Source: a virus (Duplodnaviria; Heunggongvirae; Uroviricota; Caudoviricetes). Taken from it: a DNA stretch of 64,000 nucleotides. The notes under the pieces are model-generated. The model was not told the origin of the DNA and ran no database searches. It worked only from the letters and a program-made list of their open reading frames with translations. Shown one piece after another: positions 1 to 64,000 of the stretch; within the stretch, counting starts at the first letter, position 1; every line of letters begins with the position of its first letter. Location: IMG/VR virus record IMGVR_UViG_2700989044_000001, positions 11,683 to 75,682 of that record. One strand, written 5' to 3'. Made by a program: the position numbers and the translations under genes.

Positions 1-240
1 AAGACAAAATCGACTAAGAAGAAAAGAAAGAAAAAGGCCAGCTTCACAATCGGAGATCAAGTTGAAGTAAATGATTCATATGGTACAGTAATATTTGGTC
101 CATATGAATCAGAAACTGGTAAAGATACTTATGAAATTGAATGTGAAGACGGTTCTATAGTTACATCAGAAGATGATGGTGTTTCAATTAAAGTATATGT
201 AGCTCCAATTGAAGAACCAGAAAAAGATGATTTATTATAA
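1..240 (+). CDS. hypothetical protein, 3' end (partial)
   Basis: Open frame running in from the window edge to TAA at 238-240; Lys-rich then acidic. Confidence 0.35.
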   Translation, partial: KTKSTKKKRKKKASFTIGDQVEVNDSYGTVIFGPYESETGKDTYEIECEDGSIVTSEDDGVSIKVYVAPIEEPEKDDLL

Positions 241-254
241 ACGGAGTTGTTATT

Positions 255-521
255 ATGAAACGTTTAATTAGCAAAACCGCTGCACGTTATGCTGCTTCAG
301 GTGAGATGGAAAAACTAATTGGCTACTTAGTTACAAGAAGTTCTGGTTTAAGATTAGAAAAACAACATTTTGATGATATTATCGAGCATTTTAATGAGAA
401 TGGCGGAAGTTTAAAAGGTATACAAGGTAAAGAAAAAGAAGATAAAGGTTTTTATTATGAAAAGCTTCATAACTCTATAGATAAGATTTTGAAAAAACAC
501 AAACTAAAAAATAAAAATTAA
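255..521 (+). CDS. hypothetical protein with MKRLISK N-terminal leader
   Basis: ORF with RBS gga-gttg upstream; N-terminus MKRLISK belongs to the recurrent leader family. Confidence 0.5.
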   Translation: MKRLISKTAARYAASGEMEKLIGYLVTRSSGLRLEKQHFDDIIEHFNENGGSLKGIQGKEKEDKGFYYEKLHNSIDKILKKHKLKNKN

Positions 522-653
522 TTACTAAAATTGGTGTTTTCTTAAAAGAAAATACCTTTTTTTTATAAAAAGAGTTATCATAATAAGATAATTAACATAT
601 TATATCCTTGAAGACAATTAGAACGTTTTATTTTAGAGAAGGTGGTGTAACAC

Positions 654-2600
654 GTGAGTGATCGTATCATCACGAATTTTACAGAAAAAGATTTCCAAAT
701 GGCTAAGCAAGCAGCATCAAAACCTAATGGCATGTCTAATAACCATGGCGGCGGAAGTTTGATGCGTAGTGCGTTGTTACAAGATAAGAACGGTTTACCT
801 AAAAATATACAAAGAAAAATGGCTTCCCCTTCAGTAGGTATGGGTAATATATCTATGGGTAACCCAAGTTTCTATCACCCAGTATTCCAAAACATGAACA
901 TCATGTTGCCACGTGATAGACGCGAAAGAAATGAATGGTGTAGACATTTCTATAGAACAGAACCAATTATAGCTACTTCATTAGATCTTCATACAGAATT
1001 CCCGATTTCAGATTTTAACAATGTTGTATCTGATGATGGGATTAAAGAGTTTTTTGATTACATGGCATTTGAAAGATTAGACTTAGTTAATTTATTGTTA
1101 GATATTGGTTTGGAGTATTGGAAATTAGGAGATGTATTCCCATTTGGTCAATTAAATGAACAAGACGGTATGTGGGAAAGATTTGTTATTTTAAATCCTG
1201 ACTATGTTGACATAAAAGCATCTATATTAGCTGGTGATCCAGTTATTGAATTAATACCTGACGAAACTGTAAAAGCTATTATTGATGCTGGTCCTCGTGG
1301 CGATTACTCTAGTATTTATAGTCAATTCCCAGAGGATGTAGTGAGACAAGTGAGAATGGGAAGAAACATTAGACTTGATAATAGATTAGTTTCTCACATT
1401 GCTCATAAAGCGTCTCAATATGAGACTTGGGGAACTCCAATTATGATGCGTTGTTTCAAAACTTTAATCTATAAAGACAAACTAAGAGAAGCTCAAAACG
1501 CAATTGCGAGTAGACATGTTACTCCATTAAGGATATTCAAAGTTGGCGCACCAGGTGAACCTATGCCTTCGCAAGAAGATTTAGATTCTTTACGTGATAC
1601 TTTAATCCAAGCTGATGATGATCCAAACTTCATGCTTGTATATCACTATGCATTACAAACTGACTATGTAGGTTCTGCTGGTAGAATTTTACCATTAAAC
1701 CAAGAATTTGATTTCATTCAAAAAGAGCTTATGAACGGTTTAGGCATTAACCAAGCTATGTTAAACGGTGAAGGTCCAACATATTCAAATGCTCAAGTTG
1801 GTATGGATGCATTAGCTAGAAGATACATGTCATATCGTTTAAGATTAGAGTCTTGGATTAGACAAAAAGTTTATAGACCAATTTCTGAAATACAAGGTTT
1901 TTATAAACCTACAAATGGCACTGTCGCAAGAAGATACTTAAGTTCAAAAGAACAAAGAAAACTTGCTGATAGAAAAGAAATGCAATTAATTGTTCCTGAG
2001 ATTTCTTGGAGTCAACAAGATTTAACTTCAAATCAATCTGTTCTTAACTTTATTCAACAATTACAATCTAAGGGACTTGTTTCTATGAGCACGATATTAC
2101 CAATGCTTAAACTTGACCCAGAAACAGAGCGTAAAAATCTTGAGCAAGAACGTGGTTCTGTATTTGATACTAATGCTCCTAAAGCACCAAGCGGTGGAGG
2201 CGCACCTGGAGGACCTAGTGGTGGAGCACCAAAACCTCCAACAACGCCTGACAGCCCTGGCCCTAATAATGGAAATAAACCGGGCGGGCCACCAACGCCA
2301 GGTGGGCCAAAAGGAAATGATGCGCCGGGTAAAGCTGATCCAAGTTCATTTGGATTCCCAGGTAAAGGCGCTCCTCCTGAAAACAAAGCTCCATCGCCAA
2401 ATGATAAGAGTCAAGGTGACAGTCCAGCTCCTACACCATCGTCTGCACCTACGCCACCACCAGTTGGACCAAAGCACTCTAGTTTATCGGATTTTTTAGC
2501 AAAAGACGGGGTTCAAAAAGAAGAGAAGATAGCGTCTATGGACTCCCGTTCTTCAGTAAAAGTCAGACGCTATCAGAAGGAAGACAAGACGGAGAAATAA
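654..2600 (+). CDS. portal protein (SPP1 gp6-like)
   Basis: 648-aa ORF, GTG start after GAAGGTGG RBS; portal-like conserved core; Pro/Gly-rich low-complexity C-terminal tail. Confidence 0.8.
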   Translation: MSDRIITNFTEKDFQMAKQAASKPNGMSNNHGGGSLMRSALLQDKNGLPKNIQRKMASPSVGMGNISMGNPSFYHPVFQNMNIMLPRDRRERNEWCRHFYRTEPIIATSLDLHTEFPISDFNNVVSDDGIKEFFDYMAFERLDLVNLLLDIGLEYWKLGDVFPFGQLNEQDGMWERFVILNPDYVDIKASILAGDPVIELIPDETVKAIIDAGPRGDYSSIYSQFPEDVVRQVRMGRNIRLDNRLVSHIAHKASQYETWGTPIMMRCFKTLIYKDKLREAQNAIASRHVTPLRIFKVGAPGEPMPSQEDLDSLRDTLIQADDDPNFMLVYHYALQTDYVGSAGRILPLNQEFDFIQKELMNGLGINQAMLNGEGPTYSNAQVGMDALARRYMSYRLRLESWIRQKVYRPISEIQGFYKPTNGTVARRYLSSKEQRKLADRKEMQLIVPEISWSQQDLTSNQSVLNFIQQLQSKGLVSMSTILPMLKLDPETERKNLEQERGSVFDTNAPKAPSGGGAPGGPSGGAPKPPTTPDSPGPNNGNKPGGPPTPGGPKGNDAPGKADPSSFGFPGKGAPPENKAPSPNDKSQGDSPAPTPSSAPTPPPVGPKHSSLSDFLAKDGVQKEEKIASMDSRSSVKVRRYQKEDKTEK

Positions 2601-2653
2601 TAATTGTAGAACAGGGCTGGAGAGAATTGCTTGAGAGAATGGGGGTGAGCAAA

Positions 2654-4003
2654 ATGGTTAAGCAATACATTTTATCAATAGATAGTGAAATGAAAGAATA
2701 TTTTGGTGAAAAAATTTCACTCCTTGAAAATCAAATGAAGGATGTTTTCTCTCAAGCAAATCTAGCTATTAATAATTCAAGTTATTTATATTTAATAGAA
2801 AACTTCATAAAAGACATTCTAGATACAAGTATTTCACTAATTGATTATTATGTTGATGGTATTTACAATAGTGGAAAAACAGTCAGTAGGAAAAAATTGA
2901 AATTGCAAAAACAAATCCCAGATGATGGAGAAAGATACGCGTTTACTGATAAAGATAAGTTATTTATTGAAAAATACAAATCAGAAAAATTAGTATCGTT
3001 ACAATTAGAATTACAAAAAGCAATATTTGCATATATCGAAAACAAATTATCTAATGAAATTGATAACAATGATTCAAAAGTTATTGATTTAATTAAAGAA
3101 GACCTAGATAGCTCTTATGAAGAAATTATAGATATTTTAGTTAGAGAAATACTAATGTTATTTAAAAGATCCCAAATAGAAGAGTATAAAAATTTAAATA
3201 TCAAAGAAATATCTATAATCACTGAAGATGAATCACTATGTTGTCCAGTTTGTATAGCTAAGTCTAATAAAATTTTAAAAATAGATGAAGTAATTAACGA
3301 TTTTGGTTTAAAGGATGGTAATCACCATTCATTCTGTAATTATTCGTTAGATCCAATAATTAGTCTTGGTAAAAATGAAGAACTAAATAATGAAGTTAAT
3401 ACAAATATTGATTTTAATATTTTATCTTTATCTTTTAAAAATGTACCAATTGAACTTGAATATAGAATTAATAAGTTAGTAAGTAAATTTAAGATATATG
3501 GTAAGAAGTATTTAAGAGAAATTGAATTTAATTTTGTTAAAAACATCACAGAAGAAAACGATTGGTTTAATTCTGTTAAGTCTCATTATTCAAACTCTGA
3601 AAACAAATCTGCTATTGATAATGTTTTACAGGCTCAGGATGATTTAAAAGATAAAACTATGTCTTTTGATTTTAATGACAAATGTTATATATCTATCAAT
3701 TCGCTCGATTATCAATCTGTAGAAGAAATTATTACTAGAAAACTTATGAATGATTCATTAGTTATTGATAATTGGGTAACTGATAGATATCAAACTAAGA
3801 TAGATAGTAAGTATGTTGGAAATGGTATTGTGATATATCAAGATCCGTTTGTAAATCAACTGGCTCAAGATTCACCTTTTGATTATTTATTAGAATCAAT
3901 TATTGTTTATGTAAATAAACCTAAGCAATTAGAAGTATTAGACAAGGAAATTTTTGATTACATTAAAGAAAAAATCTTCAATGGAATTCAATTTTTTAAG
4001 TAA
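2654..4003 (+). CDS. hypothetical protein (possible head morphogenesis protein, follows portal)
   Basis: ATG at 2654 after GGGGGTGAG RBS (ORF-track start 2627 is an upstream extension); Cys cluster CCPVC; position after portal. Confidence 0.45.
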   Translation: MVKQYILSIDSEMKEYFGEKISLLENQMKDVFSQANLAINNSSYLYLIENFIKDILDTSISLIDYYVDGIYNSGKTVSRKKLKLQKQIPDDGERYAFTDKDKLFIEKYKSEKLVSLQLELQKAIFAYIENKLSNEIDNNDSKVIDLIKEDLDSSYEEIIDILVREILMLFKRSQIEEYKNLNIKEISIITEDESLCCPVCIAKSNKILKIDEVINDFGLKDGNHHSFCNYSLDPIISLGKNEELNNEVNTNIDFNILSLSFKNVPIELEYRINKLVSKFKIYGKKYLREIEFNFVKNITEENDWFNSVKSHYSNSENKSAIDNVLQAQDDLKDKTMSFDFNDKCYISINSLDYQSVEEIITRKLMNDSLVIDNWVTDRYQTKIDSKYVGNGIVIYQDPFVNQLAQDSPFDYLLESIIVYVNKPKQLEVLDKEIFDYIKEKIFNGIQFFK

Positions 4004-4014
4004 GGTGTTTAGAT

Positions 4015-4389
4015 ATGAATGATAATAAAAATTTAGCAATTATTTGTGATATACGAAATAGGACTCCAATTGGAGTAATATGTTCTTGTCCAGTTACAGG
4101 CGATCTAGCTTTCTCAACAGAGAATAAAATGTTAGAAGAAACATTAGAAATAATTCTTAGCAGTAAATCATTTCTTTATTCAAAAGAAAAAGTAAATGAA
4201 CAATCAATGATAAATAGAGAAGAAATCAATCCCAATGATCATTATTACTTGATGGCAATTGATTTCTCTCTGCCATTTCCTTGGAGAATACTAGGAATAA
4301 CTTCTGTAGAAGGGGATATAGAACAAATAGTAGGAAATGCCATTGAAATGCTAAAAGAAGGAGGAAACAATTTTGAAACGATTGATTAA
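4015..4389 (+). CDS. hypothetical protein
   Basis: ORF in co-directional array, RBS-like GGTG upstream. Confidence 0.4.
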   Translation: MNDNKNLAIICDIRNRTPIGVICSCPVTGDLAFSTENKMLEETLEIILSSKSFLYSKEKVNEQSMINREEINPNDHYYLMAIDFSLPFPWRILGITSVEGDIEQIVGNAIEMLKEGGNNFETID

Positions 4390-4687
4390 AAAGTCTAACC
4401 ATGTTGAACCATCTATTCATAATGAGGTGGAAGACAAGATTATACATCCAAACACAAATATAAATGAGAATCAAAACCCATCATTTTTATTAACAAGACA
4501 ACTATTTGCAGATACTGCTTTCACGCCTACTGCAACTATTAGTTATCAATTTGCTAGAAAAATTGAAAATGGTGAGTTTAGTCACCTTGGTTCTATTGAA
4601 GAAGCAAGGGGTAATTGGTCAGAATGGTTGAACGCTTTAGATAGTTTTTTAGAAGAATCAGGTCACAAAGGTTTAAAAAAAAACTAA
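4373..4687 (+). CDS. hypothetical protein with MKRLIKK leader
   Basis: TTG start preceded by AAGGAGGAAACAA; N-terminal MKRLIKKS. Confidence 0.45.
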   Translation: MKRLIKKSNHVEPSIHNEVEDKIIHPNTNINENQNPSFLLTRQLFADTAFTPTATISYQFARKIENGEFSHLGSIEEARGNWSEWLNALDSFLEESGHKGLKKN

Positions 4688-4773
4688 GATTAGCAGCAAA
4701 TCAAAATAATTTCTATGGCGATAAATATGTTGATTCTTTATCTAGTGATAATTATTTAGATAGAGAAAAAGAT

Positions 4774-5019
4774 ATGCCAAATAGACCAGCAAAATCCCCA
4801 AGGACAGAAAAAGAGCATTTTATAAATGAAAGTTTTCAAATCGCTAAAGATTTAATTTATAGTTTGCCGATTGTACCTAGATATGATTTAATATCTCAAT
4901 TAGCACAAGATATTGAACGTGGAGACTTTGATGATTTAGGTGGCTTCTCAGAAAATAGACAAGGTTACTTAGATAGAGCTAAAACAATATTACGCTTAAG
5001 AAATATTATTATAAGTTAG
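4774..5019 (+). CDS. hypothetical protein
   Basis: ORF only. Confidence 0.35.
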   Translation: MPNRPAKSPRTEKEHFINESFQIAKDLIYSLPIVPRYDLISQLAQDIERGDFDDLGGFSENRQGYLDRAKTILRLRNIIIS

Positions 5020-5157
5020 TTTTCTATATAAAAAATGTTGGTTATTACTGACATTTTTTATTTTTTTGTAATAATAGATAAGAATAACAGTATTGATTAT
5101 AAGAAGATTGTTTTTATTTGTTATATTTAAAAGAAAATTTGTGGTGGTGAACACGAA

Positions 5158-6060
5158 ATGATAAAATATACATTTCCTGTTAAGATTGCAGGACATAGTA
5201 ATATGGTATCAAAAGTTACATTAGAGAAGAATAGAAGACCAGACTTATCTTTATTAAATAAATCCAATTCGCTTGGTTTAGTGAAAACAGCTGCTAAGGT
5301 TGTAAAGATTGCTCCTAAAGAAGATGATTTTTTATATGTTCGAGTTAGAGCGGTATCTGCGGGTAATGTTATAGAACACAAAAATGGTTTTGCTGAATTA
5401 GTTGAAATGCAAGATCTTATGAATAACTTAGATAAATACGCGGAGAAAATTCGTGGAGCAAATGATAACGGGGATTTTTTCTCTTACGATGAATTAAAAA
5501 GAACTTATAAAACATTTATTGGTAAAGCAGCATTCGTTGATCATCAAAATGAAAATGTTGAAGAAGCTAGAGGGATTATTTTAGATGCTATTTGGAATGA
5601 GCGTGGTAAATTTGTAGAATTACTTATCGCTGTTGATAAAAAAGCATTCCCTGAACTAACTCGTGGAATTGAAATGGGATATATCTCTGATGTTTCAATG
5701 GGATGTCGTTGTGAAAAATCGATTTGTTCTATTTGCGGAAATGAAGCCATTGTTGAAGAAGATTTCTGCGATCATATTTTAACCGCTAAAGGTAGAACTA
5801 TTGATAACAAACCTGTTTTTGAAGATAACTTAGGTATTGAATTTTTTGAAATCAGTTTTGTTAGTCAAGGTGCAGATAGACAAGCTAAAATCCTAGAGAA
5901 AGTTGCATCTAAATCTGGTATTAAAGGTATTGAAGCATTAACAAATGATATTTCTAAACCAGAATCAGTGTTATTAAAAATAGCTAGTGAAAAAAATAAG
6001 CGCGAAGATGCTAAATCAGTATCATTTAAAGATAAGCTTAACAACCTCCCTTGGAGTTAA
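5158..6060 (+). CDS. prohead protease-like head maturation protein
   Basis: Position between portal and scaffold/capsid; conserved His (AFVDHQNE) and Ser (ISDVSMG) segments reminiscent of HK97-family prohead proteases; unverified. Confidence 0.5.
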   Translation: MIKYTFPVKIAGHSNMVSKVTLEKNRRPDLSLLNKSNSLGLVKTAAKVVKIAPKEDDFLYVRVRAVSAGNVIEHKNGFAELVEMQDLMNNLDKYAEKIRGANDNGDFFSYDELKRTYKTFIGKAAFVDHQNENVEEARGIILDAIWNERGKFVELLIAVDKKAFPELTRGIEMGYISDVSMGCRCEKSICSICGNEAIVEEDFCDHILTAKGRTIDNKPVFEDNLGIEFFEISFVSQGADRQAKILEKVASKSGIKGIEALTNDISKPESVLLKIASEKNKREDAKSVSFKDKLNNLPWS

Positions 6061-6082
6061 AATTTTATAAAGGGGAAATATT

Positions 6083-6571
6083 ATGAGTAAAAAAATATCA
6101 CGTCTTAAGAAAACAGCATTAATGCCTACTCAAATGTTTGAATCTCAACTAGATCAAATTAGCGACAAAGGGAGAGATGTTTTAAAAGCTTTAGAAGATT
6201 ATAAGTTCTTTGTTGACCAAACTTCAAGAGTTATGAAAAATGATCCAGCTTTAATTGAAGTTATTGTTGGTAAGAAAAAGAATTTAGAGGAAGCATCTGC
6301 TAAAATTTATGATATAGTTTTTGATATTGAAAATCTTGACATTTCTGCTTTGTATGAAAGACAAGAAGAAAAGACTAATGAAAACCAAGGTATTCAAGTT
6401 CCTGAAAGTCAAGATGATTCCAATAAGGAAGAGGTCAAGGAAGAACCTGAAAAAGATTCCAATGAGGAAGTTCCTAAAGAAGAAAACAAAGAACAAGAAA
6501 ATCCTAATGAATCTAAAGATGAGAATACTAAGAATGAAGAAAAACAGGAAGAAAAAGATAAAAAAGAATGA
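6083..6571 (+). CDS. acidic Glu/Lys-rich protein (scaffold-associated?)
   Basis: ORF with RBS AAAGGGGAAATATT; C-terminal half is KEE/EEK low-complexity. Confidence 0.45.
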   Translation: MSKKISRLKKTALMPTQMFESQLDQISDKGRDVLKALEDYKFFVDQTSRVMKNDPALIEVIVGKKKNLEEASAKIYDIVFDIENLDISALYERQEEKTNENQGIQVPESQDDSNKEEVKEEPEKDSNEEVPKEENKEQENPNESKDENTKNEEKQEEKDKKE

Positions 6572-8046
6572 GAGGGAGAATTGAAGTGGAAGAAAAGTTC
6601 GATGCGAGAAAAAAATTAGCAAGAGCCGAACAACAAGAATACGCTCACCAATACACTCCAAAGACAAGGGAAGAAAATTATCAATACCCCGATGAAGATA
6701 AAAGATTTACTAACAAAGTTAAAGATGAAACAAATCTATATGGTGTACAACCAGAAGATTCTGTCTTTGCCGGCCCAACTGAAGGTAGAATAAAAGCGAT
6801 TGTTGATGTGAAAAAAGTAACTGAAGATCATAGACAACGCTCTTATAAGATTAAGACTCAACCTCCAATTTTTAGTAGAACTGATATTGATAAGACTGAA
6901 GATGTTAACAACACTCATCGTGAAGATGAAATCAATAAATTAAGAGAAACTTCTAAATCATTTGCTCAGCAAATTGAAAAAGAACAAAGTGTTGATATTT
7001 CAAATCCTATTGAAAGATTTTCAGAAGAAATTGATCCCTCACTTGGTGAAGATGATTGTGAAATCGTATTTAATGTTGGCGATCAAGTTGTTGATGTTGA
7101 AGAAAATATTAATGGTAAAATTACTTTTGCAAATAGTAAGAGATTATCTGTTGTTTGGGAAGATAATACAAAAGAAAGATTTGCTATTAAAGAAGCAAAA
7201 GAATTCTTAAAAATAACAAAAGCTTATGTTGGCGATGTTCAAGAACAGATTGATCCTATACACACTGAAGATTGGCCTAAAAATGAAGTGTTAGAGAATA
7301 AAATTGATAACACTCTTAGTTCCATGGAGCAAGAAGAAGAAATCGACCAGAAAACAGCTAATATAGATTTAGAAAAAATTAAACTGCAAAGACAGGTTAA
7401 TGAACTAGAAAATAAAGTAAATGAAATAGATGTTATGAAAGTTAAAACTAAAGCTGCTAATGAAGTTATCACACTTATGCAGAAAAAAGGTATATTAAGT
7501 AATAACGAAGCTGAAGTTAAAAATCAATTTGACTCTATTATAGAAATGGACGATGTTTCTTTTGAGGCATTTAAAAATGCAATTATTTCTAAAAAGGTTC
7601 TTGACGATGACATGTATGCTTTCTTAGATGAAGAAGAAGATTTTTCTGACATCGAAGATGGTAATGAATTCGCAAAACAAAGAGAAGAGATCAAAAAAAC
7701 AGCTAAGAGCGCGCCTAGATCATTAGGTGGAATCGAAATGGGTGACACTAGTTTATTTGAAAATGGTGGATTATCTAACTTCAAAGGTAATATTGGAGAT
7801 TTCTCTGGTGCAGCGACTTCTATGAGTTCATCTACTAAAGAATCAAGAAGTTTATCTGCAGCTGCAGAAGGGAACAAAAGAAAACCTATTGAAAGAAAAT
7901 CAAACTCATTAGATATGTCAGGTTTCCAAGATATACAAGGTCTAAAGACACCAATTAATATTCCAAATAGAGAATTATCTGCAGGTAAAAAATTCTCTGA
8001 ATTATTTAGTGATGGATTTGGTTGGTCAGGAGTACCAAAAAGATAA
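6568..8046 (+). CDS. scaffolding-like coiled-coil protein
   Basis: 492 aa, highly charged, predicted coiled coils, located between protease and capsid genes. Confidence 0.4.
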   Translation: MRGRIEVEEKFDARKKLARAEQQEYAHQYTPKTREENYQYPDEDKRFTNKVKDETNLYGVQPEDSVFAGPTEGRIKAIVDVKKVTEDHRQRSYKIKTQPPIFSRTDIDKTEDVNNTHREDEINKLRETSKSFAQQIEKEQSVDISNPIERFSEEIDPSLGEDDCEIVFNVGDQVVDVEENINGKITFANSKRLSVVWEDNTKERFAIKEAKEFLKITKAYVGDVQEQIDPIHTEDWPKNEVLENKIDNTLSSMEQEEEIDQKTANIDLEKIKLQRQVNELENKVNEIDVMKVKTKAANEVITLMQKKGILSNNEAEVKNQFDSIIEMDDVSFEAFKNAIISKKVLDDDMYAFLDEEEDFSDIEDGNEFAKQREEIKKTAKSAPRSLGGIEMGDTSLFENGGLSNFKGNIGDFSGAATSMSSSTKESRSLSAAAEGNKRKPIERKSNSLDMSGFQDIQGLKTPINIPNRELSAGKKFSELFSDGFGWSGVPKR

Positions 8047-8182
8047 ACTATTTTACTAAGCTATAGGTAATTAGACCTATAGCTTTTTTGTTAGACAATG
8101 GTAATATTATAGAAATTCAAAGATCATGTATTAAATTAACGGAGGTTTAGGCTTCCAAAATATATTTAAGAGGTGAATTTTT

Positions 8183-8929
8183 ATGTACAAAATAGCTATT
8201 TGTGCTGGTCATGGTTTCAACACTCCTGGTAAGAGAACTCCAGATGGTGAAAGAGAATGGAGCTTTAACAATAAGTTAGTTGTTGCTTTCGTTAACACTA
8301 TGAATCAGTATGAGAATGTTACTGTTAAGCGTTATGATGATCCAACGGGTAAAACTGACGTGCCTTTAATTACTCGTACTAATGGGGCAAACGCTTGGGG
8401 AGCAAACATCTACATTTCATTCCACCACAACGCTAATACTGCTAAATGGGGTACTTGGACAGGTGTTGAAACTTTCTACTATCCAGGTTCTACGACTGGA
8501 TTGAACTTAGCTAAAGCTATTCACCCAGCAGTTGTTCAATCTTATGGATTGAAAGATAGAGGCGTTAAGTCTGGAAATCTTCACATCGTTAGAGAAACAA
8601 AAATGCCAGCTATTTTAATCGAAGGTGGATTCATGGATTCTACTATCGATATTAAAAAACTTAGAAGCGACGCTGTATTAAAAGCTGCTGGTGAAAACAT
8701 TGCTCATGCTGTAGCTAAGTACGCTGGTTTAAAGAAAAAATCTTCTACTTCTACTCCTAAACCGCCAACTCCTACTACTCCAAATGCTGCAACTTACACT
8801 GTAGTTAAAGGAGATACTCTGTATGGAATTTCTCAAAAATTTGGAATCAGTGTCGATACTATCAAATCATTAAATGGTTTGAAAACTAATACTATCTCTA
8901 TTGGGCAGGTATTAAAGGTAAAAAAGTAG
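8183..8929 (+). CDS. N-acetylmuramoyl-L-alanine amidase (Amidase_3) with C-terminal LysM domain
   Basis: N-terminus IAICAGHG...PG motif typical of CwlA/Amidase_3; C-terminus YTVVKGDTLYGISQKFGISVDTIKSLNGL is a LysM repeat; RBS AAGAGGTGA. Confidence 0.85.
   Translation: MYKIAICAGHGFNTPGKRTPDGEREWSFNNKLVVAFVNTMNQYENVTVKRYDDPTGKTDVPLITRTNGANAWGANIYISFHHNANTAKWGTWTGVETFYYPGSTTGLNLAKAIHPAVVQSYGLKDRGVKSGNLHIVRETKMPAILIEGGFMDSTIDIKKLRSDAVLKAAGENIAHAVAKYAGLKKKSSTSTPKPPTPTTPNAATYTVVKGDTLYGISQKFGISVDTIKSLNGLKTNTISIGQVLKVKK
8920..8926 (+). other. A_AAA_AAG slippery heptamer (candidate -1 frameshift site) at amidase stop
   Basis: Sequence A AAA AAG in the amidase zero frame immediately before TAG; the -1 frame continues open into the glucosaminidase ORF. 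Confidence 0.5.
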
Positions 8930-9186
8930 AAGATGTAACTGCTGATAGTTTCTATCGAGTTTTTGTTAATGGAAAACAGGTAGGCGCATTTTCAGTTAAA
9001 GAGAATGCTTATGAAGACGGTTGGAAACAATATAATTCTGGAAAAACAGATGCTTATTTAGTAGAACCAAATGGTAGTAAATATACTTTCAACGCTCACC
9101 AATCTGAAAACCCTAACAAAAAACAAGACGAAACTAATTCTACAAAAAACCCTATTTTAGGTAAATCAGTAGTTACATCTAGTCAA

Positions 9187-9852
9187 ATGGTAACTCTTGT
9201 AAAATCAAAAAACCCTAATGCTAAAAATATTGAAGAAATTGCTGAAGCCTTCTTAAAGGTTGGCGAAAAATACGGACTTCGTGGAGATATTGCATTTTGT
9301 CAGTCAATTATCGAAACGGGTTGGTTTAGATTTGATGGCGGTACTGCGGTTACTCCAGATCAACATAACTATTGCGGACTTGGAGTTACGAGTACGGGTA
9401 TTAAAGGAGCTGTATTTGCCACTATTAAAGATGGTGTAACTGCACAAATACAACATCTTTATGCTTATGCTACTAAATCGGCACTACCAGCTGGAGAAAC
9501 TCTATTGGATCCAAGATTCCAATACGTTACAAGAGGTATAGCTCCAAATTGGGAAGATTTAAGTAATAGATGGGCTATGAATGCTAATTATGGAACTCAA
9601 ATCTTGAATATGTATAATCAATTATTACAAGTTCCTGCATCTAATACTTCTCCTGAAAAACCAAATACACCAAAACCTAAAGAAGAAAAAAAGGATGTTC
9701 TTTTTACACATTCAGAAATCAACAATAAACAATATGCTTCTGTCGTAATTGACGGAAAAGGATATATAGCGGTTTCAGATGTTGCAGATTTACTTGATTT
9801 AAAAGTAGTATTTGACAAGGTTACTAAAGAAATTATCTTCATTAAAAAATAA
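9187..9852 (+). CDS. peptidoglycan hydrolase, glucosaminidase-domain (LytD-like); frame open upstream to 8926 without a start codon
   Basis: AFCQSIIETGWF...YCGLG glucosaminidase motifs; same frame is stop-free for 86 codons upstream and encodes a SPOR-like segment (YRVFVNGKQVGAFSVKENA). Confidence 0.7.
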   Translation: MVTLVKSKNPNAKNIEEIAEAFLKVGEKYGLRGDIAFCQSIIETGWFRFDGGTAVTPDQHNYCGLGVTSTGIKGAVFATIKDGVTAQIQHLYAYATKSALPAGETLLDPRFQYVTRGIAPNWEDLSNRWAMNANYGTQILNMYNQLLQVPASNTSPEKPNTPKPKEEKKDVLFTHSEINNKQYASVVIDGKGYIAVSDVADLLDLKVVFDKVTKEIIFIKK

Positions 9853-9879
9853 TCTTTTAGTCAAACAAGTTAAAGAGAG

Positions 9880-10410
9880 GTGGCAATTATGGAACAAGTT
9901 ATTGATTTAATCATACCGTTCATTGCTTTAGCTTTTCTTAGTGTGATGATTGATAAGTTCACTTTGTTTTTAGAGCAAATTGTTCATAAAATCCCACACT
10001 TCCCAGATTACTTTGAATGGTATACCGCTTATGCTGTAGTATTAATTATAAGTACTATGGTTTGTTGGCAGGGTGATTTTAGATTTTTTGACTATTTAAA
10101 TCTTTATTTCCCTGTTTGGTTAGATTATTTTATGAGTGGTTTAGTTATTAGTGGAGGAAGTGCATTTGTTAGAACTCAATTCAGTATGATAGAAGCAATC
10201 CCTTCTACTGTTACTGGCATAGCATCTTCATTTACTAGACTTTTACCAGGTAGAAAAGATAGCAATGTAGATCAATCAAATAACAATTCAACTGCTCCTA
10301 ATAAAAATAGCCAACCTAATGTAACTCCAAACTATACTGAGGAAGAGTATTATCCTCCAGCAACTGAAGAAATAGATACTAACTCAAATCGTTATACTGA
10401 TGATATTTAA
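9880..10410 (+). CDS. membrane protein (holin-like, 3-4 TM segments)
   Basis: Hydrophobic helices, follows lysin genes; RBS AAGAGAGGTGG. Confidence 0.5.
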   Translation: MAIMEQVIDLIIPFIALAFLSVMIDKFTLFLEQIVHKIPHFPDYFEWYTAYAVVLIISTMVCWQGDFRFFDYLNLYFPVWLDYFMSGLVISGGSAFVRTQFSMIEAIPSTVTGIASSFTRLLPGRKDSNVDQSNNNSTAPNKNSQPNVTPNYTEEEYYPPATEEIDTNSNRYTDDI

Positions 10411-10426
10411 ATAAAAGGAGGGAAAA

Positions 10427-10786
10427 ATGATGAATGAATTATTATCTTCAATTTTAAGTGATCTTTTAATTCTTGTAACTACAGTTGGTGCAAGCTATTT
10501 AGTATTATTCCTTAAAAATAAACTTGGTGTTGAAAAGTTAAAGAAAATTCAACAAGAATCTGAATTATTAAGAGAAGTGGTTGAAGCTGGTGTTAGATAT
10601 GCAGAACAACGTTTTAGTAGTGGTGAGAAATTAGATGAAGCTGCTAAATGGATTTCTGAAAGACTTGGCGAAAAAGGAATTAACGCTACTCCTGAAGAAA
10701 TTAACGGTTTAATTGAGTCTACTGTACGTCGTTTTAAAGATGAATTTGGTAATGAATGGGCAAACGCAGTAAAAGATGAAAAATAA
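10427..10786 (+). CDS. holin-like protein (single N-terminal TM, LL-H holin-like architecture)
   Basis: N-terminal TM helix followed by charged C-terminus; RBS AAAGGAGGG; adjacent to lysins. Confidence 0.45.
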   Translation: MMNELLSSILSDLLILVTTVGASYLVLFLKNKLGVEKLKKIQQESELLREVVEAGVRYAEQRFSSGEKLDEAAKWISERLGEKGINATPEEINGLIESTVRRFKDEFGNEWANAVKDEK

Positions 10787-10792
10787 TTTCAA

Positions 10793-10820
10793 AGAGAGCT
10801 TATTGCTCTCTTTTTTTATT
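10793..10820 (+). terminator. rho-independent terminator
   Basis: AGAGAGC-TTATT-GCTCTCT stem followed by T7. Confidence 0.75.
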
Positions 10821-11083
10821 TCCAATAAAACGGCGCGTTTTGAATTATCTTTTCAAAAAAATATAAAAAAAATTTTCTAAAACTGTTATATAAAATGCAA
10901 CTATCTGTATTTTTAACATGAGAGAACAACATGAGAACGTCGAATACGCTTGTTCAACAAACTAGGATTTTGTGTACTGCACTCATAACCCCCTATTTAT
11001 TTCCTAGTAAGCTGCAAGTTATTTCCGAGTCTCAAAGAAAACAATTTGATTTTCTCTCGATAACACTCGGAGGTGTATTTAAC

Positions 11084-11581
11084 ATGGCAGGTGGATTCAA
11101 AAATTTCGGTCCTACGTACAACTCAACTCCATATGTACGTTTAGGATATGAGGGCATTCTTAACGGTGCTCATGATATAGATGTTGCAGGTTTAAACGGT
11201 GTAGAACAATTAGCGGGTAAATTCGCTACTATTGGTGCTAATGGTGTTAAATTAGCAGGAGACAATGGTACTAATGCAGTAGGTCTTTTCCGTGAAGACT
11301 TAGGCGATATGGTTAATGCTTCTGAAAAAGCTTCCTTCTATTTCCGTGGTGGAGAATACTACGTAAACATTTCACGTACTTCTTTAACAGCTGCTGGTAT
11401 TGCTGCTGGCGACGAAATTACTTGTGATGCTGATGGTAAAATGATTAAATTCACTGGTACTGGTAAAGCTCTAGGTGTTGTAACACACGTTGGCGAATAT
11501 CGCGCTGGTAACATGTACGAAAAAGCTACTCAAGGTGTAACTGATACAGATACGTTTATCGGTTTCATCATGTACGTTTAA
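11084..11581 (+). CDS. head structural protein (decoration-like), highly expressed codon usage
   Basis: ATG after GGAGGTG RBS (ORF-track start 10931 is an extension); Gly/Ala-rich; codon usage shifts to cgt/ggt/gct as in the capsid gene. Confidence 0.45.
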   Translation: MAGGFKNFGPTYNSTPYVRLGYEGILNGAHDIDVAGLNGVEQLAGKFATIGANGVKLAGDNGTNAVGLFREDLGDMVNASEKASFYFRGGEYYVNISRTSLTAAGIAAGDEITCDADGKMIKFTGTGKALGVVTHVGEYRAGNMYEKATQGVTDTDTFIGFIMYV

Positions 11582-11606
11582 TAAGGGATAATAGGAGGTT
11601 AATATA

Positions 11607-12455
11607 ATGAGTCAATTATCAAATCAAGAAAAAGAATATTTAATTTCAAAAGCTCTTGAAACTGAAGAAGGCCGTGTAGCATTAGCTCAAGCAATGGCTA
11701 ACCCAATTCGTGTTTCTCTAGACTACCAAGGTGTAGGTCGTAAACTTTTAGTTGTTGACCCACTACCACAAGGCGCATTACCAGTTTACGATAAAGATGT
11801 TGACGCGAAAGCGTTCGTTATCTCTAAACGTGGTCAAGTACCTGATCAAGTTATCGAAGGTGACAGAATTCAAGTTCCAACTTTCGAAATCGTTTCTTAC
11901 CCACAAGTAAGATTCTCACAAGTTAAAGAGCGTCGTTTCAACGTTATTGACCGTGCTCAACAACGTGCTAAAGCTGATATCATGGCTGTTGAAGATGCTG
12001 AAATCTTCTCACTTTTAGAAGGTGCTGCTACAGCAGTTAACGCAGTTACTATCTCTTCTGGTGGTTTACAACGTGCAGCTTTAACTAAAGCTTTCCAAGA
12101 AGTAGAAAAACATGACTTAGTTGTTACTAAAATCGTTATGAACGCTTCTGCTTTCGCTGATATCCGTGCATGGGGACAAAACGAGTTCGACCCTGTAACT
12201 CAACACGAAGTATTACAAACTGGTTTATTCGGACACATCTGGACTGCAGATATCTTAATCTCTAAGAAAGTTCCTCAAAACACAGTTTATGTACTTGCTG
12301 ATCCTGAATTCGTAGGTGTTATGCCTATCCGTCAAGATATTCAAGTAATTCCAGCTGACAAGCCCGAAGAATTACGTCTCGGCTGGGTAATTTACGAAGA
12401 ATTGGGCCTTGCGGTAGTTAACTCTTTAGCAATTGCTAAAATTTCAATCCAATAA
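11607..12455 (+). CDS. major capsid protein (HK97 fold)
   Basis: 282 aa; capsid-like sequence; strong RBS TAGGAGG; high-expression codon bias; strong terminator downstream. Confidence 0.6.
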   Translation: MSQLSNQEKEYLISKALETEEGRVALAQAMANPIRVSLDYQGVGRKLLVVDPLPQGALPVYDKDVDAKAFVISKRGQVPDQVIEGDRIQVPTFEIVSYPQVRFSQVKERRFNVIDRAQQRAKADIMAVEDAEIFSLLEGAATAVNAVTISSGGLQRAALTKAFQEVEKHDLVVTKIVMNASAFADIRAWGQNEFDPVTQHEVLQTGLFGHIWTADILISKKVPQNTVYVLADPEFVGVMPIRQDIQVIPADKPEELRLGWVIYEELGLAVVNSLAIAKISIQ

Positions 12456-12483
12456 TATAAATTCAATTTATATATATAAATGA

Positions 12484-12510
12484 AAAGGACCTCTTAAAGG
12501 TCCTTTTTTT
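12484..12510 (+). terminator. rho-independent terminator
   Basis: AAGGACCTC-TTAA-AGGTCCTT followed by T7. Confidence 0.8.
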
Positions 12511-12566
12511 CTTGTTAAAGATTATCAACTTTCTTCATTAGAATAGAATATACTCTAATAAAAGGA

Positions 12567-13508
12567 ATGATTAGTTTGAAATGTCCAGTTTGCAATAAAG
12601 ATTTTAAAAGTAATAGTTTAAAAAGGCATCTAGGTTTAATGAAAGATGAAAATCATAATACCTTGTACAATAAACAAAAAGAAATTGCAATAAATTTATT
12701 TTATAATGTAGATTTTAAACCTAATAGTAATATAGGAGATTTTGATTTACTCATCACTTATAAAGATTGTAAAGTTTTATGGATGGATACATTTAGTGAA
12801 TCTGAAAGAAAAGAGAGGTCAAATAGATTAAAAAGTGAAGTTAAACCTTGGAATAAAGGTTTAACAGTTAGAGATCATAGAGTTAGAGAAATGCAAAATA
12901 AAAGAAATGAAACAACTAGTAAAGTGTTAAGAGAAAAATATAAAAATGGAGAAATGGCTGCATGGACTAAGGGGTTGAAGAAAGAAAATAACAAAAAATT
13001 AAGAATTTTAAGCCAAAAAATTTCTAAAACTATGTCAGAAAGAGAACAAAACAATAGTCGTGGCATTTCAGGTATTAGAAAAGACATTGGTCACCATGCA
13101 GCAAGTACTTATGAGGCTAACATATATAGAATTTTACAATATCATAGTTCAAGTTATTTAAAAGAATTTGAAATTATAAAAAAATTAAAAAGAGATAATG
13201 GAACCTTAAAATATTATAGATTAGATATAAAAGATATTGATGGTGTTTTTGGTGTTAAAAATGCTTTTATAGAAGTAAAGGGATTTATGAAAGAAGAAGA
13301 TAGAGAAAAAATAAGATTATTTAAACAACAATATCCCAATGAAACATTAATGATTATTGGGAATGGTGATAAGAGGGAAAATTATTTTTGGGAGCCAGAT
13401 GTTAATTATTTAGAATTAGAAAAAAAATATAAGCCTTTAATACCGTTGTGGGAAGATAGAAAGCAAAACTTAAGAACAACACCCGAGTTGTATAAAGATA
13501 ATGAATAG
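12567..13508 (+). CDS. Lys-rich protein with N-terminal C2H2-like zinc finger (possible free-standing nuclease/mobile ORF)
   Basis: CPVCNKDF...LKRHLG finger; flanked on both sides by terminators; very AT-rich. Confidence 0.4.
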   Translation: MISLKCPVCNKDFKSNSLKRHLGLMKDENHNTLYNKQKEIAINLFYNVDFKPNSNIGDFDLLITYKDCKVLWMDTFSESERKERSNRLKSEVKPWNKGLTVRDHRVREMQNKRNETTSKVLREKYKNGEMAAWTKGLKKENNKKLRILSQKISKTMSEREQNNSRGISGIRKDIGHHAASTYEANIYRILQYHSSSYLKEFEIIKKLKRDNGTLKYYRLDIKDIDGVFGVKNAFIEVKGFMKEEDREKIRLFKQQYPNETLMIIGNGDKRENYFWEPDVNYLELEKKYKPLIPLWEDRKQNLRTTPELYKDNE

Positions 13509-13534
13509 AGGACTGTACAAGGTCCTTTTTTTTA
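13508..13534 (+). terminator. rho-independent terminator
   Basis: AGGAC-TGTACA-AGGTCCT hairpin followed by T8. Confidence 0.7.
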
Positions 13535-13629
13535 TTTGTTAATTAAAGTGGCTATAATGCATTAAATTAACAACGTAATATAAATAATATATATTTTATT
13601 ACAACAAAACATTGAAATGAGGAATTCAA

Positions 13630-13815
13630 GTGGGTATATCAATTATTATGGCAATTTTCGTTTTCTTCTTATTATTCTTATTATTTTCCGCACTTTATGC
13701 AGCTTCCAACATAAAACCGAATTGTCCGAATTGCAATAAAGAATTTACAGTAAGTAAAAAAGAATATGACTATCATGTTGAATATCGTTGTTCAAATTGT
13801 GGATATAAATACTAA
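13630..13815 (+). CDS. small membrane protein with C-terminal zinc ribbon
   Basis: TM helix then CPNC...CSNC. Confidence 0.4.
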   Translation: MGISIIMAIFVFFLLFLLFSALYAASNIKPNCPNCNKEFTVSKKEYDYHVEYRCSNCGYKY

Positions 13816-13825
13816 GAGTTAGAAG

Positions 13826-14158
13826 GTGATTAAGATATTAGATAAGTTTAATGAACATGTAGAATCCATATTAACTATGACTGCTTTATTAAATTATGAT
13901 ATTTATAATGAAAACATAAGTTATCATGCAAGTAAAGGTAAAATGCATGAAAAAACGTATAGAGTTATAAAAAATGAAATGCATATAGATAATTTCTTTC
14001 GATTGAGGTTTGATAGTAGCTCAATAGTTGAAATTTCACTGATGTATAAGAATAATGAAGGCTATTGGCAAACGAAAGATTTAATTAAAGCTCCCAATGA
14101 AGAAGAAGTAAAAAATATGCTCGATCTTTTAATCATTAACAATAATGAGGGGAATTGA
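13826..14158 (+). CDS. hypothetical protein
   Basis: ORF in array. Confidence 0.4.
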   Translation: MIKILDKFNEHVESILTMTALLNYDIYNENISYHASKGKMHEKTYRVIKNEMHIDNFFRLRFDSSSIVEISLMYKNNEGYWQTKDLIKAPNEEEVKNMLDLLIINNNEGN

Positions 14159-14163
14159 TAGTT

Positions 14164-14481
14164 ATGGGTATGAGTACGGCGATTTGTAAAAATGAAGTAG
14201 AGAGATTTGAGTTAGTGAAACAAAATTACAATGGTAACTTACCTAAATTTATTAAAGAAGTGCATATGAATCTTGAAATCCCAAAAGGTTTTAGTTATCA
14301 GCAATTGGATTATGGTTCAAAGGGTATGAGTTTGACAAAAAGAGAATTATTGAATATCTTTGAACATAATTTAAATTCAAAATATTTAATGCTGTGGCAA
14401 AAAGAGTATTGTGAAGAGATTATTGAATTTGTAAAAAACCATGAAGATAGAACATTTATGTTGGTGCGGTATGAAATCTAA
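14164..14481 (+). CDS. hypothetical protein
   Basis: ORF; ATG after GAGGGG. Confidence 0.4.
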   Translation: MGMSTAICKNEVERFELVKQNYNGNLPKFIKEVHMNLEIPKGFSYQQLDYGSKGMSLTKRELLNIFEHNLNSKYLMLWQKEYCEEIIEFVKNHEDRTFMLVRYEI

Positions 14482-14824
14482 TCAGCTGCGTATATATGAT
14501 GAACTTAAAGATTTAAAGAAAAGATTTGTTAAAGATAAAGCATGTCCTATTTGTGGAAATACAAATTTGCAAACAATGTGGTTGTTTTCTGATTCAATTT
14601 CTTGTCCTCATGGATGCATTGATATATATCTAACAAGTAAAATTTTTACTGTAGATAACATGTTGGAATCAATAAAAATATGTGTAGTTAGAATATTTAA
14701 AGAGAGTATAGCAATGAATAATGATGATAGTGAAATTGAGCAAGAAGCAATTGAGAAAGTACAAAAAATGATAGATTATTGGAAAGAGAATGATAGATAT
14801 TTAGTAGAAATTTTATCAAAGTAA
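14471..14824 (+). CDS. zinc-ribbon paralog A (C-terminal YWKENDRYL motif family)
   Basis: CPICGN...C motif and C-terminal IDYWKENDRYLVEILSK. Confidence 0.5.
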   Translation: MKSNQLRIYDELKDLKKRFVKDKACPICGNTNLQTMWLFSDSISCPHGCIDIYLTSKIFTVDNMLESIKICVVRIFKESIAMNNDDSEIEQEAIEKVQKMIDYWKENDRYLVEILSK

Positions 14825-14856
14825 AGATAAAGTAAATTAAAGTTAGGAGAATAGTA

Positions 14857-15009
14857 TGATTACATGGTCGGTTTTAATTGGTTTGATTTTAGCAGCAGTG
14901 GGGGTTGTGGGACTTTATAAAGAAAAAAGTTGGGGTAAATTAGTATTATTTTTCTCTATGGGTTGGTTTATTGGAGAACTCCTAGGTAGAATTCTATCAA
15001 TTCTATAGT
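14857..15009 (+). CDS. small membrane protein (50 aa)
   Basis: Not in ORF track; AGGAGAATAGT-ATG; two TM helices. Confidence 0.35.
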
Positions 15010-15060
15010 ATATAGTAAAGTTATTATCAAAATAAATAATTATGAGGAGCGTAAGTAGAT

Positions 15061-15417
15061 ATGGATAATCCAGTAAATATTGGCGAATTTGTAGCTGGTA
15101 ATTTAAGAGGTGAATTTTTTAAGGATAGTACATGCCCTATTTGTAATAGTAAAAAAGGCGTAACACGTATATCTCTTGGGTCAGCGCGTTACACTCTTAC
15201 TTGTGAAGATGAATGTGTTAGTGTTATATTTGATGAAATTTTAAATTCTGTTGGAGACAAAACAATAAAAACAACAGAACATACAGTTAAAATATTTGAT
15301 GAAAAAATAACTATAGTGAATTGCGAAGAGATTGAAGAAAAGAAAAAAGAAGCGTGGGAGAAAATAAACTATTTAAAAGAGAATGATAGATACTTAGCTA
15401 AGAAGTTAGCAAAATGA
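15061..15417 (+). CDS. zinc-ribbon paralog B (YLKENDRYLAK motif)
   Basis: CPICNS...C and C-terminal INYLKENDRYLAKKLAK. Confidence 0.5.
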   Translation: MDNPVNIGEFVAGNLRGEFFKDSTCPICNSKKGVTRISLGSARYTLTCEDECVSVIFDEILNSVGDKTIKTTEHTVKIFDEKITIVNCEEIEEKKKEAWEKINYLKENDRYLAKKLAK

Positions 15418-15426
15418 GGTCACTAT

Positions 15427-15750
15427 ATGAACATAACTGAATTAAGAGATAGATTTTGTAATGGAAGTAAGTGTCCTATTTGTAGTAATGAAGTTACTAT
15501 AGATTATAAATTGTATTTTAGAATTGTTTGTCCTAATAGATGCATTTATATTTCTTTAAAGAAAAGAGTTATGAGTATTGTTGATGATAAAGTATCATCG
15601 GAAGACTTTTATACAATCAGTATATTTGGAGAAAAATGTAGTAATGAAGTGTTTGTTGAAATAGACAAAACAATAGTGAAAAATGTACAAGATAAAATAA
15701 AATATTGGAAAGAGAATGATAGATACTTAGCGAAAATATTGTCAAAATGA
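15427..15750 (+). CDS. zinc-ribbon paralog C (YWKENDRYLAK motif)
   Basis: CPICSN...CPNRC and C-terminal IKYWKENDRYLAKILSK. Confidence 0.5.
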   Translation: MNITELRDRFCNGSKCPICSNEVTIDYKLYFRIVCPNRCIYISLKKRVMSIVDDKVSSEDFYTISIFGEKCSNEVFVEIDKTIVKNVQDKIKYWKENDRYLAKILSK

Positions 15751-15831
15751 ATTATTTGATTCACTTAAGTTATTAAATATTTGTAGTGATAATTCTACGC
15801 AAAATTAAAGATGATAGTTGGTGAGGTGCGA

Positions 15832-16141
15832 AATGGATAGAGTAAGTTTAAATGTAGAAAAGCAGATTCATTCAATGTTAAGACAATATTATGTTTATGA
15901 TACAATAAAAGTGCCCGCAAATATGAATACAGTGACTGTTAAGAGAAAAGAAAAATTAAATGTAAGGAAGAAAATCTTATCAATAATACCAATCTATGAT
16001 TATAAAGAATGGGAAGAAGAATTAAGCGATTGGGAGATTTATGATATTCTTACGATTTTTGATAAGACGATATCTGTCTCAGTATGTATAGATTGTATTG
16101 GTGAAAAAGTTTATTGGAAGTATTTAGTAGAAGAAAAATAG
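15832..16141 (+). CDS. hypothetical protein
   Basis: ATG after GGTGAGGTG. Confidence 0.4.
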
Positions 16142-16165
16142 GATAGAAGAGGAGCAGTTTTTGAG

Positions 16166-16444
16166 ATGGATTTAGTTTGTAGAGATGGCTTGTGTCCAAT
16201 TTGTGGAAAAGAAATGATAGATCGAAAACATGCATTTTCTTATGGCAAAGAAAAAAGATGCATAAATGGTTGCTATTCATGTTCATCATTTGGTAAAACC
16301 TTTTATGACTTTATTGAATGGATTAAAATATTTAATCTTTACTATGCGCCAAGCGCGAAAGAAGAAATCATTGAAGAAATTAGAAAGTTAAAAGAAAATG
16401 ATAATTATATTACAGAAATAATTAAAATGTCGAAGTCTGAATAG
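16166..16444 (+). CDS. zinc-ribbon paralog D (degenerate, LKENDNYITEII)
   Basis: CPICGK...C motif, C-terminal IRKLKENDNYITEI. Confidence 0.45.
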   Translation: MDLVCRDGLCPICGKEMIDRKHAFSYGKEKRCINGCYSCSSFGKTFYDFIEWIKIFNLYYAPSAKEEIIEEIRKLKENDNYITEIIKMSKSE

Positions 16445-16535
16445 TTATATGTACTACTGATTTTAATAATCAGTAGTATTTTTTTATGAAAAAATAGTAT
16501 TAATAAAAGAATGAAGTTAATAAAAGGAGAGTTTT

Positions 16536-17051
16536 ATGAAGAGATTAATTAAGAAAGCTTCGGTCTATGATGTTCCTGAGGAATTTTTATTTTATTGGTG
16601 TTCAAGTCCAAGTGATATAAAATATAATTATCCAGAATCTATAGAAAAGATAGCTAATGAAAATACAGATTGTATTTTTAGTGGTGATGCTTATAGATAT
16701 ATTGAGTTACCTAATTTCGAGTATCAAGATAAAGAAATAGATCAATTACTTAAAGAAGCATGGGATGAAGTACAAACAGTCGAGAAGTATAGTTCATTCG
16801 CTTCATCAAAAAGAGGCGTAGAGCATTTTATTACAACTGATTATAGAAGTTTTGGAATTATTATTGAAGCGAATGTTAGCGGGATTGATATAAAGAAACT
16901 AACAAATAAGTATCGCGATACTGTAGATGAACAAGTTTTCGAATACGCTGATACAGAAGATGAAATAGTGACTTTGGATGTTGTTGATTCTTGGGATATA
17001 GCTGCAATAGTTATTGAAGAAGAGGTAGAGTGGATTCAGAGTGATATTTAA
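16536..17051 (+). CDS. hypothetical acidic protein with MKRLIKK leader
   Basis: RBS AAAAGGAGAG; N-terminal MKRLIKKAS. Confidence 0.5.
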   Translation: MKRLIKKASVYDVPEEFLFYWCSSPSDIKYNYPESIEKIANENTDCIFSGDAYRYIELPNFEYQDKEIDQLLKEAWDEVQTVEKYSSFASSKRGVEHFITTDYRSFGIIIEANVSGIDIKKLTNKYRDTVDEQVFEYADTEDEIVTLDVVDSWDIAAIVIEEEVEWIQSDI

Positions 17052-17080
17052 GAAGGTATGATAAAATACCTTCTTTTTTG
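17052..17080 (+). terminator. rho-independent terminator
   Basis: GAAGGTAT-GATAAA-ATACCTTC followed by T6. Confidence 0.7.
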
Positions 17081-17156
17081 TTGGAATCACTTTTTGTTAA
17101 ATACAGTTGACTATTTAATTAATATATAACAACATAATAAAGAAGGAGGACATCAT

Positions 17157-18197
17157 ATGATAGAAGAAGATGATTTGCTTGATGATTATGAGTTTCTTTC
17201 AAATAGAGAGAAAATTACACAGCGTCAATTTGAGTATTTGGTCCACTTAGTTGATTACTTTGATTTAGGTATGCATGAAAGAATGCTTGTATTTAATTAT
17301 TTAATCGATAAACACAAGATGATAGCTCACTTAACGAAAAATGAAGCAACAATTATTATTTCGCATTTAGAGGATTTAAAGAAAAAGCATAAATATAGTG
17401 CCTCATTCGCAAGAAAAGTTTTACTAGATGAGGTAGAAAAAAAGGTAGGAACAAAGAAAGTAGAAAAAACAAATGAAAGTGTTAGTGGAGTTAGAGAAAC
17501 TGAAGAAACTAAAGTTGTTAATGAAAAGGAGAATTCTACAATGAAATTTAAAAACTTGTTCGGTGGAGAAATTGGTAAAGACAAATCTGGTATGTTTAAA
17601 ATGTCTGCTTTAGGTTTAGCGGTAAAAAATGAAGAAGGTAATTACGTTTGTTATAATGGATCTAATATGGTAGATGTTTTAGACATGACGGTAGATATGG
17701 ACAACATCGTGTATAAGATTCCAGTGCAAAAAGTTGAAAAAGGTGATCTTATTATGTCTAATGGAAAGCCTGTATACGTTAAAAAGGTTAATGGTAATGA
17801 GTTAACAGTGTTTAATCCTTTTAACAATCGAAAAGAAAGTTACATTCCGCAAACAAATTTATTTGGATTTAACTTCTTCATTAAAGTTGTCAGCTTATTT
17901 GATCTTAGTAAACCAACCGATGGAAGCCAAGGTATGACATTCAATCCTATGTTCTTAGCTTTCGCTGACCGTGAAGAAGGCGATAAAAACGATATGTCTG
18001 AAATAATGATGATGAGCATGATGATGCAAGGTGGAAATCAACAAAACAATCAATTTAACAATATGCTGCCATTTATGATGATGAGTAAGGGTGAAAATTC
18101 TAACTTAATGGAAATGATGATGATGCAACAAATGATGGGTGGTCAAGGTTTTAACTTTAACCCATTCAATCAACCAGTTGATAACAACGAACAATAA
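17157..18197 (+). CDS. hypothetical protein with Met/Gln/Asn-rich low-complexity C-terminus
   Basis: RBS GAAGGAGGA; C-terminal MMMSMMMQGGNQQNNQFNNM... region. Confidence 0.5.
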   Translation: MIEEDDLLDDYEFLSNREKITQRQFEYLVHLVDYFDLGMHERMLVFNYLIDKHKMIAHLTKNEATIIISHLEDLKKKHKYSASFARKVLLDEVEKKVGTKKVEKTNESVSGVRETEETKVVNEKENSTMKFKNLFGGEIGKDKSGMFKMSALGLAVKNEEGNYVCYNGSNMVDVLDMTVDMDNIVYKIPVQKVEKGDLIMSNGKPVYVKKVNGNELTVFNPFNNRKESYIPQTNLFGFNFFIKVVSLFDLSKPTDGSQGMTFNPMFLAFADREEGDKNDMSEIMMMSMMMQGGNQQNNQFNNMLPFMMMSKGENSNLMEMMMMQQMMGGQGFNFNPFNQPVDNNEQ

Positions 18198-18212
18198 TTT
18201 GATCATTGATTG

Positions 18213-18245
18213 TAGGCGCAGATAAAATCTGCGCCTTTATTTTAT
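18213..18245 (+). terminator. rho-independent terminator
   Basis: AGGCGCAGAT-AAA-ATCTGCGCCT followed by T-rich run. Confidence 0.8.
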
Positions 18246-18315
18246 TAGAGAATAGAAGAGTAAAAAAAAGATGCTATAATGATTATTATTTAATAAATGA
18301 AAGGTGGTTTTTGGA

Positions 18316-18573
18316 ATGAACAACGAACAACATAAAGATGTAGGTAAATACAATAAAGAAGTAAAAGGTAAAAAAGCTGTTTTAAAAGAAGAGGTTTTTT
18401 TCTACACAGGTTATCATCGTACTGAAAAAACTAAAAAGACTTTTAAAGCTGGTACAACTATTACTGCTGCGCATGAAGTTATTGGTACTGGTTTAACAAC
18501 ATTTGATTTTAAATGTAATAAACAAGTTTTCCAACATGTCTTACGTAAAGATAAATTTGAATATATAGATTAA
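18316..18573 (+). CDS. hypothetical protein
   Basis: ATG after AAAGGTGG. Confidence 0.4.
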   Translation: MNNEQHKDVGKYNKEVKGKKAVLKEEVFFYTGYHRTEKTKKTFKAGTTITAAHEVIGTGLTTFDFKCNKQVFQHVLRKDKFEYID

Positions 18574-18592
18574 GATGTTGGAGGTTTAACTC

Positions 18593-18952
18593 TTGGAAAA
18601 AATTAATGAGGAAATAGATTCTTTTTTAGTATTACTAATTTTAAGCGAGGAAGAAGAAAAGGAATTTTCAAAATATTACAAATACCACAATGATGTAAAC
18701 AGTTACTTGTATTTTTATTATGATTCACATGCTTTTTTAACTATTAAAAAATCAGTAGGGTTCTTCTTAAAAGAAAATAAATATATCATTGAGTTTAAAC
18801 CAACTCTGAATTTACATTTTGATGTTAATATAGGAAAATCACTAAAGTCTTTAGGTTTTGATCATTTGATAACTATGGAAAGAGGAATCATTTTCAACAC
18901 TCCCGAAGAATGTGTAGATTTTTTAAAGGAATTCCTTGAAAAAATGATATAA
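18593..18952 (+). CDS. hypothetical protein
   Basis: ORF after GGAGGT. Confidence 0.4.
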   Translation: MEKINEEIDSFLVLLILSEEEEKEFSKYYKYHNDVNSYLYFYYDSHAFLTIKKSVGFFLKENKYIIEFKPTLNLHFDVNIGKSLKSLGFDHLITMERGIIFNTPEECVDFLKEFLEKMI

Positions 18953-18969
18953 GAGAGGGGAAACGAATT

Positions 18970-19428
18970 ATGCCACATATGAAGTTTTTTCAACAAGTAG
19001 CAGATATACAAAATCATCTTGAAAAAGTAATTGATGCCTTTCATGAAGAGAAATTTTTCTTATTAGAAAGTTGGGGTATTGATAAATCTGAGAGAATAGC
19101 TAATATTCTAGAAGAAATAGAGGTTTGCAGATATATTATAGGTTGCCGATTAAGTATAGTAAGAAAGAATAATGTTAAAAAGCCTTCTTATGAAGCTGTT
19201 TCACGTTGTTTTAATCGCCATTTATATTTCTTAGAAAAAATCCATAGAGTCAAGCCAAATTCAAGATATCCTTCTTCTGATTATAGATATCATGTAACTA
19301 AAGAAGCAAAAGCATGTAAACATTATTTATTTAAATTCAGTTTACCAGCTTGGGTTGATAAGTTGCCTGAAGAAATATTAACTTATGAAAACAAATACCC
19401 TAATCATAAAGAAAGATGGGGAAGTTAG
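18970..19428 (+). CDS. hypothetical protein
   Basis: ORF after GAGAGGGGAAA. Confidence 0.4.
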   Translation: MPHMKFFQQVADIQNHLEKVIDAFHEEKFFLLESWGIDKSERIANILEEIEVCRYIIGCRLSIVRKNNVKKPSYEAVSRCFNRHLYFLEKIHRVKPNSRYPSSDYRYHVTKEAKACKHYLFKFSLPAWVDKLPEEILTYENKYPNHKERWGS

Positions 19429-20082
19429 ATGTTAGAGAATAAAAATGAGGAAGAATTAATAGCAATAAAAGATAAATACTTAGATGAAGTACGAGATTTA
19501 CAAAGATTAATAGATGAAAAGAGAAAATCAATAAGAGAAATTGATGAACAATTACAAAGAAAACACGTTTGGTATGTCTATGATGTAGTTAGCACTATGT
19601 TAGAGCAATTAGAATTAAACAAGAATAGAATTTCTGATAATTCTTATTGGCTTTTACAAAGAGAAATAAAATCATTGTTATTAACTAATGCTACTGATAG
19701 TAAATTTTATAAACGTGGGAAAATAGTTAAGAATATTTATTTTAATTTCAAAAGCTTAATTGTAATGAAATTGTCAGAATATGATTTAATTACTAAAAGA
19801 TTTACCTATAGTCCTGTTTATAGATTTCAATTTAGTTTTGATGAGTTAAATAATAAAATTGATAGAAAATTCACATCTAATATTTTTTCAAAGCATTCAA
19901 AAAGGTTTTGTGATTTCGTTGTACCAATTGAGAATTTATCAGGTATGAATAAAGAAGTAATTAAATTAACAAAATCAAAGTATGATGATTATAAAGATAT
20001 TATGAATGATATAATATTGGTTACGCAATATATTGAGAATGAAATGGAAGCTAGATTTTTAGCTTGCAAATTGAATCAATAA
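19429..20082 (+). CDS. hypothetical protein
   Basis: ORF abutting previous stop. Confidence 0.4.
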   Translation: MLENKNEEELIAIKDKYLDEVRDLQRLIDEKRKSIREIDEQLQRKHVWYVYDVVSTMLEQLELNKNRISDNSYWLLQREIKSLLLTNATDSKFYKRGKIVKNIYFNFKSLIVMKLSEYDLITKRFTYSPVYRFQFSFDELNNKIDRKFTSNIFSKHSKRFCDFVVPIENLSGMNKEVIKLTKSKYDDYKDIMNDIILVTQYIENEMEARFLACKLNQ

Positions 20083-20094
20083 AAGGGTGATTAA

Positions 20095-20616
20095 ATGGCT
20101 AGAAAAAACATTAAAGTAGATTTTGGTTATCAGGAAGACAATACATTTAAGGGATCTGTTTTTATAGTTGATAAGTTTGAAGATTCTATCAATTGTCATT
20201 TAGAAAGAATTATTAAAACATTAGATGAAAGAGATTTTGAAAAAGTTGTCTTATACCCTTTACATGAAAATACATTAAAAAGAATGAATATAGATGTAAG
20301 TAAAAAATATTTTTCAAGGTTAGATGACTTGGAAAATTTAGTTAGTAATGTTAAAACATATATTCCAGTTAGTATAGATAAATTAGATGGAAAAAGAAAG
20401 AAATACACTCCATTGGATTTTATTTTAAATCACTTAACTGAAAAACATAAAAAACCATATTTTGTTTGTCTATCAAAAGATATTGCTAATAAATTTGCAA
20501 GTTATTCTTCGTTCGATACTTGGATTAAAGAAGTTAGATTAATAATAGCTGAAGATGTTACATTAGCTTTACACAAAAATTTAGAGAAAAATTCAAAAAG
20601 AATTGAATTTATTTGA
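20095..20616 (+). CDS. hypothetical protein
   Basis: ORF after AAAGGGTGA. Confidence 0.4.
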   Translation: MARKNIKVDFGYQEDNTFKGSVFIVDKFEDSINCHLERIIKTLDERDFEKVVLYPLHENTLKRMNIDVSKKYFSRLDDLENLVSNVKTYIPVSIDKLDGKRKKYTPLDFILNHLTEKHKKPYFVCLSKDIANKFASYSSFDTWIKEVRLIIAEDVTLALHKNLEKNSKRIEFI

Positions 20617-20718
20617 AATGGGAATATTTATATTTATTCCCATTCTTTTTTATTTTATTTAAATTTAGTTCACTATATAATAATAATATTAACTATAGGA
20701 GTTGAAAGGAGAATTAAA

Positions 20719-21111
20719 GTGGAATGGTTGAATGAACCGGATTTTCTGGAATGGGATTTTCATAATATGCATTGTTTGATAATAAGAAATGATCTTGGAG
20801 TTCTTTGTGGATATGTAGGTATAAGCAAAGAACACGAATTGTATCAAACTAATTATTGTAAGTTTAAAGTTCACGGAGGTATTTCTTTTACTGGTAATGA
20901 TGTGGCGGGAATGAAAGGAGATTTATTTTATTTTGGATTTGATTGTGCTCGCGCCAGAGATTTAATTCCAAAATTTGAAACATTTAATATTAATTTTATT
21001 GATGATGGAGGGTTTAAAACTTATAGAAATATAGAATACGTAAAAGAACATGTAAAAAATCTTGCATATCAATTGCATTATAGAACTTATATTATTGACG
21101 AGTTGTTGTAG
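20719..21111 (+). CDS. hypothetical protein
   Basis: GTG start after AAGGAG. Confidence 0.4.
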   Translation: MEWLNEPDFLEWDFHNMHCLIIRNDLGVLCGYVGISKEHELYQTNYCKFKVHGGISFTGNDVAGMKGDLFYFGFDCARARDLIPKFETFNINFIDDGGFKTYRNIEYVKEHVKNLAYQLHYRTYIIDELL

Positions 21112-21121
21112 GGGGTATTTT

Positions 21122-21424
21122 ATGTCATCATTCGAACATATTACTATTTGTCCAATATGTCAATCTGAATTAAGCAAACAAATATGGACTGGTGAAGGAT
21201 GGTTAGAAGAACTATATTTAAGGTGTGAGAATAAATGTTTTTATTACAGCTTCTCATATGGAGATACTAGAATTAGTGTTTTTGATAAAGAGGTAGAGTA
21301 TAGTTATAATGAAAAAGATAAGAGTGGTAAAGAAAAAATAGTTGAAAAAATGATTAAATATTGGAAAGAAAATGATAGATATTTAGCTAAGTTGATAAAG
21401 GGGATTAGTGATGAAGAAAGTTGA
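21122..21424 (+). CDS. zinc-ribbon paralog E (YWKENDRYLAK motif)
   Basis: ATG after GGGGGT (ORF-track 21062 start is an overlapping extension); CPICQS...C and IKYWKENDRYLAKLIKG. Confidence 0.5.
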   Translation: MSSFEHITICPICQSELSKQIWTGEGWLEELYLRCENKCFYYSFSYGDTRISVFDKEVEYSYNEKDKSGKEKIVEKMIKYWKENDRYLAKLIKGISDEES

Positions 21425-21608
21425 AGAATATACAGAAATAATGTGGGAAGTAGTATTTTTAGATTCAAAGGGTAAACTAATTGACCTTTGGGGAAACACT
21501 GAAAATGAAGATGAAATAGAACTTTTAAAAGAAAGAGCTATGAAAAAGGGGTATGATTGTATGGAAGTTAGTAAAATAACAAAAGAAGCAAAGAGATATA
21601 AATTATAA
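21408..21608 (+). CDS. hypothetical protein
   Basis: ORF only. Confidence 0.35.
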   Translation: MMKKVEEYTEIMWEVVFLDSKGKLIDLWGNTENEDEIELLKERAMKKGYDCMEVSKITKEAKRYKL

Positions 21609-21659
21609 TTTTAAACGTATATCTAACTGCCAGACAAAAAAGAAAGAAGGTAGATAGAT

Positions 21660-22073
21660 ATGATGAATTTCATAAAGAAATCACTTGGATTATTAAATGC
21701 CGCCGAGGGATTTATTCATATTTTTATTGCATGTATCGGGTTTTGGGGAATTTTCGCTACAGGCATTTATGATTGGAGAATTATTTCAGCGCCAGCTATT
21801 AATTTAGTTCTTGGAGTGTTTTCAATTTTTACAGGATACATTTTATTATACGATAAGGTTGGCATACTGAAAAAGATATTAGCAATTTTAAACACTCTTG
21901 AGGGTATTATCCATATAGTTGTAGCTCTTATTGGTTATTGGGGAATTTTTGCATATATGGTATTTGATTGGAGAATTTGGGCTACGCCAACAGAGCACTT
22001 ATTTTTTGGGTTATTCTCAATTTTAACGGGATATATACTTGGTAAAAATCACCATCACCATCATCACCATTAA
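21660..22073 (+). CDS. membrane protein with internal tandem duplication and C-terminal His7
   Basis: Two ~60-aa repeats each with two TM helices (…GFWGIFATGIYDWRI… / …GYWGIFAYMVFDWRI…); ends KNHHHHHHH. Confidence 0.5.
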   Translation: MMNFIKKSLGLLNAAEGFIHIFIACIGFWGIFATGIYDWRIISAPAINLVLGVFSIFTGYILLYDKVGILKKILAILNTLEGIIHIVVALIGYWGIFAYMVFDWRIWATPTEHLFFGLFSILTGYILGKNHHHHHHH

Positions 22074-22083
22074 ATCAAATAGA

Positions 22084-22122
22084 AGGTAGAAAAGGTAAAA
22101 TATCTTTTTCTACCTTTTTTTA
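22084..22122 (+). terminator. rho-independent terminator
   Basis: AGGTAGAAAA...TTTTCTACCT hairpin followed by T7. Confidence 0.7.
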
Positions 22123-22211
22123 ATTTCTGTTTAAACTATCATCATTAAATAATTAATATATAGTATATGACATTAAAGAATCGAAACAATAAATATGGGG
22201 AGAGTGAAATT

Positions 22212-22403
22212 ATGGCAAGAAAAATTAAAATCATTCGTAGAGCCGACATTGAGAAAGAGTATGAAAGAATGTTGAAATTAGAGTTGGATTATGAATTAGC
22301 TTCTTTGTTTTCCGCAATGAATGAAAAAAATGAAGTTGACATTGAAAAAAGCAAAAAACGTCTAACTGAAATACAAATGGATTTAGAAAGTTTAAAAGTT
22401 TAG
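22212..22403 (+). CDS. hypothetical protein
   Basis: ATG after GGGGAGAGTG. Confidence 0.4.
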   Translation: MARKIKIIRRADIEKEYERMLKLELDYELASLFSAMNEKNEVDIEKSKKRLTEIQMDLESLKV

Positions 22404-22414
22404 AAGGTGAAAAT

Positions 22415-22834
22415 ATGTGGGTAGATCCAAAAAGTTTAGAAGAAAATAAAGTGTTGATTAGCACTCTATTATCTGAACTTGATAAAGGCAATAATAAGAG
22501 AGCTAAGAAACTCGTAGATCATTTACTTGAAAAGAATTGGACAGTTAATATTAATTACATTGAACAAGAAAAAAAGAAAAGAAAAATCAAAAACTTAGAT
22601 GTTGATTTTGAAGCTATACTCTTAGGTAAATTCAAGGGTGACTATCATTTAACTACAAAGTGTAAGAAATACGTAGTAAGAATAACTAGTCAGAGGGCTG
22701 TCTTTTGGAAAATGGAAAAGTGGGTTAAATTAGGGGAATTTTTATTTGAAGATATTGAATTAACAGAAAAAGGCATTAAAGTTGGAATTGTAAAGATAGA
22801 GGTAGATGACAATGAACAAGAAACGGGAAGTTGA
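22415..22834 (+). CDS. hypothetical protein
   Basis: ORF after GAAGGTGA. Confidence 0.4.
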   Translation: MWVDPKSLEENKVLISTLLSELDKGNNKRAKKLVDHLLEKNWTVNINYIEQEKKKRKIKNLDVDFEAILLGKFKGDYHLTTKCKKYVVRITSQRAVFWKMEKWVKLGEFLFEDIELTEKGIKVGIVKIEVDDNEQETGS

Positions 22835-23144
22835 ATTGATATTAGAAAAGAAAAATCCTAATTTCTTCGAAATCTATTTTTTTGCTAAAAAGTTTAAATT
22901 GCCGCAAAAGAAATATGATACTTATCCCCATATTCATATGAATAATAAGACAAATGATGTTATGGTTGATTTTAATATACTTCTTACAGTTTCTTATAGA
23001 GAGAGTTCAAATATATACCGCATTTTTGGTGGAACATTTAGTCTTGCATATCCAAGTGAAGTATCTAGAGAAGAACTTGATTTTTGGTTACCTAGACTAG
23101 TTATTGAAAGTGAAAAATTTATTTTAAAAAATAATCTTAGTTAG
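22806..23144 (+). CDS. hypothetical protein
   Basis: ORF after GAGGTAGA. Confidence 0.4.
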   Translation: MTMNKKREVELILEKKNPNFFEIYFFAKKFKLPQKKYDTYPHIHMNNKTNDVMVDFNILLTVSYRESSNIYRIFGGTFSLAYPSEVSREELDFWLPRLVIESEKFILKNNLS

Positions 23145-23152
23145 GAGAAAGT

Positions 23153-23386
23153 ATGATGTCTTTAATAACAGAAATCAATATTAAAGTAACTGGTGACTAT
23201 TTACGAGGGACAATTAAAAATGATAAGTATTTAACTAATAATCTTATCTTACCACCAAGTATGGAAAGAAATAAACCGGAATTTGGATTAAATGTTATGC
23301 AAATAAGAAACATTATTAAAGAGTTAGAAGAATTAGCAGATTTAATGGATAGTTCAAATATAGCAAATACGTTAAAAAATAATTAA
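23153..23386 (+). CDS. hypothetical protein
   Basis: ORF after AGGAGAAAG. Confidence 0.4.
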   Translation: MMSLITEINIKVTGDYLRGTIKNDKYLTNNLILPPSMERNKPEFGLNVMQIRNIIKELEELADLMDSSNIANTLKNN

Positions 23387-23395
23387 ATTATTTTA

Positions 23396-23430
23396 AAAGG
23401 GACAATAAAAATTGTCTCTTTTTTTATTTT
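23396..23430 (+). terminator. rho-independent terminator
   Basis: GGGACAAT-AAAA-ATTGTCTC followed by T7. Confidence 0.7.
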
Positions 23431-23498
23431 TTGTAATAAATCTCGTTAATTAAGTCTATTCTTTTATATAGTGGAACCAAATAGGAGGATTTATAGAT

Positions 23499-24632
23499 AT
23501 GAAACGTTTAGTAAAAGCTGAACAACAGAGTAGTACTATCAAATTAATGCATGGTACATCTAGTAAATTAGCTGAATCTATTTTTGAAAACGGTCTTTTA
23601 CCGCAAGGATTGACTGATACAAAAATGTTTAATTATAGTGATTATGGTAGAGAAGGCGACGCAAGACATATTGAATGCGTATATTTAACTGATGATTTAG
23701 AAAATGCTGTTAGATACGCTAACAATGCTGTTAAACATAAGGGAGGATTTCCTTTAATTTTCGAAGTGGAAGTTGAGAAATCTGCTTTAACATGGGATGA
23801 CGATGCTTTTTATAAAAACTATGGCGATTTTGATTTTGGAGAAAAAGATGAAGAGTCTGGTACTTGGATCAAAAAACCATCTAAGCAATTGTGGGAACAA
23901 TCATTAACTATCAATAATCAATGTGCTCATTATGGCAAAATTGAAAGAGACAGTTTTAAAAGAATTAACTTAAATTCAAAATGGATCAATATTTATAATT
24001 TTATTAGAATTTACAATAGCTACGATAAGATGAATTTAAAACCAGAGTTGTTAAAAGAAAAAGAAGAATATTACTACAAAGAATTTAGTTTAGAAATAGA
24101 CGATAATTTAAAATTAATGGCTTCGATTATTGACAGAAATATATTTTTGTACAATTTAGAAATCGTAAAATCGCTTGATAAATTCGAAAAACAAGCTTTT
24201 TCATTGATCTTAATGGAATTTTTAAAGGACAATTTGAAAGAATTTGGAGCTAAAATTTTCTATACTTCAGATTTTAAATCATTAAATTTCAATCCAAAAA
24301 TTTCTAGTTTAAACTACGCTTTTGGTAGATTTGAAATAAATAGTTTAGAAAGCATACTTGATCACGTACAATTACGAATTCAACGTATGGATGAAGACTC
24401 TATAATGATGTCGAAGATAGTTAATTGCGAAGCTTCTGAAGAAGAATTTGACTTAATTTATGAGTATAGCATTGATTTCTCTGGAGATTTAATCGAATTC
24501 TGCGAAAAATCTTTACAAATGGATAATGATTCTATTCTTGATGTTTTAAAAAGAGTTAAACATCAGTATAACGATGCGTATAACGAGTTAGATGCTGAAA
24601 TCGAATACTTATTGTATAGAGATCATAAATGA
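23499..24632 (+). CDS. ADP-ribosyltransferase-fold protein (PARP/Tpt1-like NAD-binding lobe) with MKRLVK leader and ~270-aa C-terminal extension
   Basis: LMHGTSSKLAESIFENGLLPQGL...CVYLTDDLENAVRYA...FEVEVE resembles the HGT-GLLP-VHLSxDxExA pattern of KptA/Tpt1 and the H-Y-E lobes of PARPs; RBS AATAGGAGGA. Confidence 0.5.
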   Translation: MKRLVKAEQQSSTIKLMHGTSSKLAESIFENGLLPQGLTDTKMFNYSDYGREGDARHIECVYLTDDLENAVRYANNAVKHKGGFPLIFEVEVEKSALTWDDDAFYKNYGDFDFGEKDEESGTWIKKPSKQLWEQSLTINNQCAHYGKIERDSFKRINLNSKWINIYNFIRIYNSYDKMNLKPELLKEKEEYYYKEFSLEIDDNLKLMASIIDRNIFLYNLEIVKSLDKFEKQAFSLILMEFLKDNLKEFGAKIFYTSDFKSLNFNPKISSLNYAFGRFEINSLESILDHVQLRIQRMDEDSIMMSKIVNCEASEEEFDLIYEYSIDFSGDLIEFCEKSLQMDNDSILDVLKRVKHQYNDAYNELDAEIEYLLYRDHK

Positions 24633-25253
24633 TTTGAAAATCTTAAATGGTTGATTTCTCCCAGTTTCTTTATTAGTTTGACATGCTATTAGATTATTAT
24701 TTAAGTAAGCTAATAAAATGCTCTATGAAATAAATGGTGAGAAGGATAAATTATTGAAAACCTCTAGAAAGTCATCTAGAAATTTAGATTTTTAAAATGA
24801 AATAGTTTGGAAATGATTTGATTAATGAAATTGAAATGTTAACTCTGTATTCACTAATTTCAGTCCATGATTCACAGAGTGCAGCTATAAATATAATTAA
24901 TATTATTTATATTAGATTAATAAAAATAAGATATATAAAAATAAAAAGATATAAGAGATATGTTAGTGCTGCGCACACATTCTCTTCTTTTTATTTATTT
25001 TTAAAACATACTGATTTTTAATGAGTTATCAGTACTGAAAACCGTATCTAGAGATTATTTATTAGTGACATAATTTTAATTAGATACGCTTTTCTTTATA
25101 TTTTTATGTTTATTAATGTATCATTAAAAAAACAACCTCAGATTGAAGATTTATGTATTTAAAAAGTAGTCAAGAAGATTGTTGTTTATCTACTTTTTTG
25201 TTAATGAATTTACGTATTCCCATTAAAATATAAAATGGGAGGTTGGTTAAGTG

Positions 25254-26141
25254 ATGAATTCTAATTTTTTCGATGAAGTCCATGATTTTCAAAGGTTTGT
25301 AAGACAAAATGTAAAATTGTTGGGTAACTATTTAATTATTTCAGAACAATTATATATGAGAAATGATGAAACTGGAATACTTGATATGTTAGCCGTTGAT
25401 AATGATTCTAAAGTATTAACTATTATTGAAATTAAAAATGATATCACAACTGATAAAAATGTTTGGCAACCCATTCGTTATTACGATCTCGCTAAAAGAG
25501 GTGAAGATGATCTTAGAGAACTTCTTGTAAAGGCTTCCTCTAAATTTGATTATGATATACAGGAAATTGATTTAACTCCAAAATTATTGTTAGTGGTGCC
25601 TAAATGTAATTCTCAGCTGTTAAGAACTTTATCGTATTTTGGAGACATAGATTCAGAAGTTATTGAATTAACAAGAGATGTTAAAAAATATGGTGTTGAA
25701 ATAAAGAAAGAGAGTTATAAGCCGAGATCAATTTTTCACAAAGATGATCTAGTAAATGTACAAAAGAAGATTTCCCAAGAATGGAGTTTTGATGAATATT
25801 TAAAACACGGAATCAATAGTGATAAAGTTAATTTAGCAAAGAGAATATCTACTCAAATTCAATATCTTTTCAATGAGAAAGACATTAAATTTGATATATT
25901 CTTTAGTGAAACGAAAATTACGATAACTAAAGATAAAAAAGTTTGGTTACATCTTTTTATTAAGAATAGGATACTTGATAATAAATTGACTATATCTTTT
26001 AAAACTCATAAAGATTGTGTTATTAATAAAAATGATTTTATATATAATTCATCAATAGAATCATTCACTATTCAGAAGAGCAGTATAAAGTTAACATTAA
26101 TAGAAGCTTTATCACTAAATGTATTTGAACGATATTTATGA
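25254..26141 (+). CDS. PD-(D/E)xK nuclease family protein (NucS/DUF91-like)
   Basis: GILDMLAVDNDSKVLTIIEIKND matches the G-IDLLA-D...IE-K nuclease core; RBS GGGAGGTTGG. Confidence 0.5.
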   Translation: MNSNFFDEVHDFQRFVRQNVKLLGNYLIISEQLYMRNDETGILDMLAVDNDSKVLTIIEIKNDITTDKNVWQPIRYYDLAKRGEDDLRELLVKASSKFDYDIQEIDLTPKLLLVVPKCNSQLLRTLSYFGDIDSEVIELTRDVKKYGVEIKKESYKPRSIFHKDDLVNVQKKISQEWSFDEYLKHGINSDKVNLAKRISTQIQYLFNEKDIKFDIFFSETKITITKDKKVWLHLFIKNRILDNKLTISFKTHKDCVINKNDFIYNSSIESFTIQKSSIKLTLIEALSLNVFERYL

Positions 26142-26156
26142 AAGAGGTGTTTATTT

Positions 26157-26684
26157 ATGCCAATGAAAGCAAGAAAAATAACAACAACTGAGCTACGCTC
26201 AAAAACAATTGAAACACTAGAAGAAAGAGGTATTACACTTCACGATATTGCTGAAATTGTAGTCACTATCCAAAAGAGATATTCTCCAGATTTAACTATC
26301 GATGTGGCTATTCACAACATCTTAAGAGTCTTGCAAAAGAGAGAAGTATGCAATGCTATTTTAACAGGGTTAGCACTTGATAAATTAGCAGAACAAAATC
26401 TTTTACCCTCTCCAATACAAGAAATTATCATGTCAGATGAACCACTATATGGCATAGATGAAGTTATACCACTTTCTATTATTAATATCTATGGTACAAT
26501 TGGTTTTACTAGTTTTGGTTACTTAGATAAAGAAAAAATTGGTATCATTAAGAAGTTGGATGAAATGGAAGACACTGTTCATACTTTTGCTGATGACATT
26601 GTGTGTGCTATCGCAGCAGCTGCTGCAAGCCGAGTTGCTCATAGAAGTAGAGATATTGAGGATAATGTAGAAAAAGGTAGCTAA
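26157..26684 (+). CDS. hypothetical protein
   Basis: ORF after AAGAGGTG. Confidence 0.4.
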   Translation: MPMKARKITTTELRSKTIETLEERGITLHDIAEIVVTIQKRYSPDLTIDVAIHNILRVLQKREVCNAILTGLALDKLAEQNLLPSPIQEIIMSDEPLYGIDEVIPLSIINIYGTIGFTSFGYLDKEKIGIIKKLDEMEDTVHTFADDIVCAIAAAAASRVAHRSRDIEDNVEKGS

Positions 26685-26764
26685 TTTTTTTTAAAAAAAA
26701 AATGATTATATTTTTTAAAAGGGTTCTTATATTCATCATGAATAACTCATGAAGGAGATTTACG

Positions 26765-27220
26765 ATGAAGAAATTTTCTAGGTTACAGAAAAAAGCAGCT
26801 GGAGTTCCAGTTGAGAATCTATTAAATGATTTAAGTCAAAAAGGTTTAGATGCAAGTGCTGAAGGCGAAAAGATAACTGTAAGAAATGGTAACATTGAAG
26901 ATTTTGCAGAAGTTTTGAAAAAATATAGAATGTTAGACGAGTATGGTTTCTTTTTGTATGGTGGTTTCCAATCAGATGGGACAGTTCTTATTTCAAATGA
27001 AGAAGTAAAAGATGCTGAGGTTCTTTTTACTTATTCTTACAATGGGTATGTTGATGTAGATTACACAGCGGATGAGCTTTTTAATCATCAAAGTATACAA
27101 CTAAAAAGATTGGCGAGTAACTTTAATAAAGTTTTTGCTAATTTGGGTAATTGTGTATTTGCATTCCAAGATACAGAAATAGAATTCTTTGAGTTAAGTC
27201 GTATGATTAATCCATCTTAA
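26765..27220 (+). CDS. hypothetical protein
   Basis: ORF after GAAGGAGATT. Confidence 0.4.
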   Translation: MKKFSRLQKKAAGVPVENLLNDLSQKGLDASAEGEKITVRNGNIEDFAEVLKKYRMLDEYGFFLYGGFQSDGTVLISNEEVKDAEVLFTYSYNGYVDVDYTADELFNHQSIQLKRLASNFNKVFANLGNCVFAFQDTEIEFFELSRMINPS

Positions 27221-27230
27221 CAAAAGTAAA

Positions 27231-27258
27231 AAGAAGAGAATAACTCTTCTTTTTTTAT
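27231..27258 (+). terminator. rho-independent terminator
   Basis: AAGAAGAGAATAACTCTTCTT hairpin followed by T7. Confidence 0.7.
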
Positions 27259-27340
27259 TCACTAAAACTCATATGAAGTTCCGTTAAAAATAAACTGGCT
27301 TGTTTATATAATAAAAATATCACAGGAGGTAAAAGACAAG

Positions 27341-27949
27341 ATGAAAAAGAGACTTTTAAAGAAAATTTCAGCGCCTTCTTTAGAAAGAATCTTACCAGGT
27401 TACCCTAATGATTTCATACATTCTGAAAAAGGTTTAGAAATAGTTAATGTTGATGATATTATTGGTATGAGTTTTAGCAGAGCTGATGAATATGATGATA
27501 ACTTTCAACCTATTGGCGAACCAGATGATAGATGGAAAAGTTTACATGATAGAGCTTTACAGGAAGGTAATTTAGACTTCGCAGGACCTATCCATTTAGT
27601 TCAACAAAGTGGTGATAATAAGTATTATGTTTATGATGATGGTAACCATAGGCTTTCAGTTGCTAAATTTCTCAATATCCCAACTCTTCAAGCTGTAGTT
27701 ACGGTTTTGATTCCTAAAAACGATGAAATCGAAGCTGAAATAGAAGGAATAATGAAAGAAATAAAAAAACAAGAATCAATATTGAATCAACTAACAAAAG
27801 AGCAAAATAATCTATGGAATGATGATTTATCTTTAGATGAAATTAATTTAAAGGTAGATGAAATAGAAGAAAAGAAAAAACCATTGTATGAAACGATAGA
27901 TAATCTTTGGCTTAAATTAACAAATTATCAAAATAATTTAATAAATTAA
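27341..27949 (+). CDS. ParB/Srx-like nuclease domain protein with MKKRLLKK leader and C-terminal coiled coil
   Basis: DDGNHRLSVAKF matches the DGxHR..A ParB-N motif; RBS ACAGGAGGTAAAA. Confidence 0.5.
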   Translation: MKKRLLKKISAPSLERILPGYPNDFIHSEKGLEIVNVDDIIGMSFSRADEYDDNFQPIGEPDDRWKSLHDRALQEGNLDFAGPIHLVQQSGDNKYYVYDDGNHRLSVAKFLNIPTLQAVVTVLIPKNDEIEAEIEGIMKEIKKQESILNQLTKEQNNLWNDDLSLDEINLKVDEIEEKKKPLYETIDNLWLKLTNYQNNLIN

Positions 27950-27969
27950 AAGATTGGAGATTTTAAATA

Positions 27970-28782
27970 ATGACTAAAGAATTAACACATAAAGATATTT
28001 GCCCTTACTTCGAAGATAACTGCTCAAGCGTAGGGTGTGTTTGTCCTAAATACTTAGCTTACCAAGATGTAAATAATCCTGAAATTGTAGCCCGTGAAAT
28101 TAAAAAAATGGGTATTGACCCTAATAGTGATAAATTAACTCTAATGATGGAAATGCAAAAATCTTTTGCAGCAAAATTCCACAAGATTGATGGTTTTGAA
28201 AAAACGGAAGTGGATTATTGGATTAAAGCATATGACACTTGTGTTACTGATGAAATTGCAGAGGTACATGAATTTTTAGAGGTTCTTCCTGACATGCAAG
28301 CGAAAGATAATCTATTGGAATTACAAAAAGAATTCATTGATATTTGGCACTTCCTAATGGATATGTTTATTGTTGCTAATATGAATGCAGATGACTTAAT
28401 CAAAGTTTATAGCAAGAATCATAAAGATGTTGAAGGTTACTCAAAACCATTAGAAGCAATGTTTGAAAATGAAAAACAATATTTAATTTCAAAAATCAAC
28501 AACTTCGATTCTTTAAGTAAAGAAGAAAACGATTTAGAAATCTTAAAGTATTCTTCAATGGTTATGCAAGGTACTCGAAAAGTACGACAACAAATTTCTT
28601 GGAAGCATTGGAAAAAACCTTCCAATGAAATTAACTATGAGTTTCTTCACGCAGCTCTTGTAGATACTTTCCGTTCATTAGTTCAATGTTTTGTATTAGC
28701 TGGTTTAGATGCAGAAAAATTAACAAACATCTATAAAAACAAAAATATCGAAAACGTTTTACGTCAATTACATGGTTATTAA
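27970..28782 (+). CDS. all-alpha NTP pyrophosphohydrolase (dimeric dUTPase/MazG-like)
   Basis: EIAEVHEFLEV...ELQKEFIDIWHFLMDMF carries the E..E..E...E..D metal-binding spacing of MazG/dimeric dUTPases. Confidence 0.4.
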   Translation: MTKELTHKDICPYFEDNCSSVGCVCPKYLAYQDVNNPEIVAREIKKMGIDPNSDKLTLMMEMQKSFAAKFHKIDGFEKTEVDYWIKAYDTCVTDEIAEVHEFLEVLPDMQAKDNLLELQKEFIDIWHFLMDMFIVANMNADDLIKVYSKNHKDVEGYSKPLEAMFENEKQYLISKINNFDSLSKEENDLEILKYSSMVMQGTRKVRQQISWKHWKKPSNEINYEFLHAALVDTFRSLVQCFVLAGLDAEKLTNIYKNKNIENVLRQLHGY

Positions 28783-28795
28783 TTGATTATTATTT

Positions 28796-28830
28796 AAGAA
28801 GCTATCTTATTAGATAGCTTCTTTTTTATT
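28796..28830 (+). terminator. rho-independent terminator
   Basis: AAGAAGCTATC-TTAT-TAGATAGCTTCTT followed by T6. Confidence 0.8.
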
Positions 28831-28930
28831 AAACGAATATATAGTTTTAGAGATGTCTAGATTTTGTAAAAACTATTCAATATATTTATTATAATTTATG
28901 TATCTTAATTGAAAAAGGGGAAATAATAGA

Positions 28931-29203
28931 ATGACTTTCGATAAAATCTTACCGTTATTAAAAGAAGGAAAAAAAGCTTTTAGATTAGGTTGGAATGGTA
29001 AAGAGATGTTTGTTGTGTTTCAAAAAGGTTATCCAGATGGGATTCCTTGTAATAAACAAACAGCAGAAGCTTGGGGGTTACAAGAGGGAGACTTATTTAA
29101 AGTAGAACCTTATTTGCAAATTCGCACTGCTCGTGGCACACATGCTATGTGGGTTCCATCTATCGGAGATATACTTGCTGATGATTGGGAAATAATCAAA
29201 TAG
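28931..29203 (+). CDS. DUF2829 family protein (Tad2-like candidate anti-Thoeris sponge)
   Basis: N-terminal MTFDKILPLLKEGKKAFRLGWNGKEMFV and C-terminal DILADDWEII match the DUF2829 pattern. Confidence 0.55.
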   Translation: MTFDKILPLLKEGKKAFRLGWNGKEMFVVFQKGYPDGIPCNKQTAEAWGLQEGDLFKVEPYLQIRTARGTHAMWVPSIGDILADDWEIIK

Positions 29204-29211
29204 TTTTAATT

Positions 29212-29246
29212 AAGAGCTGAAAGTAAATATTCAGCTCTTTTTAATA
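29212..29246 (+). terminator. rho-independent terminator
   Basis: AGAGCTGAA...TTCAGCTCT hairpin followed by T5. Confidence 0.7.
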
Positions 29247-29267
29247 AATAAGATGGGAGAGATTTAA

Positions 29268-29981
29268 ATGGAGCTTATTCGTTTATTATTGTTTACGATT
29301 TTCTTTTATATTCCAATTATTCTTTTCGTTGGTCATAGATTTAAAAATATGCTTGCTTTCTTTGCTGTTTTTCTAATTCCAACTGCCCTCGCCATGTTTA
29401 TTGATAATGAACTCATAGGATTTACTGACATATTTTTATTAATAGTATGTTCATTAATAATCCAAAGCGTATTGAAAAAATCTTTACCTTATGATTTATC
29501 AGAAAACAAGACAAATCATTCTCTTAATAAGATAATAGAAATTATTCCAACATTTGTGTTTTTAAAGTTTGTTACTACTGCTTTAGCAGCAATAGTCGTT
29601 TCTAGTATTGAATTCCTTTTAAAGACGGAGAACGTAAGACAAGAAATTGTAACAAAAATGGATAGTAGTGATAGCATATCTGTAACTATTATGTTACTTA
29701 TTTCAGTTTGTATTTTTGCTCCTATAGCAGAAGAGTATGCTTTTAGATATTTTTTATATGATTATTGTTTGAAAAACATAGTAAAGCTTAATGTGTATGC
29801 ATCGGCTATCATATCTTCTTTAATCTTTGCAGTATTACATGATGGCTTATCTGGTATGGTAAATGCATTTATTTCAGGTTTGGTTTTAGCTTGGGTATAT
29901 CAAAAGCACGGATTGTTATATTCTATAATAGCCCATTTTACATTTAATTTGATATCCAGCATTTTTATAATTTTCCTTTAA
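29268..29981 (+). CDS. CPBP family intramembrane metalloprotease (CAAX protease/Abi-like)
   Basis: Multi-TM protein with APIAEEYAFRYFLY (EExxxR) and FAVLHDG (FxxxH) motifs. Confidence 0.7.
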   Translation: MELIRLLLFTIFFYIPIILFVGHRFKNMLAFFAVFLIPTALAMFIDNELIGFTDIFLLIVCSLIIQSVLKKSLPYDLSENKTNHSLNKIIEIIPTFVFLKFVTTALAAIVVSSIEFLLKTENVRQEIVTKMDSSDSISVTIMLLISVCIFAPIAEEYAFRYFLYDYCLKNIVKLNVYASAIISSLIFAVLHDGLSGMVNAFISGLVLAWVYQKHGLLYSIIAHFTFNLISSIFIIFL

Positions 29982-30042
29982 AATTTTGAACTCTTATAAA
30001 TATAATTCTTTTATCTTAAATAAAGAATGCGAGGTATTGCAA

Positions 30043-30180
30043 ATGGCACACTTTGGAACAAAAGGTTATTATGTAGCGGAACTTAAAAAATTAGGTATTC
30101 GTTCAATTGAAGGCCGTAAACTTGAAAGTTTTAAAGCTCACGTTTTACTTAATGCTTTAGAAGAAGCAAAAAATAAGTAA
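30043..30180 (+). CDS. small hypothetical protein (46 aa)
   Basis: ATG after GCGAGGT (ORF-track 29986 is an extension). Confidence 0.35.
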   Translation: MAHFGTKGYYVAELKKLGIRSIEGRKLESFKAHVLLNALEEAKNK

Positions 30181-30206
30181 TTTTTAGAAGAAAATAGCAC
30201 AAATGT

Positions 30207-30245
30207 AAAAGAACAACTAAAAAAAGTTGTTCTTTTTGTTTTTAA
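30207..30245 (+). terminator. rho-independent terminator
   Basis: AGAACAACT-AAAAAA-AGTTGTTCT followed by T-run. Confidence 0.75.
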
Positions 30246-30314
30246 GTATAATTTTGTTACTTCCTTGAGCTATATAAGAATCGTAGATAATAAGGGAGTA
30301 AGGGAGTATGCTTA

Positions 30315-30533
30315 ATGTCACAATTTCCAGAAAGATTAAAATATTTGAGAAAAGAGAATCTTTTAACTCAAAAAGAAATTGCAAATTTATTAAATATCCA
30401 AAGAGTTACTTACAGTCACTATGAAACAGGCCGCTCGCAACCAAGTATTGATACACTTATTTTGCTTTCTAACATTTTTGATTGTTCAATTGACTACTTA
30501 GTTGGTATATCTGATAATAAGAAAAAAGTCTAA
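30315..30533 (+). CDS. XRE-family helix-turn-helix transcriptional regulator
   Basis: LTQKEIANLLNIQRVTYSHYETG HTH_3 motif; RBS AGGGAGTATG. Confidence 0.8.
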   Translation: MSQFPERLKYLRKENLLTQKEIANLLNIQRVTYSHYETGRSQPSIDTLILLSNIFDCSIDYLVGISDNKKKV

Positions 30534-30619
30534 CTGTAATGAGTTGGGCTTTTTATTTTTGGTTAAATGTTTAATGAAAGTACATATAATCTTATTATTC
30601 AAGTAATAGGAGGAGAAAT

Positions 30620-31180
30620 ATGGAAAAGTCAATTCATATTATTTTATCAGAAATTGAAAATGGTTTTGAAGGTGAAGAAATAACTACTTTAGATAAAGAA
30701 ACATTAGGTAGACTTTATCAATTGGTTGTTGAATCTGAAAAGCTTAACAAATTTGCAGAAAAATTTGACATTAAAAAACAAAAAGCTCTAAGAGAATCAA
30801 ACAAATTAATGAGACGAATAATTGATAGTCATGGTATTAAGTACGATAAAGATACTCAAGCTGTTGGTATTTCTGATGACGATGTTATTTACATTGGAGA
30901 AAAAGAACGAGTTATTAATAGCCCATCTGCTGACCCATTAGATACTGACGAATTAAAAGGTAAAATCACGAAGTATGAACGACGTAAATACAATGAACTT
31001 ATCGACCAATTTAATTATTTAAATAACCAAGCAATGGATCATAATAAGAAAGTTGTAGCTAATGAAAACAACTTAATTGACTTTGAACGCAAAACATTAC
31101 AAGGTAAAGAATATTCTAGAGAAAATGATTACTTAGTTATATTTAGTAAAAACGGTAAAGTTGTTTTATGCAGACGATAA
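30620..31180 (+). CDS. hypothetical protein
   Basis: ORF after TAGGAGGAGAAAT. Confidence 0.45.
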   Translation: MEKSIHIILSEIENGFEGEEITTLDKETLGRLYQLVVESEKLNKFAEKFDIKKQKALRESNKLMRRIIDSHGIKYDKDTQAVGISDDDVIYIGEKERVINSPSADPLDTDELKGKITKYERRKYNELIDQFNYLNNQAMDHNKKVVANENNLIDFERKTLQGKEYSRENDYLVIFSKNGKVVLCRR

Positions 31181-31281
31181 ATATTTAAAACATTGTTAAA
31201 TAAAGACACTATTTATTCTATATTATTATCAAATAAATGATTATCATTTATTGAACAGAGTACATAAGAAAGGAGAAAACA

Positions 31282-31536
31282 ATGAAAAAATTGCCTTGGA
31301 TTAGAATTATTATTACAATTGTTGCCTGGGTAGGCTTAACTATGTATCAAAATTATTTTATGGTTTTTGATACAAATAAAATAGCTATGGGTCAACTTGA
31401 AAACAGTAATGAAGCTTATGCTAAATGGCAAGCTTGGAAACATGTTATTGATTATTATTGGGTACTGTACTTATTGCCATTATTAATGTTTATTCCTTAT
31501 GCTTTTAAAAACAAAAACAAATTGGGGGAATTGTAG
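31282..31536 (+). CDS. small membrane protein
   Basis: Two TM helices; RBS AAAGGAGAAAACA. Confidence 0.45.
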   Translation: MKKLPWIRIIITIVAWVGLTMYQNYFMVFDTNKIAMGQLENSNEAYAKWQAWKHVIDYYWVLYLLPLLMFIPYAFKNKNKLGEL

Positions 31537-31538
31537 AA

Positions 31539-32495
31539 ATGAAAATCAAAAAGAAAGCGTCATTAATTATCATGACAGCATTATTAGCTTCAACATTGGC
31601 AGGTTGTCGTCAACCATACGATAAACCAGAATTTGTTGAAATTGGCCCTAATGAAACTGCCTTCGTACTTCAAATGGAAGGTGACACAAAAGATCAAGGA
31701 AAGTTTGAAAGTGAAGAATTCCTAATGGAAAACTTAGTTGCTGCAAAACGTATTGAAATTCCTCATAAATGGATAAAAACAGGCCGTGGATGGTGGAAAG
31801 GTAAATATGTAGATAAAATTCGTGTAATCAAAGTTGACCGTACAACTGTTACACGCGAATGGACTACTGAAGGCGAGAAGAAACAAGGAATTAAAGTTGA
31901 ATCAAAAGATTCTATTAAGTTCTCTGTTGGTACAAGCGCAACAGCTCAAATTGTAGATCATGAATCCGCTGCAAAGTTCTTATTCTGGTACAGTGGCCGT
32001 ACTTTAGCTGATGTAATGGATACAGAAATTCGTAACCGTTTTGAAACAGCTTATATTGAAGAAATTTCTAAACTCACAATGGAAGAAATCCGTGGCGATA
32101 AATCAAATTCTATGAATGTTGTTCGTAAACAAGTTGAAAGTTATTTCGCTGAACGTGGCATTACTTTATCTAACATTGGTTATAAAGGTGAGTTAGTTTA
32201 TGATGATCCTGAAGTTCAAAAAGCTTTATCTGCTCAATTCGTAGCTGAACAAAATAAAAAGGCGCAAGACACTATTAACTCAACAAATGAAGAGAAAGCT
32301 AACTCTGAAGCTAGAGCAGCAGCTACTCGTCAAAAATCTTTAGAAGCTCAAACACGTATTATGGAACTTGAAAACCAAAAAGCTTTAATTGAAAAACTTG
32401 ATAAAGTTGATCTTCCAAAAGTATGGATGAGCGGTAGTAATAGTACAATCTTAGATTTACCCGCTGATTTACTAGAAGGTACATCTAAAAAATAG
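31539..32495 (+). CDS. lipoprotein (possible SPFH/band-7-like)
   Basis: Signal peptide with lipobox LAGC; C-terminal coiled coil; RBS GGGGGAATTG. Confidence 0.45.
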   Translation: MKIKKKASLIIMTALLASTLAGCRQPYDKPEFVEIGPNETAFVLQMEGDTKDQGKFESEEFLMENLVAAKRIEIPHKWIKTGRGWWKGKYVDKIRVIKVDRTTVTREWTTEGEKKQGIKVESKDSIKFSVGTSATAQIVDHESAAKFLFWYSGRTLADVMDTEIRNRFETAYIEEISKLTMEEIRGDKSNSMNVVRKQVESYFAERGITLSNIGYKGELVYDDPEVQKALSAQFVAEQNKKAQDTINSTNEEKANSEARAAATRQKSLEAQTRIMELENQKALIEKLDKVDLPKVWMSGSNSTILDLPADLLEGTSKK

Positions 32496-32502
32496 CAAAA
32501 GG

Positions 32503-32533
32503 AAAGAGATGATTTTAAATCATCTCTTTTTTA
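32503..32533. terminator. bidirectional rho-independent terminator
   Basis: AAAGAGATGATTTTAAATCATCTCTTT flanked by A-run and T-run; sits between convergent genes. Confidence 0.75.
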
Positions 32534-33064
32534 ATTGTATTTAACTACTTCTTTTTTAAAAGGATTGAATCTTAAAATCCTTTTCTTTCGTGATTCTGCA
32601 TACTTAAAACAATTCCTTGTTCCTCCATTAGAACCATCCCAAACTGCTATGATTAAATCTGAATGATTCACCATCCACTCATTTCTAACTTGTAAAATGT
32701 AGTTCCCAACAGCATCAAAAGATCCTTTGTGTACATATATAGTTTCATCCGCTAAAGAAACTAATTTATAAAATTGTTGCTTGACTTCGTCAGGCCATCG
32801 TTCACCAAAGCCTTTGTAAGGTATAGCCATTGTCAGTTTTATATTTTTGTTAGTGTGTAACTTCTTCTTTTCTAGTATTATTTCAGCAGCCCACAAATCA
32901 ACTCCTTGCGCCCCTCCTGAAATAAACCTTACGTAGTCAAAACGTTGTATCATTTTTTCTATTGTTTGGTCTAACCAATTGTAAACTAATTGAAACTCTT
33001 CTTCGTTTTCTCCATAATTGCCTATTTTGTCGGGTCTATGCCCTGTAAAAGAAATAGAAACCAC
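32531..33064 (-). CDS. YpsA/SLOG family protein (DUF1273)
   Basis: ISFTGHRP...FISGGAQGVDLWAAE matches the B. subtilis YpsA TGYKP...GQLGVELWAAE core. Confidence 0.6.
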   Translation of the reverse strand: MVSISFTGHRPDKIGNYGENEEEFQLVYNWLDQTIEKMIQRFDYVRFISGGAQGVDLWAAEIILEKKKLHTNKNIKLTMAIPYKGFGERWPDEVKQQFYKLVSLADETIYVHKGSFDAVGNYILQVRNEWMVNHSDLIIAVWDGSNGGTRNCFKYAESRKKRILRFNPFKKEVVKYN

Positions 33065-33123
33065 GATATCACCTCTTACTAAATCATATGTAATAAAGTA
33101 AGAGAAATTAAAAAAAGGTACAT

Positions 33124-33516
33124 TTAAGTACCTAAAGAGAAAGTATTCTTTGTTTTTTCAACGATTTTCTTGATAGTTGAACCTCCATAGATTCTCTTCT
33201 TGTAAACTTCCAATTGTTCTAATTCATCTAGTATTGTATAGAAAATTTCTGTTGATGCAGAGTCTTTTGGTTTTATGATCCAACTTCTATCGTAATTCGC
33301 AACTACGCCTTCCCAGAATTCATCTTCATTCATATCTTCTTCCATGTTACCTTTTCTTACAACTAACTTTATAACTCTACCTTTGTCTAAACCATTTTTA
33401 TTTTTTTCATCGTCAACTTTTGCGTACCAGTCGTATGTAGATTTATGATGTTCAGCAGTTCCTGTTACCCAAATGCTATCGTCTTCAATTTTGTCAATAT
33501 GCACTTTAGTTGTCAT
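33124..33516 (-). CDS. hypothetical protein
   Basis: ORF co-directional with the YpsA-like gene; RBS AGGAGGAT on the minus strand. Confidence 0.45.
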   Translation of the reverse strand: MTTKVHIDKIEDDSIWVTGTAEHHKSTYDWYAKVDDEKNKNGLDKGRVIKLVVRKGNMEEDMNEDEFWEGVVANYDRSWIIKPKDSASTEIFYTILDELEQLEVYKKRIYGGSTIKKIVEKTKNTFSLGT

Positions 33517-33737
33517 GCTAATCCTCCTTTTATTTTATTGTATTCAAAGTCAATGAAATGTATACCAAAAACAATGTTTTAATTAAATTTTTTCTACTTA
33601 GTTCATATAATATAATTATTATTTAATAACAGAAACAATAAAATAACGTATAAGTATAGAAACATGCATTATGTTATGTAATTTGAAATATTTTGATTCT
33701 AAATCACATGAAGTTAATATGGAGAGGAGAATAGAGA

Positions 33738-33998
33738 ATGGAAAAGACATATTTAACAGAAACTGAAACTATGACATTGAAACATCTTTTAGGATTTAAT
33801 AAACAAACTATAAAACGTTTTGAAGATTTAAATTTAGATGATGAAACTAGATCATTTATTGTGTTCGATATGATAGCAAAAGCTCAACAAAAAGAACGAA
33901 ATAAATGGGAAAAAGAAGTAGAAGAATTGAAAAAGAAAAACAATGGGTTTTTTAAAAATTTATTTAAAAAACGTGGTGACAATAATGGAAGAGTTTAA
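33738..33998 (+). CDS. hypothetical protein
   Basis: ORF after GGAGAGGAGAATAG. Confidence 0.4.
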   Translation: MEKTYLTETETMTLKHLLGFNKQTIKRFEDLNLDDETRSFIVFDMIAKAQQKERNKWEKEVEELKKKNNGFFKNLFKKRGDNNGRV

Positions 33999-34605
33999 AT
34001 ATGAAGAGCATGTTGGTTTGGTGATGAAAGGTATTAAAAAGACATTTGGTAGTATTGAAAGTGCTGCTTTTATAGCGAAAGCAAATTCTTATGATTTAGA
34101 AGATTATATTCAAGTAGGTATGATAGGGCTATTTGCAGCAAGAGAGAAATTTGATGAGTCAAAAAATTATAAGTTTTCAACTTTTGCAATGTCATATATT
34201 TGCGGTTATTTATTAAAAGAAATAGAAAGGAATACTTTAGTTAAGTTTCCTAGAAGTATACAAAAAGAAGAGAGAATTGATTTTATGAATTCTATTTTCT
34301 CTGTAAATTCTGAATATGTCAGTTTAGATAAAGATATCAAGGCTATGAGAGATGTTGGAGAATCAGAGTTATTAATAAGACGTACCTCTTTAGAAGAAGA
34401 AGTTTTATCTAACTTAGAATTTGATAGAGCTCTAAATACTCTAAATGAAAAGAATAAACAAGTTGTTTTAATGAAACTAGAAGGTCATAGTAATATAGAA
34501 ATTAGTAAATACACAGGCATTTCTACCAAAATGATAAGTAAAATATTTTGTAACAGTAAAAAGAAAATAGCACAACATTACACTACATTAGGAGAGTTAG
34601 CATGA
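33985..34605 (+). CDS. sigma-70 family RNA polymerase sigma factor
   Basis: Region 2 (IQVGMIGLFAAREKFD...FSTFAMSYICGYL) and region 4 HTH (LEGHSNIEISKYTGISTKMISKI); ATG after GGTGACAAT. Confidence 0.7.
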   Translation: MEEFKYEEHVGLVMKGIKKTFGSIESAAFIAKANSYDLEDYIQVGMIGLFAAREKFDESKNYKFSTFAMSYICGYLLKEIERNTLVKFPRSIQKEERIDFMNSIFSVNSEYVSLDKDIKAMRDVGESELLIRRTSLEEEVLSNLEFDRALNTLNEKNKQVVLMKLEGHSNIEISKYTGISTKMISKIFCNSKKKIAQHYTTLGELA

Positions 34606-35930
34606 AACAAAAACCATTAGCGCATCGTATGAGACCAGAATCATTAAGTGAATTCATAGGACAAAAGCATATTCTTGGAGAAGGTATGCTCCTAAGAAAA
34701 GCAATTGAAAAAGATATGTTGCGTTCTATAATCTTTTACGGCCCTCCCGCCTGTGGTAAGACATCATTAGCATATGTAATTTCAAAAACGACTAAATCAA
34801 TTTTTGTACAATTAAACGCAGTAACTGCTAAGAAATCAGATATTATGGACGTAATTGACCAAGCTAAAAAAATGGAAATAGGCATGGGTAAAAAAACAAT
34901 TTTGTTTTTAGACGAAATACATCGTTTCAATAAAGGACAGCAAGATTCGTTATTACCTTATGTTGAAGATGGAACAATTACGTTAATTGGTGCAACAACT
35001 GAAAATCCATTTTTTGAAATTAACGGAGCTTTAATTTCTAGATCAACAATATTCAAGTTGGAACCATTAAGTAAAAAAGATATTAGAGATGCTCTAGTTG
35101 TAGCAATTGATAAAGAGTACAGTGACGTTAATGCCGATTTAGACGCATTAGAACATATTGCAGATGTTGCAAATGGAGATCTGAGAGCTGCTTATAATTC
35201 TTTAGAGTTAGCAGTATTGATGTCTGAACCAAGTGAAAAATCAGTAGCTGATTCAGATAAATTACTTAAAAGGATAACTTTGCAAATTGTTGAAGAATCA
35301 AGTCAAAAGAGAGCTATTAATTATGGTAAAGGTGATAGTAATCATTACGACATTATGTCTGCTTTTTCTAAATCTATGCGAGGTAGCGATTCTACGGCAG
35401 CCCTACATTGGTTTGCAAGAATGTTGCAAGCTGGAGAAGATCCAAAAGCTATAATGAGAAGAGTTATGACACATGCTGCTGAAGATGTAGGTTTAGCAAA
35501 TCCGCAAGCATTGGTTGTTGCTACATCTGCGATGACAGCTTTAGAATTTACAGGAATGCCAGAGGCCCGTATACCAATGTCTCAAGCGATAATCTATATT
35601 TGCGAATCACCAAAGAGTAATGCTGTTTATAGAGCTATAGATAGAGCAATTAACGATGTTAATAATAAAGAGTTAGGCGAAGTACCTTTATCATTAAGAG
35701 ACACTCACTATAAAGGTGCTAAAGATTTTGGACATGGAGAAGGTTATATTTACCCGCATAATATCCCAGGAAATTGGTTGCCTCAACAATATGCTCCTGA
35801 CAACATACATGGCTCTGATTATTACAAACCTACTAATAATGGGTTTGAAATTAAAGTTAAAGAATTAAGAAAAAGAAGAGAAGATAATTATGCTAAATAT
35901 AAGGGGCATTACGAAGATAAAAAAGAGTAG
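34602..35930 (+). CDS. AAA+ ATPase, replication-associated recombination protein A (RarA/MgsA-like)
   Basis: MRPESLSEFIGQKHILGEG...FYGPPACGKTSLA Walker A and MgsA-type C-terminal domain. Confidence 0.8.
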   Translation: MKQKPLAHRMRPESLSEFIGQKHILGEGMLLRKAIEKDMLRSIIFYGPPACGKTSLAYVISKTTKSIFVQLNAVTAKKSDIMDVIDQAKKMEIGMGKKTILFLDEIHRFNKGQQDSLLPYVEDGTITLIGATTENPFFEINGALISRSTIFKLEPLSKKDIRDALVVAIDKEYSDVNADLDALEHIADVANGDLRAAYNSLELAVLMSEPSEKSVADSDKLLKRITLQIVEESSQKRAINYGKGDSNHYDIMSAFSKSMRGSDSTAALHWFARMLQAGEDPKAIMRRVMTHAAEDVGLANPQALVVATSAMTALEFTGMPEARIPMSQAIIYICESPKSNAVYRAIDRAINDVNNKELGEVPLSLRDTHYKGAKDFGHGEGYIYPHNIPGNWLPQQYAPDNIHGSDYYKPTNNGFEIKVKELRKRREDNYAKYKGHYEDKKE

Positions 35931-35942
35931 AGGAGATTTGAA

Positions 35943-36221
35943 ATGGAAAAGATAATTAAGCACATTAAATCTTGTCCGATGTATGTGTATTTAACGTTCA
36001 TTCTTAGTCACGTTATAATTACAACATCATTTTTTGGAATTGATTATTACATTAGGCAAGATTATTCTTTAGATAACTGGATAGACGCAATAATTGTTTC
36101 TCTTATATCTTTTACTATTACTGCTGTTGTTATCGTAATTGTTAAGAAAGTAAAGAGACGAAAGAAATTAAAAGATGCTTATAAAGAAAAATTACCTCCA
36201 TTTTTAAGAAGAGGGAAATAG
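35943..36221 (+). CDS. small membrane protein
   Basis: Two TM helices. Confidence 0.4.
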   Translation: MEKIIKHIKSCPMYVYLTFILSHVIITTSFFGIDYYIRQDYSLDNWIDAIIVSLISFTITAVVIVIVKKVKRRKKLKDAYKEKLPPFLRRGK

Positions 36222-36223
36222 AG

Positions 36224-36589
36224 ATGAATGAAATTACATTAAAAAGTAATGATTCTAATATGATAGTTAAATTACAATATTCATCTCAAAATATCCAAAG
36301 TAGTTTAGATGAAATTTTTATTGGCGCTTCTCTATTAGATTATGAGGTACGATTCTCTCGAGTAACTTCTATGGGTAATTATAAATACGGAGTTTCTAAT
36401 ACAAGAGAAGAATTGACTTTTTATAAAGGAGAAAAACTACATTATCTACGTTTCAAATTCGTAGATTCAAGCAATAGAGTTATTGATTTTGTAGAAGTTT
36501 TCGTAGATGAAAATTATATCAAAATGTATATATGTAATGATGAACAAAGTTTTTTAGATGCTCTAGAAAAATTAAAGTCAAATTTATAA
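36224..36589 (+). CDS. hypothetical protein
   Basis: ORF only. Confidence 0.4.
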   Translation: MNEITLKSNDSNMIVKLQYSSQNIQSSLDEIFIGASLLDYEVRFSRVTSMGNYKYGVSNTREELTFYKGEKLHYLRFKFVDSSNRVIDFVEVFVDENYIKMYICNDEQSFLDALEKLKSNL

Positions 36590-36615
36590 AAGCCGGAAAC
36601 GGCTTTTTTATTTTG
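36590..36615 (+). terminator. rho-independent terminator
   Basis: AGCCGGAAACGGCT followed by T6. Confidence 0.75.
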
Positions 36616-36686
36616 TTATAAAAATGATAGAACTTATACATAATATATATAGTATATAAGTGATTAAGATAAAAGGGTGAAGCATA

Positions 36687-38315
36687 TTGAAGAATATACT
36701 TAATAATTTTCCATTTGAAACTGTAAGAGATAGACAGGAAGAGGTCATTAAGAAATTAGAAGATAATTGGGATAAATATAAGTGCTTTGTTGTTGAAGCA
36801 CCCACAGGCTTTGGAAAGTCGCCAGTTGCAAACGCTATAGGTATGAGTGTTGATAGTACATTTTTATTGACTTCAACAAAACAACTTCAAAATCAATACA
36901 TTGAAGATTTTGGAAGTAAAGAAGTTGTAGATTTAAAAGGTAAAGCTAATTATAGATGTAATATAGAACCAGGGTTAAATGTGGAGTGTGGACCTTGTAC
37001 TGTCAATAAAGATTTATTGAAAAACTGTAAAGACAATGGTATTTGTTCCTACTACACTCAAAGAGAAAAAACTTTAAATGCAAATATAGCGGTTTTAAAT
37101 ACTTCATTCTTTTTATACGCTACAACTTGTGGTAGATATTTTAAACCACGCGATGTTATTATTGTTGATGAATGCCATTTGTTGGAATCACAATTAGTCC
37201 AATGGGCAACAACTTTAATTTCTCCCACAATATTAGAAGAAGAATATGATATTAAAGTTCCAAAATATAAAGAAGCATCTGGTTATAATGCTAACAAAAG
37301 ATGGTTAAATAAAGTTTGGAAGATCATTATTGATAGAAGAATTGAGTTAGAAGAAGAAATAAAAGAAATGTTAGATGGACAAGATCCAAATACTATGAGT
37401 GAAGACTTATTAGAAGAAGTAACTATTTCACATAGTGCATACTATAAAATAGATAAATTGTATAAAACAATGGAAAGATTCTTTAAATCTACTAATAAAG
37501 AATCATGGTTATGTGAGCCTCAAGATGATGGTTTAATAGTTACACCTGTTGAAGTATCAGACTTGTTCCAAAGATTTATAGCGTCTCAATCATTAGAGAA
37601 AGTTGTATTCATGAGTGCTACGATTTTAGATATGGTTGGTTTTTGTAAAACTTTTGGAATTAAGAAAGAAGAAGTTGGTTTGTTAAAAGTTGAATCAGAG
37701 TTCCCACCTGAAAAATCTCCAATTATCTATAAGCCTTGTGGTTCTATGAATATGAAAAATATTGATGCTACTATGCCAAATGTAATAGAAACTATAAGAG
37801 ATATTTTAGCAAAACACCCTAATGAAAAAGCTGTCATTCATTCTTCTAATTATAAAATAGCAGAACAAATATACCAAGCTTTAAATGACCCAAGATTAAT
37901 TATCAAACAAGAAGGCGAAAACAATGAAATGATTATTAAGAAACACATGGAAAGTACAGAGCCTACTGTTTTGTTATCTCCTTCTTTGACTACTGGAACT
38001 GATTTAAAAGATGATTTAAGTAGATTTCAGATTATAGTTAAAATGCCTTTCTTATCTTTAGCTGATCAAAGGGTTGCTAGAAAAAATGAATTAAATAACG
38101 ATTGGTATGTAGCTGAAATGCTTAGGACAGTTGTACAGGCAGCTGGTAGAAGTACCAGGAATGAAAATGATTGGTCTGTTACTTATGTTTTAGATTCTTC
38201 ATTTTATTACTTTATTGTAAAATATAGACGTTGGCTGTCTAAAAACTTCTTACAAAGAATTAAATTTAAAAGTTCTGATTTTGATATTGAGAAATTTAAA
38301 GATGAAAATAAATAA
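36687..38315 (+). CDS. SF2 DNA helicase, DinG/Rad3-like (DEAH box)
   Basis: VVEAPTGFGKS Walker A, IIVDECHLL DEAH box, VQAAGRSTRN motif VI; TTG start after AAGGGTGAAG. Confidence 0.75.
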   Translation: MKNILNNFPFETVRDRQEEVIKKLEDNWDKYKCFVVEAPTGFGKSPVANAIGMSVDSTFLLTSTKQLQNQYIEDFGSKEVVDLKGKANYRCNIEPGLNVECGPCTVNKDLLKNCKDNGICSYYTQREKTLNANIAVLNTSFFLYATTCGRYFKPRDVIIVDECHLLESQLVQWATTLISPTILEEEYDIKVPKYKEASGYNANKRWLNKVWKIIIDRRIELEEEIKEMLDGQDPNTMSEDLLEEVTISHSAYYKIDKLYKTMERFFKSTNKESWLCEPQDDGLIVTPVEVSDLFQRFIASQSLEKVVFMSATILDMVGFCKTFGIKKEEVGLLKVESEFPPEKSPIIYKPCGSMNMKNIDATMPNVIETIRDILAKHPNEKAVIHSSNYKIAEQIYQALNDPRLIIKQEGENNEMIIKKHMESTEPTVLLSPSLTTGTDLKDDLSRFQIIVKMPFLSLADQRVARKNELNNDWYVAEMLRTVVQAAGRSTRNENDWSVTYVLDSSFYYFIVKYRRWLSKNFLQRIKFKSSDFDIEKFKDENK

Positions 38316-38368
38316 GTTTTGAAAACAGTTTACATTAACCATATCATGTTATATAATATAAATATAAC

Positions 38369-38668
38369 ATGATATGGTTTGAGAAAGGAATGAGAAAAAT
38401 GATCAGAGGATTCCTACAGTTGTTTTCTAAAAGTGTTAAATCCTTTAATGCTAAATTTTCAGGAACTTTTCTTAGTTTTAACCTTGATGATCAAAATGAA
38501 AAGATTTTGATGAATAAGATTAAAGAGGTAATGGAACTTGAAAAAGACAATAAGATTCAAGCATTAGAAGTTAGTGAAACTTATAGTGGTACTAAACGCG
38601 GTTATAGAATTTTAGTTAAGTATCTTGGAAGCGACATTATTAAAACGTATTATGTTAATAAAAAATAG
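38369..38668 (+). CDS. hypothetical protein
   Basis: ORF only. Confidence 0.4.
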   Translation: MIWFEKGMRKMIRGFLQLFSKSVKSFNAKFSGTFLSFNLDDQNEKILMNKIKEVMELEKDNKIQALEVSETYSGTKRGYRILVKYLGSDIIKTYYVNKK

Positions 38669-38671
38669 GAG

Positions 38672-38941
38672 TTGAGTATTTTGAAAAACATAACCTTTTC
38701 TGATGAATTAATGGAATTGTTCAAACACTCTCAATTTTTTAAACATGAAGCAAAATTAGTAAATTTAAATTCTGGTAAAGAAGTTGATATTGAACCAGAT
38801 GAAGATGGTTACGTATATATTCCAGAAGTAACTGAATTTTCTCCAACTTCATTAGTTAAAAATGGTGATGATGAAGATGCTCAACATGATTATGTTTTTA
38901 TGGTAAAATTGATTAATGAATTTAGAAATCAAGCAAAATAA
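38672..38941 (+). CDS. hypothetical protein
   Basis: TTG start after AGGAG. Confidence 0.4.
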   Translation: MSILKNITFSDELMELFKHSQFFKHEAKLVNLNSGKEVDIEPDEDGYVYIPEVTEFSPTSLVKNGDDEDAQHDYVFMVKLINEFRNQAK

Positions 38942-38964
38942 AAAAAGATAAGGTGGTTAATAAA

Positions 38965-39366
38965 ATGAGTGGAGAAATTATTATTGGTCAAACAGCAAAT
39001 AAAGAAGTAGAACAAATTGATGATATTCATCGTTTAGTTAACTCTTTTGCTACAAATCGAAAACTTTCAGGTCAAGAAGTTTTAGTTAAAAAAATCAACA
39101 ATGGTGATGGTTCTATTGTACGTGTTGAGAGGCATGATCATAAATTATTAGAAGTAAAATACAGTGAAAGTATGTTCCAAATTAACGTTATCTTCAATTT
39201 ACAACCAGTATTAGATGATCAACTTATTCGAACAGTTAAAAATTTAGCAGAAGTAGATAAAGAAGATTTAGATCGATTCTTTATTGAAGAAGATAAAAAT
39301 ACTTACGGTGCGATTTTGTTTGGCTTTGACCAATTTAAAGAATTGTTTCCAAAGATGTATTCTTAA
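38965..39366 (+). CDS. hypothetical protein
   Basis: ATG after AAGGTGG. Confidence 0.4.
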   Translation: MSGEIIIGQTANKEVEQIDDIHRLVNSFATNRKLSGQEVLVKKINNGDGSIVRVERHDHKLLEVKYSESMFQINVIFNLQPVLDDQLIRTVKNLAEVDKEDLDRFFIEEDKNTYGAILFGFDQFKELFPKMYS

Positions 39367-39389
39367 TAAAAGTTAAAGAAGGTGCCTTT

Positions 39390-39602
39390 ATGAAACATTC
39401 TGACTTAGAAGAATTAGCTCAAGAGACTGTCAAGTATGCAATGGAAAATGAAATGGATGAATTCTGTTTTTTTAATGGCGTTGGAATAGATTCTATATTT
39501 TATAAAGTATATAATGACTTAGCAAATAAAAATCTTATTGTTGGTAGTATGTTTGCCATGTTATTAGAAAACAAATATGAAATCAAAATTCCAATAAAAT
39601 AG
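39390..39602 (+). CDS. hypothetical protein
   Basis: ORF after GAAGGTG. Confidence 0.4.
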   Translation: MKHSDLEELAQETVKYAMENEMDEFCFFNGVGIDSIFYKVYNDLANKNLIVGSMFAMLLENKYEIKIPIK

Positions 39603-39712
39603 CTTATATTGATTTTTTAGATTAATTATTTAGGTTCCATAAATATATTCAGATTTGGTTCAGAATTCAACTCTGATTCATCTAGATTAATTGAATAATA
39701 TATATATAATAA

Positions 39713-39747
39713 TAAAAACCGTACTGAATCCAGTACGGTTTTTTTAT
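39713..39747. terminator. bidirectional rho-independent terminator
   Basis: AAAAACCGTACTG-AATC-CAGTACGGTTTTTTT between convergent genes. Confidence 0.8.
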
Positions 39748-39748
39748 A

Positions 39749-40450
39749 TTAGTTCTGCTCTTCTATTTCATCTTCTTGAAGTTGTTCAGATAAGCAGTTG
39801 TTGAATTTTTCTTCATCTTCTTTTCTGATGTATTTAAAGCCCCATTCTTCAGAACTGTTTTGAGCTATCAGCAATAAATGTTTTTCTTCACTATAACTCT
39901 CTATTTCTTCATCATCAGTTTCTAATGCTAAGAATTTCATGCCGCCAACCATCTTTTTAACTTCAACCCAAAGTAGTTTATGTGATTCTGCATAATTATC
40001 AAATTCATCAAGTAGAATACTAAAGTCGTCTAACAAATCATTGTAAAATTCTAATTGATTTAAAATTTTCATTGTTTGTTTTGGGTTAGACTTGTGAATA
40101 TATAATGGCTCTGGTAGGTCTTCTAAAAGAATTTCTTCATCTTCAAATTCTTCGTCACTTTTGCCTTTCTTTAGATCTTCCACATTATAAATTTCTATTT
40201 TGTGATTTTCTCTAACGAATATAGCTTGTTTAGATTGTTCGAAGTTTTCAAGACCTAGAACATTACTTAAATACATATTGACACGTTTATCTGCAGCAAC
40301 GATGTCTTCGTTCATTTCTTCTAATTCACTTTCTAAACTTTTTAATTGGATAGTAACTTCTGCAATTTCTTTTGCGTATTTCTTAATTTGCTTATTACCA
40401 TCAATCTCCCATATTGGGACATTTGAAATTATCTTTTTAAAATCAGACAT
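39749..40450 (-). CDS. hypothetical acidic coiled-coil protein
   Basis: 233-aa minus-strand ORF with RBS AGAGAGGTAC. Confidence 0.5.
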   Translation of the reverse strand: MSDFKKIISNVPIWEIDGNKQIKKYAKEIAEVTIQLKSLESELEEMNEDIVAADKRVNMYLSNVLGLENFEQSKQAIFVRENHKIEIYNVEDLKKGKSDEEFEDEEILLEDLPEPLYIHKSNPKQTMKILNQLEFYNDLLDDFSILLDEFDNYAESHKLLWVEVKKMVGGMKFLALETDDEEIESYSEEKHLLLIAQNSSEEWGFKYIRKEDEEKFNNCLSEQLQEDEIEEQN

Positions 40451-40636
40451 ACTTGTACCTCTCTTTCGGGTTAAAATTGATTAATAGGACTATATTATTA
40501 TAATTAGTTTTAACGTGCTTTTTATACTAATTCTTAAGAAATAAAATTTTTTATTCTTAGCTATTACAAAAAACAATACTTGTTGTATTAAATAAATGAA
40601 AGGAGGCGATAAAAAAAGTCGGGAGGTGAGGGTCGT

Positions 40637-41116
40637 ATGCATATTTCTAAAGTTAATGATATTTTAGATTCAATCAAGGAGATTGATGTTGCAACATACG
40701 ATCATTTAGAGCGTACAGCTATGTTTACTTTTGCTATTGCGAAAGAGTTAAAATTTGAGTCAAAACAAATGGAACAAGCTTATTTTGCCGGTTTATTGCA
40801 TGATATTGGTGTTTTATCTGCTACTAATAGAAACAAAAAAGAATGCGCTGAGTTTGGTAGTTTAATGTTAAGATTTGTTGACGATTCAAAATTCTTATCA
40901 GACGTTATTAAACACATGCATGATTTCTATTTACAAGAAGAGAGTTTTAATACTTTACTTTCTGAAATAGTAGCTGTTTCCAGTGAATACGATGAACTTA
41001 AGAATGTAGAAGGTTTAGAGTATGACAAAGTTTTTGAAGTTCTTAAATCAAAGAAATATCAAGATAGAATATTAGACAGTTTTGATAAAGTTTTAAAGAA
41101 AGAAGAATTAATTTAA
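40637..41116 (+). CDS. HD domain phosphohydrolase
   Basis: H...LLHDIGV HD motif; RBS GGGAGGTGAGGG. Confidence 0.6.
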   Translation: MHISKVNDILDSIKEIDVATYDHLERTAMFTFAIAKELKFESKQMEQAYFAGLLHDIGVLSATNRNKKECAEFGSLMLRFVDDSKFLSDVIKHMHDFYLQEESFNTLLSEIVAVSSEYDELKNVEGLEYDKVFEVLKSKKYQDRILDSFDKVLKKEELI

Positions 41117-41135
41117 ACTTAAAAAACCGCCTTCG

Positions 41136-41168
41136 AAAACAGCTATTGAGTTAGCTGTTTTTTTATTT
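41136..41168 (+). terminator. rho-independent terminator
   Basis: AAACAGCTA-TTGAG-TTAGCTGTTT followed by T6. Confidence 0.8.
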
Positions 41169-41269
41169 GTAAAAAGTGATACAAATAGGTACAACAAAAG
41201 TAATTTATATATAATAAAAAAACAGCAATCTTCCCTTGTAAAAATTTTGAGGATTTTCAATTTTAAAAA

Positions 41270-41310
41270 GAAGATGTTATTTAACTTCACAGAGATTCTA
41301 TATCTTCTGT
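41270..41310 (+). promoter_or_regulatory. imperfect palindrome upstream of the nrd operon (candidate NrdR-box-like operator)
   Basis: AGAAGAT...ACAGAGATTCTATATCTTCTGT inverted symmetry about 60 nt upstream of nrdH. Confidence 0.25.
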
Positions 41311-41370
41311 ACCTGGGAGATTCAAGTTGAATTTCTACAAGAACGAATACAATTTCAAGGAGGCAATAAG

Positions 41371-41601
41371 ATGAAAGTTGTTGTTTACTCACAACCAGAT
41401 TGTGGGCCATGTAAAATGGTAAAAGCTTATTTAAATCATAAAGGCATTGATTTTGAGGAAAAGAATATTAGAGAAGATGAAGCCGCTTACAAAGAATTAG
41501 TTGCTCAAAATTTCTCAAAAACTCCAGTTACTTTTATTGATGGCGAACCAGTAGTTGATTTTAACATTGAAGAATTAAATTCAAAATTAAATATAGAATA
41601 G
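41371..41601 (+). CDS. nrdH: NrdH-like glutaredoxin
   Basis: CGPC redox motif, 76 aa, first gene of the nrd operon; RBS CAAGGAGG. Confidence 0.75.
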   Translation: MKVVVYSQPDCGPCKMVKAYLNHKGIDFEEKNIREDEAAYKELVAQNFSKTPVTFIDGEPVVDFNIEELNSKLNIE

Positions 41602-41701
41602 TTTAATTGGCTATAAACTATATAAGACTTTTAACATATAATAAACATTAACAATAAAAACTTGCAATGAGCGTAGTTTGTAAGATTGGAGGTGTTTTGA
41701 G

Positions 41702-42073
41702 TTGTTAATAGCGTACGATTCTAAAACAGGAAACGTTCAACGTTTCATAAATAAACTGGATATGAATGCTATTAGAATTGAAGAAGATTTAATCTTAAGT
41801 GAACCTTTTATATTAGTTACTTATACAACTAACTTTGGACAGGTTCCAAAGAAAACTGCTAGTTTTTTAAAGAACAATCATACAAATTTAATTGGCGTCG
41901 CTTCAAGCGGAAATAAAAATTGGGGAGATAATTTCTGTAAAAGTGCCGTTAAAATATCAGATATGTATAGAATCCCTATAGTTCTTAAGTTTGAACTATC
42001 TGGCACAAATAATGATGTGCAAAAATTTAAAGACGAGGTGGCAAAAATTGAATCACATAGAACTAAACAATGA
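41702..42073 (+). CDS. nrdI: NrdI flavodoxin-like protein
   Basis: MLIAYDSKTGNVQRF matches the NrdI N-terminus; RBS GGAGGTG. Confidence 0.8.
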   Translation: MLIAYDSKTGNVQRFINKLDMNAIRIEEDLILSEPFILVTYTTNFGQVPKKTASFLKNNHTNLIGVASSGNKNWGDNFCKSAVKISDMYRIPIVLKFELSGTNNDVQKFKDEVAKIESHRTKQ

Positions 42074-44135
42074 GATTACAATGAGAGGAGAAGATGGATT
42101 TTTCCAACTTCACAAAGATAAAGAAGCAGTTGAAGCTTTTAGAAAAGAGCTAGAAACTAAAAAAATTAAATTTAAAGATGTAGAAGAAAAAATCAACTAC
42201 ATGATTAATAACGACTACTACTTTAATGTTTTAGAACAATATACTATGGATCAAATCAAAAAGATTTATTCTACATTGTATGCTTATAACTTTAAATTCC
42301 AATCATATATGGCGATTTCAAAGTTTTATAAAGATTATGCTTTAAAAACAAACGATAAAAAATTCTACTTAGAATCTTATGAAGATCGTATTGCTATTGT
42401 TTCTTTATTCTTAGGACAAGGTAATTTCAATAAAGCAAAAAGTTTAGCTGTTTCTATGATTGAACAAAGATACCAACCAGCTACTCCAACTTTCCTAAAT
42501 GCTGGTAGAAGCAGACGCGGAGAAATGGTTTCTTGTTTCTTATTAGAAATGGATGATAGCTTGAATTCAATTGGTTTCAATATCAATACTGCAATGCAAT
42601 TATCTAAAATTGGCGGCGGCGTTGCCTTAAACCTTTCTAAACTTAGAGGAAGAAAAGAGCAAATTAAAGGTATTGATGATGCTGCTTCTGGAGTAGTACC
42701 AGTTATGAAACTTTTAGAAGATAGCTTCTCTTATGCTAATCAGCTTGGCCAAAGAAAAGGCGCTGGAGCTGTTTACTTAAACATCTTCCACTGGGATATT
42801 ATTGAATTCTTAGATACTAAAAAGATCAATGCTGATGAAAAAGCCAGAATTCAATCTTTATCTATTGGATTAATTGCTGAAAAAATCTTCTTCCAATTAG
42901 CAAAAAGAAACGAAGAAATGTATGTTTTTGCTCCTCACTCGGTTTACAGAGCTTATGGTGAACATTTAGATGACATGGATTTAAATGTTATGTATGATAA
43001 GTTAGTTAAAAACCCAGCTGTTAAGAAACGTAAGTTAAATTTAACTGCTCGCGAAATGCTTATTAAAATTGCTATTATTCAATTAGAATCTGGCTACCCT
43101 TATTTTATGTACAAAACTAACGCTAATGATACTCACGCATTAAAAGATATTGGCCAAGTTAAAATGAGTAATCTTTGTACGGAAATCTTCCAATTACAAG
43201 AGACATCTACTATTAATAACTATGGTACTGATGATGAAATCAAGAGAGATATCAACTGTAATTTAGGTTCATTAAATATTGTTAATGTAATGGAATTAAA
43301 AGCAATTAGAGATTCAGTTCATGCTGGTGTCGAAGCATTAACATCAGTTTCTGATATTACTTCAATTGAAAATGCCCCTACAGTTAAGAAAGCTAATGAT
43401 GAACTTCACGCTATTGGTTTGGGTTCTATGAACTTACACGGATGGTTAGCTAAAAATAAAATTAATTACGAATCTCCTGAAGCTCTAGATTTCGTTAGAA
43501 CTTTCTATATGGCAGTAAACTACTATTCTATTGAGAAAAGTATGATGATCGCTAAAGAAACTGGGGTTAAGTTTAAAGACTTTGAAAGATCAGAATATGC
43601 AAAAGGTACTTATTTTGCTAAATATCTTAAAAACGATTACTCTCCTAGAACTGAAAAAATCAAACAAATGTTTGATGGAATTGAAATTCCTTCTCAATCA
43701 GATTGGGAGAATTTAATGTTTGATGTTAAGAAATATGGTTTATACCATGCTTACCGTCTGGCAACAGCACCAACACAAAGTATTTCTTATATTCAAAATG
43801 CAACGCCAAGTGTTATGCCAATTGTAGATCATATTGAAGCTAGAACATATGCTAACTCTACAACATACTATCCAATGCCTTATTTGTCATTAGATACTTT
43901 CTGGTATTATAAATCAGCATATAATACAAATCAATTTAAATTAATTGACATTATTGCTGAAATGCAAGAACATGTAGACCAAGGTATTAGTACAATTTTA
44001 TATGTAAATAGCGATATTACCACTAGCGAATTAGCTAGATATTATATTTATGCAAGTGAAAAAGGATTAAAGAGTCTTTACTACACTAGAACGAATAATT
44101 TAGGTGTTAACGAATGTGAGACTTGTTCAGTTTAA
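42048..44135 (+). CDS. nrdE: ribonucleoside-diphosphate reductase class Ib alpha subunit
   Basis: Colinear with Bacillus NrdE along its length (NNEIT..KDKEAV...PTFLNAGR...NLCTEI...CETCSV); TTG at 42048 after GAGGTGG, overlapping the nrdI end (ORF-track 41991 start rejected); no intron or intein. Confidence 0.85.
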   Translation: MNHIELNNEITMRGEDGFFQLHKDKEAVEAFRKELETKKIKFKDVEEKINYMINNDYYFNVLEQYTMDQIKKIYSTLYAYNFKFQSYMAISKFYKDYALKTNDKKFYLESYEDRIAIVSLFLGQGNFNKAKSLAVSMIEQRYQPATPTFLNAGRSRRGEMVSCFLLEMDDSLNSIGFNINTAMQLSKIGGGVALNLSKLRGRKEQIKGIDDAASGVVPVMKLLEDSFSYANQLGQRKGAGAVYLNIFHWDIIEFLDTKKINADEKARIQSLSIGLIAEKIFFQLAKRNEEMYVFAPHSVYRAYGEHLDDMDLNVMYDKLVKNPAVKKRKLNLTAREMLIKIAIIQLESGYPYFMYKTNANDTHALKDIGQVKMSNLCTEIFQLQETSTINNYGTDDEIKRDINCNLGSLNIVNVMELKAIRDSVHAGVEALTSVSDITSIENAPTVKKANDELHAIGLGSMNLHGWLAKNKINYESPEALDFVRTFYMAVNYYSIEKSMMIAKETGVKFKDFERSEYAKGTYFAKYLKNDYSPRTEKIKQMFDGIEIPSQSDWENLMFDVKKYGLYHAYRLATAPTQSISYIQNATPSVMPIVDHIEARTYANSTTYYPMPYLSLDTFWYYKSAYNTNQFKLIDIIAEMQEHVDQGISTILYVNSDITTSELARYYIYASEKGLKSLYYTRTNNLGVNECETCSV

Positions 44136-44210
44136 TTAGTTTTAAAATATCAGCTTCTATTAATTTAGAAGCTGATATATAAATTTTAAAATATGAGGTG
44201 TATGAATAGA

Positions 44211-45182
44211 ATGGCACGTGGCGTCAATTGGAATAAATTAGAAGATGAATATAGTTTAATGTTCTGGAAGCAAAATATTTCGCAATTCTGGACCGAAGAA
44301 GAAATTGCAATTTCTTCAGATAAAAATACTTGGTTCGATTTAACTAAAGCTGAAAAGAAAGCTTATAAAAATATACTAGGTGGTCTTACTTTACTTGACA
44401 CTAAACAAGGTGGAGAAGGTATGCCGCTTATCTTGCTTCACACTAAGAATCTACAAGCAAAAGCAGTTTTAGCTTTCATGGGGGCAATGGAAGAAATTCA
44501 CGCTAAGAGCTATTCTAGTATCTTTACCACTCTCGTTGCTGAAGATGAAATTGAAGATATTTTTGAATGGGTAGATAAAAATCCACAATTAACTACAAAA
44601 TCAGATTTAATTACTCAAAGATACCATGCTTTGTTTAAACCGCAAGTTACTAATAAAGAACTCTATATGGCGATGGTTGCTTCTGTATTCCTTGAAAGTT
44701 ATCTTTTCTATAGTGGTTTCTTCTATCCATTATACTTAGCTGGCCAAGGGAAAATGACAGCTTCTGGTGAAATTATTAACTTGATTATTCGTGATGAATC
44801 TATCCATGGAGTATTTGTTGGTATGCTTGCACAAGAGGTTTATTCTCAAATGTCAGAGCAAGAACAAAAAGAAGTAGATAAAGAAACTTATGATTTGTTG
44901 ATTGATTTATATGAAAATGAATTGGTTTATACAGAAGAGATTTATTCTGAAATTGGTTTAGTTGATGAAGTTAGGAAATTTGTTCGTTATAATGCCAATA
45001 AAGCTCTTATGAATTTAGCTTTAGAACCCTACTTTGAAGAGGAAGAAATTAACCCAATCGTATTTAATGGTTTGAAAACAAATACTAAAAATCATGATTT
45101 CTTCTCAGTTAAAGGTAATGGGTATATTAAAACTTTAAACATTACGCAATTAAAAGACGAAGATTTCAACTTTAACTTTTAA
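44211..45182 (+). CDS. nrdF: ribonucleoside-diphosphate reductase class Ib beta subunit
   Basis: Matches Bacillus NrdF (VNWNKLEDE...FWTEEEIA...SGEIINLIIRDESIHG...NANKALMNL); ATG 44211 is 9 nt after GAGGTG. Confidence 0.85.
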   Translation: MARGVNWNKLEDEYSLMFWKQNISQFWTEEEIAISSDKNTWFDLTKAEKKAYKNILGGLTLLDTKQGGEGMPLILLHTKNLQAKAVLAFMGAMEEIHAKSYSSIFTTLVAEDEIEDIFEWVDKNPQLTTKSDLITQRYHALFKPQVTNKELYMAMVASVFLESYLFYSGFFYPLYLAGQGKMTASGEIINLIIRDESIHGVFVGMLAQEVYSQMSEQEQKEVDKETYDLLIDLYENELVYTEEIYSEIGLVDEVRKFVRYNANKALMNLALEPYFEEEEINPIVFNGLKTNTKNHDFFSVKGNGYIKTLNITQLKDEDFNFNF

Positions 45183-45186
45183 TCAT

Positions 45187-45226
45187 TAAACCTACTTGGA
45201 CTTTAATTCAAGTAGGTTTAATTTTC
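45187..45226 (+). terminator. rho-independent terminator
   Basis: AAACCTACTTG...CAAGTAGGTTT hairpin followed by T-run. Confidence 0.8.
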
Positions 45227-45345
45227 TTTAATTTTTGTAAATAAAAATATTAATTTTAAATATAATTTTAATGTAATTACTTATTAATTTCTGAGAAAGA
45301 AAATTAACAGTTTATATAAAGGATAAAAAGGAGTTTTTATTTGCA

Positions 45346-45921
45346 ATGAGAAAAAGATGGAATAAAGAAGAAGATAAAGAGTTACTATCATATATTTTAA
45401 AATTCGTAGAAGAAGGAAATTCCTTAAGAGAAGCTGTGAAATTAGCGAGCGAAGAAATTAATAGAACATTTGAATCTTGTTACGCTAGATGGAATAATTT
45501 CCTAAGAATAGAGTATGAAGATCGATTAGAAACAGCAAAGTCATCTGCAAAAGAAAATGGAAATGTCTTTTATGAAAAATGGACTTCAGATGATGATGAA
45601 ATGTTAGCCGATATTATTTTAAATGAAATTAGTAACGGTAGCTCTACTAGAAAGGCGGTCAACGCTTCTGCTAAGAAACTAAATAGATCCTTTACTTCTT
45701 GCTATAATAGATGGCAAACAGTTGTAAGTAAGCGTTTTGAACAAAAATTTGTTTTTAAAGATTGTGAAAATGAAAGTAATAATGACTTAGAAAACTTAAA
45801 AGAAAGATTTTTACTTTTAGAGAATAATTTTCATAATGTTCTAGAACAAAATGAAAAAATTATTGCGCAAAATGAAGAATTATTTAAGATGTTACAAAAA
45901 GAGAAAGGGACTAATAGCTAA
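45346..45921 (+). CDS. RsfA-family (Myb/SANT-like) transcriptional regulator, two repeats
   Basis: RWNKEEDKELL...LREAV...NRTFESCYARWNN and a second WTSDDDEML...NRSFTSCYNRWQT repeat, as in Bacillus prespore regulator RsfA. Confidence 0.6.
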   Translation: MRKRWNKEEDKELLSYILKFVEEGNSLREAVKLASEEINRTFESCYARWNNFLRIEYEDRLETAKSSAKENGNVFYEKWTSDDDEMLADIILNEISNGSSTRKAVNASAKKLNRSFTSCYNRWQTVVSKRFEQKFVFKDCENESNNDLENLKERFLLLENNFHNVLEQNEKIIAQNEELFKMLQKEKGTNS

Positions 45922-45938
45922 TATTAGTCCTTTTTTTA
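45906..45938 (+). terminator. rho-independent terminator overlapping the stop codon
   Basis: GGACTAATA-GC-TAATATTAGTCC followed by T7. Confidence 0.65.
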
Positions 45939-46080
45939 TATAAATTGGTTATTATGTAAAAAATTGACAATAATGTGGATGAGTTTTTTAACTATTTTGT
46001 TAATTTATTATATAATACATGTATACGCAAAGGGGTAAAAACTACGAACGTAGTATAAATTAATGTAGGGGGAGTTTCGT

Positions 46081-46446
46081 TTGTCTAAAAGATGGACAGC
46101 AGAAGAAGATAAATTGTTAGCAGTATTAATGCTAAAATATATACAAGGTGGGGAGAGTGTTAGAAAATCCGCTCTAATTGCTTCAAAAGAAATGAAAAAT
46201 AGAACATATGAAGCATGTTATACAAGATGGACTAAGACTTTAAAAAAGAAAAATGATTCCCCTTTGAAAAAAGAAGATTATGATAAAGCTTTCATAACTT
46301 TAATAATTGATCTTTTTAAAGAAAACCAACTATTGAGTTATAGACTAACTGGGTTAGAAAGAAAATATCAAAAAATAGAGAAAAAAATAGAAATAGAACA
46401 AAAACCAGTTAGAAGAATAGGGTTTCTTATTGAAGAGAATGAATAA
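46081..46446 (+). CDS. RsfA-family (Myb/SANT-like) transcriptional regulator, single repeat
   Basis: RWTAEEDKLL...NRTYEACYTRWTK; TTG start after GGGGGAG. Confidence 0.55.
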   Translation: MSKRWTAEEDKLLAVLMLKYIQGGESVRKSALIASKEMKNRTYEACYTRWTKTLKKKNDSPLKKEDYDKAFITLIIDLFKENQLLSYRLTGLERKYQKIEKKIEIEQKPVRRIGFLIEENE

Positions 46447-46867
46447 TTCTCTTTTCTTTTTGTAGTTCTTTATTAATTTATACTATGTTAAAAAAATGAA
46501 TATTTTGTTAAAACTATGTGACTAAATATATATTATTTATTATCTCAATTTTACAGTTCAAGCTAGAAAATACATCAAAAAAAAGATAGTTGAAAAATAA
46601 AAATAAAAAAATTAAAAATAACTGTTATAAAAAGTGATAGTTATGTATATAATATAATCAAATAAAACAATTGAACGAAAGTTGAGAGGTGAAAGATAAT
46701 GATGAAATGTTCGTGGTTTGAATTTGATACTGATTTTACGGATGTATTTTATTGCGAATATACATTTTATTCATTATACACTTTTTTAGATATACGAAAA
46801 CAACTCCAGAAAAGCAGAGGATGTCTTACATAAACTAGATTTAGTTTAGATATCATAAAAAATGCTC

Positions 46868-46898
46868 GGAGCTGATTCGTATAGAATCAGCTTTTTAT
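46868..46898 (+). terminator. hairpin followed by T-run upstream of the tRNA cluster
   Basis: GAGCTGATTC-GTATA-GAATCAGCT followed by TTTTTA. Confidence 0.45.
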
Positions 46899-46901
46899 TA
46901 T

Positions 46902-46972
46902 GCGTTTATAGCCAAGTGGTAAGGCCTCGGTCTGCAAAACCGATATCGCGAGTTCAAATCTCGCTAAACGCT
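46902..46972 (+). tRNA. tRNA-Cys (GCA)
   Basis: Cloverleaf read by eye; anticodon loop CTGCAAA; T-loop GTTCAAATC; similar to Bacillus tRNA-Cys. Confidence 0.85.
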
Positions 46973-46979
46973 TTATAAT

Positions 46980-47055
46980 GGCTCCGTGGTGTAGCGGTTA
47001 ACACGCCTGCCTGTCACGTAGGAGATCGCCGGTTCGAATCCGGTCGGGGCCGCCA
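46980..47055 (+). tRNA. tRNA-Asp (GTC)
   Basis: Anticodon loop CCTGTCACG, T-loop GGTTCGAATCC, encoded CCA. Confidence 0.85.
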
Positions 47056-47084
47056 TTAAGTATTTAATGGAAAGAGGTGAAAAC

Positions 47085-47396
47085 ATGTCTAAAGCGTCTA
47101 TGATTGCTAAAATGCTACAAGAGGGTAAAACTATCGAACGTTATAAAGAGGCAGGAAATAGTATGTTACCTATTTTAAAGTCGAAACAACCAGTAACTTT
47201 AGAACCAGTTACTATTGATATTGTTTTAAAAGAAAATGATATTGTGTTTTGTAGAGTGAAGGGTAATTACTATACTCATAAAATCACTGGAATAAGAAAC
47301 AATCAATATCAAATTTCAAACAATCGTGGTTTTGTTAATGGTTGGATATCAAGAGATAAAATCTTCGGTAAAGTTACAAAAATTTGGGATAAATAA
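47085..47396 (+). CDS. S24/S26-like peptidase domain protein (LexA/signal-peptidase fold)
   Basis: GNSMLPIL resembles the GDSM/GSMxP catalytic Ser motif; ATG after AGAGGTGAAAAC. Confidence 0.4.
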   Translation: MSKASMIAKMLQEGKTIERYKEAGNSMLPILKSKQPVTLEPVTIDIVLKENDIVFCRVKGNYYTHKITGIRNNQYQISNNRGFVNGWISRDKIFGKVTKIWDK

Positions 47397-47431
47397 CTTA
47401 CAAAAACAGTTTAATAGTGAGGAGAATTATG

Positions 47432-47557
47432 ATGATGCATAAGATTGATTGGTTATCAGTAAAATTATTATGTTTAGGTGGCATAGTTACTATTGCATTA
47501 ACTGAATTAGCTATAATTATAGCTCACACTATTATCTGGAGTGGTATGGATGTATAA
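47432..47557 (+). CDS. small membrane protein (41 aa)
   Basis: Not in ORF track; RBS AGTGAGGAGAATT; single TM helix. Confidence 0.35.
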   Translation: MMHKIDWLSVKLLCLGGIVTIALTELAIIIAHTIIWSGMDV

Positions 47558-47613
47558 TTTAAAGAAGTTCCTTATACATACCGATAGTTTTAAAAAAGGA
47601 ACTTTATAATAAC

Positions 47614-47689
47614 GGAGGAGTAGCTCAGTTGGTAGAGCGGCAGATTGAAGATCTGCGCGTCGGGGGTTCAAGTCCCTTTTCCTCCACCA
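47614..47689 (+). tRNA. tRNA-Phe (GAA)
   Basis: GGAGGAGTAGCTCAGTTGGTAGAGC D-arm; anticodon loop TTGAAGA; CCA encoded. Confidence 0.85.
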
Positions 47690-47694
47690 TATAT

Positions 47695-47779
47695 GGGGAG
47701 ATAGACCGTAAGTGGAAGCGGGCAGGACTGTAAATCCTGTGAGAAATCCTTGGGTGTTCGATTCGCCCTCTCCCCACCA
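47695..47779 (+). tRNA. tRNA-Tyr (GTA)
   Basis: Anticodon loop ACTGTAAAT, long variable arm, CCA encoded, 85 nt. Confidence 0.8.
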
Positions 47780-47792
47780 TTTTATTAATTAT

Positions 47793-47868
47793 GGCGCGTT
47801 AGCCAAGTGGTAAGGCATCCGGCTTTCTACCGGAGATTACACGAGTTCGAACCTCGTACGCGCTACCA
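47793..47868 (+). tRNA. tRNA-Glu (TTC) (anticodon assignment tentative)
   Basis: Bacillus tRNA-Glu-like architecture; anticodon loop CTTTCTA gives TTC but carries an unusual pyrimidine at position 37. Confidence 0.55.
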
Positions 47869-47873
47869 TTTTT

Positions 47874-47948
47874 GCCGGTTTAGCTCAGCGGTAGAGCGCT
47901 CCCCTTGTAAGGGAGATGTCGTGGGTTCAAATCCTATAACCGGCTCCA
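47874..47948 (+). tRNA. tRNA-Thr (TGT)
   Basis: GCCGGTTTAGCTCAGCGGTAGAGC; anticodon loop CTTGTAA. Confidence 0.85.
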
Positions 47949-47972
47949 TGTTATTTTAAAGGAGGAATTCGC

Positions 47973-48176
47973 ATGATATCTAAGCTTATCAATTTGTTTT
48001 CTAGAAAGAAAACTCCCGCTGAATTAGTCCGATTAAGAAAAGTAAGCAATTTAGAATCGCAAGGTGATATGATGTCAGGAGTTATTAGACAATACCAACA
48101 AATGAATAATAAACAAATGGCTAATCAGATTTTAAAAGAATCTATTGAACCATTAAAGAAAGCTAAATTTAAATAA
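47973..48176 (+). CDS. hypothetical protein
   Basis: ORF after AAAGGAGGAATTCGC. Confidence 0.45.
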   Translation: MISKLINLFSRKKTPAELVRLRKVSNLESQGDMMSGVIRQYQQMNNKQMANQILKESIEPLKKAKFK

Positions 48177-48440
48177 TATTTGCAGGTTGTAAGTGGAATG
48201 ATAGCCACTAGAATCCATATAGCACAACGAAAACATGAGGTAGCTCCTCATTCGTCTTAGGTGAACCTCCCTGTGCAAAAGAGAGTTTGATTCTCTCCAC
48301 CTGCTCCATATATGTCATCGGTAGTTTAAATAGAATAGGCTTAGATAATCTGCGACCAAAAGATAGTGGACCTAAGTTCTAAGAACAGTCCCATTGTGAT
48401 GGGGAAAGTTAAGGTGCGATTCCTTATCGAGACACCATTC

Positions 48441-48530
48441 GGAGGGTTACTCTAATTGGTAAGAGAACAGTCTTGAAAACTGTCGTAGGTATAAAAGCCG
48501 ATGGGGGTTCGAGTCCCTCACCCTCCGCCA
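48441..48530 (+). tRNA. tRNA-Ser (TGA)
   Basis: Anticodon loop CTTGAAA, 20-nt variable arm, 90 nt. Confidence 0.8.
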
Positions 48531-48552
48531 TATAATTTATTAGGAGAAATCT

Positions 48553-48858
48553 ATGAAAAAATATGAATTTAAAGTTAAAGGATATGTTATTCACTCCACT
48601 TTAAAGGAGTTTTTCCCTAATAATAAAATTGTTTATACAATTGACTGTTATTCTTTAACTGGAAGAAATTGGTGTGATTCTGTTGTCACAAATAGTATTG
48701 CATTTAGAGTAAATTGGGATGAATATAGTAAAATTATGCAAGCTAATTTTAATTGTGTTTTTAAAAAAATGAAATTATATTATGGATCTTACGATGAATG
48801 TAAAAGGGCAATTGAATTTTCAAAAACTCTTATTGTTATGAATAAATTGTTAAAATAA
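48553..48858 (+). CDS. hypothetical protein
   Basis: ORF after TAGGAGAAATCT. Confidence 0.4.
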   Translation: MKKYEFKVKGYVIHSTLKEFFPNNKIVYTIDCYSLTGRNWCDSVVTNSIAFRVNWDEYSKIMQANFNCVFKKMKLYYGSYDECKRAIEFSKTLIVMNKLLK

Positions 48859-48919
48859 ATATCAGAAGATAATTGTATTCGAGATATGTCGGTTCAATTC
48901 CCAAATCTTCTAATTATAT

Positions 48920-48997
48920 AGGGGATTAAAGATAATTGGATAATCGTCTGGCCTCCAAAGCCATGATACGCGGGTTCGATTCCTGCATCCCCTGCCA
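48920..48997 (+). tRNA. tRNA-Trp (CCA) candidate with atypical D-arm
   Basis: Acceptor AGGGGAT/ATCCCCT, anticodon loop CTCCAAA identical to Bacillus tRNA-Trp, T-loop GGTTCGATTCC; no clean D-stem pairing found. Confidence 0.5.
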
Positions 48998-49008
48998 TAA
49001 AAACAAAA

Positions 49009-49041
49009 GGAGAATGCTTAATGAAAATTTTTAGCATCGAT
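49009..49041 (+). repeat. 33-nt direct repeat copy 1 (RBS + MKIFSID mini-ORF start)
   Basis: GGAGAATGCTTAATGAAAATTTTTAGCATCGAT; 31/33 identical to copy 2. Confidence 0.8.
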
Positions 49042-49120
49042 ATCATACCAAGCTCATAAGACTATAAATTCCTTGAGGTATCTTATGAGCTTGGTTTTTA
49101 ACTCAAGGAGGTATGATATC

Positions 49121-49399
49121 ATGAAAAACAGAAGTCTTGATTATTATCGTCATCACAGAAAACGTATTATTGCTAGAAAAGTTTATATTTTTACTCATAT
49201 TTGGGGAAATGAATTATTCGAATATGAGAACAGAGACTATAAACCATTTCCAATTGGAAAATATTCAAAAGGAAAAGTACATTGTAGTTGTAAGGTTTGC
49301 AAATATGACAAGCATTTTGAGATTAAAAAACATAAAGTCAAATCAAAAGAACAAGCAATGAAACAAGAAATTGATGATTATTTTAATAATAAAGAATAA
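49121..49399 (+). CDS. hypothetical basic protein with C-x2-C...C-x2-C motif
   Basis: ATG after AAGGAGGTATGATATC (ORF-track 49073 start rejected). Confidence 0.45.
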   Translation: MKNRSLDYYRHHRKRIIARKVYIFTHIWGNELFEYENRDYKPFPIGKYSKGKVHCSCKVCKYDKHFEIKKHKVKSKEQAMKQEIDDYFNNKE

Positions 49400-49438
49400 C
49401 GTTTTACAATTTTCATGTAATAAGTAAAGGAGAATGTT

Positions 49439-49471
49439 TAATGAAAATTTTTAGCATTGATTTTGAACACC
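49439..49471 (+). repeat. 33-nt direct repeat copy 2 (RBS + MKIFSID mini-ORF start)
   Basis: GGAGAATGTTTAATGAAAATTTTTAGCATTGAT. Confidence 0.8.
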
Positions 49472-49504
49472 TTTAGTGAAGTCATAAACTAAAGGAGAAA
49501 TTAT

Positions 49505-49900
49505 ATGTTACAAGAAGAAGTAATTGACATGATCATGGAAGAGATATCTGAGTTCGTAGAAAATTATATTATTATGTCATCATTGATGCAAGATGCTCTT
49601 TATACTGAGGTCGATCCAGGCAAATCAATAAGATTTTTAACTCGTTCCGAAAGATACGGTAGTATTTATTCTGAGGTAAGACATCAAATAATAAAAAGAG
49701 GTAGAACAAGAATTGCATTCAGCTTTAGATTTCTTAAAGAAGAGGCTGATTATGCTATGGAATTAGTTCATTTATTGGAAAGTTATGTTGAATATAGTTT
49801 TGGTAATTATTCAAATCACTATAGTTGCAACTTTGTTTTAGATGTAGGTTCTAAGAAAAATGGTATTGAACTATTTGAAAAAGTTAGTTTCTTAAAATAG
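49505..49900 (+). CDS. hypothetical protein
   Basis: ORF after AAAGGAGAAATTAT. Confidence 0.45.
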   Translation: MLQEEVIDMIMEEISEFVENYIIMSSLMQDALYTEVDPGKSIRFLTRSERYGSIYSEVRHQIIKRGRTRIAFSFRFLKEEADYAMELVHLLESYVEYSFGNYSNHYSCNFVLDVGSKKNGIELFEKVSFLK

Positions 49901-49927
49901 ACAAAATATTTTGTCTATTTTTTTTAT
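49899..49927 (+). terminator. rho-independent terminator
   Basis: TAGACAAAATATTTTGTCTA palindrome followed by T9. Confidence 0.8.
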
Positions 49928-50008
49928 CGTAAAGTTACGAAAAAAGATTTACAATTTTGACTAAATTTGATATAATCTATATATAACATAAAAATAGAGG
50001 GTGATACA

Positions 50009-50194
50009 GTGGACGAATTGCTGCATAGGAGAGCTACTAAAAACTTAGAAGAATTTAAGTGTCTTCAAGAAGATTTAAGATTATTTGTCTTAGAAAATGG
50101 TAAGGATCCAGATGTATTTATGCAAGAATTTGGTAAATTGTATTTAGATGAAATAACTCCAGAAAAAATTCAAGAAATTATGGATAGGATATAG
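50009..50194 (+). CDS. hypothetical protein
   Basis: GTG start after AGAGGGTGATACA. Confidence 0.4.
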   Translation: MDELLHRRATKNLEEFKCLQEDLRLFVLENGKDPDVFMQEFGKLYLDEITPEKIQEIMDRI

Positions 50195-50202
50195 ATGAGT
50201 TT

Positions 50203-50487
50203 ATGATGGAAAAGAAGCCAAAGAAGCCAAAGTATAAAATGCTAAAAGATTTTAGATTAAAGCTTTTGTTATTTGAAAGCTTAGAAGACAAGCGCATAAA
50301 CTCAATATCAAATATAGATATTTACTATACAAAAGTTAAATCCGGTAAGTTTTTATTTCCATGTAAGAAGAAAATATTAGTTAGACTTACTGTCGAAGAA
50401 GAATTATTTGTTTTAGAATGTATGACAAAAAATTTGGATTTACAAAAACTAACTATGGGATACGAATATGAAATAGAATATAAATGA
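50203..50487 (+). CDS. tandem paralog 1 (EYEIEYK family)
   Basis: Shares the VKSGK...ECMTKNLDLQKL...EYEIEYK core. Confidence 0.5.
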   Translation: MMEKKPKKPKYKMLKDFRLKLLLFESLEDKRINSISNIDIYYTKVKSGKFLFPCKKKILVRLTVEEELFVLECMTKNLDLQKLTMGYEYEIEYK

Positions 50488-50496
50488 GGTTAAATT

Positions 50497-50775
50497 ATGG
50501 TAAATAGGGGTGCGTACGAAAAACTAGCTGATGTACAAATAAAAGGCGGCATCATTAAAGATCTTGTAAAACAAGATATAGAGTCAATATCAGATATAGA
50601 GATTTATCATAAGAAAGTTAAAACTGGTAAACGCTATTTCTCTCGTAAAAAAGACGTAAGAGTTATTAAATTTATTATACGTAGTGAAGAGTTATTTGTT
50701 ATTGAATGTATGACTAAGAACTTAGATTTACAAGAATTAGCAGGCGGAAATGAGTATGAAATAGAATATAAGTGA
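50497..50775 (+). CDS. tandem paralog 2
   Basis: ...VKTGK...ECMTKNLDLQELAGGNEYEIEYK. Confidence 0.5.
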   Translation: MVNRGAYEKLADVQIKGGIIKDLVKQDIESISDIEIYHKKVKTGKRYFSRKKDVRVIKFIIRSEELFVIECMTKNLDLQELAGGNEYEIEYK

Positions 50776-50784
50776 GGGGAAATA

Positions 50785-51069
50785 ATGTCTCAAAGTACAA
50801 CATTCGATGTATTGCATAACGCAGCGATTGAAGCCTTTATTAAAAAGAAAGTTGAAGAAAGAGATTTAAAATCTATATTAGAAGTGGAAGTTCGTTTTAA
50901 ATCAGTTAAAACTGGTAAAAAAGTTTTCTTTTTCTTTTCAAAAAAGAAACAAATAGGTATTGTGAGATTTAAGGTTAATGAAGAGTTGTCTATTATAGAA
51001 CACATGACAAAAGGATTAGATTTTAAAGAATTAGCGGGTAAAAGAGAATATGAAATAATATACGTTTAA
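50785..51069 (+). CDS. tandem paralog 3
   Basis: ...VKTGKK...FKVNEELSIIEHMTKGLDFKELAGKREYEIIYV. Confidence 0.5.
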   Translation: MSQSTTFDVLHNAAIEAFIKKKVEERDLKSILEVEVRFKSVKTGKKVFFFFSKKKQIGIVRFKVNEELSIIEHMTKGLDFKELAGKREYEIIYV

Positions 51070-51093
51070 GAAACAAGCGAGAGGAGAAGAACT

Positions 51094-51393
51094 ATGACTA
51101 AAGGCGAAATGTCTAATAGAGATAAAGTTACTATTTTAAGAAATGCAGCTATTAAATCTTCCGTTAGAAAAAATATTGAACAAAGAGATTTAGAATCCAT
51201 ATTGGAAGTAGAAGTTTGTTTCCAAATAGTTAAAACTGGTGAATACGTTTCACTAGTTGAAAATAGAGATGAAGCAGTAACTATTGTGAGATTTAAAGTC
51301 GATGAAGAATTATCTCTCATAGAGCATATGATAAAGGGATTAGACTTTAAAGAATTAGCGGGTAAAAGAGAATATGAAATAATATATGTTTAA
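51094..51393 (+). CDS. tandem paralog 4
   Basis: ...VKTGE...FKVDEELSLIEHMIKGLDFKELAGKREYEIIYV; 3' ~75 nt about 90% identical to paralog 3. Confidence 0.5.
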   Translation: MTKGEMSNRDKVTILRNAAIKSSVRKNIEQRDLESILEVEVCFQIVKTGEYVSLVENRDEAVTIVRFKVDEELSLIEHMIKGLDFKELAGKREYEIIYV

Positions 51394-51403
51394 GGAGCTT
51401 TTT

Positions 51404-51685
51404 ATGTCTGATAAAAATGATTTCCATAGATTATTTAACAGTTTAGATATACAAAGAATTATGGATACAATTTCAGAGAAAAAATTCAAATCAATATTAG
51501 AAGTAGATATTAATTACAAGAAAATCCCAACGGGTAAAAAATTTCTTTTTTTCCAACGTAAAGAGATGATTTTTATTTTCAAATTTAAAGTTAATGAAGA
51601 GCTTTCAATTATTGAGCATATGACAAAAGGCTTGAATTTCCAAGAATTAACAAAAGGTTGTAAGTATGAAATAGAATATGTATGA
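51404..51685 (+). CDS. tandem paralog 5
   Basis: ...IPTGKK...FKVNEELSIIEHMTKGLNFQELTKGCKYEIEYV; ATG after AAGGAG. Confidence 0.5.
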   Translation: MSDKNDFHRLFNSLDIQRIMDTISEKKFKSILEVDINYKKIPTGKKFLFFQRKEMIFIFKFKVNEELSIIEHMTKGLNFQELTKGCKYEIEYV

Positions 51686-51986
51686 GGTGTTTAAATTGCC
51701 TAACGATAAAGAGATAGATGAATTCTATTTTAGTGCTATTCATTTTTTGATGGAACATTCAGTTAGAGAAGGTCCATTTAAAAGTATTGAAAAGGTAGAA
51801 GTAATAAGTAAAGAATTTAAATATACAAGGTTTTGTTTCACTCTCAAGAAATCTGTAACAGTTGTTAAGTTTGTTGTAAATGAAAGTATACTTGTTGCTG
51901 AAACTTTAATGAATAATTTAAATATTGAGAATTTCTTGAATTCTATATGTGGAAAGGAATACAAATGGGAAATTGAGTATATTTAA
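51678..51986 (+). CDS. tandem paralog 6 (divergent)
   Basis: Divergent but ends KFVVNES...GKEYKWEIEYI. Confidence 0.45.
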   Translation: MYEVFKLPNDKEIDEFYFSAIHFLMEHSVREGPFKSIEKVEVISKEFKYTRFCFTLKKSVTVVKFVVNESILVAETLMNNLNIENFLNSICGKEYKWEIEYI

Positions 51987-52002
51987 TAAGAGGTGAATTG
52001 TT

Positions 52003-52545
52003 ATGGACCTTTATGAAGCTGGTAATATAAAGAGTCTTGAAAACCGGATAAAAGACACAATTTGGGTAGATAGTCAATCTTCTATTCAATATTTAATAAA
52101 AAAGAAGTATTTCCGTAAAAAAGTGATAAAAGATAAAGGTACTAAAAATGAATATGTTAGTTATTTCTTTTTTAGGTATAAAGAAGATAAGATGTTATTT
52201 ATGAAAGAATATTACAAAAAATTATCAAAGACAGATGGTATAAGAGAAATACATGATAAAATTGGTTTATTATTTGGTTACCCGCCAAAGGCTGTGCAAA
52301 AATTTCACTCTAGAGATTATACTTCCAACATTTATTTTAATTTTTGTGGTATGGTTTTCTCTTCTTACCCTGAGACAATTATAGAAGACGTGAAATGGCT
52401 TCTATTAAATAAACCTTTGATAGAAGGAGAAGTTATTGAAATAGAAAAAGGGGTTATCACTCTTAAAAGAGAATCAGTTACAATTGGAGATTATGATTGG
52501 GAAAGAAAGTTGCAAAATTTAGTTTTAAAGTATAGTTCTAATTAG
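52003..52545 (+). CDS. hypothetical protein
   Basis: ORF after AAGAGGTGAATTGTT. Confidence 0.45.
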   Translation: MDLYEAGNIKSLENRIKDTIWVDSQSSIQYLIKKKYFRKKVIKDKGTKNEYVSYFFFRYKEDKMLFMKEYYKKLSKTDGIREIHDKIGLLFGYPPKAVQKFHSRDYTSNIYFNFCGMVFSSYPETIIEDVKWLLLNKPLIEGEVIEIEKGVITLKRESVTIGDYDWERKLQNLVLKYSSN

Positions 52546-52560
52546 AAAGGAGAGTTATTT

Positions 52561-53169
52561 GTGGATTGGGGAGAAACAAAACTTAAAAGCATAAAAGAAG
52601 AGATATTGTATGTGTTTCCGTTTGGTTCAAAAGTTTATGGAAATGTTACAAAAAATTCTGATACAGATTTGATTGTAGTTGTTAAGGGCAACGAAGAATT
52701 GAAATATCAAATATGCGATGATGACGGTGATATTCACGTGTATAGTAGAAAAACGTTTGAGGGATTAATAGATAGACATGATATCTCTGCATTAGAGTGT
52801 ATTTTTTCTAACGATACAGATTTTGATTTTGTGTTAGATTTTGAGAAATTAAGAAGATCGATTTCTGCAGTTGCGTCTAATAGTTTTGTAAAGTGTAAGA
52901 AAAAATTAACTTCAGGCTCAGATTATAACCCGTACATAGCAAAGAAAAGTATGTTTCATTCAATAAGAATACTTGAATTTGGAATTCAAATTGCTAAGTA
53001 TGGTAAAATTACAGATTTTGGTTGCGCCAATCACTATTATGAAATGCTGTTGGAGATGGATGATTGGGGAACTATTAAAAATTATTTTCAACCAATTGCA
53101 AATAAATTGAAATCTGAGTTTAAAAAATTAGCACCTTTAGATAAAGATATATATAACAAAAAATGGTAG
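52561..53169 (+). CDS. nucleotidyltransferase (Pol beta superfamily) domain protein
   Basis: FPFGSKVYGNVTKNSDTDLIVV matches the hG[GS]x9-13Dh[DE]h NTase motif; downstream acidic DDDGD. Confidence 0.5.
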   Translation: MDWGETKLKSIKEEILYVFPFGSKVYGNVTKNSDTDLIVVVKGNEELKYQICDDDGDIHVYSRKTFEGLIDRHDISALECIFSNDTDFDFVLDFEKLRRSISAVASNSFVKCKKKLTSGSDYNPYIAKKSMFHSIRILEFGIQIAKYGKITDFGCANHYYEMLLEMDDWGTIKNYFQPIANKLKSEFKKLAPLDKDIYNKKW

Positions 53170-53185
53170 AAAAGAGTGTGAACAT

Positions 53186-53557
53186 ATGGGTTATTTAAGT
53201 TTTTCTGACGCAAAAGATGAAAGAAAGAAACTAGTGAATGGTTGGACTTATATTGAAAAAGCGCTTCCTGGATCTAAAGATGTATTACAACAAATATGTG
53301 CTATGTTAACTTTAGCCCATTCTCCAACTTCTGTTCGTCAAAATAAAAAGAGTGAAAAGAAGAAAAATCTCGTAGTATATAAGTATCATATTGTTTTTGA
53401 AAATGGTAAGAAATTCGCTACTATTTATATTGATATAAATAATAAAGATAATTATAAAGTTAGATTGTTTTATAAAGATAAGAAACCACATGAAGCAAAA
53501 GTTGTTGGATTCTCTACTTTAGATGAATTACAAGAACATATCGCTGATTTCTTATAA
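53186..53557 (+). CDS. hypothetical protein
   Basis: ORF only. Confidence 0.4.
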   Translation: MGYLSFSDAKDERKKLVNGWTYIEKALPGSKDVLQQICAMLTLAHSPTSVRQNKKSEKKKNLVVYKYHIVFENGKKFATIYIDINNKDNYKVRLFYKDKKPHEAKVVGFSTLDELQEHIADFL

Positions 53558-53568
53558 GGAGAATATAA

Positions 53569-53958
53569 ATGAAAAAAAGATTGAAAAGAAAATCTAATAG
53601 TATATTAAATGTCAATGATATATGCGTTAATTACGATTATGTACATGGTGCGTTAGAAAATATTACTTTTGGTCGCATTAGTCAATCAGAAGGACAACCT
53701 TTAGAAATATGGAAAGCAGAGGATGGTAACTTGGTTTTAATTAACGGTTACCATCGCTTTGTAGAAGGTATATTGAAGGGTTTAAATGAGTTTGATGTTA
53801 TTTATGTTGAGTATGATGATGAAAATAAAGAATATATTGATGAGTATAATCCTTCAGCATATGATTTCCTTAATAAGAATTCAAAATATAGAGGGTTAGA
53901 AGATTTCAAGAGTGAAGAAGAATTAGATGAACTCGCATCACTACTATTAGAAGGGTAG
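53569..53958 (+). CDS. hypothetical protein with MKKRLKRK leader (possible ParB-like GYHR motif)
   Basis: LINGYHRFVEG resembles the ParB-N DGxHR motif; N-terminal MKKRLKRK. Confidence 0.4.
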   Translation: MKKRLKRKSNSILNVNDICVNYDYVHGALENITFGRISQSEGQPLEIWKAEDGNLVLINGYHRFVEGILKGLNEFDVIYVEYDDENKEYIDEYNPSAYDFLNKNSKYRGLEDFKSEEELDELASLLLEG

Positions 53959-53965
53959 GTAAATT

Positions 53966-54154
53966 ATGAAAAAGATTGAAACTTTACAAGATGTATCAGA
54001 TTTTGTTGAAAAAGTAAATAGTGTTTCAATAGATAACATAAATGATCTTTTTAAGCAATTAGAAATAAAGAAACAAAATGGTGAAAATGTAGATAAACAA
54101 TTTGAAATGTTAGAAAATTTTAAGAAAATGAAAACAATTTTTAACTCTAATTAG
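53966..54154 (+). CDS. hypothetical protein
   Basis: ORF only. Confidence 0.35.
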   Translation: MKKIETLQDVSDFVEKVNSVSIDNINDLFKQLEIKKQNGENVDKQFEMLENFKKMKTIFNSN

Positions 54155-54167
54155 TAAGGAGATTTGC

Positions 54168-54455
54168 ATGGAAAAGATATATGAAGCTTTAAAAGGTGTA
54201 GTAGCTTCTGTTAAGTTGATAAACCCTAATTTAAGTGATGAATTAGAGTTGGAATATAATGAAATTCAAGTTCGTTTTGCAAATAGCACTAATATGTTTT
54301 ATTTTATAGAATTTGAAGATGGGAAACTAAAGGTTTATGACTATGTGTTTTTAGATGGGCAAAAAAGAATTTACAATAATGTCGATTCTTTTATTAGTCA
54401 TATAGAATTTAATTTTTCACAATTAGTAAGTATAATTGAAAAAATATCAAAGTAA
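54168..54455 (+). CDS. hypothetical protein
   Basis: ORF after AAGGAGATTTGC. Confidence 0.4.
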   Translation: MEKIYEALKGVVASVKLINPNLSDELELEYNEIQVRFANSTNMFYFIEFEDGKLKVYDYVFLDGQKRIYNNVDSFISHIEFNFSQLVSIIEKISK

Positions 54456-54471
54456 AGAAAGAGGTATTAAA

Positions 54472-55302
54472 ATGTCTAGAGATCAATTAGCTAAAATAGC
54501 AAAAGAAACAATTGAAATCGTAAAAAAAGGCAGTTATGTAAATAAAAAGAAAAAGACAATATCAGTCAAAGATGATGTGGATTTTTCTGTAAAAAATACT
54601 AAGTTGTATTCACCAGAAGATGGAGATGAGTTACTTAAAAATTTAACTCAAAATGATATTTTACATCAAACAAAATTTGAATGTAAAAATGAAACAACTT
54701 TATTTGCTGCAAAGAGACTATTAGATGAAGGTTTTAATAATGTAGTTGCTTTAAACTTTGCTTCAGCAAGAAATCCAGGTGGAGGTTTCTTAAAAGGGTC
54801 TTCAGCACAGGAAGAAAGTTTAGCAAGGTCTTCTGCATTGTATGATAGTATTTCTCAAATGAGAGAAATGTATGATTACAATTCTAAAAATAAGAGTGGA
54901 TTATACTCTGACTATATGATTTACTCGCCTTCAGTACCTGTATTTAGAGATAACACAGGGGAGTTACTAGAAAAAAGTTTTAATTGCTCCTTTGTTACTT
55001 CTCCGGCTGTTAATTTAAAAGTTTTACAACAGGAAGAAAAACAAAAGGCTAGAGTTGTCATGGAGCAACGAATCAGAAAGATACTTACTGTGGCACTAGA
55101 AAATAATTGTGATGCTATTGTGCTTGGAGCGTTTGGTTGTGGTGTATTTGGAAATAGACCAGTAGATGTAGCTCAGATTTTTAGACAAGTTTTGAATAGT
55201 ACACAGTTTAAGGGCAAATTTAAAAAAGTATCATTTGCAGTTTACGACAAGACTCCTAATAAACAAATTTTTAATGTTTTTAAAAATACCTTTGGGAGAT
55301 AA
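54472..55302 (+). CDS. microbial-type poly(ADP-ribose) glycohydrolase (DUF2263/PARG)
   Basis: LNFASARNPGGGFLKGSSAQEES contains the PARG signature GGG-X7-QEE; ATG after AAGAAAGAGGTATTAAA. Confidence 0.6.
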   Translation: MSRDQLAKIAKETIEIVKKGSYVNKKKKTISVKDDVDFSVKNTKLYSPEDGDELLKNLTQNDILHQTKFECKNETTLFAAKRLLDEGFNNVVALNFASARNPGGGFLKGSSAQEESLARSSALYDSISQMREMYDYNSKNKSGLYSDYMIYSPSVPVFRDNTGELLEKSFNCSFVTSPAVNLKVLQQEEKQKARVVMEQRIRKILTVALENNCDAIVLGAFGCGVFGNRPVDVAQIFRQVLNSTQFKGKFKKVSFAVYDKTPNKQIFNVFKNTFGR

Positions 55303-55309
55303 TTGATAT

Positions 55310-55540
55310 ATGGGTATTACATTATATAAGATGAGGAAAATGATAGAAGATCATGAGTATGTTGAAGAAATGATAGATATGAGTGATTGGTATCTTGGTA
55401 AAGTATATTTACGCCTTAAATGTAATGATAAATACATTGCAGATATTTTAAGTGGTAACAATGAATTAGACGAATACATTAAACAAGTCAGTTTACTTGT
55501 GCCGTATAATTGTACTATTGAATATGATATAGAAACATAA
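55310..55540 (+). CDS. hypothetical protein
   Basis: ORF only. Confidence 0.4.
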   Translation: MGITLYKMRKMIEDHEYVEEMIDMSDWYLGKVYLRLKCNDKYIADILSGNNELDEYIKQVSLLVPYNCTIEYDIET

Positions 55541-55593
55541 GCAAACAAATTTTGTTTGCTTTTTTAATAAACATTTTTAAAGGGGATTTGGGG

Positions 55594-55998
55594 ATGTATA
55601 AGGCTACTGGTAAAATAGTATTTAATCCCGTAACAAGAGAAGGAGATATGCCAGATAAGTTATGGTGGGTGATGGTAGAATGCCCTCATGATATTATCGA
55701 ATATTATAGGTATTGGGTAACTAAAAACAAAAACTTTAAAATAAGTTACCCACTATTTGGATCACATATATCTATCATTAGGAACGAAGAGCCACCTGAT
55801 GAATTTAAACACTTGTGGGGTAAGAGAAATGGTATGGAAGTTGAGTTTACCTATACTCCAGACTTTGAAACAAACGGAAACTACTGGTGGTTAAAAGTGG
55901 ATTGTCCACAATTAGATGATATTAGAGAAGAGTTGGGTTTACCTAGAAAGCCTTTTTTTGATTATCATTTAAGTATAGGTAAACTCATAAGGGTATAA
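55594..55998 (+). CDS. hypothetical protein
   Basis: ATG after AAAGGGGATTTGGGG. Confidence 0.4.
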   Translation: MYKATGKIVFNPVTREGDMPDKLWWVMVECPHDIIEYYRYWVTKNKNFKISYPLFGSHISIIRNEEPPDEFKHLWGKRNGMEVEFTYTPDFETNGNYWWLKVDCPQLDDIREELGLPRKPFFDYHLSIGKLIRV

Positions 55999-56049
55999 TT
56001 AACGCAATCAATATTCTTATTAAGTTAAAAAGCAATGGAGGTGTAGTTA

Positions 56050-56253
56050 ATGAAAAAATTGATTAGTAAGTTTAAATCTTTTTTTGAGAGAGTTGGAGAA
56101 CTTTTATTTAAAATTTTAGATCGTAGAGTATCTGTAGCTAAAGTAGCAAAAGCTGAAGATCTTGTAATTAGTAATGCTTCTTTAAAAAATATAAAAAGGG
56201 GAATGAGAAAAGTTTATAATGAAGTGTATGGTGCCAGAGAAGATAAAAAATAA
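56050..56253 (+). CDS. hypothetical protein with MKKLISK leader
   Basis: ORF after AATGGAGGTGTAG; N-terminal MKKLISKF. Confidence 0.4.
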   Translation: MKKLISKFKSFFERVGELLFKILDRRVSVAKVAKAEDLVISNASLKNIKRGMRKVYNEVYGAREDKK

Positions 56254-56268
56254 AAAGAGGTGAAAGTT

Positions 56269-56556
56269 ATGCCAGGCGCTGTTAGATTAAATGATACGTG
56301 TAGTGGACATGACGATTTTGGTTCAAGACCTAATAATCAAGCGAGTACAGACGTGTTTGTGAATGGTAGAGGTGCTCATAGACAGGGAGATTCTTGGGCT
56401 GTACATTGTAACCCTGTTCCATCATGTCATGGCGGCAATGCTGCAAATGGAAGTCCTAATGTTTTTGTAAATGGAAAACCAATGTGTAGAATTGGTGATA
56501 GCGTGAATTGTGGTTCCACAATGGTTAATGGTTCGAGTAATGTTTTTGTTAATTAA
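56269..56556 (+). CDS. PAAR-repeat domain protein
   Basis: VFVNGRGAHRQGDSW...C...VFVNGKPMCRIGDSVNCGS...VFVN repeats typical of PAAR spike-tip proteins; ATG after AGAGGTGAAAG. Confidence 0.6.
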   Translation: MPGAVRLNDTCSGHDDFGSRPNNQASTDVFVNGRGAHRQGDSWAVHCNPVPSCHGGNAANGSPNVFVNGKPMCRIGDSVNCGSTMVNGSSNVFVN

Positions 56557-56584
56557 ACATTAATAGAGAAGAGGTTAGTAATAG

Positions 56585-56821
56585 ATGGGTATATTTGAAG
56601 AGATTTCTACATTTATTAAGATGGTTATTAAATCACCTATGAGAATAGTTTGTAAGAGAAAAAAAGATCATGATTGGTATAAACGTGGTGGTGGTTTTAA
56701 CATTTTTGGAACTAAATACCCTTATATTTGCAAAAAATGCGGTTGTAGAAGTAATGGTACCTTTGATGATTTAAAGAAGAAAGGGTTTAAAGGTAAAGCG
56801 AAAATTTATATTAAAAAATAA
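56585..56821 (+). CDS. small zinc-ribbon protein
   Basis: CKR...H...CKKCGC; RBS AGAGGTTAGTAATAG. Confidence 0.4.
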   Translation: MGIFEEISTFIKMVIKSPMRIVCKRKKDHDWYKRGGGFNIFGTKYPYICKKCGCRSNGTFDDLKKKGFKGKAKIYIKK

Positions 56822-56829
56822 TCTGTTAA

Positions 56830-57345
56830 ATTAGATGACTATTTTACAGATAATATATTTATCAAATAATTGAATTTCAATGCAGTTGACCACGTTTGCA
56901 AGGTGGGTAAACGTAATTTAGTAGGGCTATATCGGTATCGCTGCTGGATATAGGGAAAAATTACGTGGATAAGGACTAGTATCCTCGTGGAGTTCAGCGA
57001 TAGAACAACTTCCCATGTTTGAAATTCAAAATGTCCCTAAGTTGCTAGGGGTTATTGAAAAGCAACCGGGTTAGAGAGGCTCATATAAGATACGGTATGA
57101 GTTGTAAGAGCTAAGAAGCCATTGTAAATTCTCTAATCAGGAGTGATGTTCACATGATAGGGCTTAGTGAACTAAATAAAATATGCTTAGTATCAATAAA
57201 TTTAAGAGGTGAGAACAATGTAGTACTTAACTGTGCTATTACCCCTATTTTCACAATTTTTAACGGGGGATTCCTTTTCAAGTTTGTTCTTAATAAACTT
57301 TGAGCCGATCGATGGTTAAAAGACGGAAAATTGTAAATAATTAAG
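56830..57345 (+). ncRNA. candidate large structured noncoding RNA / leader upstream of guaC
   Basis: ~520 nt free of ORFs with multiple nested perfect helices (AAACGTAATT...AATTACGT, CTATATC...GATATAG, GGATA...TATCC); ends in a terminator. Confidence 0.4.
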
Positions 57346-57375
57346 CTGTCCTTCTGCGGAAGGACTAATTTTTTG
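57346..57375 (+). terminator. rho-independent terminator immediately upstream of the guaC RBS
   Basis: GTCCTTC-TGCG-GAAGGAC followed by T6. Confidence 0.75.
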
Positions 57376-57402
57376 TCAAAATTATGTTCTAGGAGTGTAG
57401 AT

Positions 57403-58386
57403 ATGAATAACGTATTTGATTATGAAGATATTCAATTGGTACCAGCAAAGTGTATAGTTGAGAGCCGTTCCGAGTGTGATACATCTATTAGTTTAGGGAA
57501 TCGAAAATTTAAATTACCAGTAGTTCCATCTAATATGCAAACGATTATTGATGAGAAAATAGCTGCTTATTTAGCAGAAAATGGCTATTTCTATGTAATG
57601 CATAGATTTGAACCCGAGACTAGACTTGATTTTATTAAAGATATGCAAACTCGCAACTTATATGCTTCTATTAGTGTTGGTGTAAAAGAAGAAGAGTATC
57701 AATTTATTAATCAATTAGCTGATGAAAAACTTGTTCCAGAATATATCACTATTGATATAGCTCACGGACATTCTAATGCTGTTATTAAAATGATTCAACA
57801 TATAAAGAAGATGTTACCAAATAGTTTTGTTATTGCTGGTAATGTTGGTACACCTGAAGCTGTTCGTGAACTTGAAAATGCAGGCGCAGATGCTACAAAA
57901 GTTGGTATTGGCCCAGGTAAAGTATGTATTACTAAAATCAAAACTGGTTTTGGTACTGGCGGCTGGCAGTTAGCTGCATTGCGTTGGTGTTCAAAAGTAG
58001 CTACTAAACCAATAATTGCTGATGGTGGTATTCGTACTAACGGTGATATTGCTAAATCTGTACGTTTTGGCGCTTCAATGGTTATGATTGGTTCGCTATT
58101 TGCGGGTCACGAGGAATCACCAGGTGAGACGATAGAAAAAAATGGTAAATTATATAAAGAGTATTTTGGATCCGCTTCTGAATATCAAAAGGGTGAAAAG
58201 AAGAACGTTGAAGGAAAGAAGATACATGTAGAATGTAAAGGGAGTTTGAAAGATACGTTGATTGAAATGGAACAAGATCTTCAATCTTCAATTTCTTATG
58301 CTGGTGGTAAAGATTTATTAGCAATTAGAAATGTAGATTATGTCGTTGTTAAGAACTCCATTTTCAATGGAGATAAAAGTTATTAG
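57403..58386 (+). CDS. guaC: GMP reductase
   Basis: [25 protein letters not shown]...[11 protein letters not shown]...GGIR; ~328 aa without CBS domains (GuaC rather than IMPDH); ATG after TAGGAGTG (ORF-track TTG 57373 rejected); recalled Bacillus GuaC is very similar. Confidence 0.85.
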
Positions 58387-58397
58387 GAGGTTATTAA

Positions 58398-58652
58398 ATG
58401 CTTTCAGATACAAAACAAATGTATAGTTTTATCAAGATGAGAGGTTTCAAACAATCAAAAGATGTACTAGGTACTTATTTTGATAAAGGTGATCACAAGC
58501 TAACAATTAATAAACAAGCTGGTTGGTTTATTTGTTATTATAATAGAAAATCTGGAATGTCATGGCAGTTAATAGCTAAAAGCCAAACTCTTGATAATTT
58601 CTCTTCAGCTTTAGGTTGGGTTGTTCAAGAAATACAGAAAAATCAACTATAA
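58398..58652 (+). CDS. hypothetical protein
   Basis: ORF after TAGGAGGTTATT. Confidence 0.45.
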   Translation: MLSDTKQMYSFIKMRGFKQSKDVLGTYFDKGDHKLTINKQAGWFICYYNRKSGMSWQLIAKSQTLDNFSSALGWVVQEIQKNQL

Positions 58653-58667
58653 GAAAGGCGGTTTAGA

Positions 58668-59147
58668 ATGATAACAGCTTTTAGAAGTGATTTAACTAAA
58701 TTGCAAAACGTAGATTATATAGTGAACGCTGCGAATGCAAAAGGTCCCATGGATTCTGGAATAGCTGGGGCAATAAGAATAAATGGTGGAACTGAAATAC
58801 AAGATGCTGCAATGTTAATATGTTCTAAATTAAATTATCAACCTGGAGATATTTATGTTACACATGCTGGTAGATTATCATTTAAGAAAATAATTCACCT
58901 TGTAACAATGGAAAACCCAGGTGGAGTAACTTCATATGATATTGTTAGAAAATGCCTTCAGAATTTAATTTTATACTGTAAAGTTAATAATATTAAGAAA
59001 ATCGCTTTACCAGCTTTAGGTACAGGTGTAGGTGGTTTAGATATTGATAAAATAGCAGGAATTTTTAAAGAAATATTGGGTAGTGTAGAAGAAATAGAGT
59101 TTTTAGTTGTAGATATTGATCCAATGTTTATTTACAATTTTAAATGA
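58668..59147 (+). CDS. Macro domain protein (ADP-ribose binding/hydrolase)
   Basis: YIVNAANAKGPMDSGIAGAI matches the macro-domain VNAAN...G..GAI signature; RBS AAAGGCGG. Confidence 0.55.
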   Translation: MITAFRSDLTKLQNVDYIVNAANAKGPMDSGIAGAIRINGGTEIQDAAMLICSKLNYQPGDIYVTHAGRLSFKKIIHLVTMENPGGVTSYDIVRKCLQNLILYCKVNNIKKIALPALGTGVGGLDIDKIAGIFKEILGSVEEIEFLVVDIDPMFIYNFK

Positions 59148-59182
59148 AATAAGTTGTTTTAAGAAAGATTATTTGATGTATA

Positions 59183-59218
59183 TAGGATATAGCTAGTTTA
59201 GCTATATCCTATTTTTTT
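59183..59218 (+). terminator. rho-independent terminator
   Basis: AGGATATAGCTA-GTT-TAGCTATATCCT followed by T7. Confidence 0.8.
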
Positions 59219-59246
59219 GATTTTAATATTGAAGAGGGTGTTTATA

Positions 59247-60167
59247 TTGAAAAGATTAAAGAGACAATCAAAAGTATTTAGACAATCAAGATTGAAAAAG
59301 AAATCTTGGGATGCAGTGAGTTTAAAACACTATACTAGTACCCAACATTTTATCGAGATAATGAACGAAGGCCAAATAACTCCTGGTGGTTACAATGGGA
59401 ATATCTCAGGTGGTGGACATGTTAAGTATTTATCGATGAGTGATGGCAGCAATACTACAAAAAAAATGTCACCATCAGAAATAGATAGATTATTCTCTAG
59501 TGATTTATGGGAAATTGATAAAGATTTATTGAACTATGTGAATGAAACGAAAGATACTGATGAATGGTACTCAAAACAAATTAATGTAAATATTATTCAA
59601 CCTAGTCATGATCAAAATGGTGTTTATTTAACTAATAGGTCTGATGAAAATGATTACGGAAAAGAAGCTGTTAATAATGGTTTAAGTGACGATTATCCTA
59701 ACTTTGAAATAACTTTAGAATTTAATGTTCAAACTGATGCATTAGGTCCTGACTTAGATGATGGTAAAATAGATAAAGAGAGCGAAACTCCACTTTGGAG
59801 ACAAACTATTGATTCTATAGGTCAGTGTGTACATTATGGTCCTATTTCTATTGACTCAATTAGCCAAGTGATAATAAAGGATTATGGTCAAATAAATGGA
59901 TATGAAATGAGGTTTTCAGATAGAGATAATTTTTTAAGTTGGGCTAGTGAATTTATAAGTTTTGAACAAGGTTTAAGTGCAGCAGATGCATATTCGCAAA
60001 TTCAAAAAATGTATGAAGAATTTGACAATTATTATGAAGAAGAAGACTTTGATGATGAAAATATTAATATCAACGACGATGATGATTTTGATGATGATGA
60101 TATTGATTTTGACATAGATGATTTCGAATTCCCTGAAGATGAATTAAATGATGATGATTTAAAGTAG
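59247..60167 (+). CDS. hypothetical protein with MKRLKRQ leader and poly-acidic C-terminus
   Basis: TTG at 59247 after AGAGGGTG (ORF-track 59217 start is an extension); C-terminal DDDDFDDDDIDFDIDDFEF. Confidence 0.45.
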   Translation: MKRLKRQSKVFRQSRLKKKSWDAVSLKHYTSTQHFIEIMNEGQITPGGYNGNISGGGHVKYLSMSDGSNTTKKMSPSEIDRLFSSDLWEIDKDLLNYVNETKDTDEWYSKQINVNIIQPSHDQNGVYLTNRSDENDYGKEAVNNGLSDDYPNFEITLEFNVQTDALGPDLDDGKIDKESETPLWRQTIDSIGQCVHYGPISIDSISQVIIKDYGQINGYEMRFSDRDNFLSWASEFISFEQGLSAADAYSQIQKMYEEFDNYYEEEDFDDENININDDDDFDDDDIDFDIDDFEFPEDELNDDDLK

Positions 60168-60232
60168 TTAAAATTGTAAAGATTAATCAAACTTATTCAT
60201 ATAATTATCTTGTCTAAGAAGGAGGATGAATA

Positions 60233-61069
60233 GTGAGCAACGCAGATATACAATATAATAAATTAGTATCTAACATTCTATTAAATGGATTGTGGGATAA
60301 AGATCAAGAAGTAAGAACAAGATGGAAAGATGGTACCTCAGCTTACTCTAAAAGTATAATAGGGGCTCAGTTTAAATTTGATAATTCTGAAGTTCCAATT
60401 CTTACAACAAAAGAAGTAAAATGGGAAGCTGCTATTAAAGAAATCTTATGGATTTGGAAACAAAAAAGCAATGTAGTGCAAGATTTAAAAGATGTTGGTG
60501 TAAATATTTGGAATGATTGGGAATTAGCTGATGGCACTATTGGTAAAGCGTATGGGTATCAACTTGGCAAAAAATGTTTAAATTTAAATGGCGAAAAAGT
60601 AGATCAAGTTGATTATTTATTACACAATTTAAAAAACACTCCCGCTTCCAGACGACACATTACTACATTATGGTCTATAGAAGATTTAAATGATATGAGT
60701 TTAACTCCTTGTGTTTGGAAAACTCAGTGGTTTGTAAAACAAAATAAATTGCATTTAATTGTAGAAGCTCGTTCGAGTGATACAGGTTTAGGGTTACCAT
60801 TTAATATCTTTCAATACAATGTTCTACAGAGAGTATTTGCTCAAGTTTTAGGTTATGAATTAGGCGATTATGTTTTCAACATTGGGGATGCCCATATCTA
60901 CGAAAGACATATTGAACCTTTAACTTCTCAATTGGAATTACCTCAACATGATGTTCCAACTTTATGGATTAATCCAGAAAAGAAGAACTTTTACGATTTT
61001 GACATATCAGATTTCAAATTAATTGGTTACGAGCATGGTCCTTTCATTAGATTACCAATAGCTATTTAG
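60233..61069 (+). CDS. thyA: thymidylate synthase (ThyA family; uracil-type Asn retained, His after catalytic Cys replaced by Val)
   Basis: TLWSIEDLNDMSLTPCVW catalytic Cys region; GLGLPFNIFQY (N of the dUMP-specific LPFN); GTG start after AAGGAGGATGAATA. Confidence 0.75.
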   Translation: MSNADIQYNKLVSNILLNGLWDKDQEVRTRWKDGTSAYSKSIIGAQFKFDNSEVPILTTKEVKWEAAIKEILWIWKQKSNVVQDLKDVGVNIWNDWELADGTIGKAYGYQLGKKCLNLNGEKVDQVDYLLHNLKNTPASRRHITTLWSIEDLNDMSLTPCVWKTQWFVKQNKLHLIVEARSSDTGLGLPFNIFQYNVLQRVFAQVLGYELGDYVFNIGDAHIYERHIEPLTSQLELPQHDVPTLWINPEKKNFYDFDISDFKLIGYEHGPFIRLPIAI

Positions 61070-61080
61070 GAGGGTAAGAT

Positions 61081-61560
61081 TTGATTAATTTAATAGTAGC
61101 TTTAGATAAAAATAATCTAATAGGTAAAGATAATGACCTCCCTTGGCGTTTGCCTAGAGATTTACAGTACTTTAAGTCAAGAACTTTAAATAGTCCTATT
61201 GTTATGGGTAGAAAAACTTTCCAATCGCTTCCAGGTTTGTTACCAGATAGACAACATGTCATTTTAACGAAAAGTGGATATGCTGTAAGAACGCCAAGAG
61301 CTGAATCTCATTCTTCAGTTGAAAGTGTATTAGAAAAATTTAAAGACAAAGATATATACGTAATTGGTGGTTCTGAAATCTTTAATTTGTTTTTATCTTA
61401 TGTAGATAGAATGTATGTTACTTACATCGATGAAGAATTCGAAGGAGATACTTATTTTCCAGATGTTTTAGATAATTGGAAAATGGTATCTAATGAAAAA
61501 GGGATAAAAGACGACAAAAACCCTTATGATTATTACTTTAGAGTATATGAAAAAAAATAA
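61081..61560 (+). CDS. dfrA: dihydrofolate reductase
   Basis: LIVALDKNNLIGKDNDLPWRLPRDLQYFK...IVMGRKTF...YVIGG; TTG start after TAGGAGGGTAAGA. Confidence 0.8.
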   Translation: MINLIVALDKNNLIGKDNDLPWRLPRDLQYFKSRTLNSPIVMGRKTFQSLPGLLPDRQHVILTKSGYAVRTPRAESHSSVESVLEKFKDKDIYVIGGSEIFNLFLSYVDRMYVTYIDEEFEGDTYFPDVLDNWKMVSNEKGIKDDKNPYDYYFRVYEKK

Positions 61561-61647
61561 ATTTATAATTTTTAAAAGGTATTTTTTGGATTATAATTTT
61601 GATTTCTCGTCCCTATTATGTATATGTAATGGGGAGGGGAAATTCAA

Positions 61648-62007
61648 ATGAAACGTCTTATTAAAAAGTCAGAAAAGACTTATGAAACTAAGAATGATAA
61701 TAATGAAGTTGAACAGCGTGAAGAAGTAGATAATGAAGTTCATGAAGAAGTACAAGAAACAAATCATGAAGAAGTACATCCTGCAGATATGGAGAGAGAA
61801 GACCCTTATCTTGGAAGATATGTAGAAATCACAAATCGTAGATCAAAGTATTATGGTTATCACGCAAGAGTAGATGATAAATTTTATACTGATAGATATA
61901 AAATTTACTTAGAACCAAAAAGAAGTGATGACGATGGTGGAAAAGGGTATATTATCAATTTTGTAGGTGTAAATGTTGCTTCTAACTGGTTTACTGTTGT
62001 TGAGTAA
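61648..62007 (+). CDS. hypothetical acidic protein with MKRLIKK leader
   Basis: RBS GGGGAGGGGAAATTCAA; N-terminal MKRLIKKSEK. Confidence 0.5.
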   Translation: MKRLIKKSEKTYETKNDNNEVEQREEVDNEVHEEVQETNHEEVHPADMEREDPYLGRYVEITNRRSKYYGYHARVDDKFYTDRYKIYLEPKRSDDDGGKGYIINFVGVNVASNWFTVVE

Positions 62008-62024
62008 GGGGAGATTAGTAAAAA

Positions 62025-62347
62025 TGACTTTAGATGAAATGCAGAAATGGTTTGAACTTTTTGCGGAAAAAGAAGGATGGCTCGAACATAAAAGTTTCGT
62101 GGATATTGGTTTTTTATTAGAAGAAGCTGGCGAAGTTGCAAGAGAAGTTCGGAGACACGAGATCGGTAGGCATGCACACGTAGATGAGAATGGTATGTCT
62201 AATAATGAAATGAAAGAAAAGTTAGCAGAAGAAATAGGAGATACATTACAGGCTCTATCAGTAATAGCATCTAGATATGATATTTCTCTAGCAGAAGCAT
62301 TTAATATTCATAAAGAAAAAGTAATTAGAGAATATGGTGATATGTAA
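62025..62347 (+). CDS. MazG-like nucleotide pyrophosphohydrolase
   Basis: EEAGEVAREV...EEIGDTLQAL matches the MazG EExxE...ExxD core; ATG 62025 after GGGGAGATTAG (ORF-track 61973 start rejected). Confidence 0.6.
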
Positions 62348-62400
62348 GTTGTACCGTTAATAATTATTTTTCTTTTTAAAACAGAAAGAGGTTAAAAATA

Positions 62401-62985
62401 ATGGCGAATAAAACTCGCATATACTTTGACTGTGAATTTACAGGCTTACATCAAAATACAACTATGATTTCAATTGGGTTACTTGCTGATAATGGAGATT
62501 ATTTTTATGCTGAGTTTAATGACTACGATAGAGATCAAATAAACGACTGGTTAAAGGATAACGTACTAGCTAATTTGTTTTTCTTAAAACAAGTTGAAGA
62601 AAGACAATTAGTTTTTCCTAAGTCTATGAAAGTTGAAAAATATTTGATGTGTGGAAACACTAATCAAGTTGTTGAAAGATTAAAAGAGTGGTTGTCGAAA
62701 TTTGAAGAAATAGAGATATGGTCTGATTGTTTATCTTATGATTGGGTTCTATTTAATCAACTGTTTGGTGGAGCGCTCAATATACCAAAAAACATTTACT
62801 ATATACCATTCGATATTTGTACGCTCTTTAAGATGAAAAATGTTGATCCAGATATTAGCAGAGAAGAATTTGGGAAAAATCACATAAGAGAAGATAACTA
62901 TTTTAAATCTAATGTTAAAAAGCATAATTCTCTATGGGATGCATATTTAATAGAAGCTTGCTATAATAGATTGGAGGAAAAATAA
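62401..62985 (+). CDS. DEDDh 3'-5' exonuclease (DnaQ/oligoribonuclease-like)
   Basis: YFDCEFTGL (Exo I), SYDWVLF (Exo II region), HNSLWDAYL (Exo III with His). Confidence 0.65.
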   Translation: MANKTRIYFDCEFTGLHQNTTMISIGLLADNGDYFYAEFNDYDRDQINDWLKDNVLANLFFLKQVEERQLVFPKSMKVEKYLMCGNTNQVVERLKEWLSKFEEIEIWSDCLSYDWVLFNQLFGGALNIPKNIYYIPFDICTLFKMKNVDPDISREEFGKNHIREDNYFKSNVKKHNSLWDAYLIEACYNRLEEK

Positions 62986-63461
62986 TGGTAATGCCGTATA
63001 GTAACAAAACTATTCAACATCAACTAGATCTTTTTGACTCACCTATTGATTGGACGATTGATCAAAGTTATAATCCTGAAATCAAAAAATTAGAAAACAC
63101 TATTAAGGGTATTTCTGATAATATGCGTCAACAAATGCTTATTCTCCAAGGTTTAATTTTAGAATTACAGGGAAAAGCTAGTAACACTGGGAAATTTGAC
63201 AAAAAATTATACGAAGAAATAATGAAATATGCTGAAGTAGTTGAACAAACAAAGTCGACTTTAGGCGGTTTTAATGAATCACTAAATGGAGTAAAAGATA
63301 TTATTGATTCTTTACAAGTAGGGCAAGAATTATTAGATGGTTTTAACGAATATAAAGAGAAACAAAAAGTGCGGCACCAAGATTTTTTCGTCGGTGGGGC
63401 AGACACTTTCATATCAGATAATGTTAGAAATTATACTTTAAAACATAAGTTATATTTATAA
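62985..63461 (+). CDS. hypothetical protein
   Basis: ORF overlapping previous stop (ATGA). Confidence 0.4.
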   Translation: MVMPYSNKTIQHQLDLFDSPIDWTIDQSYNPEIKKLENTIKGISDNMRQQMLILQGLILELQGKASNTGKFDKKLYEEIMKYAEVVEQTKSTLGGFNESLNGVKDIIDSLQVGQELLDGFNEYKEKQKVRHQDFFVGGADTFISDNVRNYTLKHKLYL

Positions 63462-63488
63462 ATGTAGGTAAGGAAAGGGAGATTTGTT

Positions 63489-63791
63489 TTGAATTTTGAT
63501 CCAATTAAGGAATTAAAAGATTTAGTAGTAGAAATAGAGGGAAAAGTGCCAACGGATATTATTGATTTATTAGATAAAAAAGTTGAGTATTACAAATCAA
63601 ATGGTATTCATGATAGAATGCACATTGGGAAAACGGATTGGGATCTAGTTAGTGCATCTGAATGGTTACTTAGTATGTTTATCGGAATTATTAAAAAGGG
63701 AAAAGAAGATAAACGAAACTTTAATGTATTTGGTAATTGGTTAGAACACGTGTATCACTTCGTTATTAATAATAAACAAGGTTTTAAGTAA
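63489..63791 (+). CDS. hypothetical protein
   Basis: TTG start after AAGGAAAGGGAGATTTG. Confidence 0.4.
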   Translation: MNFDPIKELKDLVVEIEGKVPTDIIDLLDKKVEYYKSNGIHDRMHIGKTDWDLVSASEWLLSMFIGIIKKGKEDKRNFNVFGNWLEHVYHFVINNKQGFK

Positions 63792-63818
63792 AGAGAGGTT
63801 TTCCTCTCTTTTTTTACA
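63790..63818 (+). terminator. rho-independent terminator
   Basis: AAGAGAGGTTTTCCTCTCTT followed by T7. Confidence 0.8.
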
Positions 63819-63892
63819 TAAAAGTGAATTAATTGTTATTACATTTTAACTCTTCTATATTCTTTATATGAATAGAAAGGAGGGGGAAAGTT

Positions 63893-64000
63893 GTGAGTGA
63901 TTTTGATAAAACATTAATGGGGAACATTGATGATGTTTTAAGAGATTTGCAAAATACAAAAGGGGTACGTTTAGATAAAGATAAAGTTGAGTTTTTAAAA
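63893..64000 (+). CDS. hypothetical protein, 5' end (partial)
   Basis: GTG after AAGGAGGGGGAAAGTT; open to the window end. Confidence 0.35.
   Translation, partial: MSDFDKTLMGNIDDVLRDLQNTKGVRLDKDKVEFLK

Follow-up and report, generated by a model that had tools for sequence, protein, structure and literature searches.

Tagged genes of the window and definition of the tag

The window, i.e. the whole stretch of 64,000 nucleotides that was analysed, belongs to Bacillus phage G (record positions 11683-75682). It contains the genes for the portal, the head maturation protease and the major capsid protein, together with genes whose products start with one and the same type of short peptide (Table 1). 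An earlier note on this DNA had listed nine such near-identical N-termini. All of them were found where the note had placed them, and they agree with the NCBI CDS starts of gp13, gp17, gp38, gp53, gp57, gp111, gp117, gp123 and gp126. In eight of these nine genes 5-7 bases match the Shine-Dalgarno sequence; in gp13 (255) 4 bases do.

Table 1. Tagged genes and untagged reference genes of the head module in the window
Gene	Position	Strand	Length	N-terminus	Position of tag	Remarks
gp13	255..521	+	88 aa	MKRLISKTA	255-278	immediately 5' of portal gene
gp14	654..2600	+				portal; untagged
gp17	4373..4687	+	104 aa	MKRLIKKSN	4373-4396	TTG start; head module, between portal and protease
gp19	5158..6060	+				head maturation protease (PHROG only); untagged
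gp20	6083..6571	+	162 aa	MSKKISRLKKTALM	~6098-6124 (motif)	offset tag variant
gp27	11607..12455	+	282 aa			major capsid protein, HK97-type; untagged
gp38	16536..17051	+	171 aa	MKRLIKKAS	16536-16559	phrog_25946
gp53	23499..24632	+	377 aa	MKRLVKAEQ	23499-23522	N-domain putatively of the ADP-ribosyltransferase superfamily
gp56	26765..27220	+	151 aa	MKKFSRLQKKAAGV		possible offset variant
gp57	27341..27949	+	202 aa	MKKRLLKKI	27341-27367	one additional Lys
gp111	53569..53958	+	129 aa	MKKRLKRKS	53569-53595	
gp117	56050..56253	+	67 aa	MKKLISKFK		body basic, pI 10.1
gp123	59247..60167	+	306 aa	MKRLKRQSKVFRQSRLKKKS	59247-59306	TTG start; motif twice in tandem
gp126	61648..62007	+	119 aa	MKRLIKKSE	61648-61671	small, very acidic

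The tag is a basic, MKRLIKKA-like peptide of eight residues with the consensus M-K-R-L-[IV]-[KR]-[KA]-[AS]. Among 58 distinct carriers from the phage G clade Arg3 and Leu4 are invariant, Arg3 is in no case replaced by Lys, and no residue past position 8 is conserved. Judged from its sequence, the tag is probably a short amphipathic helix of basic character; M1, L4, I5 and A8 would line one side and K2, R3, K6 and K7 the opposite one. Taken as a helix of two turns it is near-maximally amphipathic, with a hydrophobic moment of 0.92 (top 1.1% of permutations). A start-independent scan yielded 25 carriers in phage G, which are mostly unrelated and mostly acidic proteins (median pI of the carrier bodies 4.3 vs 5.6, p = 1.4e-8). 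An exception is gp13 with a basic body (pI 9.3).

The list of nine members stands in general. Only gp117 is doubtful, since its body is basic and Arg3, invariant in the other carriers, is absent. The PWM score of gp56 is 9.5 bits at offset 4, which weakly suggests that it belongs to the tagged set. As a side observation, gp123 adjoins the gene of the macro-domain protein gp122 and lies directly downstream of it.

Enrichment, level of selection and clade distribution

The frequency of the tag had been judged to be far above chance, and genome-wide counts bear this out. An N-terminal MKRL is present in 19 of the 632 called phage G proteins, where 0.5-1.1 are expected, and none of the column shuffles used as null exceeded 9. 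For the pattern KRL[IVLM][KR][KRA] there are 11 instances at position 2, and none internally in 132,763 residues. With a PWM threshold of at least 14 bits, 23 of 632 N-termini but only 1 of 8,709 internal windows are recovered. The codons for the invariant residues differ between the copies: in the 19 MKRL genes Arg is encoded by AGA (11), CGT (5), CGA (2) and CGC (1), and Leu by TTA (11), TTG (5), CTT (2) and CTA (1). This choice mirrors the synonymous usage of the whole genome, and the conservation thus acts at the peptide level, as the earlier note had concluded from the differing codons. A DNA repeat or mobile cassette was ruled out, as the codons vary by genome usage and the upstream regions are unrelated.

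Chance or composition, shared ancestry of paralogs or a DNA repeat might be put forward for the whole pattern, because nine or ten carriers fall into two paralog families and Lys is frequent at position 2 in phage G (17.6%). However, about 15 independent carrier families remain after collapsing paralogs, the counts and codons given above speak against such an origin, and scans of IMG/VR and of control phages were negative outside the clade, so that this explanation is effectively refuted. It is strongly supported that the tag is a strictly N-terminal peptide signal, neither a DNA repeat nor a compositional artefact.

The tag is restricted to the phage G clade. In a scan of 2.9 million viral contigs of IMG/VR, an exact MKRLIKK opening a real ORF was seen solely on contigs of this clade, and the unrelated AT-rich jumbo phages AR9 (0/60) and c-st (0/54) showed no tag. 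A generic basic N-terminus of AT-rich phages, named in the earlier note as the finding that would speak against a signal, is therefore not what we see. Outside the clade MKRLIKK is met in bacteria, where it makes up the charged n-region of TM anchors and ordinary signal peptides. A Sec, Tat or lipoprotein signal peptide was rejected for the phage G carriers, in which the tag is followed by polar or acidic residues (9-26), unlike in such signals, with no h-region or lipobox. The secretion route considered in the earlier note is unsupported.

The tag is also modular. In orthologs of gp126, gp284, gp508, gp57, gp13, gp213 and gp251 it is retained while the adjacent residues have diverged, e.g. 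MKRLIKKS with different subsequent residues in the gp126 ortholog L040_4112, MKRLMAKSA in the gp13 ortholog of relative L013 and MKRLIKKAR in the gp57 homolog L025_3630. It is missing from some other orthologs: the SLOG protein gp345 is tagged, whereas its ortholog lacks the tag and begins directly at the domain. Apart from phage G no megaphage has, to our knowledge, been brought into culture, and over 65% of the phage G genes lack a known function. The motif was not found in the literature searched. Whatever its function, we know of no earlier description of a strictly N-terminal code that marks about 4% of a phage proteome with an invariant Arg-Leu.

Carrier families and the head module

Seven carriers, including gp53 and gp123, are ADP-ribosyltransferase-like (ART) paralogs, and all of them are tagged. 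The profile of this family matches DarT (E = 1.3e-3) and also Tpt1/KptA, whereas the match of gp53 to the Pfam PARP model (E = 2.5e-4) is sub-threshold by the curated cutoff, as are the PARP matches of the family. H14 and T16 are invariant in the family alignment, and the catalytic HGT of gp53 comprises residues 18-20. These features weakly suggest membership in the ADP-ribosyltransferase superfamily. A ParB/Srx signature is found in gp57 (DGNHR at residue 100) and in gp111 (NGYHR at residue 59) and is shared with gp284, a tagged carrier with Pfam-confirmed ParB_N; both proteins may be ParB/Srx-like, again at a weak level. The labels that the earlier note had given to these proteins can be kept at this strength. 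Three further carriers, gp38, gp347 and gp675, are paralogs of phrog_25946, all tagged and with no function assigned, and other carriers resemble NUDIX/deoxyribosyltransferase, SLOG, GNAT and Dps proteins. The statement that the remainder of each protein is unrelated does not apply to gp53 and gp123 or to gp38, which has two tagged paralogs elsewhere, but it does apply across the independent families.

The tag is concentrated in the head module. Scored by regex, it is present in 5 of 12 head-module genes (gp10, gp12, gp13, gp17 and gp20) vs 21 of 620 genes in the rest of the genome (p = 5e-5, odds ratio 20); at internal positions this regex gave 0 matches. In all eight relative lineages these five families carry tag variants, for gp17 for example MKRLIKKEGN, MKSRLRKIAN, MSRLKKIAN and MKDLRTKKVAN, and in L018 and L023 the interval between portal and protease holds four to six small tagged genes in a row. 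The tag density amounts to about 11.6% of genes near portals vs 3 of 72 near sheaths. Neither in phage G nor in its relatives did we find the tag on the major capsid protein, portal, protease, decoration or tail genes. Carriers are rarer in the early-promoter-rich region (4/227 vs 21/405, p = 0.03). A late promoter motif, which bears on the timing of carriers outside the head module, was not recovered.

The gp20 gene directly follows the protease gene, which is the scaffold position. In the protein a helical hairpin comes after the offset tag, and then a tail that is disordered and acidic; AF2 predicts the hairpin (residues 16-101) with pLDDT >90, while residues 1-15 are unstructured and of low confidence. 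Homologs in relatives start with MKRLVKKSIM, MKRLIRKALM or MKSRLKKIALMP, and in 16 homologs R7 and L8 are invariant and K10, A12 and M14 nearly so. Fold searches returned generic matches only. By gene position and predicted structure gp20 looks scaffold-like. The major capsid protein gp27 has neither a delta domain nor a propeptide. Its N-arm NQEKEYLISKALETEEGR is acidic and conserved throughout the clade and, on these grounds, we name it as a speculative docking partner of the tag, by analogy with known scaffolds. The protease gp19 is a candidate for the enzyme processing the tag. It has no Pfam or PDB assignment, and no assignment to the T4 gp21 family was obtained.

Published particle proteomics recovered the protease gp19 and the carrier gp346 (PMC12484599). 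As gyrase, SSB, polymerases, holin and spanin are in the same proteome, it is not specific for virion content (PMC12484599). Direct evidence for a carrier in virions, from this permissive set, concerns gp346 alone, and the ParB-like gp284 is missing from the list of detected endonucleases (PMC12484599).

A possible role in head assembly and its alternatives

We consider it plausible, if somewhat short of probable, that the tag is a docking or targeting peptide for the procapsid interior, analogous to the capsid-targeting sequence (CTS) of T4. By means of the tag a carrier would bind to some part of the head interior during assembly, perhaps to the scaffold or core, perhaps to the HK97-fold capsid protein at its acidic N-arm. 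In this way the head-core proteins gp10, gp12, gp13, gp17 and gp20 would enter the procapsid as it assembles, together with some 20 further acidic carriers, which are enzymes and ORFans. Of these, the enzymes might then be delivered together with the DNA, as T4 Alt and the internal proteins are by means of their CTS, with gp19 possibly removing the tag.

The T4 CTS is the precedent for N-terminal capsid targeting (PMC5694885). In both systems unrelated proteins, in T4 IPI-III and Alt, begin with a common short peptide (10-20 aa in T4, 8 in phage G). The carriers include an ADP-ribosyltransferase along with small hypervariable proteins, and the genes are partly clustered in the order portal, small core proteins, protease, scaffold, major capsid protein. 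The earlier note had proposed this analogy, and it now has circumstantial support from the enrichment in the head module, from gp20 and from the untagged shell and tail proteins. It does not extend to the peptide itself: the basic amphipathic tag has no similarity to the acidic MKTYQEFIAE, and in the 58 clade carriers no cleavage motif is conserved C-terminal to it, not even a Glu, whereas T4 has an L/I-x-E prohead-protease site. In the ART carriers the tag lies just 4-8 residues before the catalytic His, which also argues against a T4-type reading, in which a Glu-ended CTS is cleaved off. Moreover, the carriers are acidic whereas T4 internal proteins are basic, tagged genes showed no faster turnover than their neighbours, unlike T4 internal-protein genes, and the T4 capsid protein differs from the HK97-type one of phage G with its 282 aa and no propeptide.

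A further likeness is offered by the coat-binding helices of scaffold proteins, namely the C-terminal helix-turn-helix of P22 gp8 and the helix of the 80alpha scaffold with its SaPI1 mimic CpmB. These are short basic amphipathic helices at a protein terminus, as the tag would be, the scaffold bodies are acidic like those of the phage G carriers, and the P22 version is used for loading cargo into capsids. In P22, R293/K296 of the scaffold dock electrostatically on D14/E15/E18 in the acidic N-arm of the HK97-fold coat protein (PMC9965877), and the N-arm is acidic in phage G as well. Unlike the tag, these helices are C-terminal, longer and not common to dozens of enzymes in a natural phage. As gp20 bears the same motif as the cargo, the cargo could mimic the scaffold. 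We tentatively suggest, as a possibility, that the tag is a natural cargo-loading peptide which imitates the capsid-docking end of the scaffold, and that the head of phage G and its relatives serves as a delivery container preloaded with about 20 acidic enzymes for injection, among them the ART-like proteins and the ParB/Srx-like proteins as putative nucleases. The cargo-loading peptides of encapsulins are likewise short, modular and terminal and are gained and lost among homologs; they suffice to bring a variety of enzymes into a shell of HK97 fold, as the tag may do in phage G. Encapsulin tags are usually C-terminal with another consensus, and no infectious virion is involved. In Firmicutes an N-terminal extension common to ribosomal protein L27 and to the 80alpha capsid and scaffold proteins is removed by the dedicated protease Prp. 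It resembles the tag as one short leader on unrelated head proteins of a Firmicute phage, but its consensus is LxLQFF|A, it occurs on capsid and scaffold proteins and on no enzymes, and the capsid protein of phage G is untagged.

Against a role in the head it can be said that a basic amphipathic helix is also a classic membrane-binding form. The tag might hold acidic phage proteins outside the capsid, on an anionic membrane or on nucleic acid at a membrane-associated site of assembly or replication. The near-maximal amphipathicity with a basic face, the use of the same heptapeptide in bacterial n-regions and TM anchors, and the acidic bodies, which anionic surfaces would otherwise repel, are in line with this, and the nucleation site of T4 proheads is the inner membrane (PMC5694885). 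However, the hydrophobic residues of the tag are modest and just four in number (M, L, I/V, A), aromatic ones are absent, no hydrophobic h-region follows, and the cargo is made up of soluble enzymes with nucleotides and nucleic acids as substrates. Membrane-targeting helices known so far are longer. Localisation outside the capsid also leaves the concentration on proteins in scaffold or core position and the absence from other classes unexplained, and it appears unlikely to us. The tag might also act as an N-terminal degron or processing signal, read by the phage ClpXP (gp257/gp258), by host ClpXP or by the prohead protease, and so determine when scaffold-like and host-takeover proteins are removed. 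ClpX is known to recognise N-terminal motifs, the invariance of R3 and L4 points to a specific reader, and scaffold proteins are commonly destroyed in head maturation. Phage G encodes ClpP and ClpX, both detected by proteomics (PMC12484599). In a search that sees close relatives only, no ClpX homolog was found on the mostly partial contigs of the tag-using clade, the 379-kb relative included; the closest relatives of ClpX lie on unrelated contigs of 27-64% GC, and the phage G ClpXP therefore looks like a lineage-specific acquisition. Presumably, the tag does not match the published N-motifs of ClpX either. We judge this role to be quite unlikely, and it partly overlaps with the head reading if the reader is the prohead protease inside the head.

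Without any targeting, the tag could improve the start of translation, the first steps of elongation or the solubility of highly acidic proteins. This would fit Lys (AAA) at codon 2 with A-rich codons, the strong association with acidic bodies, and the share of weak TTG/GTG starts, which is 28% in the 25 carriers (37% in the 19 MKRL genes) vs 25% in all genes. Yet the synonymous codons of the tag equal the genome average, which indicates no constraint at the RNA level, and Arg3 and Leu4 are fixed as amino acids. A general expression enhancer is further argued against by the most abundant structural proteins, since the top-expressed genes (major capsid protein, decoration, sheath, tube) are untagged. 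Other AT-rich Firmicute phages make no use of the tag, which is concentrated in one functional module, and we regard this explanation as improbable.

If the preferred reading of a head-docking peptide is true, it would be a second, independent case of the T4 principle of capsid targeting, in an HK97-type head with no T4-like capsid protein, and it would connect cargo loading with scaffold docking, as in encapsulins. The injected proteome of the clade would then be defined and readable from sequence alone, pointing to likely first-strike enzymes for host takeover and anti-defence. The head of phage G has T=52, and the tag could provide an 8-residue label that is transplantable to foreign proteins for a very large capsid. 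As an experimental handle, the tag groups 25 phage G proteins and dozens in uncultured relatives into one pathway.

Occurrence and specificity of the N-terminal tag

The window is 100% identical to Bacillus phage G (NC_023719 / JN638751, 497,513 bp), record position 11683 being window position 1. Head-module genes come first (portal gp14, protease gp19, decoration protein gp26 and major capsid protein (MCP) gp27), and genes for replication and nucleotide metabolism come after them, as far as gp130. The earlier note had listed nine proteins opening with similar basic peptides, and all nine were found in place, each at an annotated CDS start. Eight of these starts have a Shine-Dalgarno (SD) match of 5-7 bases and that of gp13 one of 4 bases; the starts at 4373 and 59247 are TTG codons. 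As a set, the nine stand except for gp117, which is doubtful, lacking the invariant arginine at position 3.

The motif was counted over the whole phage G genome and not in the window alone, using 632 genes called by a simple SD-based caller. MKRL is the commonest N-terminal tetrapeptide, with 19 genes against three for the runner-up; 0.5-1.1 were expected from position-specific frequencies, and column shuffles never gave more than nine. The pattern KRL[IVLM][KR][KRA] is found at position 2 of 11 proteins and not once internally in 132,763 residues, and a position weight matrix with a cut-off of at least 14 bits retrieved 23 of 632 N-termini versus 1 of 8,709 internal windows. The claimed enrichment far above chance was thereby confirmed. 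A start-independent scan of phage G delivered 25 genuine N-terminal carriers, of which gp172, gp213 and gp336 were newly gained, besides a single internal look-alike. Since the codons of the tag follow the synonymous usage of the genome and the DNA upstream is unrelated, selection acts on the peptide, as the earlier note had proposed, and a DNA repeat was rejected.

The anatomy of the tag was derived from 58 distinct carriers of phage G and its relatives. Positions 1 to 8 are occupied by M (100%), K (91%) or R (9%), R (100%), L (100%), I or V (78%), K or R (84%), K (67%) or A (16%), and A or S (64%). In these carriers no conservation was detected beyond position 8, nor is there a cleavage motif behind the tag. 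Taken as a helix, the consensus reaches a hydrophobic moment of 0.92, within the top 1.1% of all orderings of the same residues; one face presents M1, L4, I5 and A8, the other face K2, R3, K6 and K7. Methionine aminopeptidase leaves Met1 in place when lysine is at position 2, so Met1 of the carriers should be retained.

Scanning IMG/VR with an SD sequence followed by ATG-AAR-MGN-YTN-ATH-AAR-AAR yielded 32 loci. Wherever an exact MKRLIKK opened an ORF of at least 60 aa, the contig had genes or its contig ID in common with relatives of phage G; all other loci were ORFs of 7-52 codons or S/F variants admitted by the degenerate pattern. In bulk metagenomes the heptapeptide appeared once per locus, mostly in junk ORFs or as the n-region of ordinary bacterial signal peptides, and soluble proteins with the tag were confined to loci of the phage G clade, at one of which three tagged genes are adjacent. 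Only four more clade loci were gained by the metagenome-wide scan. A reading of the tag as Sec signal was rejected. The same applies to a generic N-terminus of AT-rich phages, which the earlier note had named as a refuting outcome: the tag was absent from 50-kb samples of two unrelated AT-rich jumbo phages, AR9 (0 of 60) and c-st (0 of 54), and in the IMG/VR scan real ORFs opening with MKRLIKK were confined to the clade.

Carrier families and conservation in relatives

For the comparison of carrier families the first 10 residues were removed. Seven carriers (gp53, gp123, gp141, gp251, gp336, gp531 and gp610) form one family and three (gp38, gp347 and gp675) a second; therefore about 15 independent families bear the tag, and paralogy alone was rejected as its origin. 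The statement that the carriers are otherwise unrelated holds for these families overall, but not for gp53 and gp123, which are paralogs within the window. The larger family has the core H-x-T...VYL...PD-D...W, and its profile matches DarT and Tpt1/KptA, in weak agreement with the ADP-ribosyltransferase (ART) fold previously assigned to one carrier. An AF2 model of its member gp251 (pLDDT 38.6) was discarded. In gp123 there are two tandem copies of the motif. The ParB-like label of two carriers holds weakly as well: gp57 and gp111 show the ParB/Srx signature GxHR, which is likewise present in gp284, a Pfam-positive ParB_N carrier. Carriers elsewhere include gp334 (nucleoside-deoxyribosyltransferase-like/NUDIX), gp345 (SLOG), gp346 (ferritin/Dps-like), gp508 (GNAT) and many ORFans. 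Their bodies are acidic, with a median pI of 4.3, compared with 5.6 in the other proteins of phage G (p = 1.4e-8); this extends the earlier remark on acidic carriers, with gp13, gp117 and gp172 as exceptions.

The gene directly upstream of gp123, gp122, is annotated with a macro / Appr-1-p processing domain, and by annotation and profile match the two form a putative ADP-ribosyl writer/eraser-type pair. Phage G also encodes the ADP-ribosylglycohydrolase gp234, and the tagged gp284 adjoins an NAD salvage cluster (gp275-283).

Loci at portal homologs (60-84% identity) of eight relative lineages contain zero to six tagged genes apiece, 20 of 173 overall. Orthologs keep the tag and diverge in later residues, as in gp126 (MKRLIKKSEKTYE vs MKRLIKKSMDSNE), gp284 (MKRLMKKSFYKQ vs MKRLIKKSENSQ), gp508 (MKRLIKASDLEG vs MRRLIRADENAD) and likewise gp13, gp57, gp213 and gp251. 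Gain or loss between orthologs also occurs: gp345 opens with MKRLIKKSKGDSNMIGFIGYSS, its ortholog with MSKRIGIVGYST. In gene fusions of relatives, an internal copy (...SMKRLIRKAALP...) stands where the downstream partner formerly began, and most have a fresh MKRL at the new N-terminus. Ten further tagged proteins of relatives matched no Pfam family, save for a weak zinc ribbon. A recurrent tagged cargo family with a conserved N-terminal region, NRD-A-x-Y-[IV]-x-G-[EQ]-[IV]-[YF]...TH, has neither a Pfam match nor a homolog in phage G.

Head module and expression context

Head-module maps were drawn gene by gene in all relatives, where the tag variants are at times offset by 1-6 residues. Variants were found in the families of gp10 (MKKSRLKKVS, MSRLKKNH), gp12 (MSRKRRLIS, MKDKGRLKKSY), gp13 and gp17, and gp20 opens with MSKKISRLKKTALM in phage G and with MKRLIRKALM, MKSRLKKIALMP or MSRLRKVALM in relatives. 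Between portal and protease, two relative lineages additionally have four to six small tagged genes in a row. On these maps the tag was never found on MCP, portal, protease, decoration or tail proteins, and around tail-sheath homologs 3 of 72 genes are tagged. In phage G, 5 of the 12 genes in the head module have a relaxed form of the motif, compared with 21 of the 620 outside it (odds ratio 20, p = 5e-5); at internal positions this relaxed pattern was not found.

The gp20 gene directly follows the protease gene, the usual scaffold position. Across 16 homologs R7 and L8 never vary, and K10, A12 and M14 hardly do. In the AF2 model, residues 16-101 form a helical hairpin and a third helix with high confidence (pLDDT >90), with the motif on a flexible peptide before the helices and an acidic disordered tail after them; Foldseek against PDB and BFVD returned generic helical hairpins only. 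The MCP (282 aa) has no delta domain, and its N-arm is acidic and conserved. For gp19 the only match was the PHROG 'head maturation protease', with nothing significant for its family in Pfam, NCBIfam or PDB. Within the head module of phage G, a lysis cassette lies between gp21 and the decoration gene. In all relatives examined the decoration gene comes after gp21 with at most one or two small ORFs between, so the cassette looks like an insertion peculiar to phage G.

One strong sigmaA-like promoter class, GTTTACA-N17-TGATATAAT-N5-TATAAGG, precedes 73 genes and comprises an extended -35 (AACAGTTTACA), N17, an extended -10 (TGATATAAT) and a conserved start region (aaataTATAAGGta). The class is probably early and served by host sigmaA, marking the right third of the genome as early region. 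Only 2 of 25 carriers have such a promoter. A late-promoter motif was found neither by eye upstream of structural genes nor by footprinting the region upstream of decoration gene and MCP in eight lineages. The timing of the carriers is judged from two points only: 21 of 25 map outside the 350-497 kb stretch in which early promoters abound (p = 0.03), and gp13 and gp17 belong to the portal operon.

Locations of features in the window, the phage G record and relatives (L, loci; P, proteins)
Feature	Location	Details
Lysis cassette	window:8183-10786	endolysin gp22/23 (annotated two-piece joined CDS), gp24, holin gp25
SigmaA-like promoter	window:~38330-38398	just upstream of gp74
54-aa ORF	window:47507-47671, - strand	overlaps annotated tRNA cluster (window ~46900-49000)
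gp102-gp107	window:50203-51986	six consecutive genes, ~95 aa each
gp122-gp123	window:58668-60167	macro domain gene and tagged ART paralog
Most sigmaA-like promoters	368-492 kb of phage G record	loci L009-L011
gp257/gp258	L005:37784-39744	ClpP/ClpX pair
Gene fusion	L170:2007	384 aa
Gene fusion	L031:1784	294 aa
Gene fusion	L024:13007	428-aa gp17 form
Gene fusions		P0017/P0020, long gp20 forms
NRD-type family	L032:7537, L031:1335, L017:18739, L170:114, L170:1020	tagged, in relatives

Possible roles of the tag

We infer both that the peptide is a shared N-terminal targeting tag and how it would act. The best-supported reading, put forward tentatively and at a little less than an even chance, is that the peptide docks its carriers in the procapsid interior or targets them there: gp20 and other core proteins would use it for assembly inside the shell, and enzymes having acquired the same peptide would travel into the shell with them. 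In T4 an N-terminal propeptide of 10-20 residues, the capsid-targeting sequence (CTS), directs IPI-III and Alt, an ADP-ribosyltransferase, to the scaffold core (PMC5694885); in P22 a terminal helix of the scaffold docks through its basic residues onto acidic residues of the coat N-arm (PMC9965877). The former may provide the principle and the latter a plausible physical mode. Functionally the tag appears closest to the T4 CTS, but it does not match the CTS in sequence and lacks its cleavage site. Against procapsid docking counts that the tag directly abuts the catalytic domain in the ARTs, with no cleavage motif behind it. The turnover of tagged genes also weighs against it, being no faster than that of neighbours and not T4-like: a phage G homolog exists for 10 of the 19 tagged genes and for 135 of the 225 neighbours. 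In the literature searched no paper with the motif was found. Of the carriers, the text of the phage G multi-omics paper (Buchan et al. 2025, PMC12484599) names gp346 alone, and it does not mention N-terminal motifs or propeptides; the particle proteome, as presented there, is too permissive to discriminate packaged carriers, with a background detection of about 16% (104 of 668 ORFs).

A membrane-binding or other localisation helix would fit the basic amphipathic character of the tag, but its hydrophobicity is weak and the restriction to the head core would be left unexplained; we consider this unlikely. An N-terminal degron or processing signal, suggested by the phage's own ClpXP, is quite unlikely as well: in a low-sensitivity search ClpX was not found on contigs of the tag-using clade, its nearest homologs lying on unrelated contigs. 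The tag is improbable as an aid to translation or solubility: its codon usage is neutral, its Arg-Leu is invariant, and neither the most abundant proteins nor other AT-rich phages have it. Chance, paralogy or a DNA repeat is effectively refuted.

For the ClpP/ClpX pair gp257/gp258, the closest relatives on viral contigs (loci L186-L199) share 35-58% identity and lie on unrelated contigs of 27-64% GC, with no close relatives on phage G-clade contigs in the low-sensitivity search. As the nearest relatives are all outside the clade, this suggests a lineage-specific horizontal acquisition. The genes gp102-gp107 form a tandem array of paralogs of unknown function (mutual identity 26-62%, E down to 1e-39). 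The 54-aa ORF at the tRNA cluster is almost certainly spurious.

What the first reader, a model, noticed from the sequence alone, without database searches (positions are those of the whole stretch)
8183..9852. Canonical A_AAA_AAG slippery site at the amidase stop could fuse amidase-LysM to a SPOR-like linker and glucosaminidase (-1 frameshift, transcriptional slippage or homopolymer error)
The amidase-LysM ORF ends ...GTA AAA AAG TAG (8918-8929). The -1 frame from 8926 (VEDVTADSFYRVFVNGKQVGAFSVKENAYEDGW...) is stop-free for 86 codons and contains no ATG, GTG or TTG start. It runs straight into the glucosaminidase ORF annotated from 9187. This upstream stretch looks like a real SPOR/peptidoglycan-binding-like segment. 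The heptamer A AAA AAG in the zero frame (8920-8926) is the classic dnaX-type -1 slippery sequence. A weak hairpin GATAG-TTT-CTATC lies 17 nt downstream. The result would be a ~555-aa amidase-LysM-SPOR-glucosaminidase enzyme, alongside the 248-aa amidase-LysM alone, giving two lysin isoforms from one locus. Alternatively, the A6 run may be a sequencing error (A7 would fuse the frames), or the gene may be a recent pseudogenisation.
Basis: partly seen in the sequence, partly recalled or inferred. Interest (0 to 1): 0.7.

Follow-up and report, generated by a model that had tools for sequence, protein, structure and literature searches.

The report
Conserved frameshift site in phage G endolysin
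The cell-wall-degrading enzyme gene of the giant Bacillus phage G is split into two reading frames at a classic slippery sequence. The same split occurs in five related phages, so it looks like a deliberate way of making a short and a long enzyme from one gene, and GenBank already annotates it that way.

Summary
The window is Bacillus phage G, and the finding covers gp22/gp23. In detail: gp22 (Amidase_3 + LysM, 248 aa) ends GTA AAA AAG TAG. The -1 frame runs on with no stop and no start codon into a SPOR-like segment, a glucosaminidase domain and a C-terminal domain.

The predicted 556-aa fusion (…KVKK|VEDV…) is identical to GenBank AEO93294.1 / YP_009015333.1, a two-piece joined CDS. The call is therefore already public, though I found no paper that describes or tests it.

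- Five independent metagenomic relatives, syntenic with phage G (capsid protein 94-98% identical, flanking genes 57-82%), have the same split. Each has A_AAA_AAG, then a stop codon directly after it, then an intact -1 ORF.
- The A-run is A6 in three relatives and A9 in two.
- Two further relatives carry a single fused ORF.
- ATG 9187 has no Shine-Dalgarno sequence.
- Phage G also has an SD-like GGGCAGGU 9 nt upstream of the heptamer and an unusually stable stem-loop just downstream.

A sequencing error, a pseudogene and independent initiation of ORF2 are all effectively excluded. The best explanation is dnaX-type programmed -1 ribosomal frameshifting. Transcriptional slippage is the main rival, especially in the A9 relatives. 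The long protein has never been detected.

The parts
8183..8929 (+). gp22, the zero-frame product (248 aa). Amidase_3 domain at nt 8192-8716, LysM at nt 8795-8923, stop TAG at 8927-8929.
   Evidence: ORF list. Pfam Amidase_3 E 2.8e-35 and LysM E 2.8e-17. Annotated as gp22/endolysin in JN638751 and NC_023719. Strong SD before ATG 8183 (-10.1 kcal/mol).
8903..8910 (+). SD-like element GGGCAGGU, 9 nt upstream of the heptamer. It is built from two rare codons, GGG and CAG.
   Evidence: Duplex with the 16S 3' end is -7.8 kcal/mol, in the top 4.8% of 20-nt windows. CAG is 9.5% of Gln codons and GGG 8% of Gly codons in the window. CAG-GTA is present in all four A6 loci, while all five other loci have CAA.
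8920..8926 (+). Slippery heptamer A_AAA_AAG in the zero-frame phase. The A6 run is 8920-8925.
   Evidence: Sequence. Conserved together with the adjacent stop in 6 of 6 split loci.
8927..8929 (+). Zero-frame stop codon TAG directly 3' of the heptamer. In the -1 frame it overlaps the Val codon GTA (8926-8928).
   Evidence: TAG in five split loci and TAA in one. Phage G's tail-chaperone shift site has the same layout, A_AAA_AAC TAG.
8929..8993 (+). Predicted extended three-helix stem-loop, starting 2 nt after the heptamer. Candidate 3' stimulator.
   Evidence: MFE -19.8 kcal/mol. z -3.35 with 0 of 200 shuffles as stable, z about -3.8 in my own shuffles. Top 1.2% of 74-nt windows in the window. 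2% of synonymous-codon resamples are as stable. Fused relatives lack it (z +0.3 and -0.1).
8926..9852 (+). The -1-frame coding part of gp23 (308 codons plus stop). SPOR-like domain at nt 8944-9114, Pro/Lys-rich linker, Glucosaminidase (GH73) domain at nt 9244-9624, C-terminal domain of about 52 aa at nt 9694-9849.
   Evidence: Translation. Pfam Glucosaminidase E 3.9e-10. Continuous alignment with single-ORF homologs P0001 and P0002 through the junction. hhalign of the linker domain against SPOR-type repeats, probability 84%. Weak match of the C-terminal domain to the C-terminal part of P0085, a protein that also carries a PF07833 hit. The exact fusion equals AEO93294.1.
9187..9189 (+). ATG that gene callers take as the ORF2 start. 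It is most likely a conserved internal Met, not an initiation site.
   Evidence: SD duplex energy 0.0 kcal/mol, against a median of -9.1 for 51 ORFs in the window. The Met lies in the conserved motif (S/E)QM(V/I)xF(V)K of fused homologs.
9889..10786 (+). Downstream lysis-cassette partners: gp24 (membrane protein, 9889-10410) and gp25 (holin, 10430-10786). They give the context showing that gp22/23 is the endolysin.
   Evidence: Annotation. The gp25 homologs in relatives carry Pfam Phage_holin_6_1. Synteny is conserved.

Best explanation
gp22/gp23 of phage G is one endolysin gene with a conserved programmed recoding site.

Most ribosomes translate 8183-8929 and stop at TAG. This gives gp22, a 27-kDa Amidase_3-LysM lysin.

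A fraction of ribosomes slip back one nucleotide while the two tRNA-Lys molecules sit on A_AAA_AAG (8920-8926). They then read GTA GAA GAT… to 9852. This gives gp23, a 556-aa protein of about 61 kDa that adds a SPOR-like domain, a GH73 glucosaminidase and a small C-terminal domain to the same N-terminus.

Three elements are candidates for raising the shift frequency, as in E. coli dnaX:
- the adjacent zero-frame stop codon;
- the SD-like GGGCAGGU 9 nt upstream;
- the 8929-8993 stem-loop.

The result would be a fixed ratio of a mono-functional to a bi-functional peptidoglycan hydrolase from one promoter and one ribosome-binding site.

Shown here:
- the sequence configuration;
- coding homology across the junction;
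- absence of an independent start for ORF2;
- conservation of the split in six independent loci;
- identity of the fusion with the GenBank joined CDS.

Inferred:
- that the shift is ribosomal rather than transcriptional;
- that the SD-like element and the stem-loop act as stimulators;
- the shift efficiency;
- the biological role of the two isoforms.
For: 1. Identity of the locus. The window is phage G (100% identity). The record annotates gene 23 as a two-piece joined CDS over 8183-9852, next to gene 22. My constructed fusion is an exact match to AEO93294.1 / YP_009015333.1.

2. Coding continuity. Single-ORF homologs P0001 (563 aa, 59% identity, 100% coverage) and P0002 (588 aa, 55%) align without interruption across the junction and through the 87 codons upstream of ATG 9187.

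3. Conservation of the split. L102, L103, L104, L105 and L108 are phage-G-like loci from five different sequencing projects. Four have the same neighbours (MCP 94-98% identical where the contig reaches it; other neighbours 57-82%). L108 is a 1-kb contig with no informative flanks. All end ORF1 with A_AAA_AAG plus TAG or TAA, and all continue in the -1 frame with an intact ORF2. That frame is open only 16-40 nt upstream of the stop in the four where I measured it. A-run lengths are A6 (three relatives plus phage G) and A9 (two relatives), which differ by three and so preserve the -1 relation.

4. No independent start. ATG 9187 has an SD energy of 0.0, against a median of -9.1 kcal/mol for ORFs in the window. 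There is no ATG, GTG or TTG in 8926-9186.

5. Candidate stimulators. The upstream SD-like duplex is -7.8 kcal/mol (top 4.8%) at dnaX-like spacing. The downstream structure is in the top 1.2% of windows and at 2% of synonymous resamples. Three of six split loci have a downstream z of -3.8 or lower, against 2% of background windows, and 0 of 3 unsplit relatives do. L105 has a perfect 12-bp hairpin 5 nt after the heptamer (z -6).

6. Precedent in the same genome. The tail-chaperone pair gp181/182 uses A_AAA_AAC TAG with the same layout.

7. tRNA supply. The phage encodes no tRNA-Lys, so Lys decoding depends on the host (PMC12484599).

8. Against a sequencing error. Buchan et al. 2025 report four re-sequenced phage G genomes at more than 500x. 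They still list ps604/gp22 and ps605/gp23 as separate ORFs and name no SNP at this locus in the text.
Against: - No protein evidence for the long form. Particle LC-MS/MS in Buchan et al. 2025 detected gp22 but not gp23. An endolysin is not expected in virions, and I could not see which database sequences were searched.
- The candidate stimulators are not universal. L103 and L108 show no significant downstream structure (z +0.9 and -0.4). The A9 loci lack the SD-like element.
- In phage G the stem starts only 2 nt after the heptamer, shorter than the 5-9 nt typical of known stimulators. In L104 it starts about 25 nt away.
- The fold window length was chosen after trying five windows.
- Deleting one A from an A7G tract produces A_AAA_AAG plus TAG automatically. 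The heptamer in phage G alone would therefore not show design; only its conservation does.
- In-frame A_AAA_AAG occurs five more times in the window's genes, so the heptamer alone is evidently tolerated.
- I did not check whether the host has a single tRNA-Lys(UUU).
Confidence: 0.72

Rival explanations
1. The recoding is transcriptional rather than ribosomal. RNA polymerase stutters on the A-run and adds one A, which puts ORF2 in frame in a subset of mRNAs.
For: Two relatives (L102, L103) have A9 tracts and L003 has A10. These are the lengths used for programmed transcriptional slippage, for example in Thermus dnaX (reviewed in PMC5009743). The A9 loci lack the SD-like element, and L103 lacks a downstream structure, as expected if no ribosomal stimulators are needed. 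In L003 both alternative frames terminate immediately after the run.
Against: Phage G, L104, L105 and L108 have only A6, which from general knowledge is too short for efficient polymerase slippage. The terminal G of the heptamer and the adjacent stop are conserved in 6 of 6 loci, and slippage has no need for either. The A6 loci carry SD-like elements, and G, L105 and more weakly L104 also have a 3' structure; these make sense only for ribosomes.
Confidence: 0.15
2. The split is a non-programmed lesion. In this view ORF2 is silent or decaying, or the tract is a DNA-level phase-variable switch with only a fused subpopulation expressing the long form.
For: Fused versions exist in relatives, L003 with A10 and L004 with no run. 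Homopolymer tracts mutate easily. gp23 was not detected in particle proteomics.
Against: ORF2 is stop-free over the full 277-338 codons in the five loci that span it, and over the 46 codons held in L108, in genomes of about 30% GC. It is 57-78% identical between loci, which requires purifying selection and therefore expression. The -1 state occurs in both ORF1 clades. Tract lengths differ by exactly 3. The re-sequenced phage G genomes named no SNP at this locus in the text.
Confidence: 0.05
3. ORF2 is a separate gene that starts at ATG 9187 and gives a 221-aa stand-alone glucosaminidase. This is how automatic gene callers treat it, as did the 2025 paper.
For: Gene callers output 224-244-aa proteins starting at the equivalent Met in the relatives (P0121-P0124). 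Stand-alone glucosaminidase endolysins exist, for example in phage Sophrita.
Against: There is no SD at 9187 (0.0 kcal/mol; only 6% of the window's ORF starts are that weak). The 87 codons upstream are stop-free and homologous to coding sequence in fused relatives, including a conserved domain of about 57 aa. The Met is an internal conserved residue of the family. The ORF2 frame closes 16-40 nt upstream of the ORF1 stop in every locus measured, which is the signature of an overlap used for frameshifting.
Confidence: 0.04
4. The split is a sequencing or assembly error in the phage G record, and the true tract is A7.
For: Homopolymers are error-prone, and A7 would restore a single ORF.
Against: Five other assemblies from unrelated projects show the same -1 state. 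The independent re-sequencing of phage G, with four genomes reported at more than 500x, kept two ORFs. The depositors themselves chose to annotate a join rather than correct the sequence.
Confidence: 0.01

Closest known systems
E. coli dnaX tau/gamma programmed -1 frameshift (A_AAA_AAG, SD-like element 10 nt upstream, stem-loop downstream)
   Same: Identical heptamer. SD-like element at a comparable distance (9 nt). A stable 3' stem-loop. Two products share an N-terminus, presumably at a set ratio. Dependence on weak AAG decoding by tRNA-Lys (PMC5009743).
   Different: In dnaX the shifted ribosome terminates early and makes the shorter product. Here the unshifted ribosome terminates and the shift makes the longer product. 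Here the stop codon abuts the heptamer. The stem starts 2 nt after the site instead of about 6. The stimulators are predicted, not tested, and are not present in all relatives.
Tail assembly chaperone G/GT-type frameshift of tailed phages, including phage G's own gp181/gp182
   Same: The layout is the same. The short product ends at, or right after, the slippery heptamer and the long product is extended in the -1 frame. Phage G gp181 ends A_AAA_AAC TAG. Both are annotated as joined CDSs in the same record.
   Different: The proteins are unrelated in function: an assembly chaperone against a peptidoglycan hydrolase. The chaperone frameshift is near-universal and experimentally proven in lambda. 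The lysin frameshift is restricted, as far as seen here, to phage-G-like phages and is untested.
Programmed transcriptional slippage on A9 tracts (Thermus thermophilus dnaX, IS elements)
   Same: Relatives L102 and L103 carry A9 at the homologous position and L003 carries A10.
   Different: Phage G has only A6. The heptamer phase, the terminal G and the adjacent stop are conserved, which slippage does not require.
Single-ORF Amidase_3 - LysM/SPOR - Glucosaminidase lysins (hundreds in metagenomes, e.g. P0001-P0011; also fused in G-like loci L003 and L004)
   Same: Same domain order and clear homology over the full 556 aa.
   Different: They are encoded in one frame. Phage G and five relatives need recoding to make the full-length form, and they additionally make the amidase-LysM part alone.
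Endolysin genes that give two products by internal translation initiation (e.g. mycobacteriophage Ms6 lysA, PMC3111421; from memory also Lys170, CD27L, CTP1L)
   Same: One lysin gene gives two isoforms.
   Different: Those isoforms share the C-terminus and arise by a second start. Here they share the N-terminal catalytic and LysM part and differ by a C-terminal extension that carries a second catalytic domain, produced by frameshifting.

Membership tests
Programmed -1 ribosomal frameshift site (dnaX / IS911 type) | X_XXY_YYZ heptamer in the zero-frame phase at the frame junction | tested here: met
   A_AAA_AAG at 8920-8926 in phase. The same heptamer is present in all five relatives with a split gene.
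Programmed -1 ribosomal frameshift site (dnaX / IS911 type) | The -1 ORF overlaps the zero-frame ORF end, is coding, and has no initiation signal of its own | tested here: met
   The -1 frame is open from 8890. There is no ATG, GTG or TTG before 9187. SD energy at 9187 is 0.0 against a median of -9.1 kcal/mol. Homology to fused proteins runs across the junction.
Programmed -1 ribosomal frameshift site (dnaX / IS911 type) | Conservation of the shift site and frame arrangement among diverged homologs | tested here: met
   Six independent loci have the arrangement. Pairwise identity across the seven loci compared (five split, two fused) is 49-80% for ORF1 and 55-78% for ORF2.
Programmed -1 ribosomal frameshift site (dnaX / IS911 type) | Stimulatory elements: an upstream SD-like sequence and/or a 3' RNA structure at 5-9 nt | tested here: inconclusive
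   In phage G the SD-like duplex is -7.8 kcal/mol, 9 nt upstream, and the stem-loop is -19.8 kcal/mol (z about -3.4 to -3.9) but with a 2-nt spacer. L105 has a textbook hairpin with a 5-nt spacer. L103 and L108 have none.
Programmed -1 ribosomal frameshift site (dnaX / IS911 type) | Detection of the trans-frame protein | not testable with these tools
   The only published data are particle proteomics, where gp22 was detected and gp23 was not (PMC12484599).
Programmed transcriptional slippage site | Homopolymer run long enough for polymerase realignment (about 8-9 or more A/T) | tested here: not met
   Phage G has A6. The feature is met in relatives L102 and L103 (A9) and L003 (A10).
Bifunctional Amidase_3 + Glucosaminidase (GH73) endolysin | Both catalytic domains recognised by their family profiles | tested here: met
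   Amidase_3 at 122 bits (cut-off 27). Glucosaminidase at 40.9 bits (cut-off 30.2).
Bifunctional Amidase_3 + Glucosaminidase (GH73) endolysin | Both domains on one polypeptide | tested here: inconclusive
   This holds only through recoding. It is annotated so in GenBank. Fused single-ORF homologs exist. The phage G long protein has never been observed.
Bifunctional Amidase_3 + Glucosaminidase (GH73) endolysin | Placement in a lysis cassette with a holin | tested here: met
   gp25 homologs carry Phage_holin_6_1 two genes downstream, in conserved synteny.
SPOR domain (PF05036) | Match to the SPOR profile | tested here: inconclusive
   hmmscan at E up to 10 gives no SPOR hit. A profile-profile comparison aligns 38 columns sharing the YRV…Q(V/I)GAF…NA motif with the 'LYRVRKSW…QIGAF' repeats. 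Those repeats occupy the same position in homologs that carry precomputed PF05036 hits. Probability 84%, E 7e-6.
Pseudogene / sequencing artefact | Disrupted frame that is not conserved in relatives, or a downstream part that is decaying | tested here: not met
   The same disruption is present in six loci. ORF2 is intact wherever sequence is held. Re-sequencing kept two ORFs.

The most novel reading that the evidence does not exclude
Phage-G-like jumbo phages keep a recoding switch at the LysM/SPOR boundary of their endolysin, and it exists in two interchangeable mechanistic forms. One form is an A6 heptamer with an SD-like element, often with a 3' hairpin, which would work by ribosomal -1 frameshifting. 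The other is an A9/A10 tract, which would work by transcriptional slippage, with A10 making the fused form the default.

This would parallel the E. coli and Thermus solutions for dnaX, but within one gene lineage. Its purpose would be to set the ratio of a small amidase-LysM lysin to a large bifunctional amidase-glucosaminidase, possibly acting together. To my knowledge, and in the literature I could search, it would be the first described case of programmed frameshifting in an endolysin gene.
Probability: 0.3. Interest if true: 0.55.

Novelty: already known. Interest (0 to 1): 0.33.

Why it matters
Known programmed frameshifts in tailed phages lie almost entirely in structural and assembly genes: tail chaperones, capsid proteins and tail proteins. 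A conserved frameshift inside an endolysin would be a different use of recoding. It would control the ratio of a one-enzyme lysin to a two-enzyme lysin that share the same N-terminus.

This has practical consequences:
- For annotation: automatic gene callers, and the 2025 phage G paper, treat gp23 as a separate glucosaminidase of about 220 aa. That drops 87 codons and the real architecture.
- For proteomics: searches against the truncated ORF can miss the diagnostic peptides.
- For enzyme engineering: the natural long form is a ready-made bifunctional lysin.

The set of relatives with A6, A9 and A10 tracts, and one with no run, offers a natural experiment on how ribosomal and transcriptional slippage substitute for each other.

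The phage G site itself is not a discovery, because GenBank has carried the joined CDS since the genome was deposited.

Tried and rejected
Folded alone, or in 36-49-nt windows, it is no better than shuffles. Rejected as a stimulator.
- **IMG/VR and JGI metagenome scans with the fusion alignment.** These returned 96 loci. My tblastn frame analysis found no further split loci among them. The useful relatives came instead from exact-protein look-ups of ORF2-like and ORF1-like hits.
- **L053.** It looked like a second kind of split, but it has in-frame TAA and TAG codons inside conserved sequence. It is either a recoded or a degraded gene and is not comparable.
- **Pfam on the linker and the C-terminal domain alone.** No usable hit.
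- **Literature.** I found no paper that describes a frameshift in gp22/23 or in any endolysin. The Gonzalez et al. 2020 phage G proteomics paper is not held. Supplementary tables of Buchan et al. 2025 are not held, so I could not see ps605's coordinates or the indel table.
- **Reinitiation after the TAG.** No start codon exists in the -1 frame between 8890 and 9186.
- **Read-through of TAG.** The zero frame hits TAA three codons later, so read-through cannot give the fusion.
- **The +1 frame.** It stops after five codons.
- **Second in-frame A_AAA_AAG at 9687.** Not conserved in the relatives, so treated as chance.
Full report
**What the window is.** Region 8100-9960 is 100% identical to Bacillus phage G (JN638751 / NC_023719, Donellivirus gee). 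Window coordinate = record coordinate - 11682. The finding covers genes 22 and 23.

**Checking the observation.**
- ORF1 runs 8183-8929 and ends GTA AAA AAG TAG.
- A_AAA_AAG occupies 8920-8926 in the X_XXY_YYZ phase.
- The -1 frame is open from 8890 to 9852.
- There is no ATG, GTG or TTG between 8926 and 9186, and ATG 9187 is in that frame.
- Pfam finds Amidase_3 and LysM in ORF1 and Glucosaminidase in ORF2.

Two details need correction. The fusion is 556 aa.

**It is already annotated.** Both the GenBank and RefSeq records carry gene 23 as a CDS joined from two pieces over 19865-21534 (window 8183-9852), beside gene 22 at 19865-20611. The fusion I built by a -1 shift (…GQVLKVKK|VEDVTADSFYRV…) is found by exact look-up as AEO93294.1 / YP_009015333.1 / UniRef100_G3MB92. 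The depositors annotated the tail-chaperone pair gp181/182 the same way. That site reads A_AAA_AAC TAG, the same design of heptamer plus abutting stop.

I found no paper that describes or tests the lysin frameshift.
- The 2025 multi-omics paper on phage G treats ps604/gp22 and ps605/gp23 as two 'similar' endolysins. It reports gp22, but not gp23, in particle proteomics (PMC12484599).
- The 2016 recoding review has no endolysin, amidase or peptidoglycan case in the text held.
- Full-text searches for endolysin with frameshifting or slippage returned only genome papers whose frameshifts concern other genes.

**Is the -1 segment really coding, and part of the same protein?** Yes. A search with the fusion found many single-ORF proteins of 550-690 aa with Amidase_3, LysM and/or SPOR, and Glucosaminidase. 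The two closest are P0001 (59% identity, 100% coverage) and P0002 (55%). They align without a break through the junction and the 87 codons upstream of ATG 9187. That stretch includes a conserved domain of about 57 aa, (D)SFYRVFVxGKQVGAFSV…EGWKQYN…KY.F.

That domain aligns by profile-profile comparison with the 'LYRVRKSW…QIGAF' repeats found at the same position in homologs that carry Pfam SPOR hits. The probability is 84% and E is 7e-6. Pfam itself gives no SPOR hit. 'SPOR-like' is therefore reasonable but not proven.

The Met at 9187 sits in a conserved internal motif. It has no Shine-Dalgarno sequence: 0.0 kcal/mol, against a median of -9.1 for 51 ORFs in the window, -10.1 for gp22 and -12.7 for gp24.

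**The decisive comparison.** The best ORF2-only hits (P0121-P0124, 224-244 aa) and one ORF1-only hit (P0232) come from contigs of five unrelated sequencing projects. Four of the five have the same neighbours as phage G. L108 is a 1-kb contig with no informative flanks.
- gp21-like protein: 57-65% identity.
- gp24-like protein: 60-82%.
- Holin: 60-71%.
- Decoration protein: 64-71%.
- Major capsid protein: 94-98%.

In all five, ORF1 ends with A_AAA_AAG followed directly by a stop. ORF2 continues in the -1 frame, which opens only 16-40 nt upstream of that stop in the four loci where I measured it, and is intact.

| Locus | End of ORF1 | A-run |
|---|---|---|
| L104, L105, L108 | …CAG GTA TTx xxx GTA AAA AAG TAG | A6 |
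| L102, L103 | …GTA AAA AAA AAG TAA / TAG | A9 |

A6 and A9 differ by three, so the -1 relation is preserved.

Three further syntenic relatives lack the split.
- L003 (P0001) has GTA AAA AAA AAA GTA, an A10 run, fused in frame.
- L004 (P0002) is fused with no A-run.
- L005 (P0012) has no glucosaminidase. It joins the same C-terminal domain of about 50 aa directly to amidase-LysM.

ORF1 proteins form two clades, {G, L104, L105, L102} and {L103, L003, L004}. The split occurs in both.

This excludes a sequencing error. It also excludes a recent pseudogene: ORF2 is stop-free over 277-338 codons in genomes of about 30% GC, and 55-78% identical between loci.

**One caution about the heptamer.** Deleting one A from an in-frame A7-G-TAG context creates A_AAA_AAG plus TAG automatically. 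In-frame A_AAA_AAG also occurs six times in about 44 kb of coding sequence here. The heptamer in phage G alone would therefore not show design. Its conservation does.

**Mechanism.** Three features in phage G resemble the dnaX cassette.

1. *Upstream SD-like element.* GGGCAGGU (8903-8910) pairs with the 16S 3' end at -7.8 kcal/mol, in the top 4.8% of 20-nt windows, and lies 9 nt upstream of the heptamer. It is made of the rare codons GGG (8% of Gly codons) and CAG (9.5% of Gln codons). All four A6 loci use CAG-GTA here, and all five other loci use CAA. The A6 loci are related to each other, so this is suggestive only.

2. *Downstream stem-loop.* The 8929-8993 stem-loop has these measures:
   - MFE -19.8 kcal/mol, z -3.35, 0 of 200 shuffles as stable;
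   - top 1.2% of 9133 windows of 74 nt in this 64-kb window;
   - 2% of synonymous-codon resamples are as stable.

   The homologous stretch in the fused L003 and L004 is unremarkable (-8 and -10 kcal/mol). Across loci the 74-nt z-scores are as follows:

| Group | Locus | z |
|---|---|---|
| Split | G | -3.8 |
| Split | L102 | -3.9 |
| Split | L105 | -5.8 |
| Split | L104 | -2.8 |
| Split | L103 | +0.9 |
| Split | L108 | -0.4 |
| Fused | L003 | +0.3 |
| Fused | L004 | -0.1 |
| No glucosaminidase | L005 | -0.6 |

   A z of -3.8 or lower occurs in 2% of background windows. L105 has a perfect 12-bp hairpin with a 5-nt spacer.

3. *Adjacent stop.* The zero-frame stop directly follows the heptamer.

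Weak points:
- The phage G stem starts only 2 nt after the heptamer.
- Two split loci show no structure.
- The A9 loci lack the SD-like element.
- The 74-nt fold length was chosen after trying several.

Transcriptional slippage is a serious alternative for the A9 and A10 relatives and a minor one for A6. Other routes are excluded:
- Read-through of TAG hits TAA three codons later.
- The +1 frame stops after five codons.
- There is no start codon for reinitiation.

The phage encodes no tRNA-Lys, so the shift depends on the host's lysine tRNA. I did not examine that tRNA.

**What it probably does.** The gene lies in a lysis cassette, two genes upstream of the holin gp25. The zero-frame product is a complete amidase-LysM lysin. 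The shifted product adds a second wall-binding module, a GH73 glucosaminidase that cuts the glycan strand, and a C-terminal domain. That C-terminal domain is kept in all relatives, even in L005, which lacks GH73. It weakly matches the C-terminal region of P0085, a protein that also carries a PF07833 (Cu_amine_oxidN1) hit. A fixed ratio of short to long form is the expected outcome. The ratio and its purpose are unknown, and the long form has not been observed.

**Verdict.** The feature is real and is more than chance. The phage G site itself is already in GenBank as a joined CDS, so it is not new. Two things are new here: the comparative proof that the split is conserved, and the finding that the tract exists in A6, A9 and A10 forms. 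It is a standard kind of recoding in an unusual gene class. Interest is moderate to low.

Noticed in passing
L107 3283-3292 (NC_023719 111282-111291): Phage G's tail assembly chaperone pair gp181/gp182 is also a joined CDS. It shifts at A_AAA_AAC followed directly by TAG, the same heptamer-plus-stop design as gp22/23.
   Followed up: partly
L003 962-971: The phage-G-like contig from SRR14585992 has an A10 run at the homologous junction, which puts amidase-LysM and glucosaminidase in one frame. Both alternative frames stop immediately after the run. An A10 run would be expected to be prone to slippage, and it could also be an assembly miscount of A9.
   Followed up: partly
L005 2779-3753: A syntenic relative's endolysin (P0012, 75% identical to gp22) has no SPOR-like or glucosaminidase part. 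It joins the same C-terminal domain of about 50 aa directly, in frame, after LysM. This domain therefore seems to be the conserved end of the long lysin form.
   Followed up: partly
window 9687-9693; L105 1407-1413: A second in-frame A_AAA_AAG lies at the boundary just before the C-terminal domain of ORF2 (…EEKK|DVLF…). A -1 shift there would end after 11 codons and drop that domain. The same heptamer is present in L105 but not in L102, L103 or L104.
   Followed up: partly
L053 362-364 and 509-511 (Ga0153942_1009060): A metagenomic SPOR-glucosaminidase homolog has an in-frame TAA between the SPOR repeats and the glucosaminidase. It also has an in-frame TAG at a conserved position (…LIG*RYG, against KVGEKYG in phage G). 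This suggests either stop-codon reassignment or a decayed gene.
   Followed up: partly
window 9880-9891: The mechanical ORF list starts gp24 at GTG 9880. The record starts it at ATG 9889, which has a strong SD (GAGAGGTGG, about -12.7 kcal/mol). The annotated start is the better one.
   Followed up: yes
P0236 (260 aa, contig of 1153 nt): An amidase 77% identical to gp22 is joined in frame directly to the SPOR-like 'YFRLFVNNKQVGAY…EGWKLYNSGK' domain with no LysM in between. The protein probably continues beyond what this short contig holds. It is another shuffle of the same modules.
   Followed up: no
window 8183-8929 (literature): Buchan et al. 2025 report gp22 and the holin gp25 in LC-MS/MS of purified phage G particles. 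That is unexpected for lysis proteins and may be carry-over from the lysate. Their ORF list treats gp23 as a separate ORF, not as the joined CDS of the GenBank record.
   Followed up: no

What the first reader, a model, noticed from the sequence alone, without database searches (positions are those of the whole stretch)
14471..21424. Five-member paralog family: N-terminal Cys4 zinc ribbon plus conserved C-terminal YWKENDRYLAK motif
Five ORFs share the same architecture:
- 14471-14824
- 15061-15417
- 15427-15750
- 16166-16444 (degenerate)
- 21122-21424
Each has C-P-I-C-[GNSQ] ... C-x(1-4)-C near the N-terminus and a nearly invariant C-terminal [IK]xYWKENDRYLAK[IKL]L. The middles are divergent. 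Four are clustered and one is 5 kb away. Diversified paralog sets of small zinc-binding proteins in early regions of large phages are typical of host-takeover or anti-defence factors under diversifying selection.
Basis: seen in the sequence. Interest (0 to 1): 0.6.

Follow-up and report, generated by a model that had tools for sequence, protein, structure and literature searches.

The report
Phage G's expanded zinc-ribbon gene family
The five small zinc-binding genes are real paralogs, but they are only the local part of a 36-gene zinc-ribbon family of giant Bacillus phage G that was already reported in 2021 and whose function is still unknown.

Summary
The window is Bacillus phage G (record positions 11,683-75,682), and the five ORFs are gp32, gp34, gp35, gp37 and gp46. 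All share CPIC...C-x3-C and a C-terminal [Y/K][W/L]KEND[R/N]Y motif.

They are not a five-member family. An iterated profile search and an independent BLAST clustering both give 36 members in phage G, about 5% of its genes and its largest family. These include a tandem array, gp444 and gp447-474, in which the domain is fused to an extra N-terminal domain.

Iyer et al. 2021 (PMC7824862) already reported "~35 copies of a ZnR (e.g. YP_009015343.1)". That accession is gp32.

There is no Pfam, NCBIfam or PADLOC membership. The only matches are to PHROGs of unknown function. AlphaFold gives a confident alpha+beta fold (pLDDT 90) with no structural homologue.

New here:
- The family is also expanded in uncultivated G-like megaphages, in an island at a conserved position after the capsid gene. 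Copy number there varies (5, at least 8, about 22).
- The motif is under very strong purifying selection (dN/dS about 0.1).
- Positive selection is not demonstrable.

Function is untested. The family is most plausibly a repertoire of binding modules on a constant scaffold.

The parts
14471..14824 (+). gp32 (117 aa), ZnR-family member. Identical to YP_009015343.1, the exemplar cited by Iyer et al. 2021.
   Evidence: phrog_13559 E=5e-41
15061..15417 (+). gp34 (118 aa), ZnR-family member. Motif is YLKENDRYL; second knuckle is CEDEC.
   Evidence: phrog_13559 E=8e-35
15427..15750 (+). gp35 (107 aa), ZnR-family member, modelled. Elements: helix 3-10, strands 24-26, 31-34, 40-52 and 55-66, helix 81-106.
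   Evidence: AF2 pLDDT 90.4, pTM 0.79
16166..16444 (+). gp37 (92 aa), the most divergent window member (KLKENDNYI). It is intact, with all four Cys.
   Evidence: phrog_13559 E=5e-24; profile E=7e-30
21122..21424 (+). gp46 (100 aa), ZnR-family member 4.7 kb downstream. Its nearest relatives are in other phages (P0128, 47.6% identical).
14543..14554 (+). First zinc knuckle, CPIC codons of gp32. Equivalent sites: 15133-15144 (gp34), 15472-15483 (gp35), 16193-16204 (gp37), 21149-21160 (gp46).
   Evidence: both Cys 100% conserved in 203 non-redundant domains
15703..15726 (+). YWKENDRY motif codons of gp35. Equivalent sites: 14777-14800 (gp32), 15370-15393 (gp34), 16385-16408 (gp37), 21359-21382 (gp46).
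   Evidence: dN/dS 0.09-0.12 for this segment
13507..13528 (+). Terminator-like hairpin after gp28. Upstream boundary of the gp29-gp37 unit that holds four ZnR genes.
   Evidence: 13 terminator-like sites against 2.6 expected
13567..13595 (+). Sigma-A-like promoter match (TTAACA-17-TATATT, 10/12) between that terminator and gp29. Weak evidence.
   Evidence: promoter-like matches are not enriched overall
16451..16479 (+). Terminator-like hairpin (12-bp stem plus T-run) immediately after gp37. Downstream boundary of the unit.
20617..20644 (+). Terminator-like hairpin after gp44. Upstream boundary of the gp45-gp48 unit that holds gp46.
22081..22118 (+). Terminator-like hairpin after gp48. Downstream boundary of the gp45-gp48 unit.

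Best explanation
SHOWN. The five ORFs are gp32, gp34, gp35, gp37 and gp46 of Bacillus phage G. They are the local members of that phage's largest gene family (36 genes), already published as a ~35-copy lineage-specific expansion of a zinc ribbon.

Each encodes a module of about 100 residues, predicted with high confidence. It has:
- a short N-terminal helix;
- a Cys4 site (CPxC...CxNxC) stapling two small hairpins;
- a long, indel-rich, hypervariable beta-hairpin;
- a C-terminal helix of about 26 residues carrying I-x-Y-W-K-E-N-D-R-Y-L-x-K-I-L.

INFERRED mechanism. The zinc site and the hydrophobic stripe of the helix (I87, I91, W94, L101, L105, flanked by Y93, Y100, I104) form an invariant scaffold. 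The conserved polar run K95-E96-N97-D98-R99 on the same helix is a constant patch that engages one shared partner or ligand. The variable sheet and hairpin, together with a widely varying surface charge, give each paralog its own target.

The genes are expressed in batches from terminator-bounded, moron-like units, and from a 21-gene polycistronic block in the big array. The family would then act as a repertoire of binding adaptors or inhibitors aimed at host, defence or nucleic-acid targets. It would not act as enzymes or as bulk DNA-packaging proteins.

Confidence in the identity is about 0.97. The figure below is for the mechanism.
For: Identity:
- 100% match to JN638751.1.
- gp numbering.
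- YP_009015343.1 = gp32.
- The statement of Iyer et al..
- 36 members by converged HMM and by independent BLAST clustering; the next largest family has 8.

Fold: AF2 pLDDT 90.4 and pTM 0.79 for gp35. For the two-domain gp464, pLDDT 86.6 and pTM 0.83.

Constant and variable partition, from 203 non-redundant domains:
- C16, C19, C35, C39 and Y100 are 100% conserved.
- W94, K95, R99, L101, N37 and F67 are at least 90% conserved.
- Entropy is about 4 bits, with indels, across residues 24-34 and 41-65.

Selection: dN/dS is 0.09-0.12 on the motif and 0.3-0.5 elsewhere, so every copy is maintained.

Charge: net charge runs from -9 to +21.

Batch expression:
- Terminators are enriched and bracket the units.
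- Array gaps are -8 to +16 nt, with the two best extended -10 promoter matches in the only two large gaps.

Conflict-like dynamics:
- The island sits at a conserved position after MCP-gp28 in three G-like phages, with 5, at least 8 and about 22 copies.
- ZnR identity there is 30-41%, while MCP is 91-92%.
- The family is phage-restricted, with none in 185,579 GTDB species genomes.
Against: No experiment, partner, ligand or expression timing is known.

The model coordinates could not be inspected. Which motif residues are exposed is therefore inferred only from helical periodicity. D98 sits on the hydrophobic stripe, and the polar run could be purely structural (intrahelical salt bridges, or capping of the zinc knuckle).

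An N37/motif co-variation test gave nothing.

A motif invariant across proteins that supposedly bind different targets is equally expected for a family that all bind one and the same thing. Positive selection was not detectable.

There is no similarity to any characterised adaptor, inhibitor or anti-defence protein.
Confidence: 0.4

Rival explanations
1. Specific transcription factors (the first suggestion of Iyer et al. 2021). The variable beta-sheet face reads different DNA sites. The constant helix contacts host RNA polymerase or a phage sigma factor, and so helps schedule expression of a 675-gene genome that has no polymerase of its own.
For: - Published proposal.
- Zinc ribbons often bind nucleic acid. 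Sub-threshold knuckle-level hits go to RpoP, Spt4, TFIIB-type and YacG ribbons.
- The constant-plus-variable layout also fits 'one polymerase contact, many operators'.
- Several paralog lineages are retained across phages.
Against: - Many members are acidic or neutral (net charge down to -9), and the conserved patch is net neutral.
- 21 genes sit in one tightly packed polycistronic block, which is unusual for individually acting regulators.
- Copy number varies 5, at least 8 and about 22 at one syntenic locus, which is hard to square with a fixed regulatory circuit.
Confidence: 0.27
2. Structural, nucleoid-like or virion-internal DNA-binding proteins (the second suggestion of Iyer et al.) that coat or organise the 498-kb genome.
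For: - Published proposal.
- The window copies lie next to the capsid module.
- High copy number could supply bulk protein.
Against: - pI ranges from 4.7 to 9.7, with no uniform basic character.
- The hypervariable surface is the opposite of what a generic DNA coat needs.
- The genes are separated from the capsid genes by strong terminators.
- The particle-proteomics paper lists other DNA-binding proteins (gp239, gp346, gp377) and calls the array genes it mentions only 'Hypothetical'. Its full table could not be read.
Confidence: 0.08
3. Anti-defence or host-takeover arsenal in the strict sense. Each paralog neutralises a different host immune or housekeeping protein, like tandem immunity-protein arrays.
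For: - Accessory, moron-like units.
- Birth-and-death copy-number dynamics and fast divergence next to slowly evolving capsid genes.
- Phage-restricted distribution.

This is a special case of the best explanation, not exclusive of it.
Against: - No hit to any known anti-defence family.
- dN/dS is below 1 everywhere it is measurable.
- Several lineages are old and conserved between phages.
- An invariant motif is not expected if the only function is to track diverse, fast-evolving targets.
Confidence: 0.2
4. Non-functional or selfish duplicative DNA: gene-sized repeats that inflate the genome without a protein-level role.
For: Tandem head-to-tail arrays and genome-size inflation in megaphages. 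The 2026 jumbo-phage review speaks of arrays of more than 30 similar genes as duplication-driven expansion.
Against: - All 36 ORFs are intact, with invariant Cys4 and motif.
- Synonymous sites are diverged while the motif has dN/dS of about 0.1.
- No pseudogene remnants were found.
- Paralogs are only about 31% identical (median), so they are old and maintained.
Confidence: 0.03

Closest known systems
Phage G 'ZnR' lineage-specific expansion described by Iyer, Anantharaman, Krishnan, Burroughs & Aravind 2021 (Viruses 13:63, PMC7824862, section 3.4.3)
   Same: It is the same family. Their exemplar YP_009015343.1 is gp32, the first ORF of the finding. Their '~35 copies' matches the 36 found here.
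   Different: The paper gives one sentence and a supplementary figure. It calls the expansion lineage-specific to phage G and guesses at transcription factors or structural DNA-binding proteins.

Found here:
- The family is also expanded in at least three uncultivated G-like phages.
- It has short and two-domain forms.
- It has a defined invariant C-terminal helix motif.
- It has a confident fold without structural homologues.
PHROGs phrog_13559 (107-residue profile) and phrog_4661 (205-residue profile), both 'unknown function'
   Same: All five window proteins match phrog_13559 end to end (E = 1e-24 to 1e-41). They also match the C-terminal half of phrog_4661 (E = 1e-12 to 1e-17).
   Different: These are automatic clusters without annotation. 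They split one domain family into its single-domain and two-domain architectures.
Classical zinc ribbons (Pfam Zn_ribbon families, RpoP, Spt4, TFIIB N-terminal ribbon, YacG)
   Same: Four Cys in two knuckles flanking short beta-strands. The first knuckle, CPxC, gives sub-threshold hits.
   Different: - The second knuckle is C-x-N-x-C (3-residue spacing).
- The ribbon is embedded in a larger alpha+beta sandwich with a long hairpin and a 26-residue helix.
- No Pfam or NCBIfam model reaches its cutoff.
Frataxin/CyaY-like and chaperone- or immunity-like two-layer alpha+beta sandwiches; T4 MotA C-terminal 'double wing' domain
Tandem multigene expansions in giant viruses and polymorphic-toxin immunity arrays (established knowledge, not tested here)
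   Same: Many diverged copies in head-to-tail arrays, a constant scaffold with a variable surface, and copy-number turnover between relatives.
   Different: No sequence or fold relationship. In those systems the function is known or inferable from linked toxins or effectors. No such linked gene is evident here.

Membership tests
Phage G ZnR expansion (Iyer et al. 2021) | Contains the exemplar protein YP_009015343.1 | tested here: met
   NC_023719.1 annotation: YP_009015343.1 = gp32 at 26153-26506 = window 14471-14824
Phage G ZnR expansion (Iyer et al. 2021) | About 35 paralogous copies in phage G | tested here: met
   36 by iterated HMM over all ORFs. The same 36 by BLAST single-linkage.
Phage G ZnR expansion (Iyer et al. 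2021) | Four-cysteine zinc-ribbon signature | tested here: met
   C16, C19, C35 and C39 are 100% conserved in 203 domains. Actual zinc binding is not testable with these tools.
Phage G ZnR expansion (Iyer et al. 2021) | Lineage-specific to phage G | tested here: not met
   About 22 copies in IMGVR_UViG_3300042923_001459 / JAQZBO010000002.1. About 9 in 20 kb of RCUH01000011.1. 8 in SRR20950787_33970. 389 clusters worldwide. Among 50,697 deposited phage genomes, only phage G has it.
PHROG phrog_13559 | Full-length profile match | tested here: met
   E = 5e-24 to 5e-41, covering profile positions 1-106 of 107
Pfam/NCBIfam zinc-ribbon families (Zn_ribbon_3, YacG, DUF2387, RpoP, Spt4, YheV) | Score above the curated gathering cutoff | tested here: not met
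   Best scores are 12.9-21.3 bits against cutoffs of 25-84 bits. Matches cover only the first knuckle.
Lar restriction-alleviation protein (PF14354) | Score above the gathering cutoff (28.6 bits) | tested here: not met
   13.9-15.1 bits, in two metagenomic long forms only. BFVD 'restriction alleviation' hit has probability 0.09.
Known defence-system proteins (PADLOC) | Family-wide profile match | tested here: not met
   Only gp34 hits AbiEi (19.7 bits). No other member does.
Sequence-specific transcription factors | Specific DNA binding and effect on transcription | not testable with these tools
   [not shown]
[not shown]
   Best Z to CyaY is 5.2, 4% identity
Anti-defence / host-takeover proteins | Early expression and a demonstrated host or defence target | not testable with these tools
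   No transcriptome held. Only consensus promoter matches are available.

The most novel reading that the evidence does not exclude
G-like megaphages carry a fluid repertoire of tens of zinc-stapled mini-binders, comparable to an immune-receptor repertoire. The hypervariable sheet of each paralog would capture a different host or defence protein. The invariant YWKENDRYL helix would dock them all onto one common effector, for example the phage's own ClpXP (gp257/258) or host RNA polymerase. That would make it a programmable targeting system encoded by a virus.
Probability: 0.12. Interest if true: 0.75.

Novelty: already known. Interest (0 to 1): 0.33.

Why it matters
At 36 genes, about 5% of the gene content, this is the largest gene family in phage G, the largest phage in long-term cultivation. 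Iyer et al. 2021 called the expansion 'unprecedented'. Its function is a real open question about why megaphage genomes are so big.

The finding itself adds nothing to the fact that the family exists. The follow-up here sharpens the question in five ways:
- The family is a hallmark of the whole G-like clade.
- It sits in a positionally conserved but compositionally fluid island next to the capsid gene.
- Every copy is under purifying selection.
- It has a defined invariant helix that is an obvious target for mutagenesis and pull-downs.
- It has a fold not seen in solved structures.

If the constant-dock, variable-binder model were right, it would be a new kind of viral targeting repertoire. 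If the transcription-factor model is right, it would be the largest regulator family known in a phage.

Tried and rejected
- DNA-level repeat or embedded regulatory element as the cause of motif conservation. Rejected, because synonymous codons vary.
- More copies or degenerate members in the window, such as gp36 between gp35 and gp37. None found, by motif scan or by an unfiltered HMM search up to E=10. Only zinc-knuckle-level noise appeared, at gp172 and gp29.
- Single-sequence search with gp464 in the 5.8-billion-protein index. It returned only itself.
- Profile against PDB sequences. Nothing below E=0.9.
- Foldseek against PDB: nothing. BFVD: only phage G paralogs. The AFDB50 library was unavailable.
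- N-terminal domain of the long forms as a degenerate duplicate of the ZnR domain. hhalign probability 0.4%; rejected. It has no Pfam match.
It is computable only for the closest array pairs. The window copies are saturated (pS 0.5-0.77). No region exceeds 1 where it can be measured.
- Co-variation between knuckle Asn37 and the helix motif, to infer a contact. No signal.
- Virion proteomics. The supplement is not held, Gonzalez et al. 2020 is not held, and the tail paper is silent on these genes.
- Positional orthology of gp46 in a relative. Not confirmed. The island is conserved in position but the gene order inside it is not.
- Cellular homologues or prophages. None in GTDB species representatives.
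- AbiEi hit of gp34. Isolated and not shared by paralogs, so treated as spurious.
- Functional context from neighbours (gp28-31, 36, 38, 39, 45, 47, 48). No Pfam family above cutoff.


Full report
**Observation**

The region was read with the ORF listing. All five ORFs are present at the stated coordinates on the + strand. They align with invariant C-P-I-C, C-x3-C, one Phe, and K-E-N-D-x-Y near the C-terminus.

A six-frame scan of the whole 64-kb window finds the KEND motif only in these five ORFs. Codons inside the motif differ at synonymous positions (GAG/GAA, TAT/TAC, GCT/GCG/GTA). The conservation therefore acts on the protein and is not a DNA repeat or an embedded regulatory site.

- The second knuckle is always C-x3-C.
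- gp34 and gp37 have Leu for Trp.
- gp37 is divergent but intact.

**Where it comes from**

The window is 100% identical to Bacillus phage G (JN638751.1 / NC_023719.1, 497,513 bp) and starts at record position 11,683. The ORFs are gp32, gp34, gp35, gp37 and gp46. They lie directly downstream of the major capsid gene gp27 and of gp28.

Terminator-like hairpins are enriched (13 found against 2.6 expected) and divide the region into small units:
- gp29-gp37, with four members, lie between hairpins at 13507-13528 and 16451-16479.
- gp45-gp48, with gp46, lie between hairpins at 20617-20644 and 22081-22118.

Promoter-like matches are not enriched overall, so the timing of expression cannot be read from the sequence.

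**Size of the family**

tblastn with gp35 found 17 places in phage G and none in any other of 50,697 deposited phage genomes. I fetched the whole genome and ran an iterated profile search over all stop-to-stop ORFs. It converged at 36 members:
- Seven single-domain proteins: the five in the window, plus gp166 and gp410.
- 29 proteins of about 180-220 aa in which the domain is C-terminal: gp206, gp444, gp447-451 and gp453-474.

The last group forms a head-to-tail array at 352.5-371 kb. An independent all-against-all BLAST clustering recovers exactly the same 36. It also shows that the next largest family has 8 members.

In the array, gp449-gp469 are separated by -8 to +16 nt, with no convincing internal terminator. 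The two best extended -10 promoter matches fall in the only two large gaps.

**Already known**

Iyer et al. [quoted passage not shown] In the RefSeq record YP_009015343.1 is gp32, the first ORF of the finding.

No paper in the library contains the motif string. The 2025 phage G multi-omics paper lists the array genes it mentions (in its methylome table) only as hypothetical. The 2026 jumbo-phage review does not discuss the family.

**Database membership**

- No Pfam, NCBIfam or PADLOC model reaches its threshold. The sub-threshold hits all cover the first CPxC knuckle of other zinc ribbons.
- All five proteins match phrog_13559 full-length and the C-terminal half of phrog_4661. Both are annotated 'unknown function'.

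**Structure**

With a 97-sequence alignment, AlphaFold2 models gp35 at mean pLDDT 90.4 and pTM 0.79. The elements are helix 3-10, strands 24-26, 31-34, 40-52 and 55-66, and helix 81-106.

| Search | Result |
|---|---|
| Foldseek against PDB | Nothing below E = 0.1 |
| Foldseek against BFVD | Only phage G paralogs |
| Profile against PDB sequences | Nothing |

The two-domain gp464 model has pLDDT 86.6 and pTM 0.83. It has an N-terminal bb-a-bbbb-a domain, a linker helix, and then the ZnR domain. The N-terminal domain is not a detectable duplicate of the ZnR domain, and in phage G it never occurs alone.

**Conservation and selection**

In 203 non-redundant domains:
- The four Cys and Y100 are 100% conserved.
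- P17, I18, N37, F67, W94, K95, R99 and L101 are at least 90% conserved.
- I91, Y93, E96, N97 and D98 are 81-89% conserved.
- Residues 24-34 and 41-65 have entropy near 4 bits, and the tip of the hairpin is full of indels.

In the C-terminal helix, positions 87, 91, 94, 101 and 105 (plus 93, 100 and 104) form the hydrophobic stripe. K-E-N-D-R is a conserved polar run. Net charge of the 36 proteins ranges from -9 to +21.

Paralogs are old. Median domain identity is 31%, the closest pair is at 61%, and the window pairs are at 25-38%.

Nei-Gojobori estimates:

| Comparison | dN/dS |
|---|---|
| Closest pairs, gene-wide | 0.34-0.49 |
| Motif segment | 0.09-0.12 |
| Other regions, close pairs | 0.3-0.5 |
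| Window copies | Saturated, uninformative |

Positive selection is therefore not demonstrated. Purifying selection on every copy is.

**Distribution**

The profile finds about 100 relatives in the word-indexed search. It finds 389 clusters (E <= 1e-3) among 1.84 billion representatives, in two length classes. No relative exists in 185,579 GTDB species genomes.

Three uncultivated G-like phages carry the family:

| Contig | Homologues of phage G genes | ZnR copies |
|---|---|---|
| IMGVR_UViG_3300042923_001459 (= 'Bacillales MAG' contig JAQZBO010000002.1) | gp19 80%, gp26 60%, MCP 92%, gp28 about 37% | About 22 in about 20 kb immediately afterwards |
| Logan SRR20950787_33970 | Same capsid module, MCP 91.5% | 8 in the next 8 kb |
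| Compost RCUH01000011.1 (475,962 bp) | gp53-gp58 at 52-58%, downstream of the ZnR genes | About 9 in 20 kb |

The ZnR proteins of these islands are only 30-41% identical to those of phage G.

By best hits, gp46, gp37, gp34, gp166, gp410 and gp206 are closer to proteins of other phages than to any phage G paralog. gp32 and gp35 are mutual nearest relatives, and the array members group together. The family is therefore not specific to phage G. It combines old, retained paralog lineages with lineage-level tandem expansion, in an island whose position is conserved but whose content is fluid. Strict positional orthology of gp46 was not confirmed.

**Interpretation**

What is shown: identity, family size, fold prediction, the constant-and-variable layout, purifying selection, batch-wise gene organisation, restriction to phages, and copy-number turnover.

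What is inferred: the zinc site and the hydrophobic face of the helix are a scaffold, the K-E-N-D-R run is a shared docking patch, and the variable sheet gives each paralog its own target. On this view the family is a repertoire of binding modules.

How this bears on the alternatives:
- It fits the transcription-factor idea of Iyer et al. about equally well.
- It fits a bulk DNA-packaging role poorly, because charge is variable and the surface is hypervariable.
- A junk-DNA reading is excluded by the selection pattern.

I could not inspect model coordinates, no expression or interaction data exist, and the polar motif could still be purely structural. Confidence in any mechanism is therefore modest.

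**Verdict**

It is unsupported for 'early region' and 'diversifying selection', and untested for function. The family itself is already published, so the finding is not new. The open and interesting question is what 36 copies of this module do.

Noticed in passing
window 12567-13508 (gp28): A 313-aa protein directly after the capsid gene. It has an N-terminal C2H2/C2HC-like CPVC...H zinc finger (sub-threshold Pfam hits) and a C-terminal stretch 'DIKDIDG...AFIEVKG' that looks like a PD-(D/E)xK nuclease motif. A homologue (about 36% identical) keeps the same position between MCP and the ZnR island in two relatives.
   Followed up: partly
window 13630-13815 (gp29): A 61-aa protein with an N-terminal transmembrane helix followed by a separate CPNC...CSNC zinc ribbon (sub-threshold Zn_ribbon_4 / LITAF-like). 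It is the first gene of the unit that holds four ZnR genes and is not a family member (profile E=0.08).
   Followed up: partly
window 21660-22073 (gp48): A 137-aa predicted membrane protein made of an internal duplication (two similar halves of about 60 residues). It ends in a natural run of seven histidines (…GKNHHHHHHH). No Pfam match.
   Followed up: partly
window 17157-18197 (gp39): A 346-aa protein whose C-terminal part, about 100 residues, is an extreme Met/Gln/Asn-rich low-complexity region (MMMSMMMQGGNQQNNQFNN…MMMMQQMMGGQGFNFNPFNQ). No Pfam match.
   Followed up: no
window 50188-51685 (gp102-gp106): A second, unrelated tandem paralog family in the window: five adjacent genes of about 95 aa that cluster together by BLAST.
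   Followed up: partly
window 23499-24632 (gp53) and 59247-60167 (gp123): Two window genes belong to a dispersed five-member phage G family (with gp141, gp233 and gp251). gp53 is 58% identical to a syntenic gene in the 476-kb compost phage contig.
   Followed up: no
window 11000-23500: Intrinsic-terminator-like hairpins are about five-fold enriched (13 against 2.6 expected). They fall almost only in + strand intergenic gaps and chop the region into units of 1-9 genes. The hairpin after the capsid gene (12482-12508) scores on both strands.
   Followed up: partly
phage G record 371,002-372,645 (L009 28002-29645), outside the window: A 1.6-kb stretch without any annotated gene immediately after the last gene of the 28-gene array (27% GC). 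It contains no remnant of the ZnR family. Its content was not examined further.
   Followed up: partly
phage G record 353,240-353,871 and 357,276-357,590 (gp445, gp446, gp452), outside the window: Three genes of about 105 aa, interspersed in the ZnR array, are not family members and have no Cys4 site. Their relation to the array's N-terminal domain was not tested.
   Followed up: no
GenBank assembly GCA_029238855.1, contig JAQZBO010000002.1 (L014): A contig deposited as 'MAG: Bacillales bacterium' is in fact a phage-G-like megaphage. It overlaps, in the stretch fetched, an IMG/VR viral contig whose major capsid protein is 92% identical to that of phage G. The bin is therefore at least partly viral.
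   Followed up: partly
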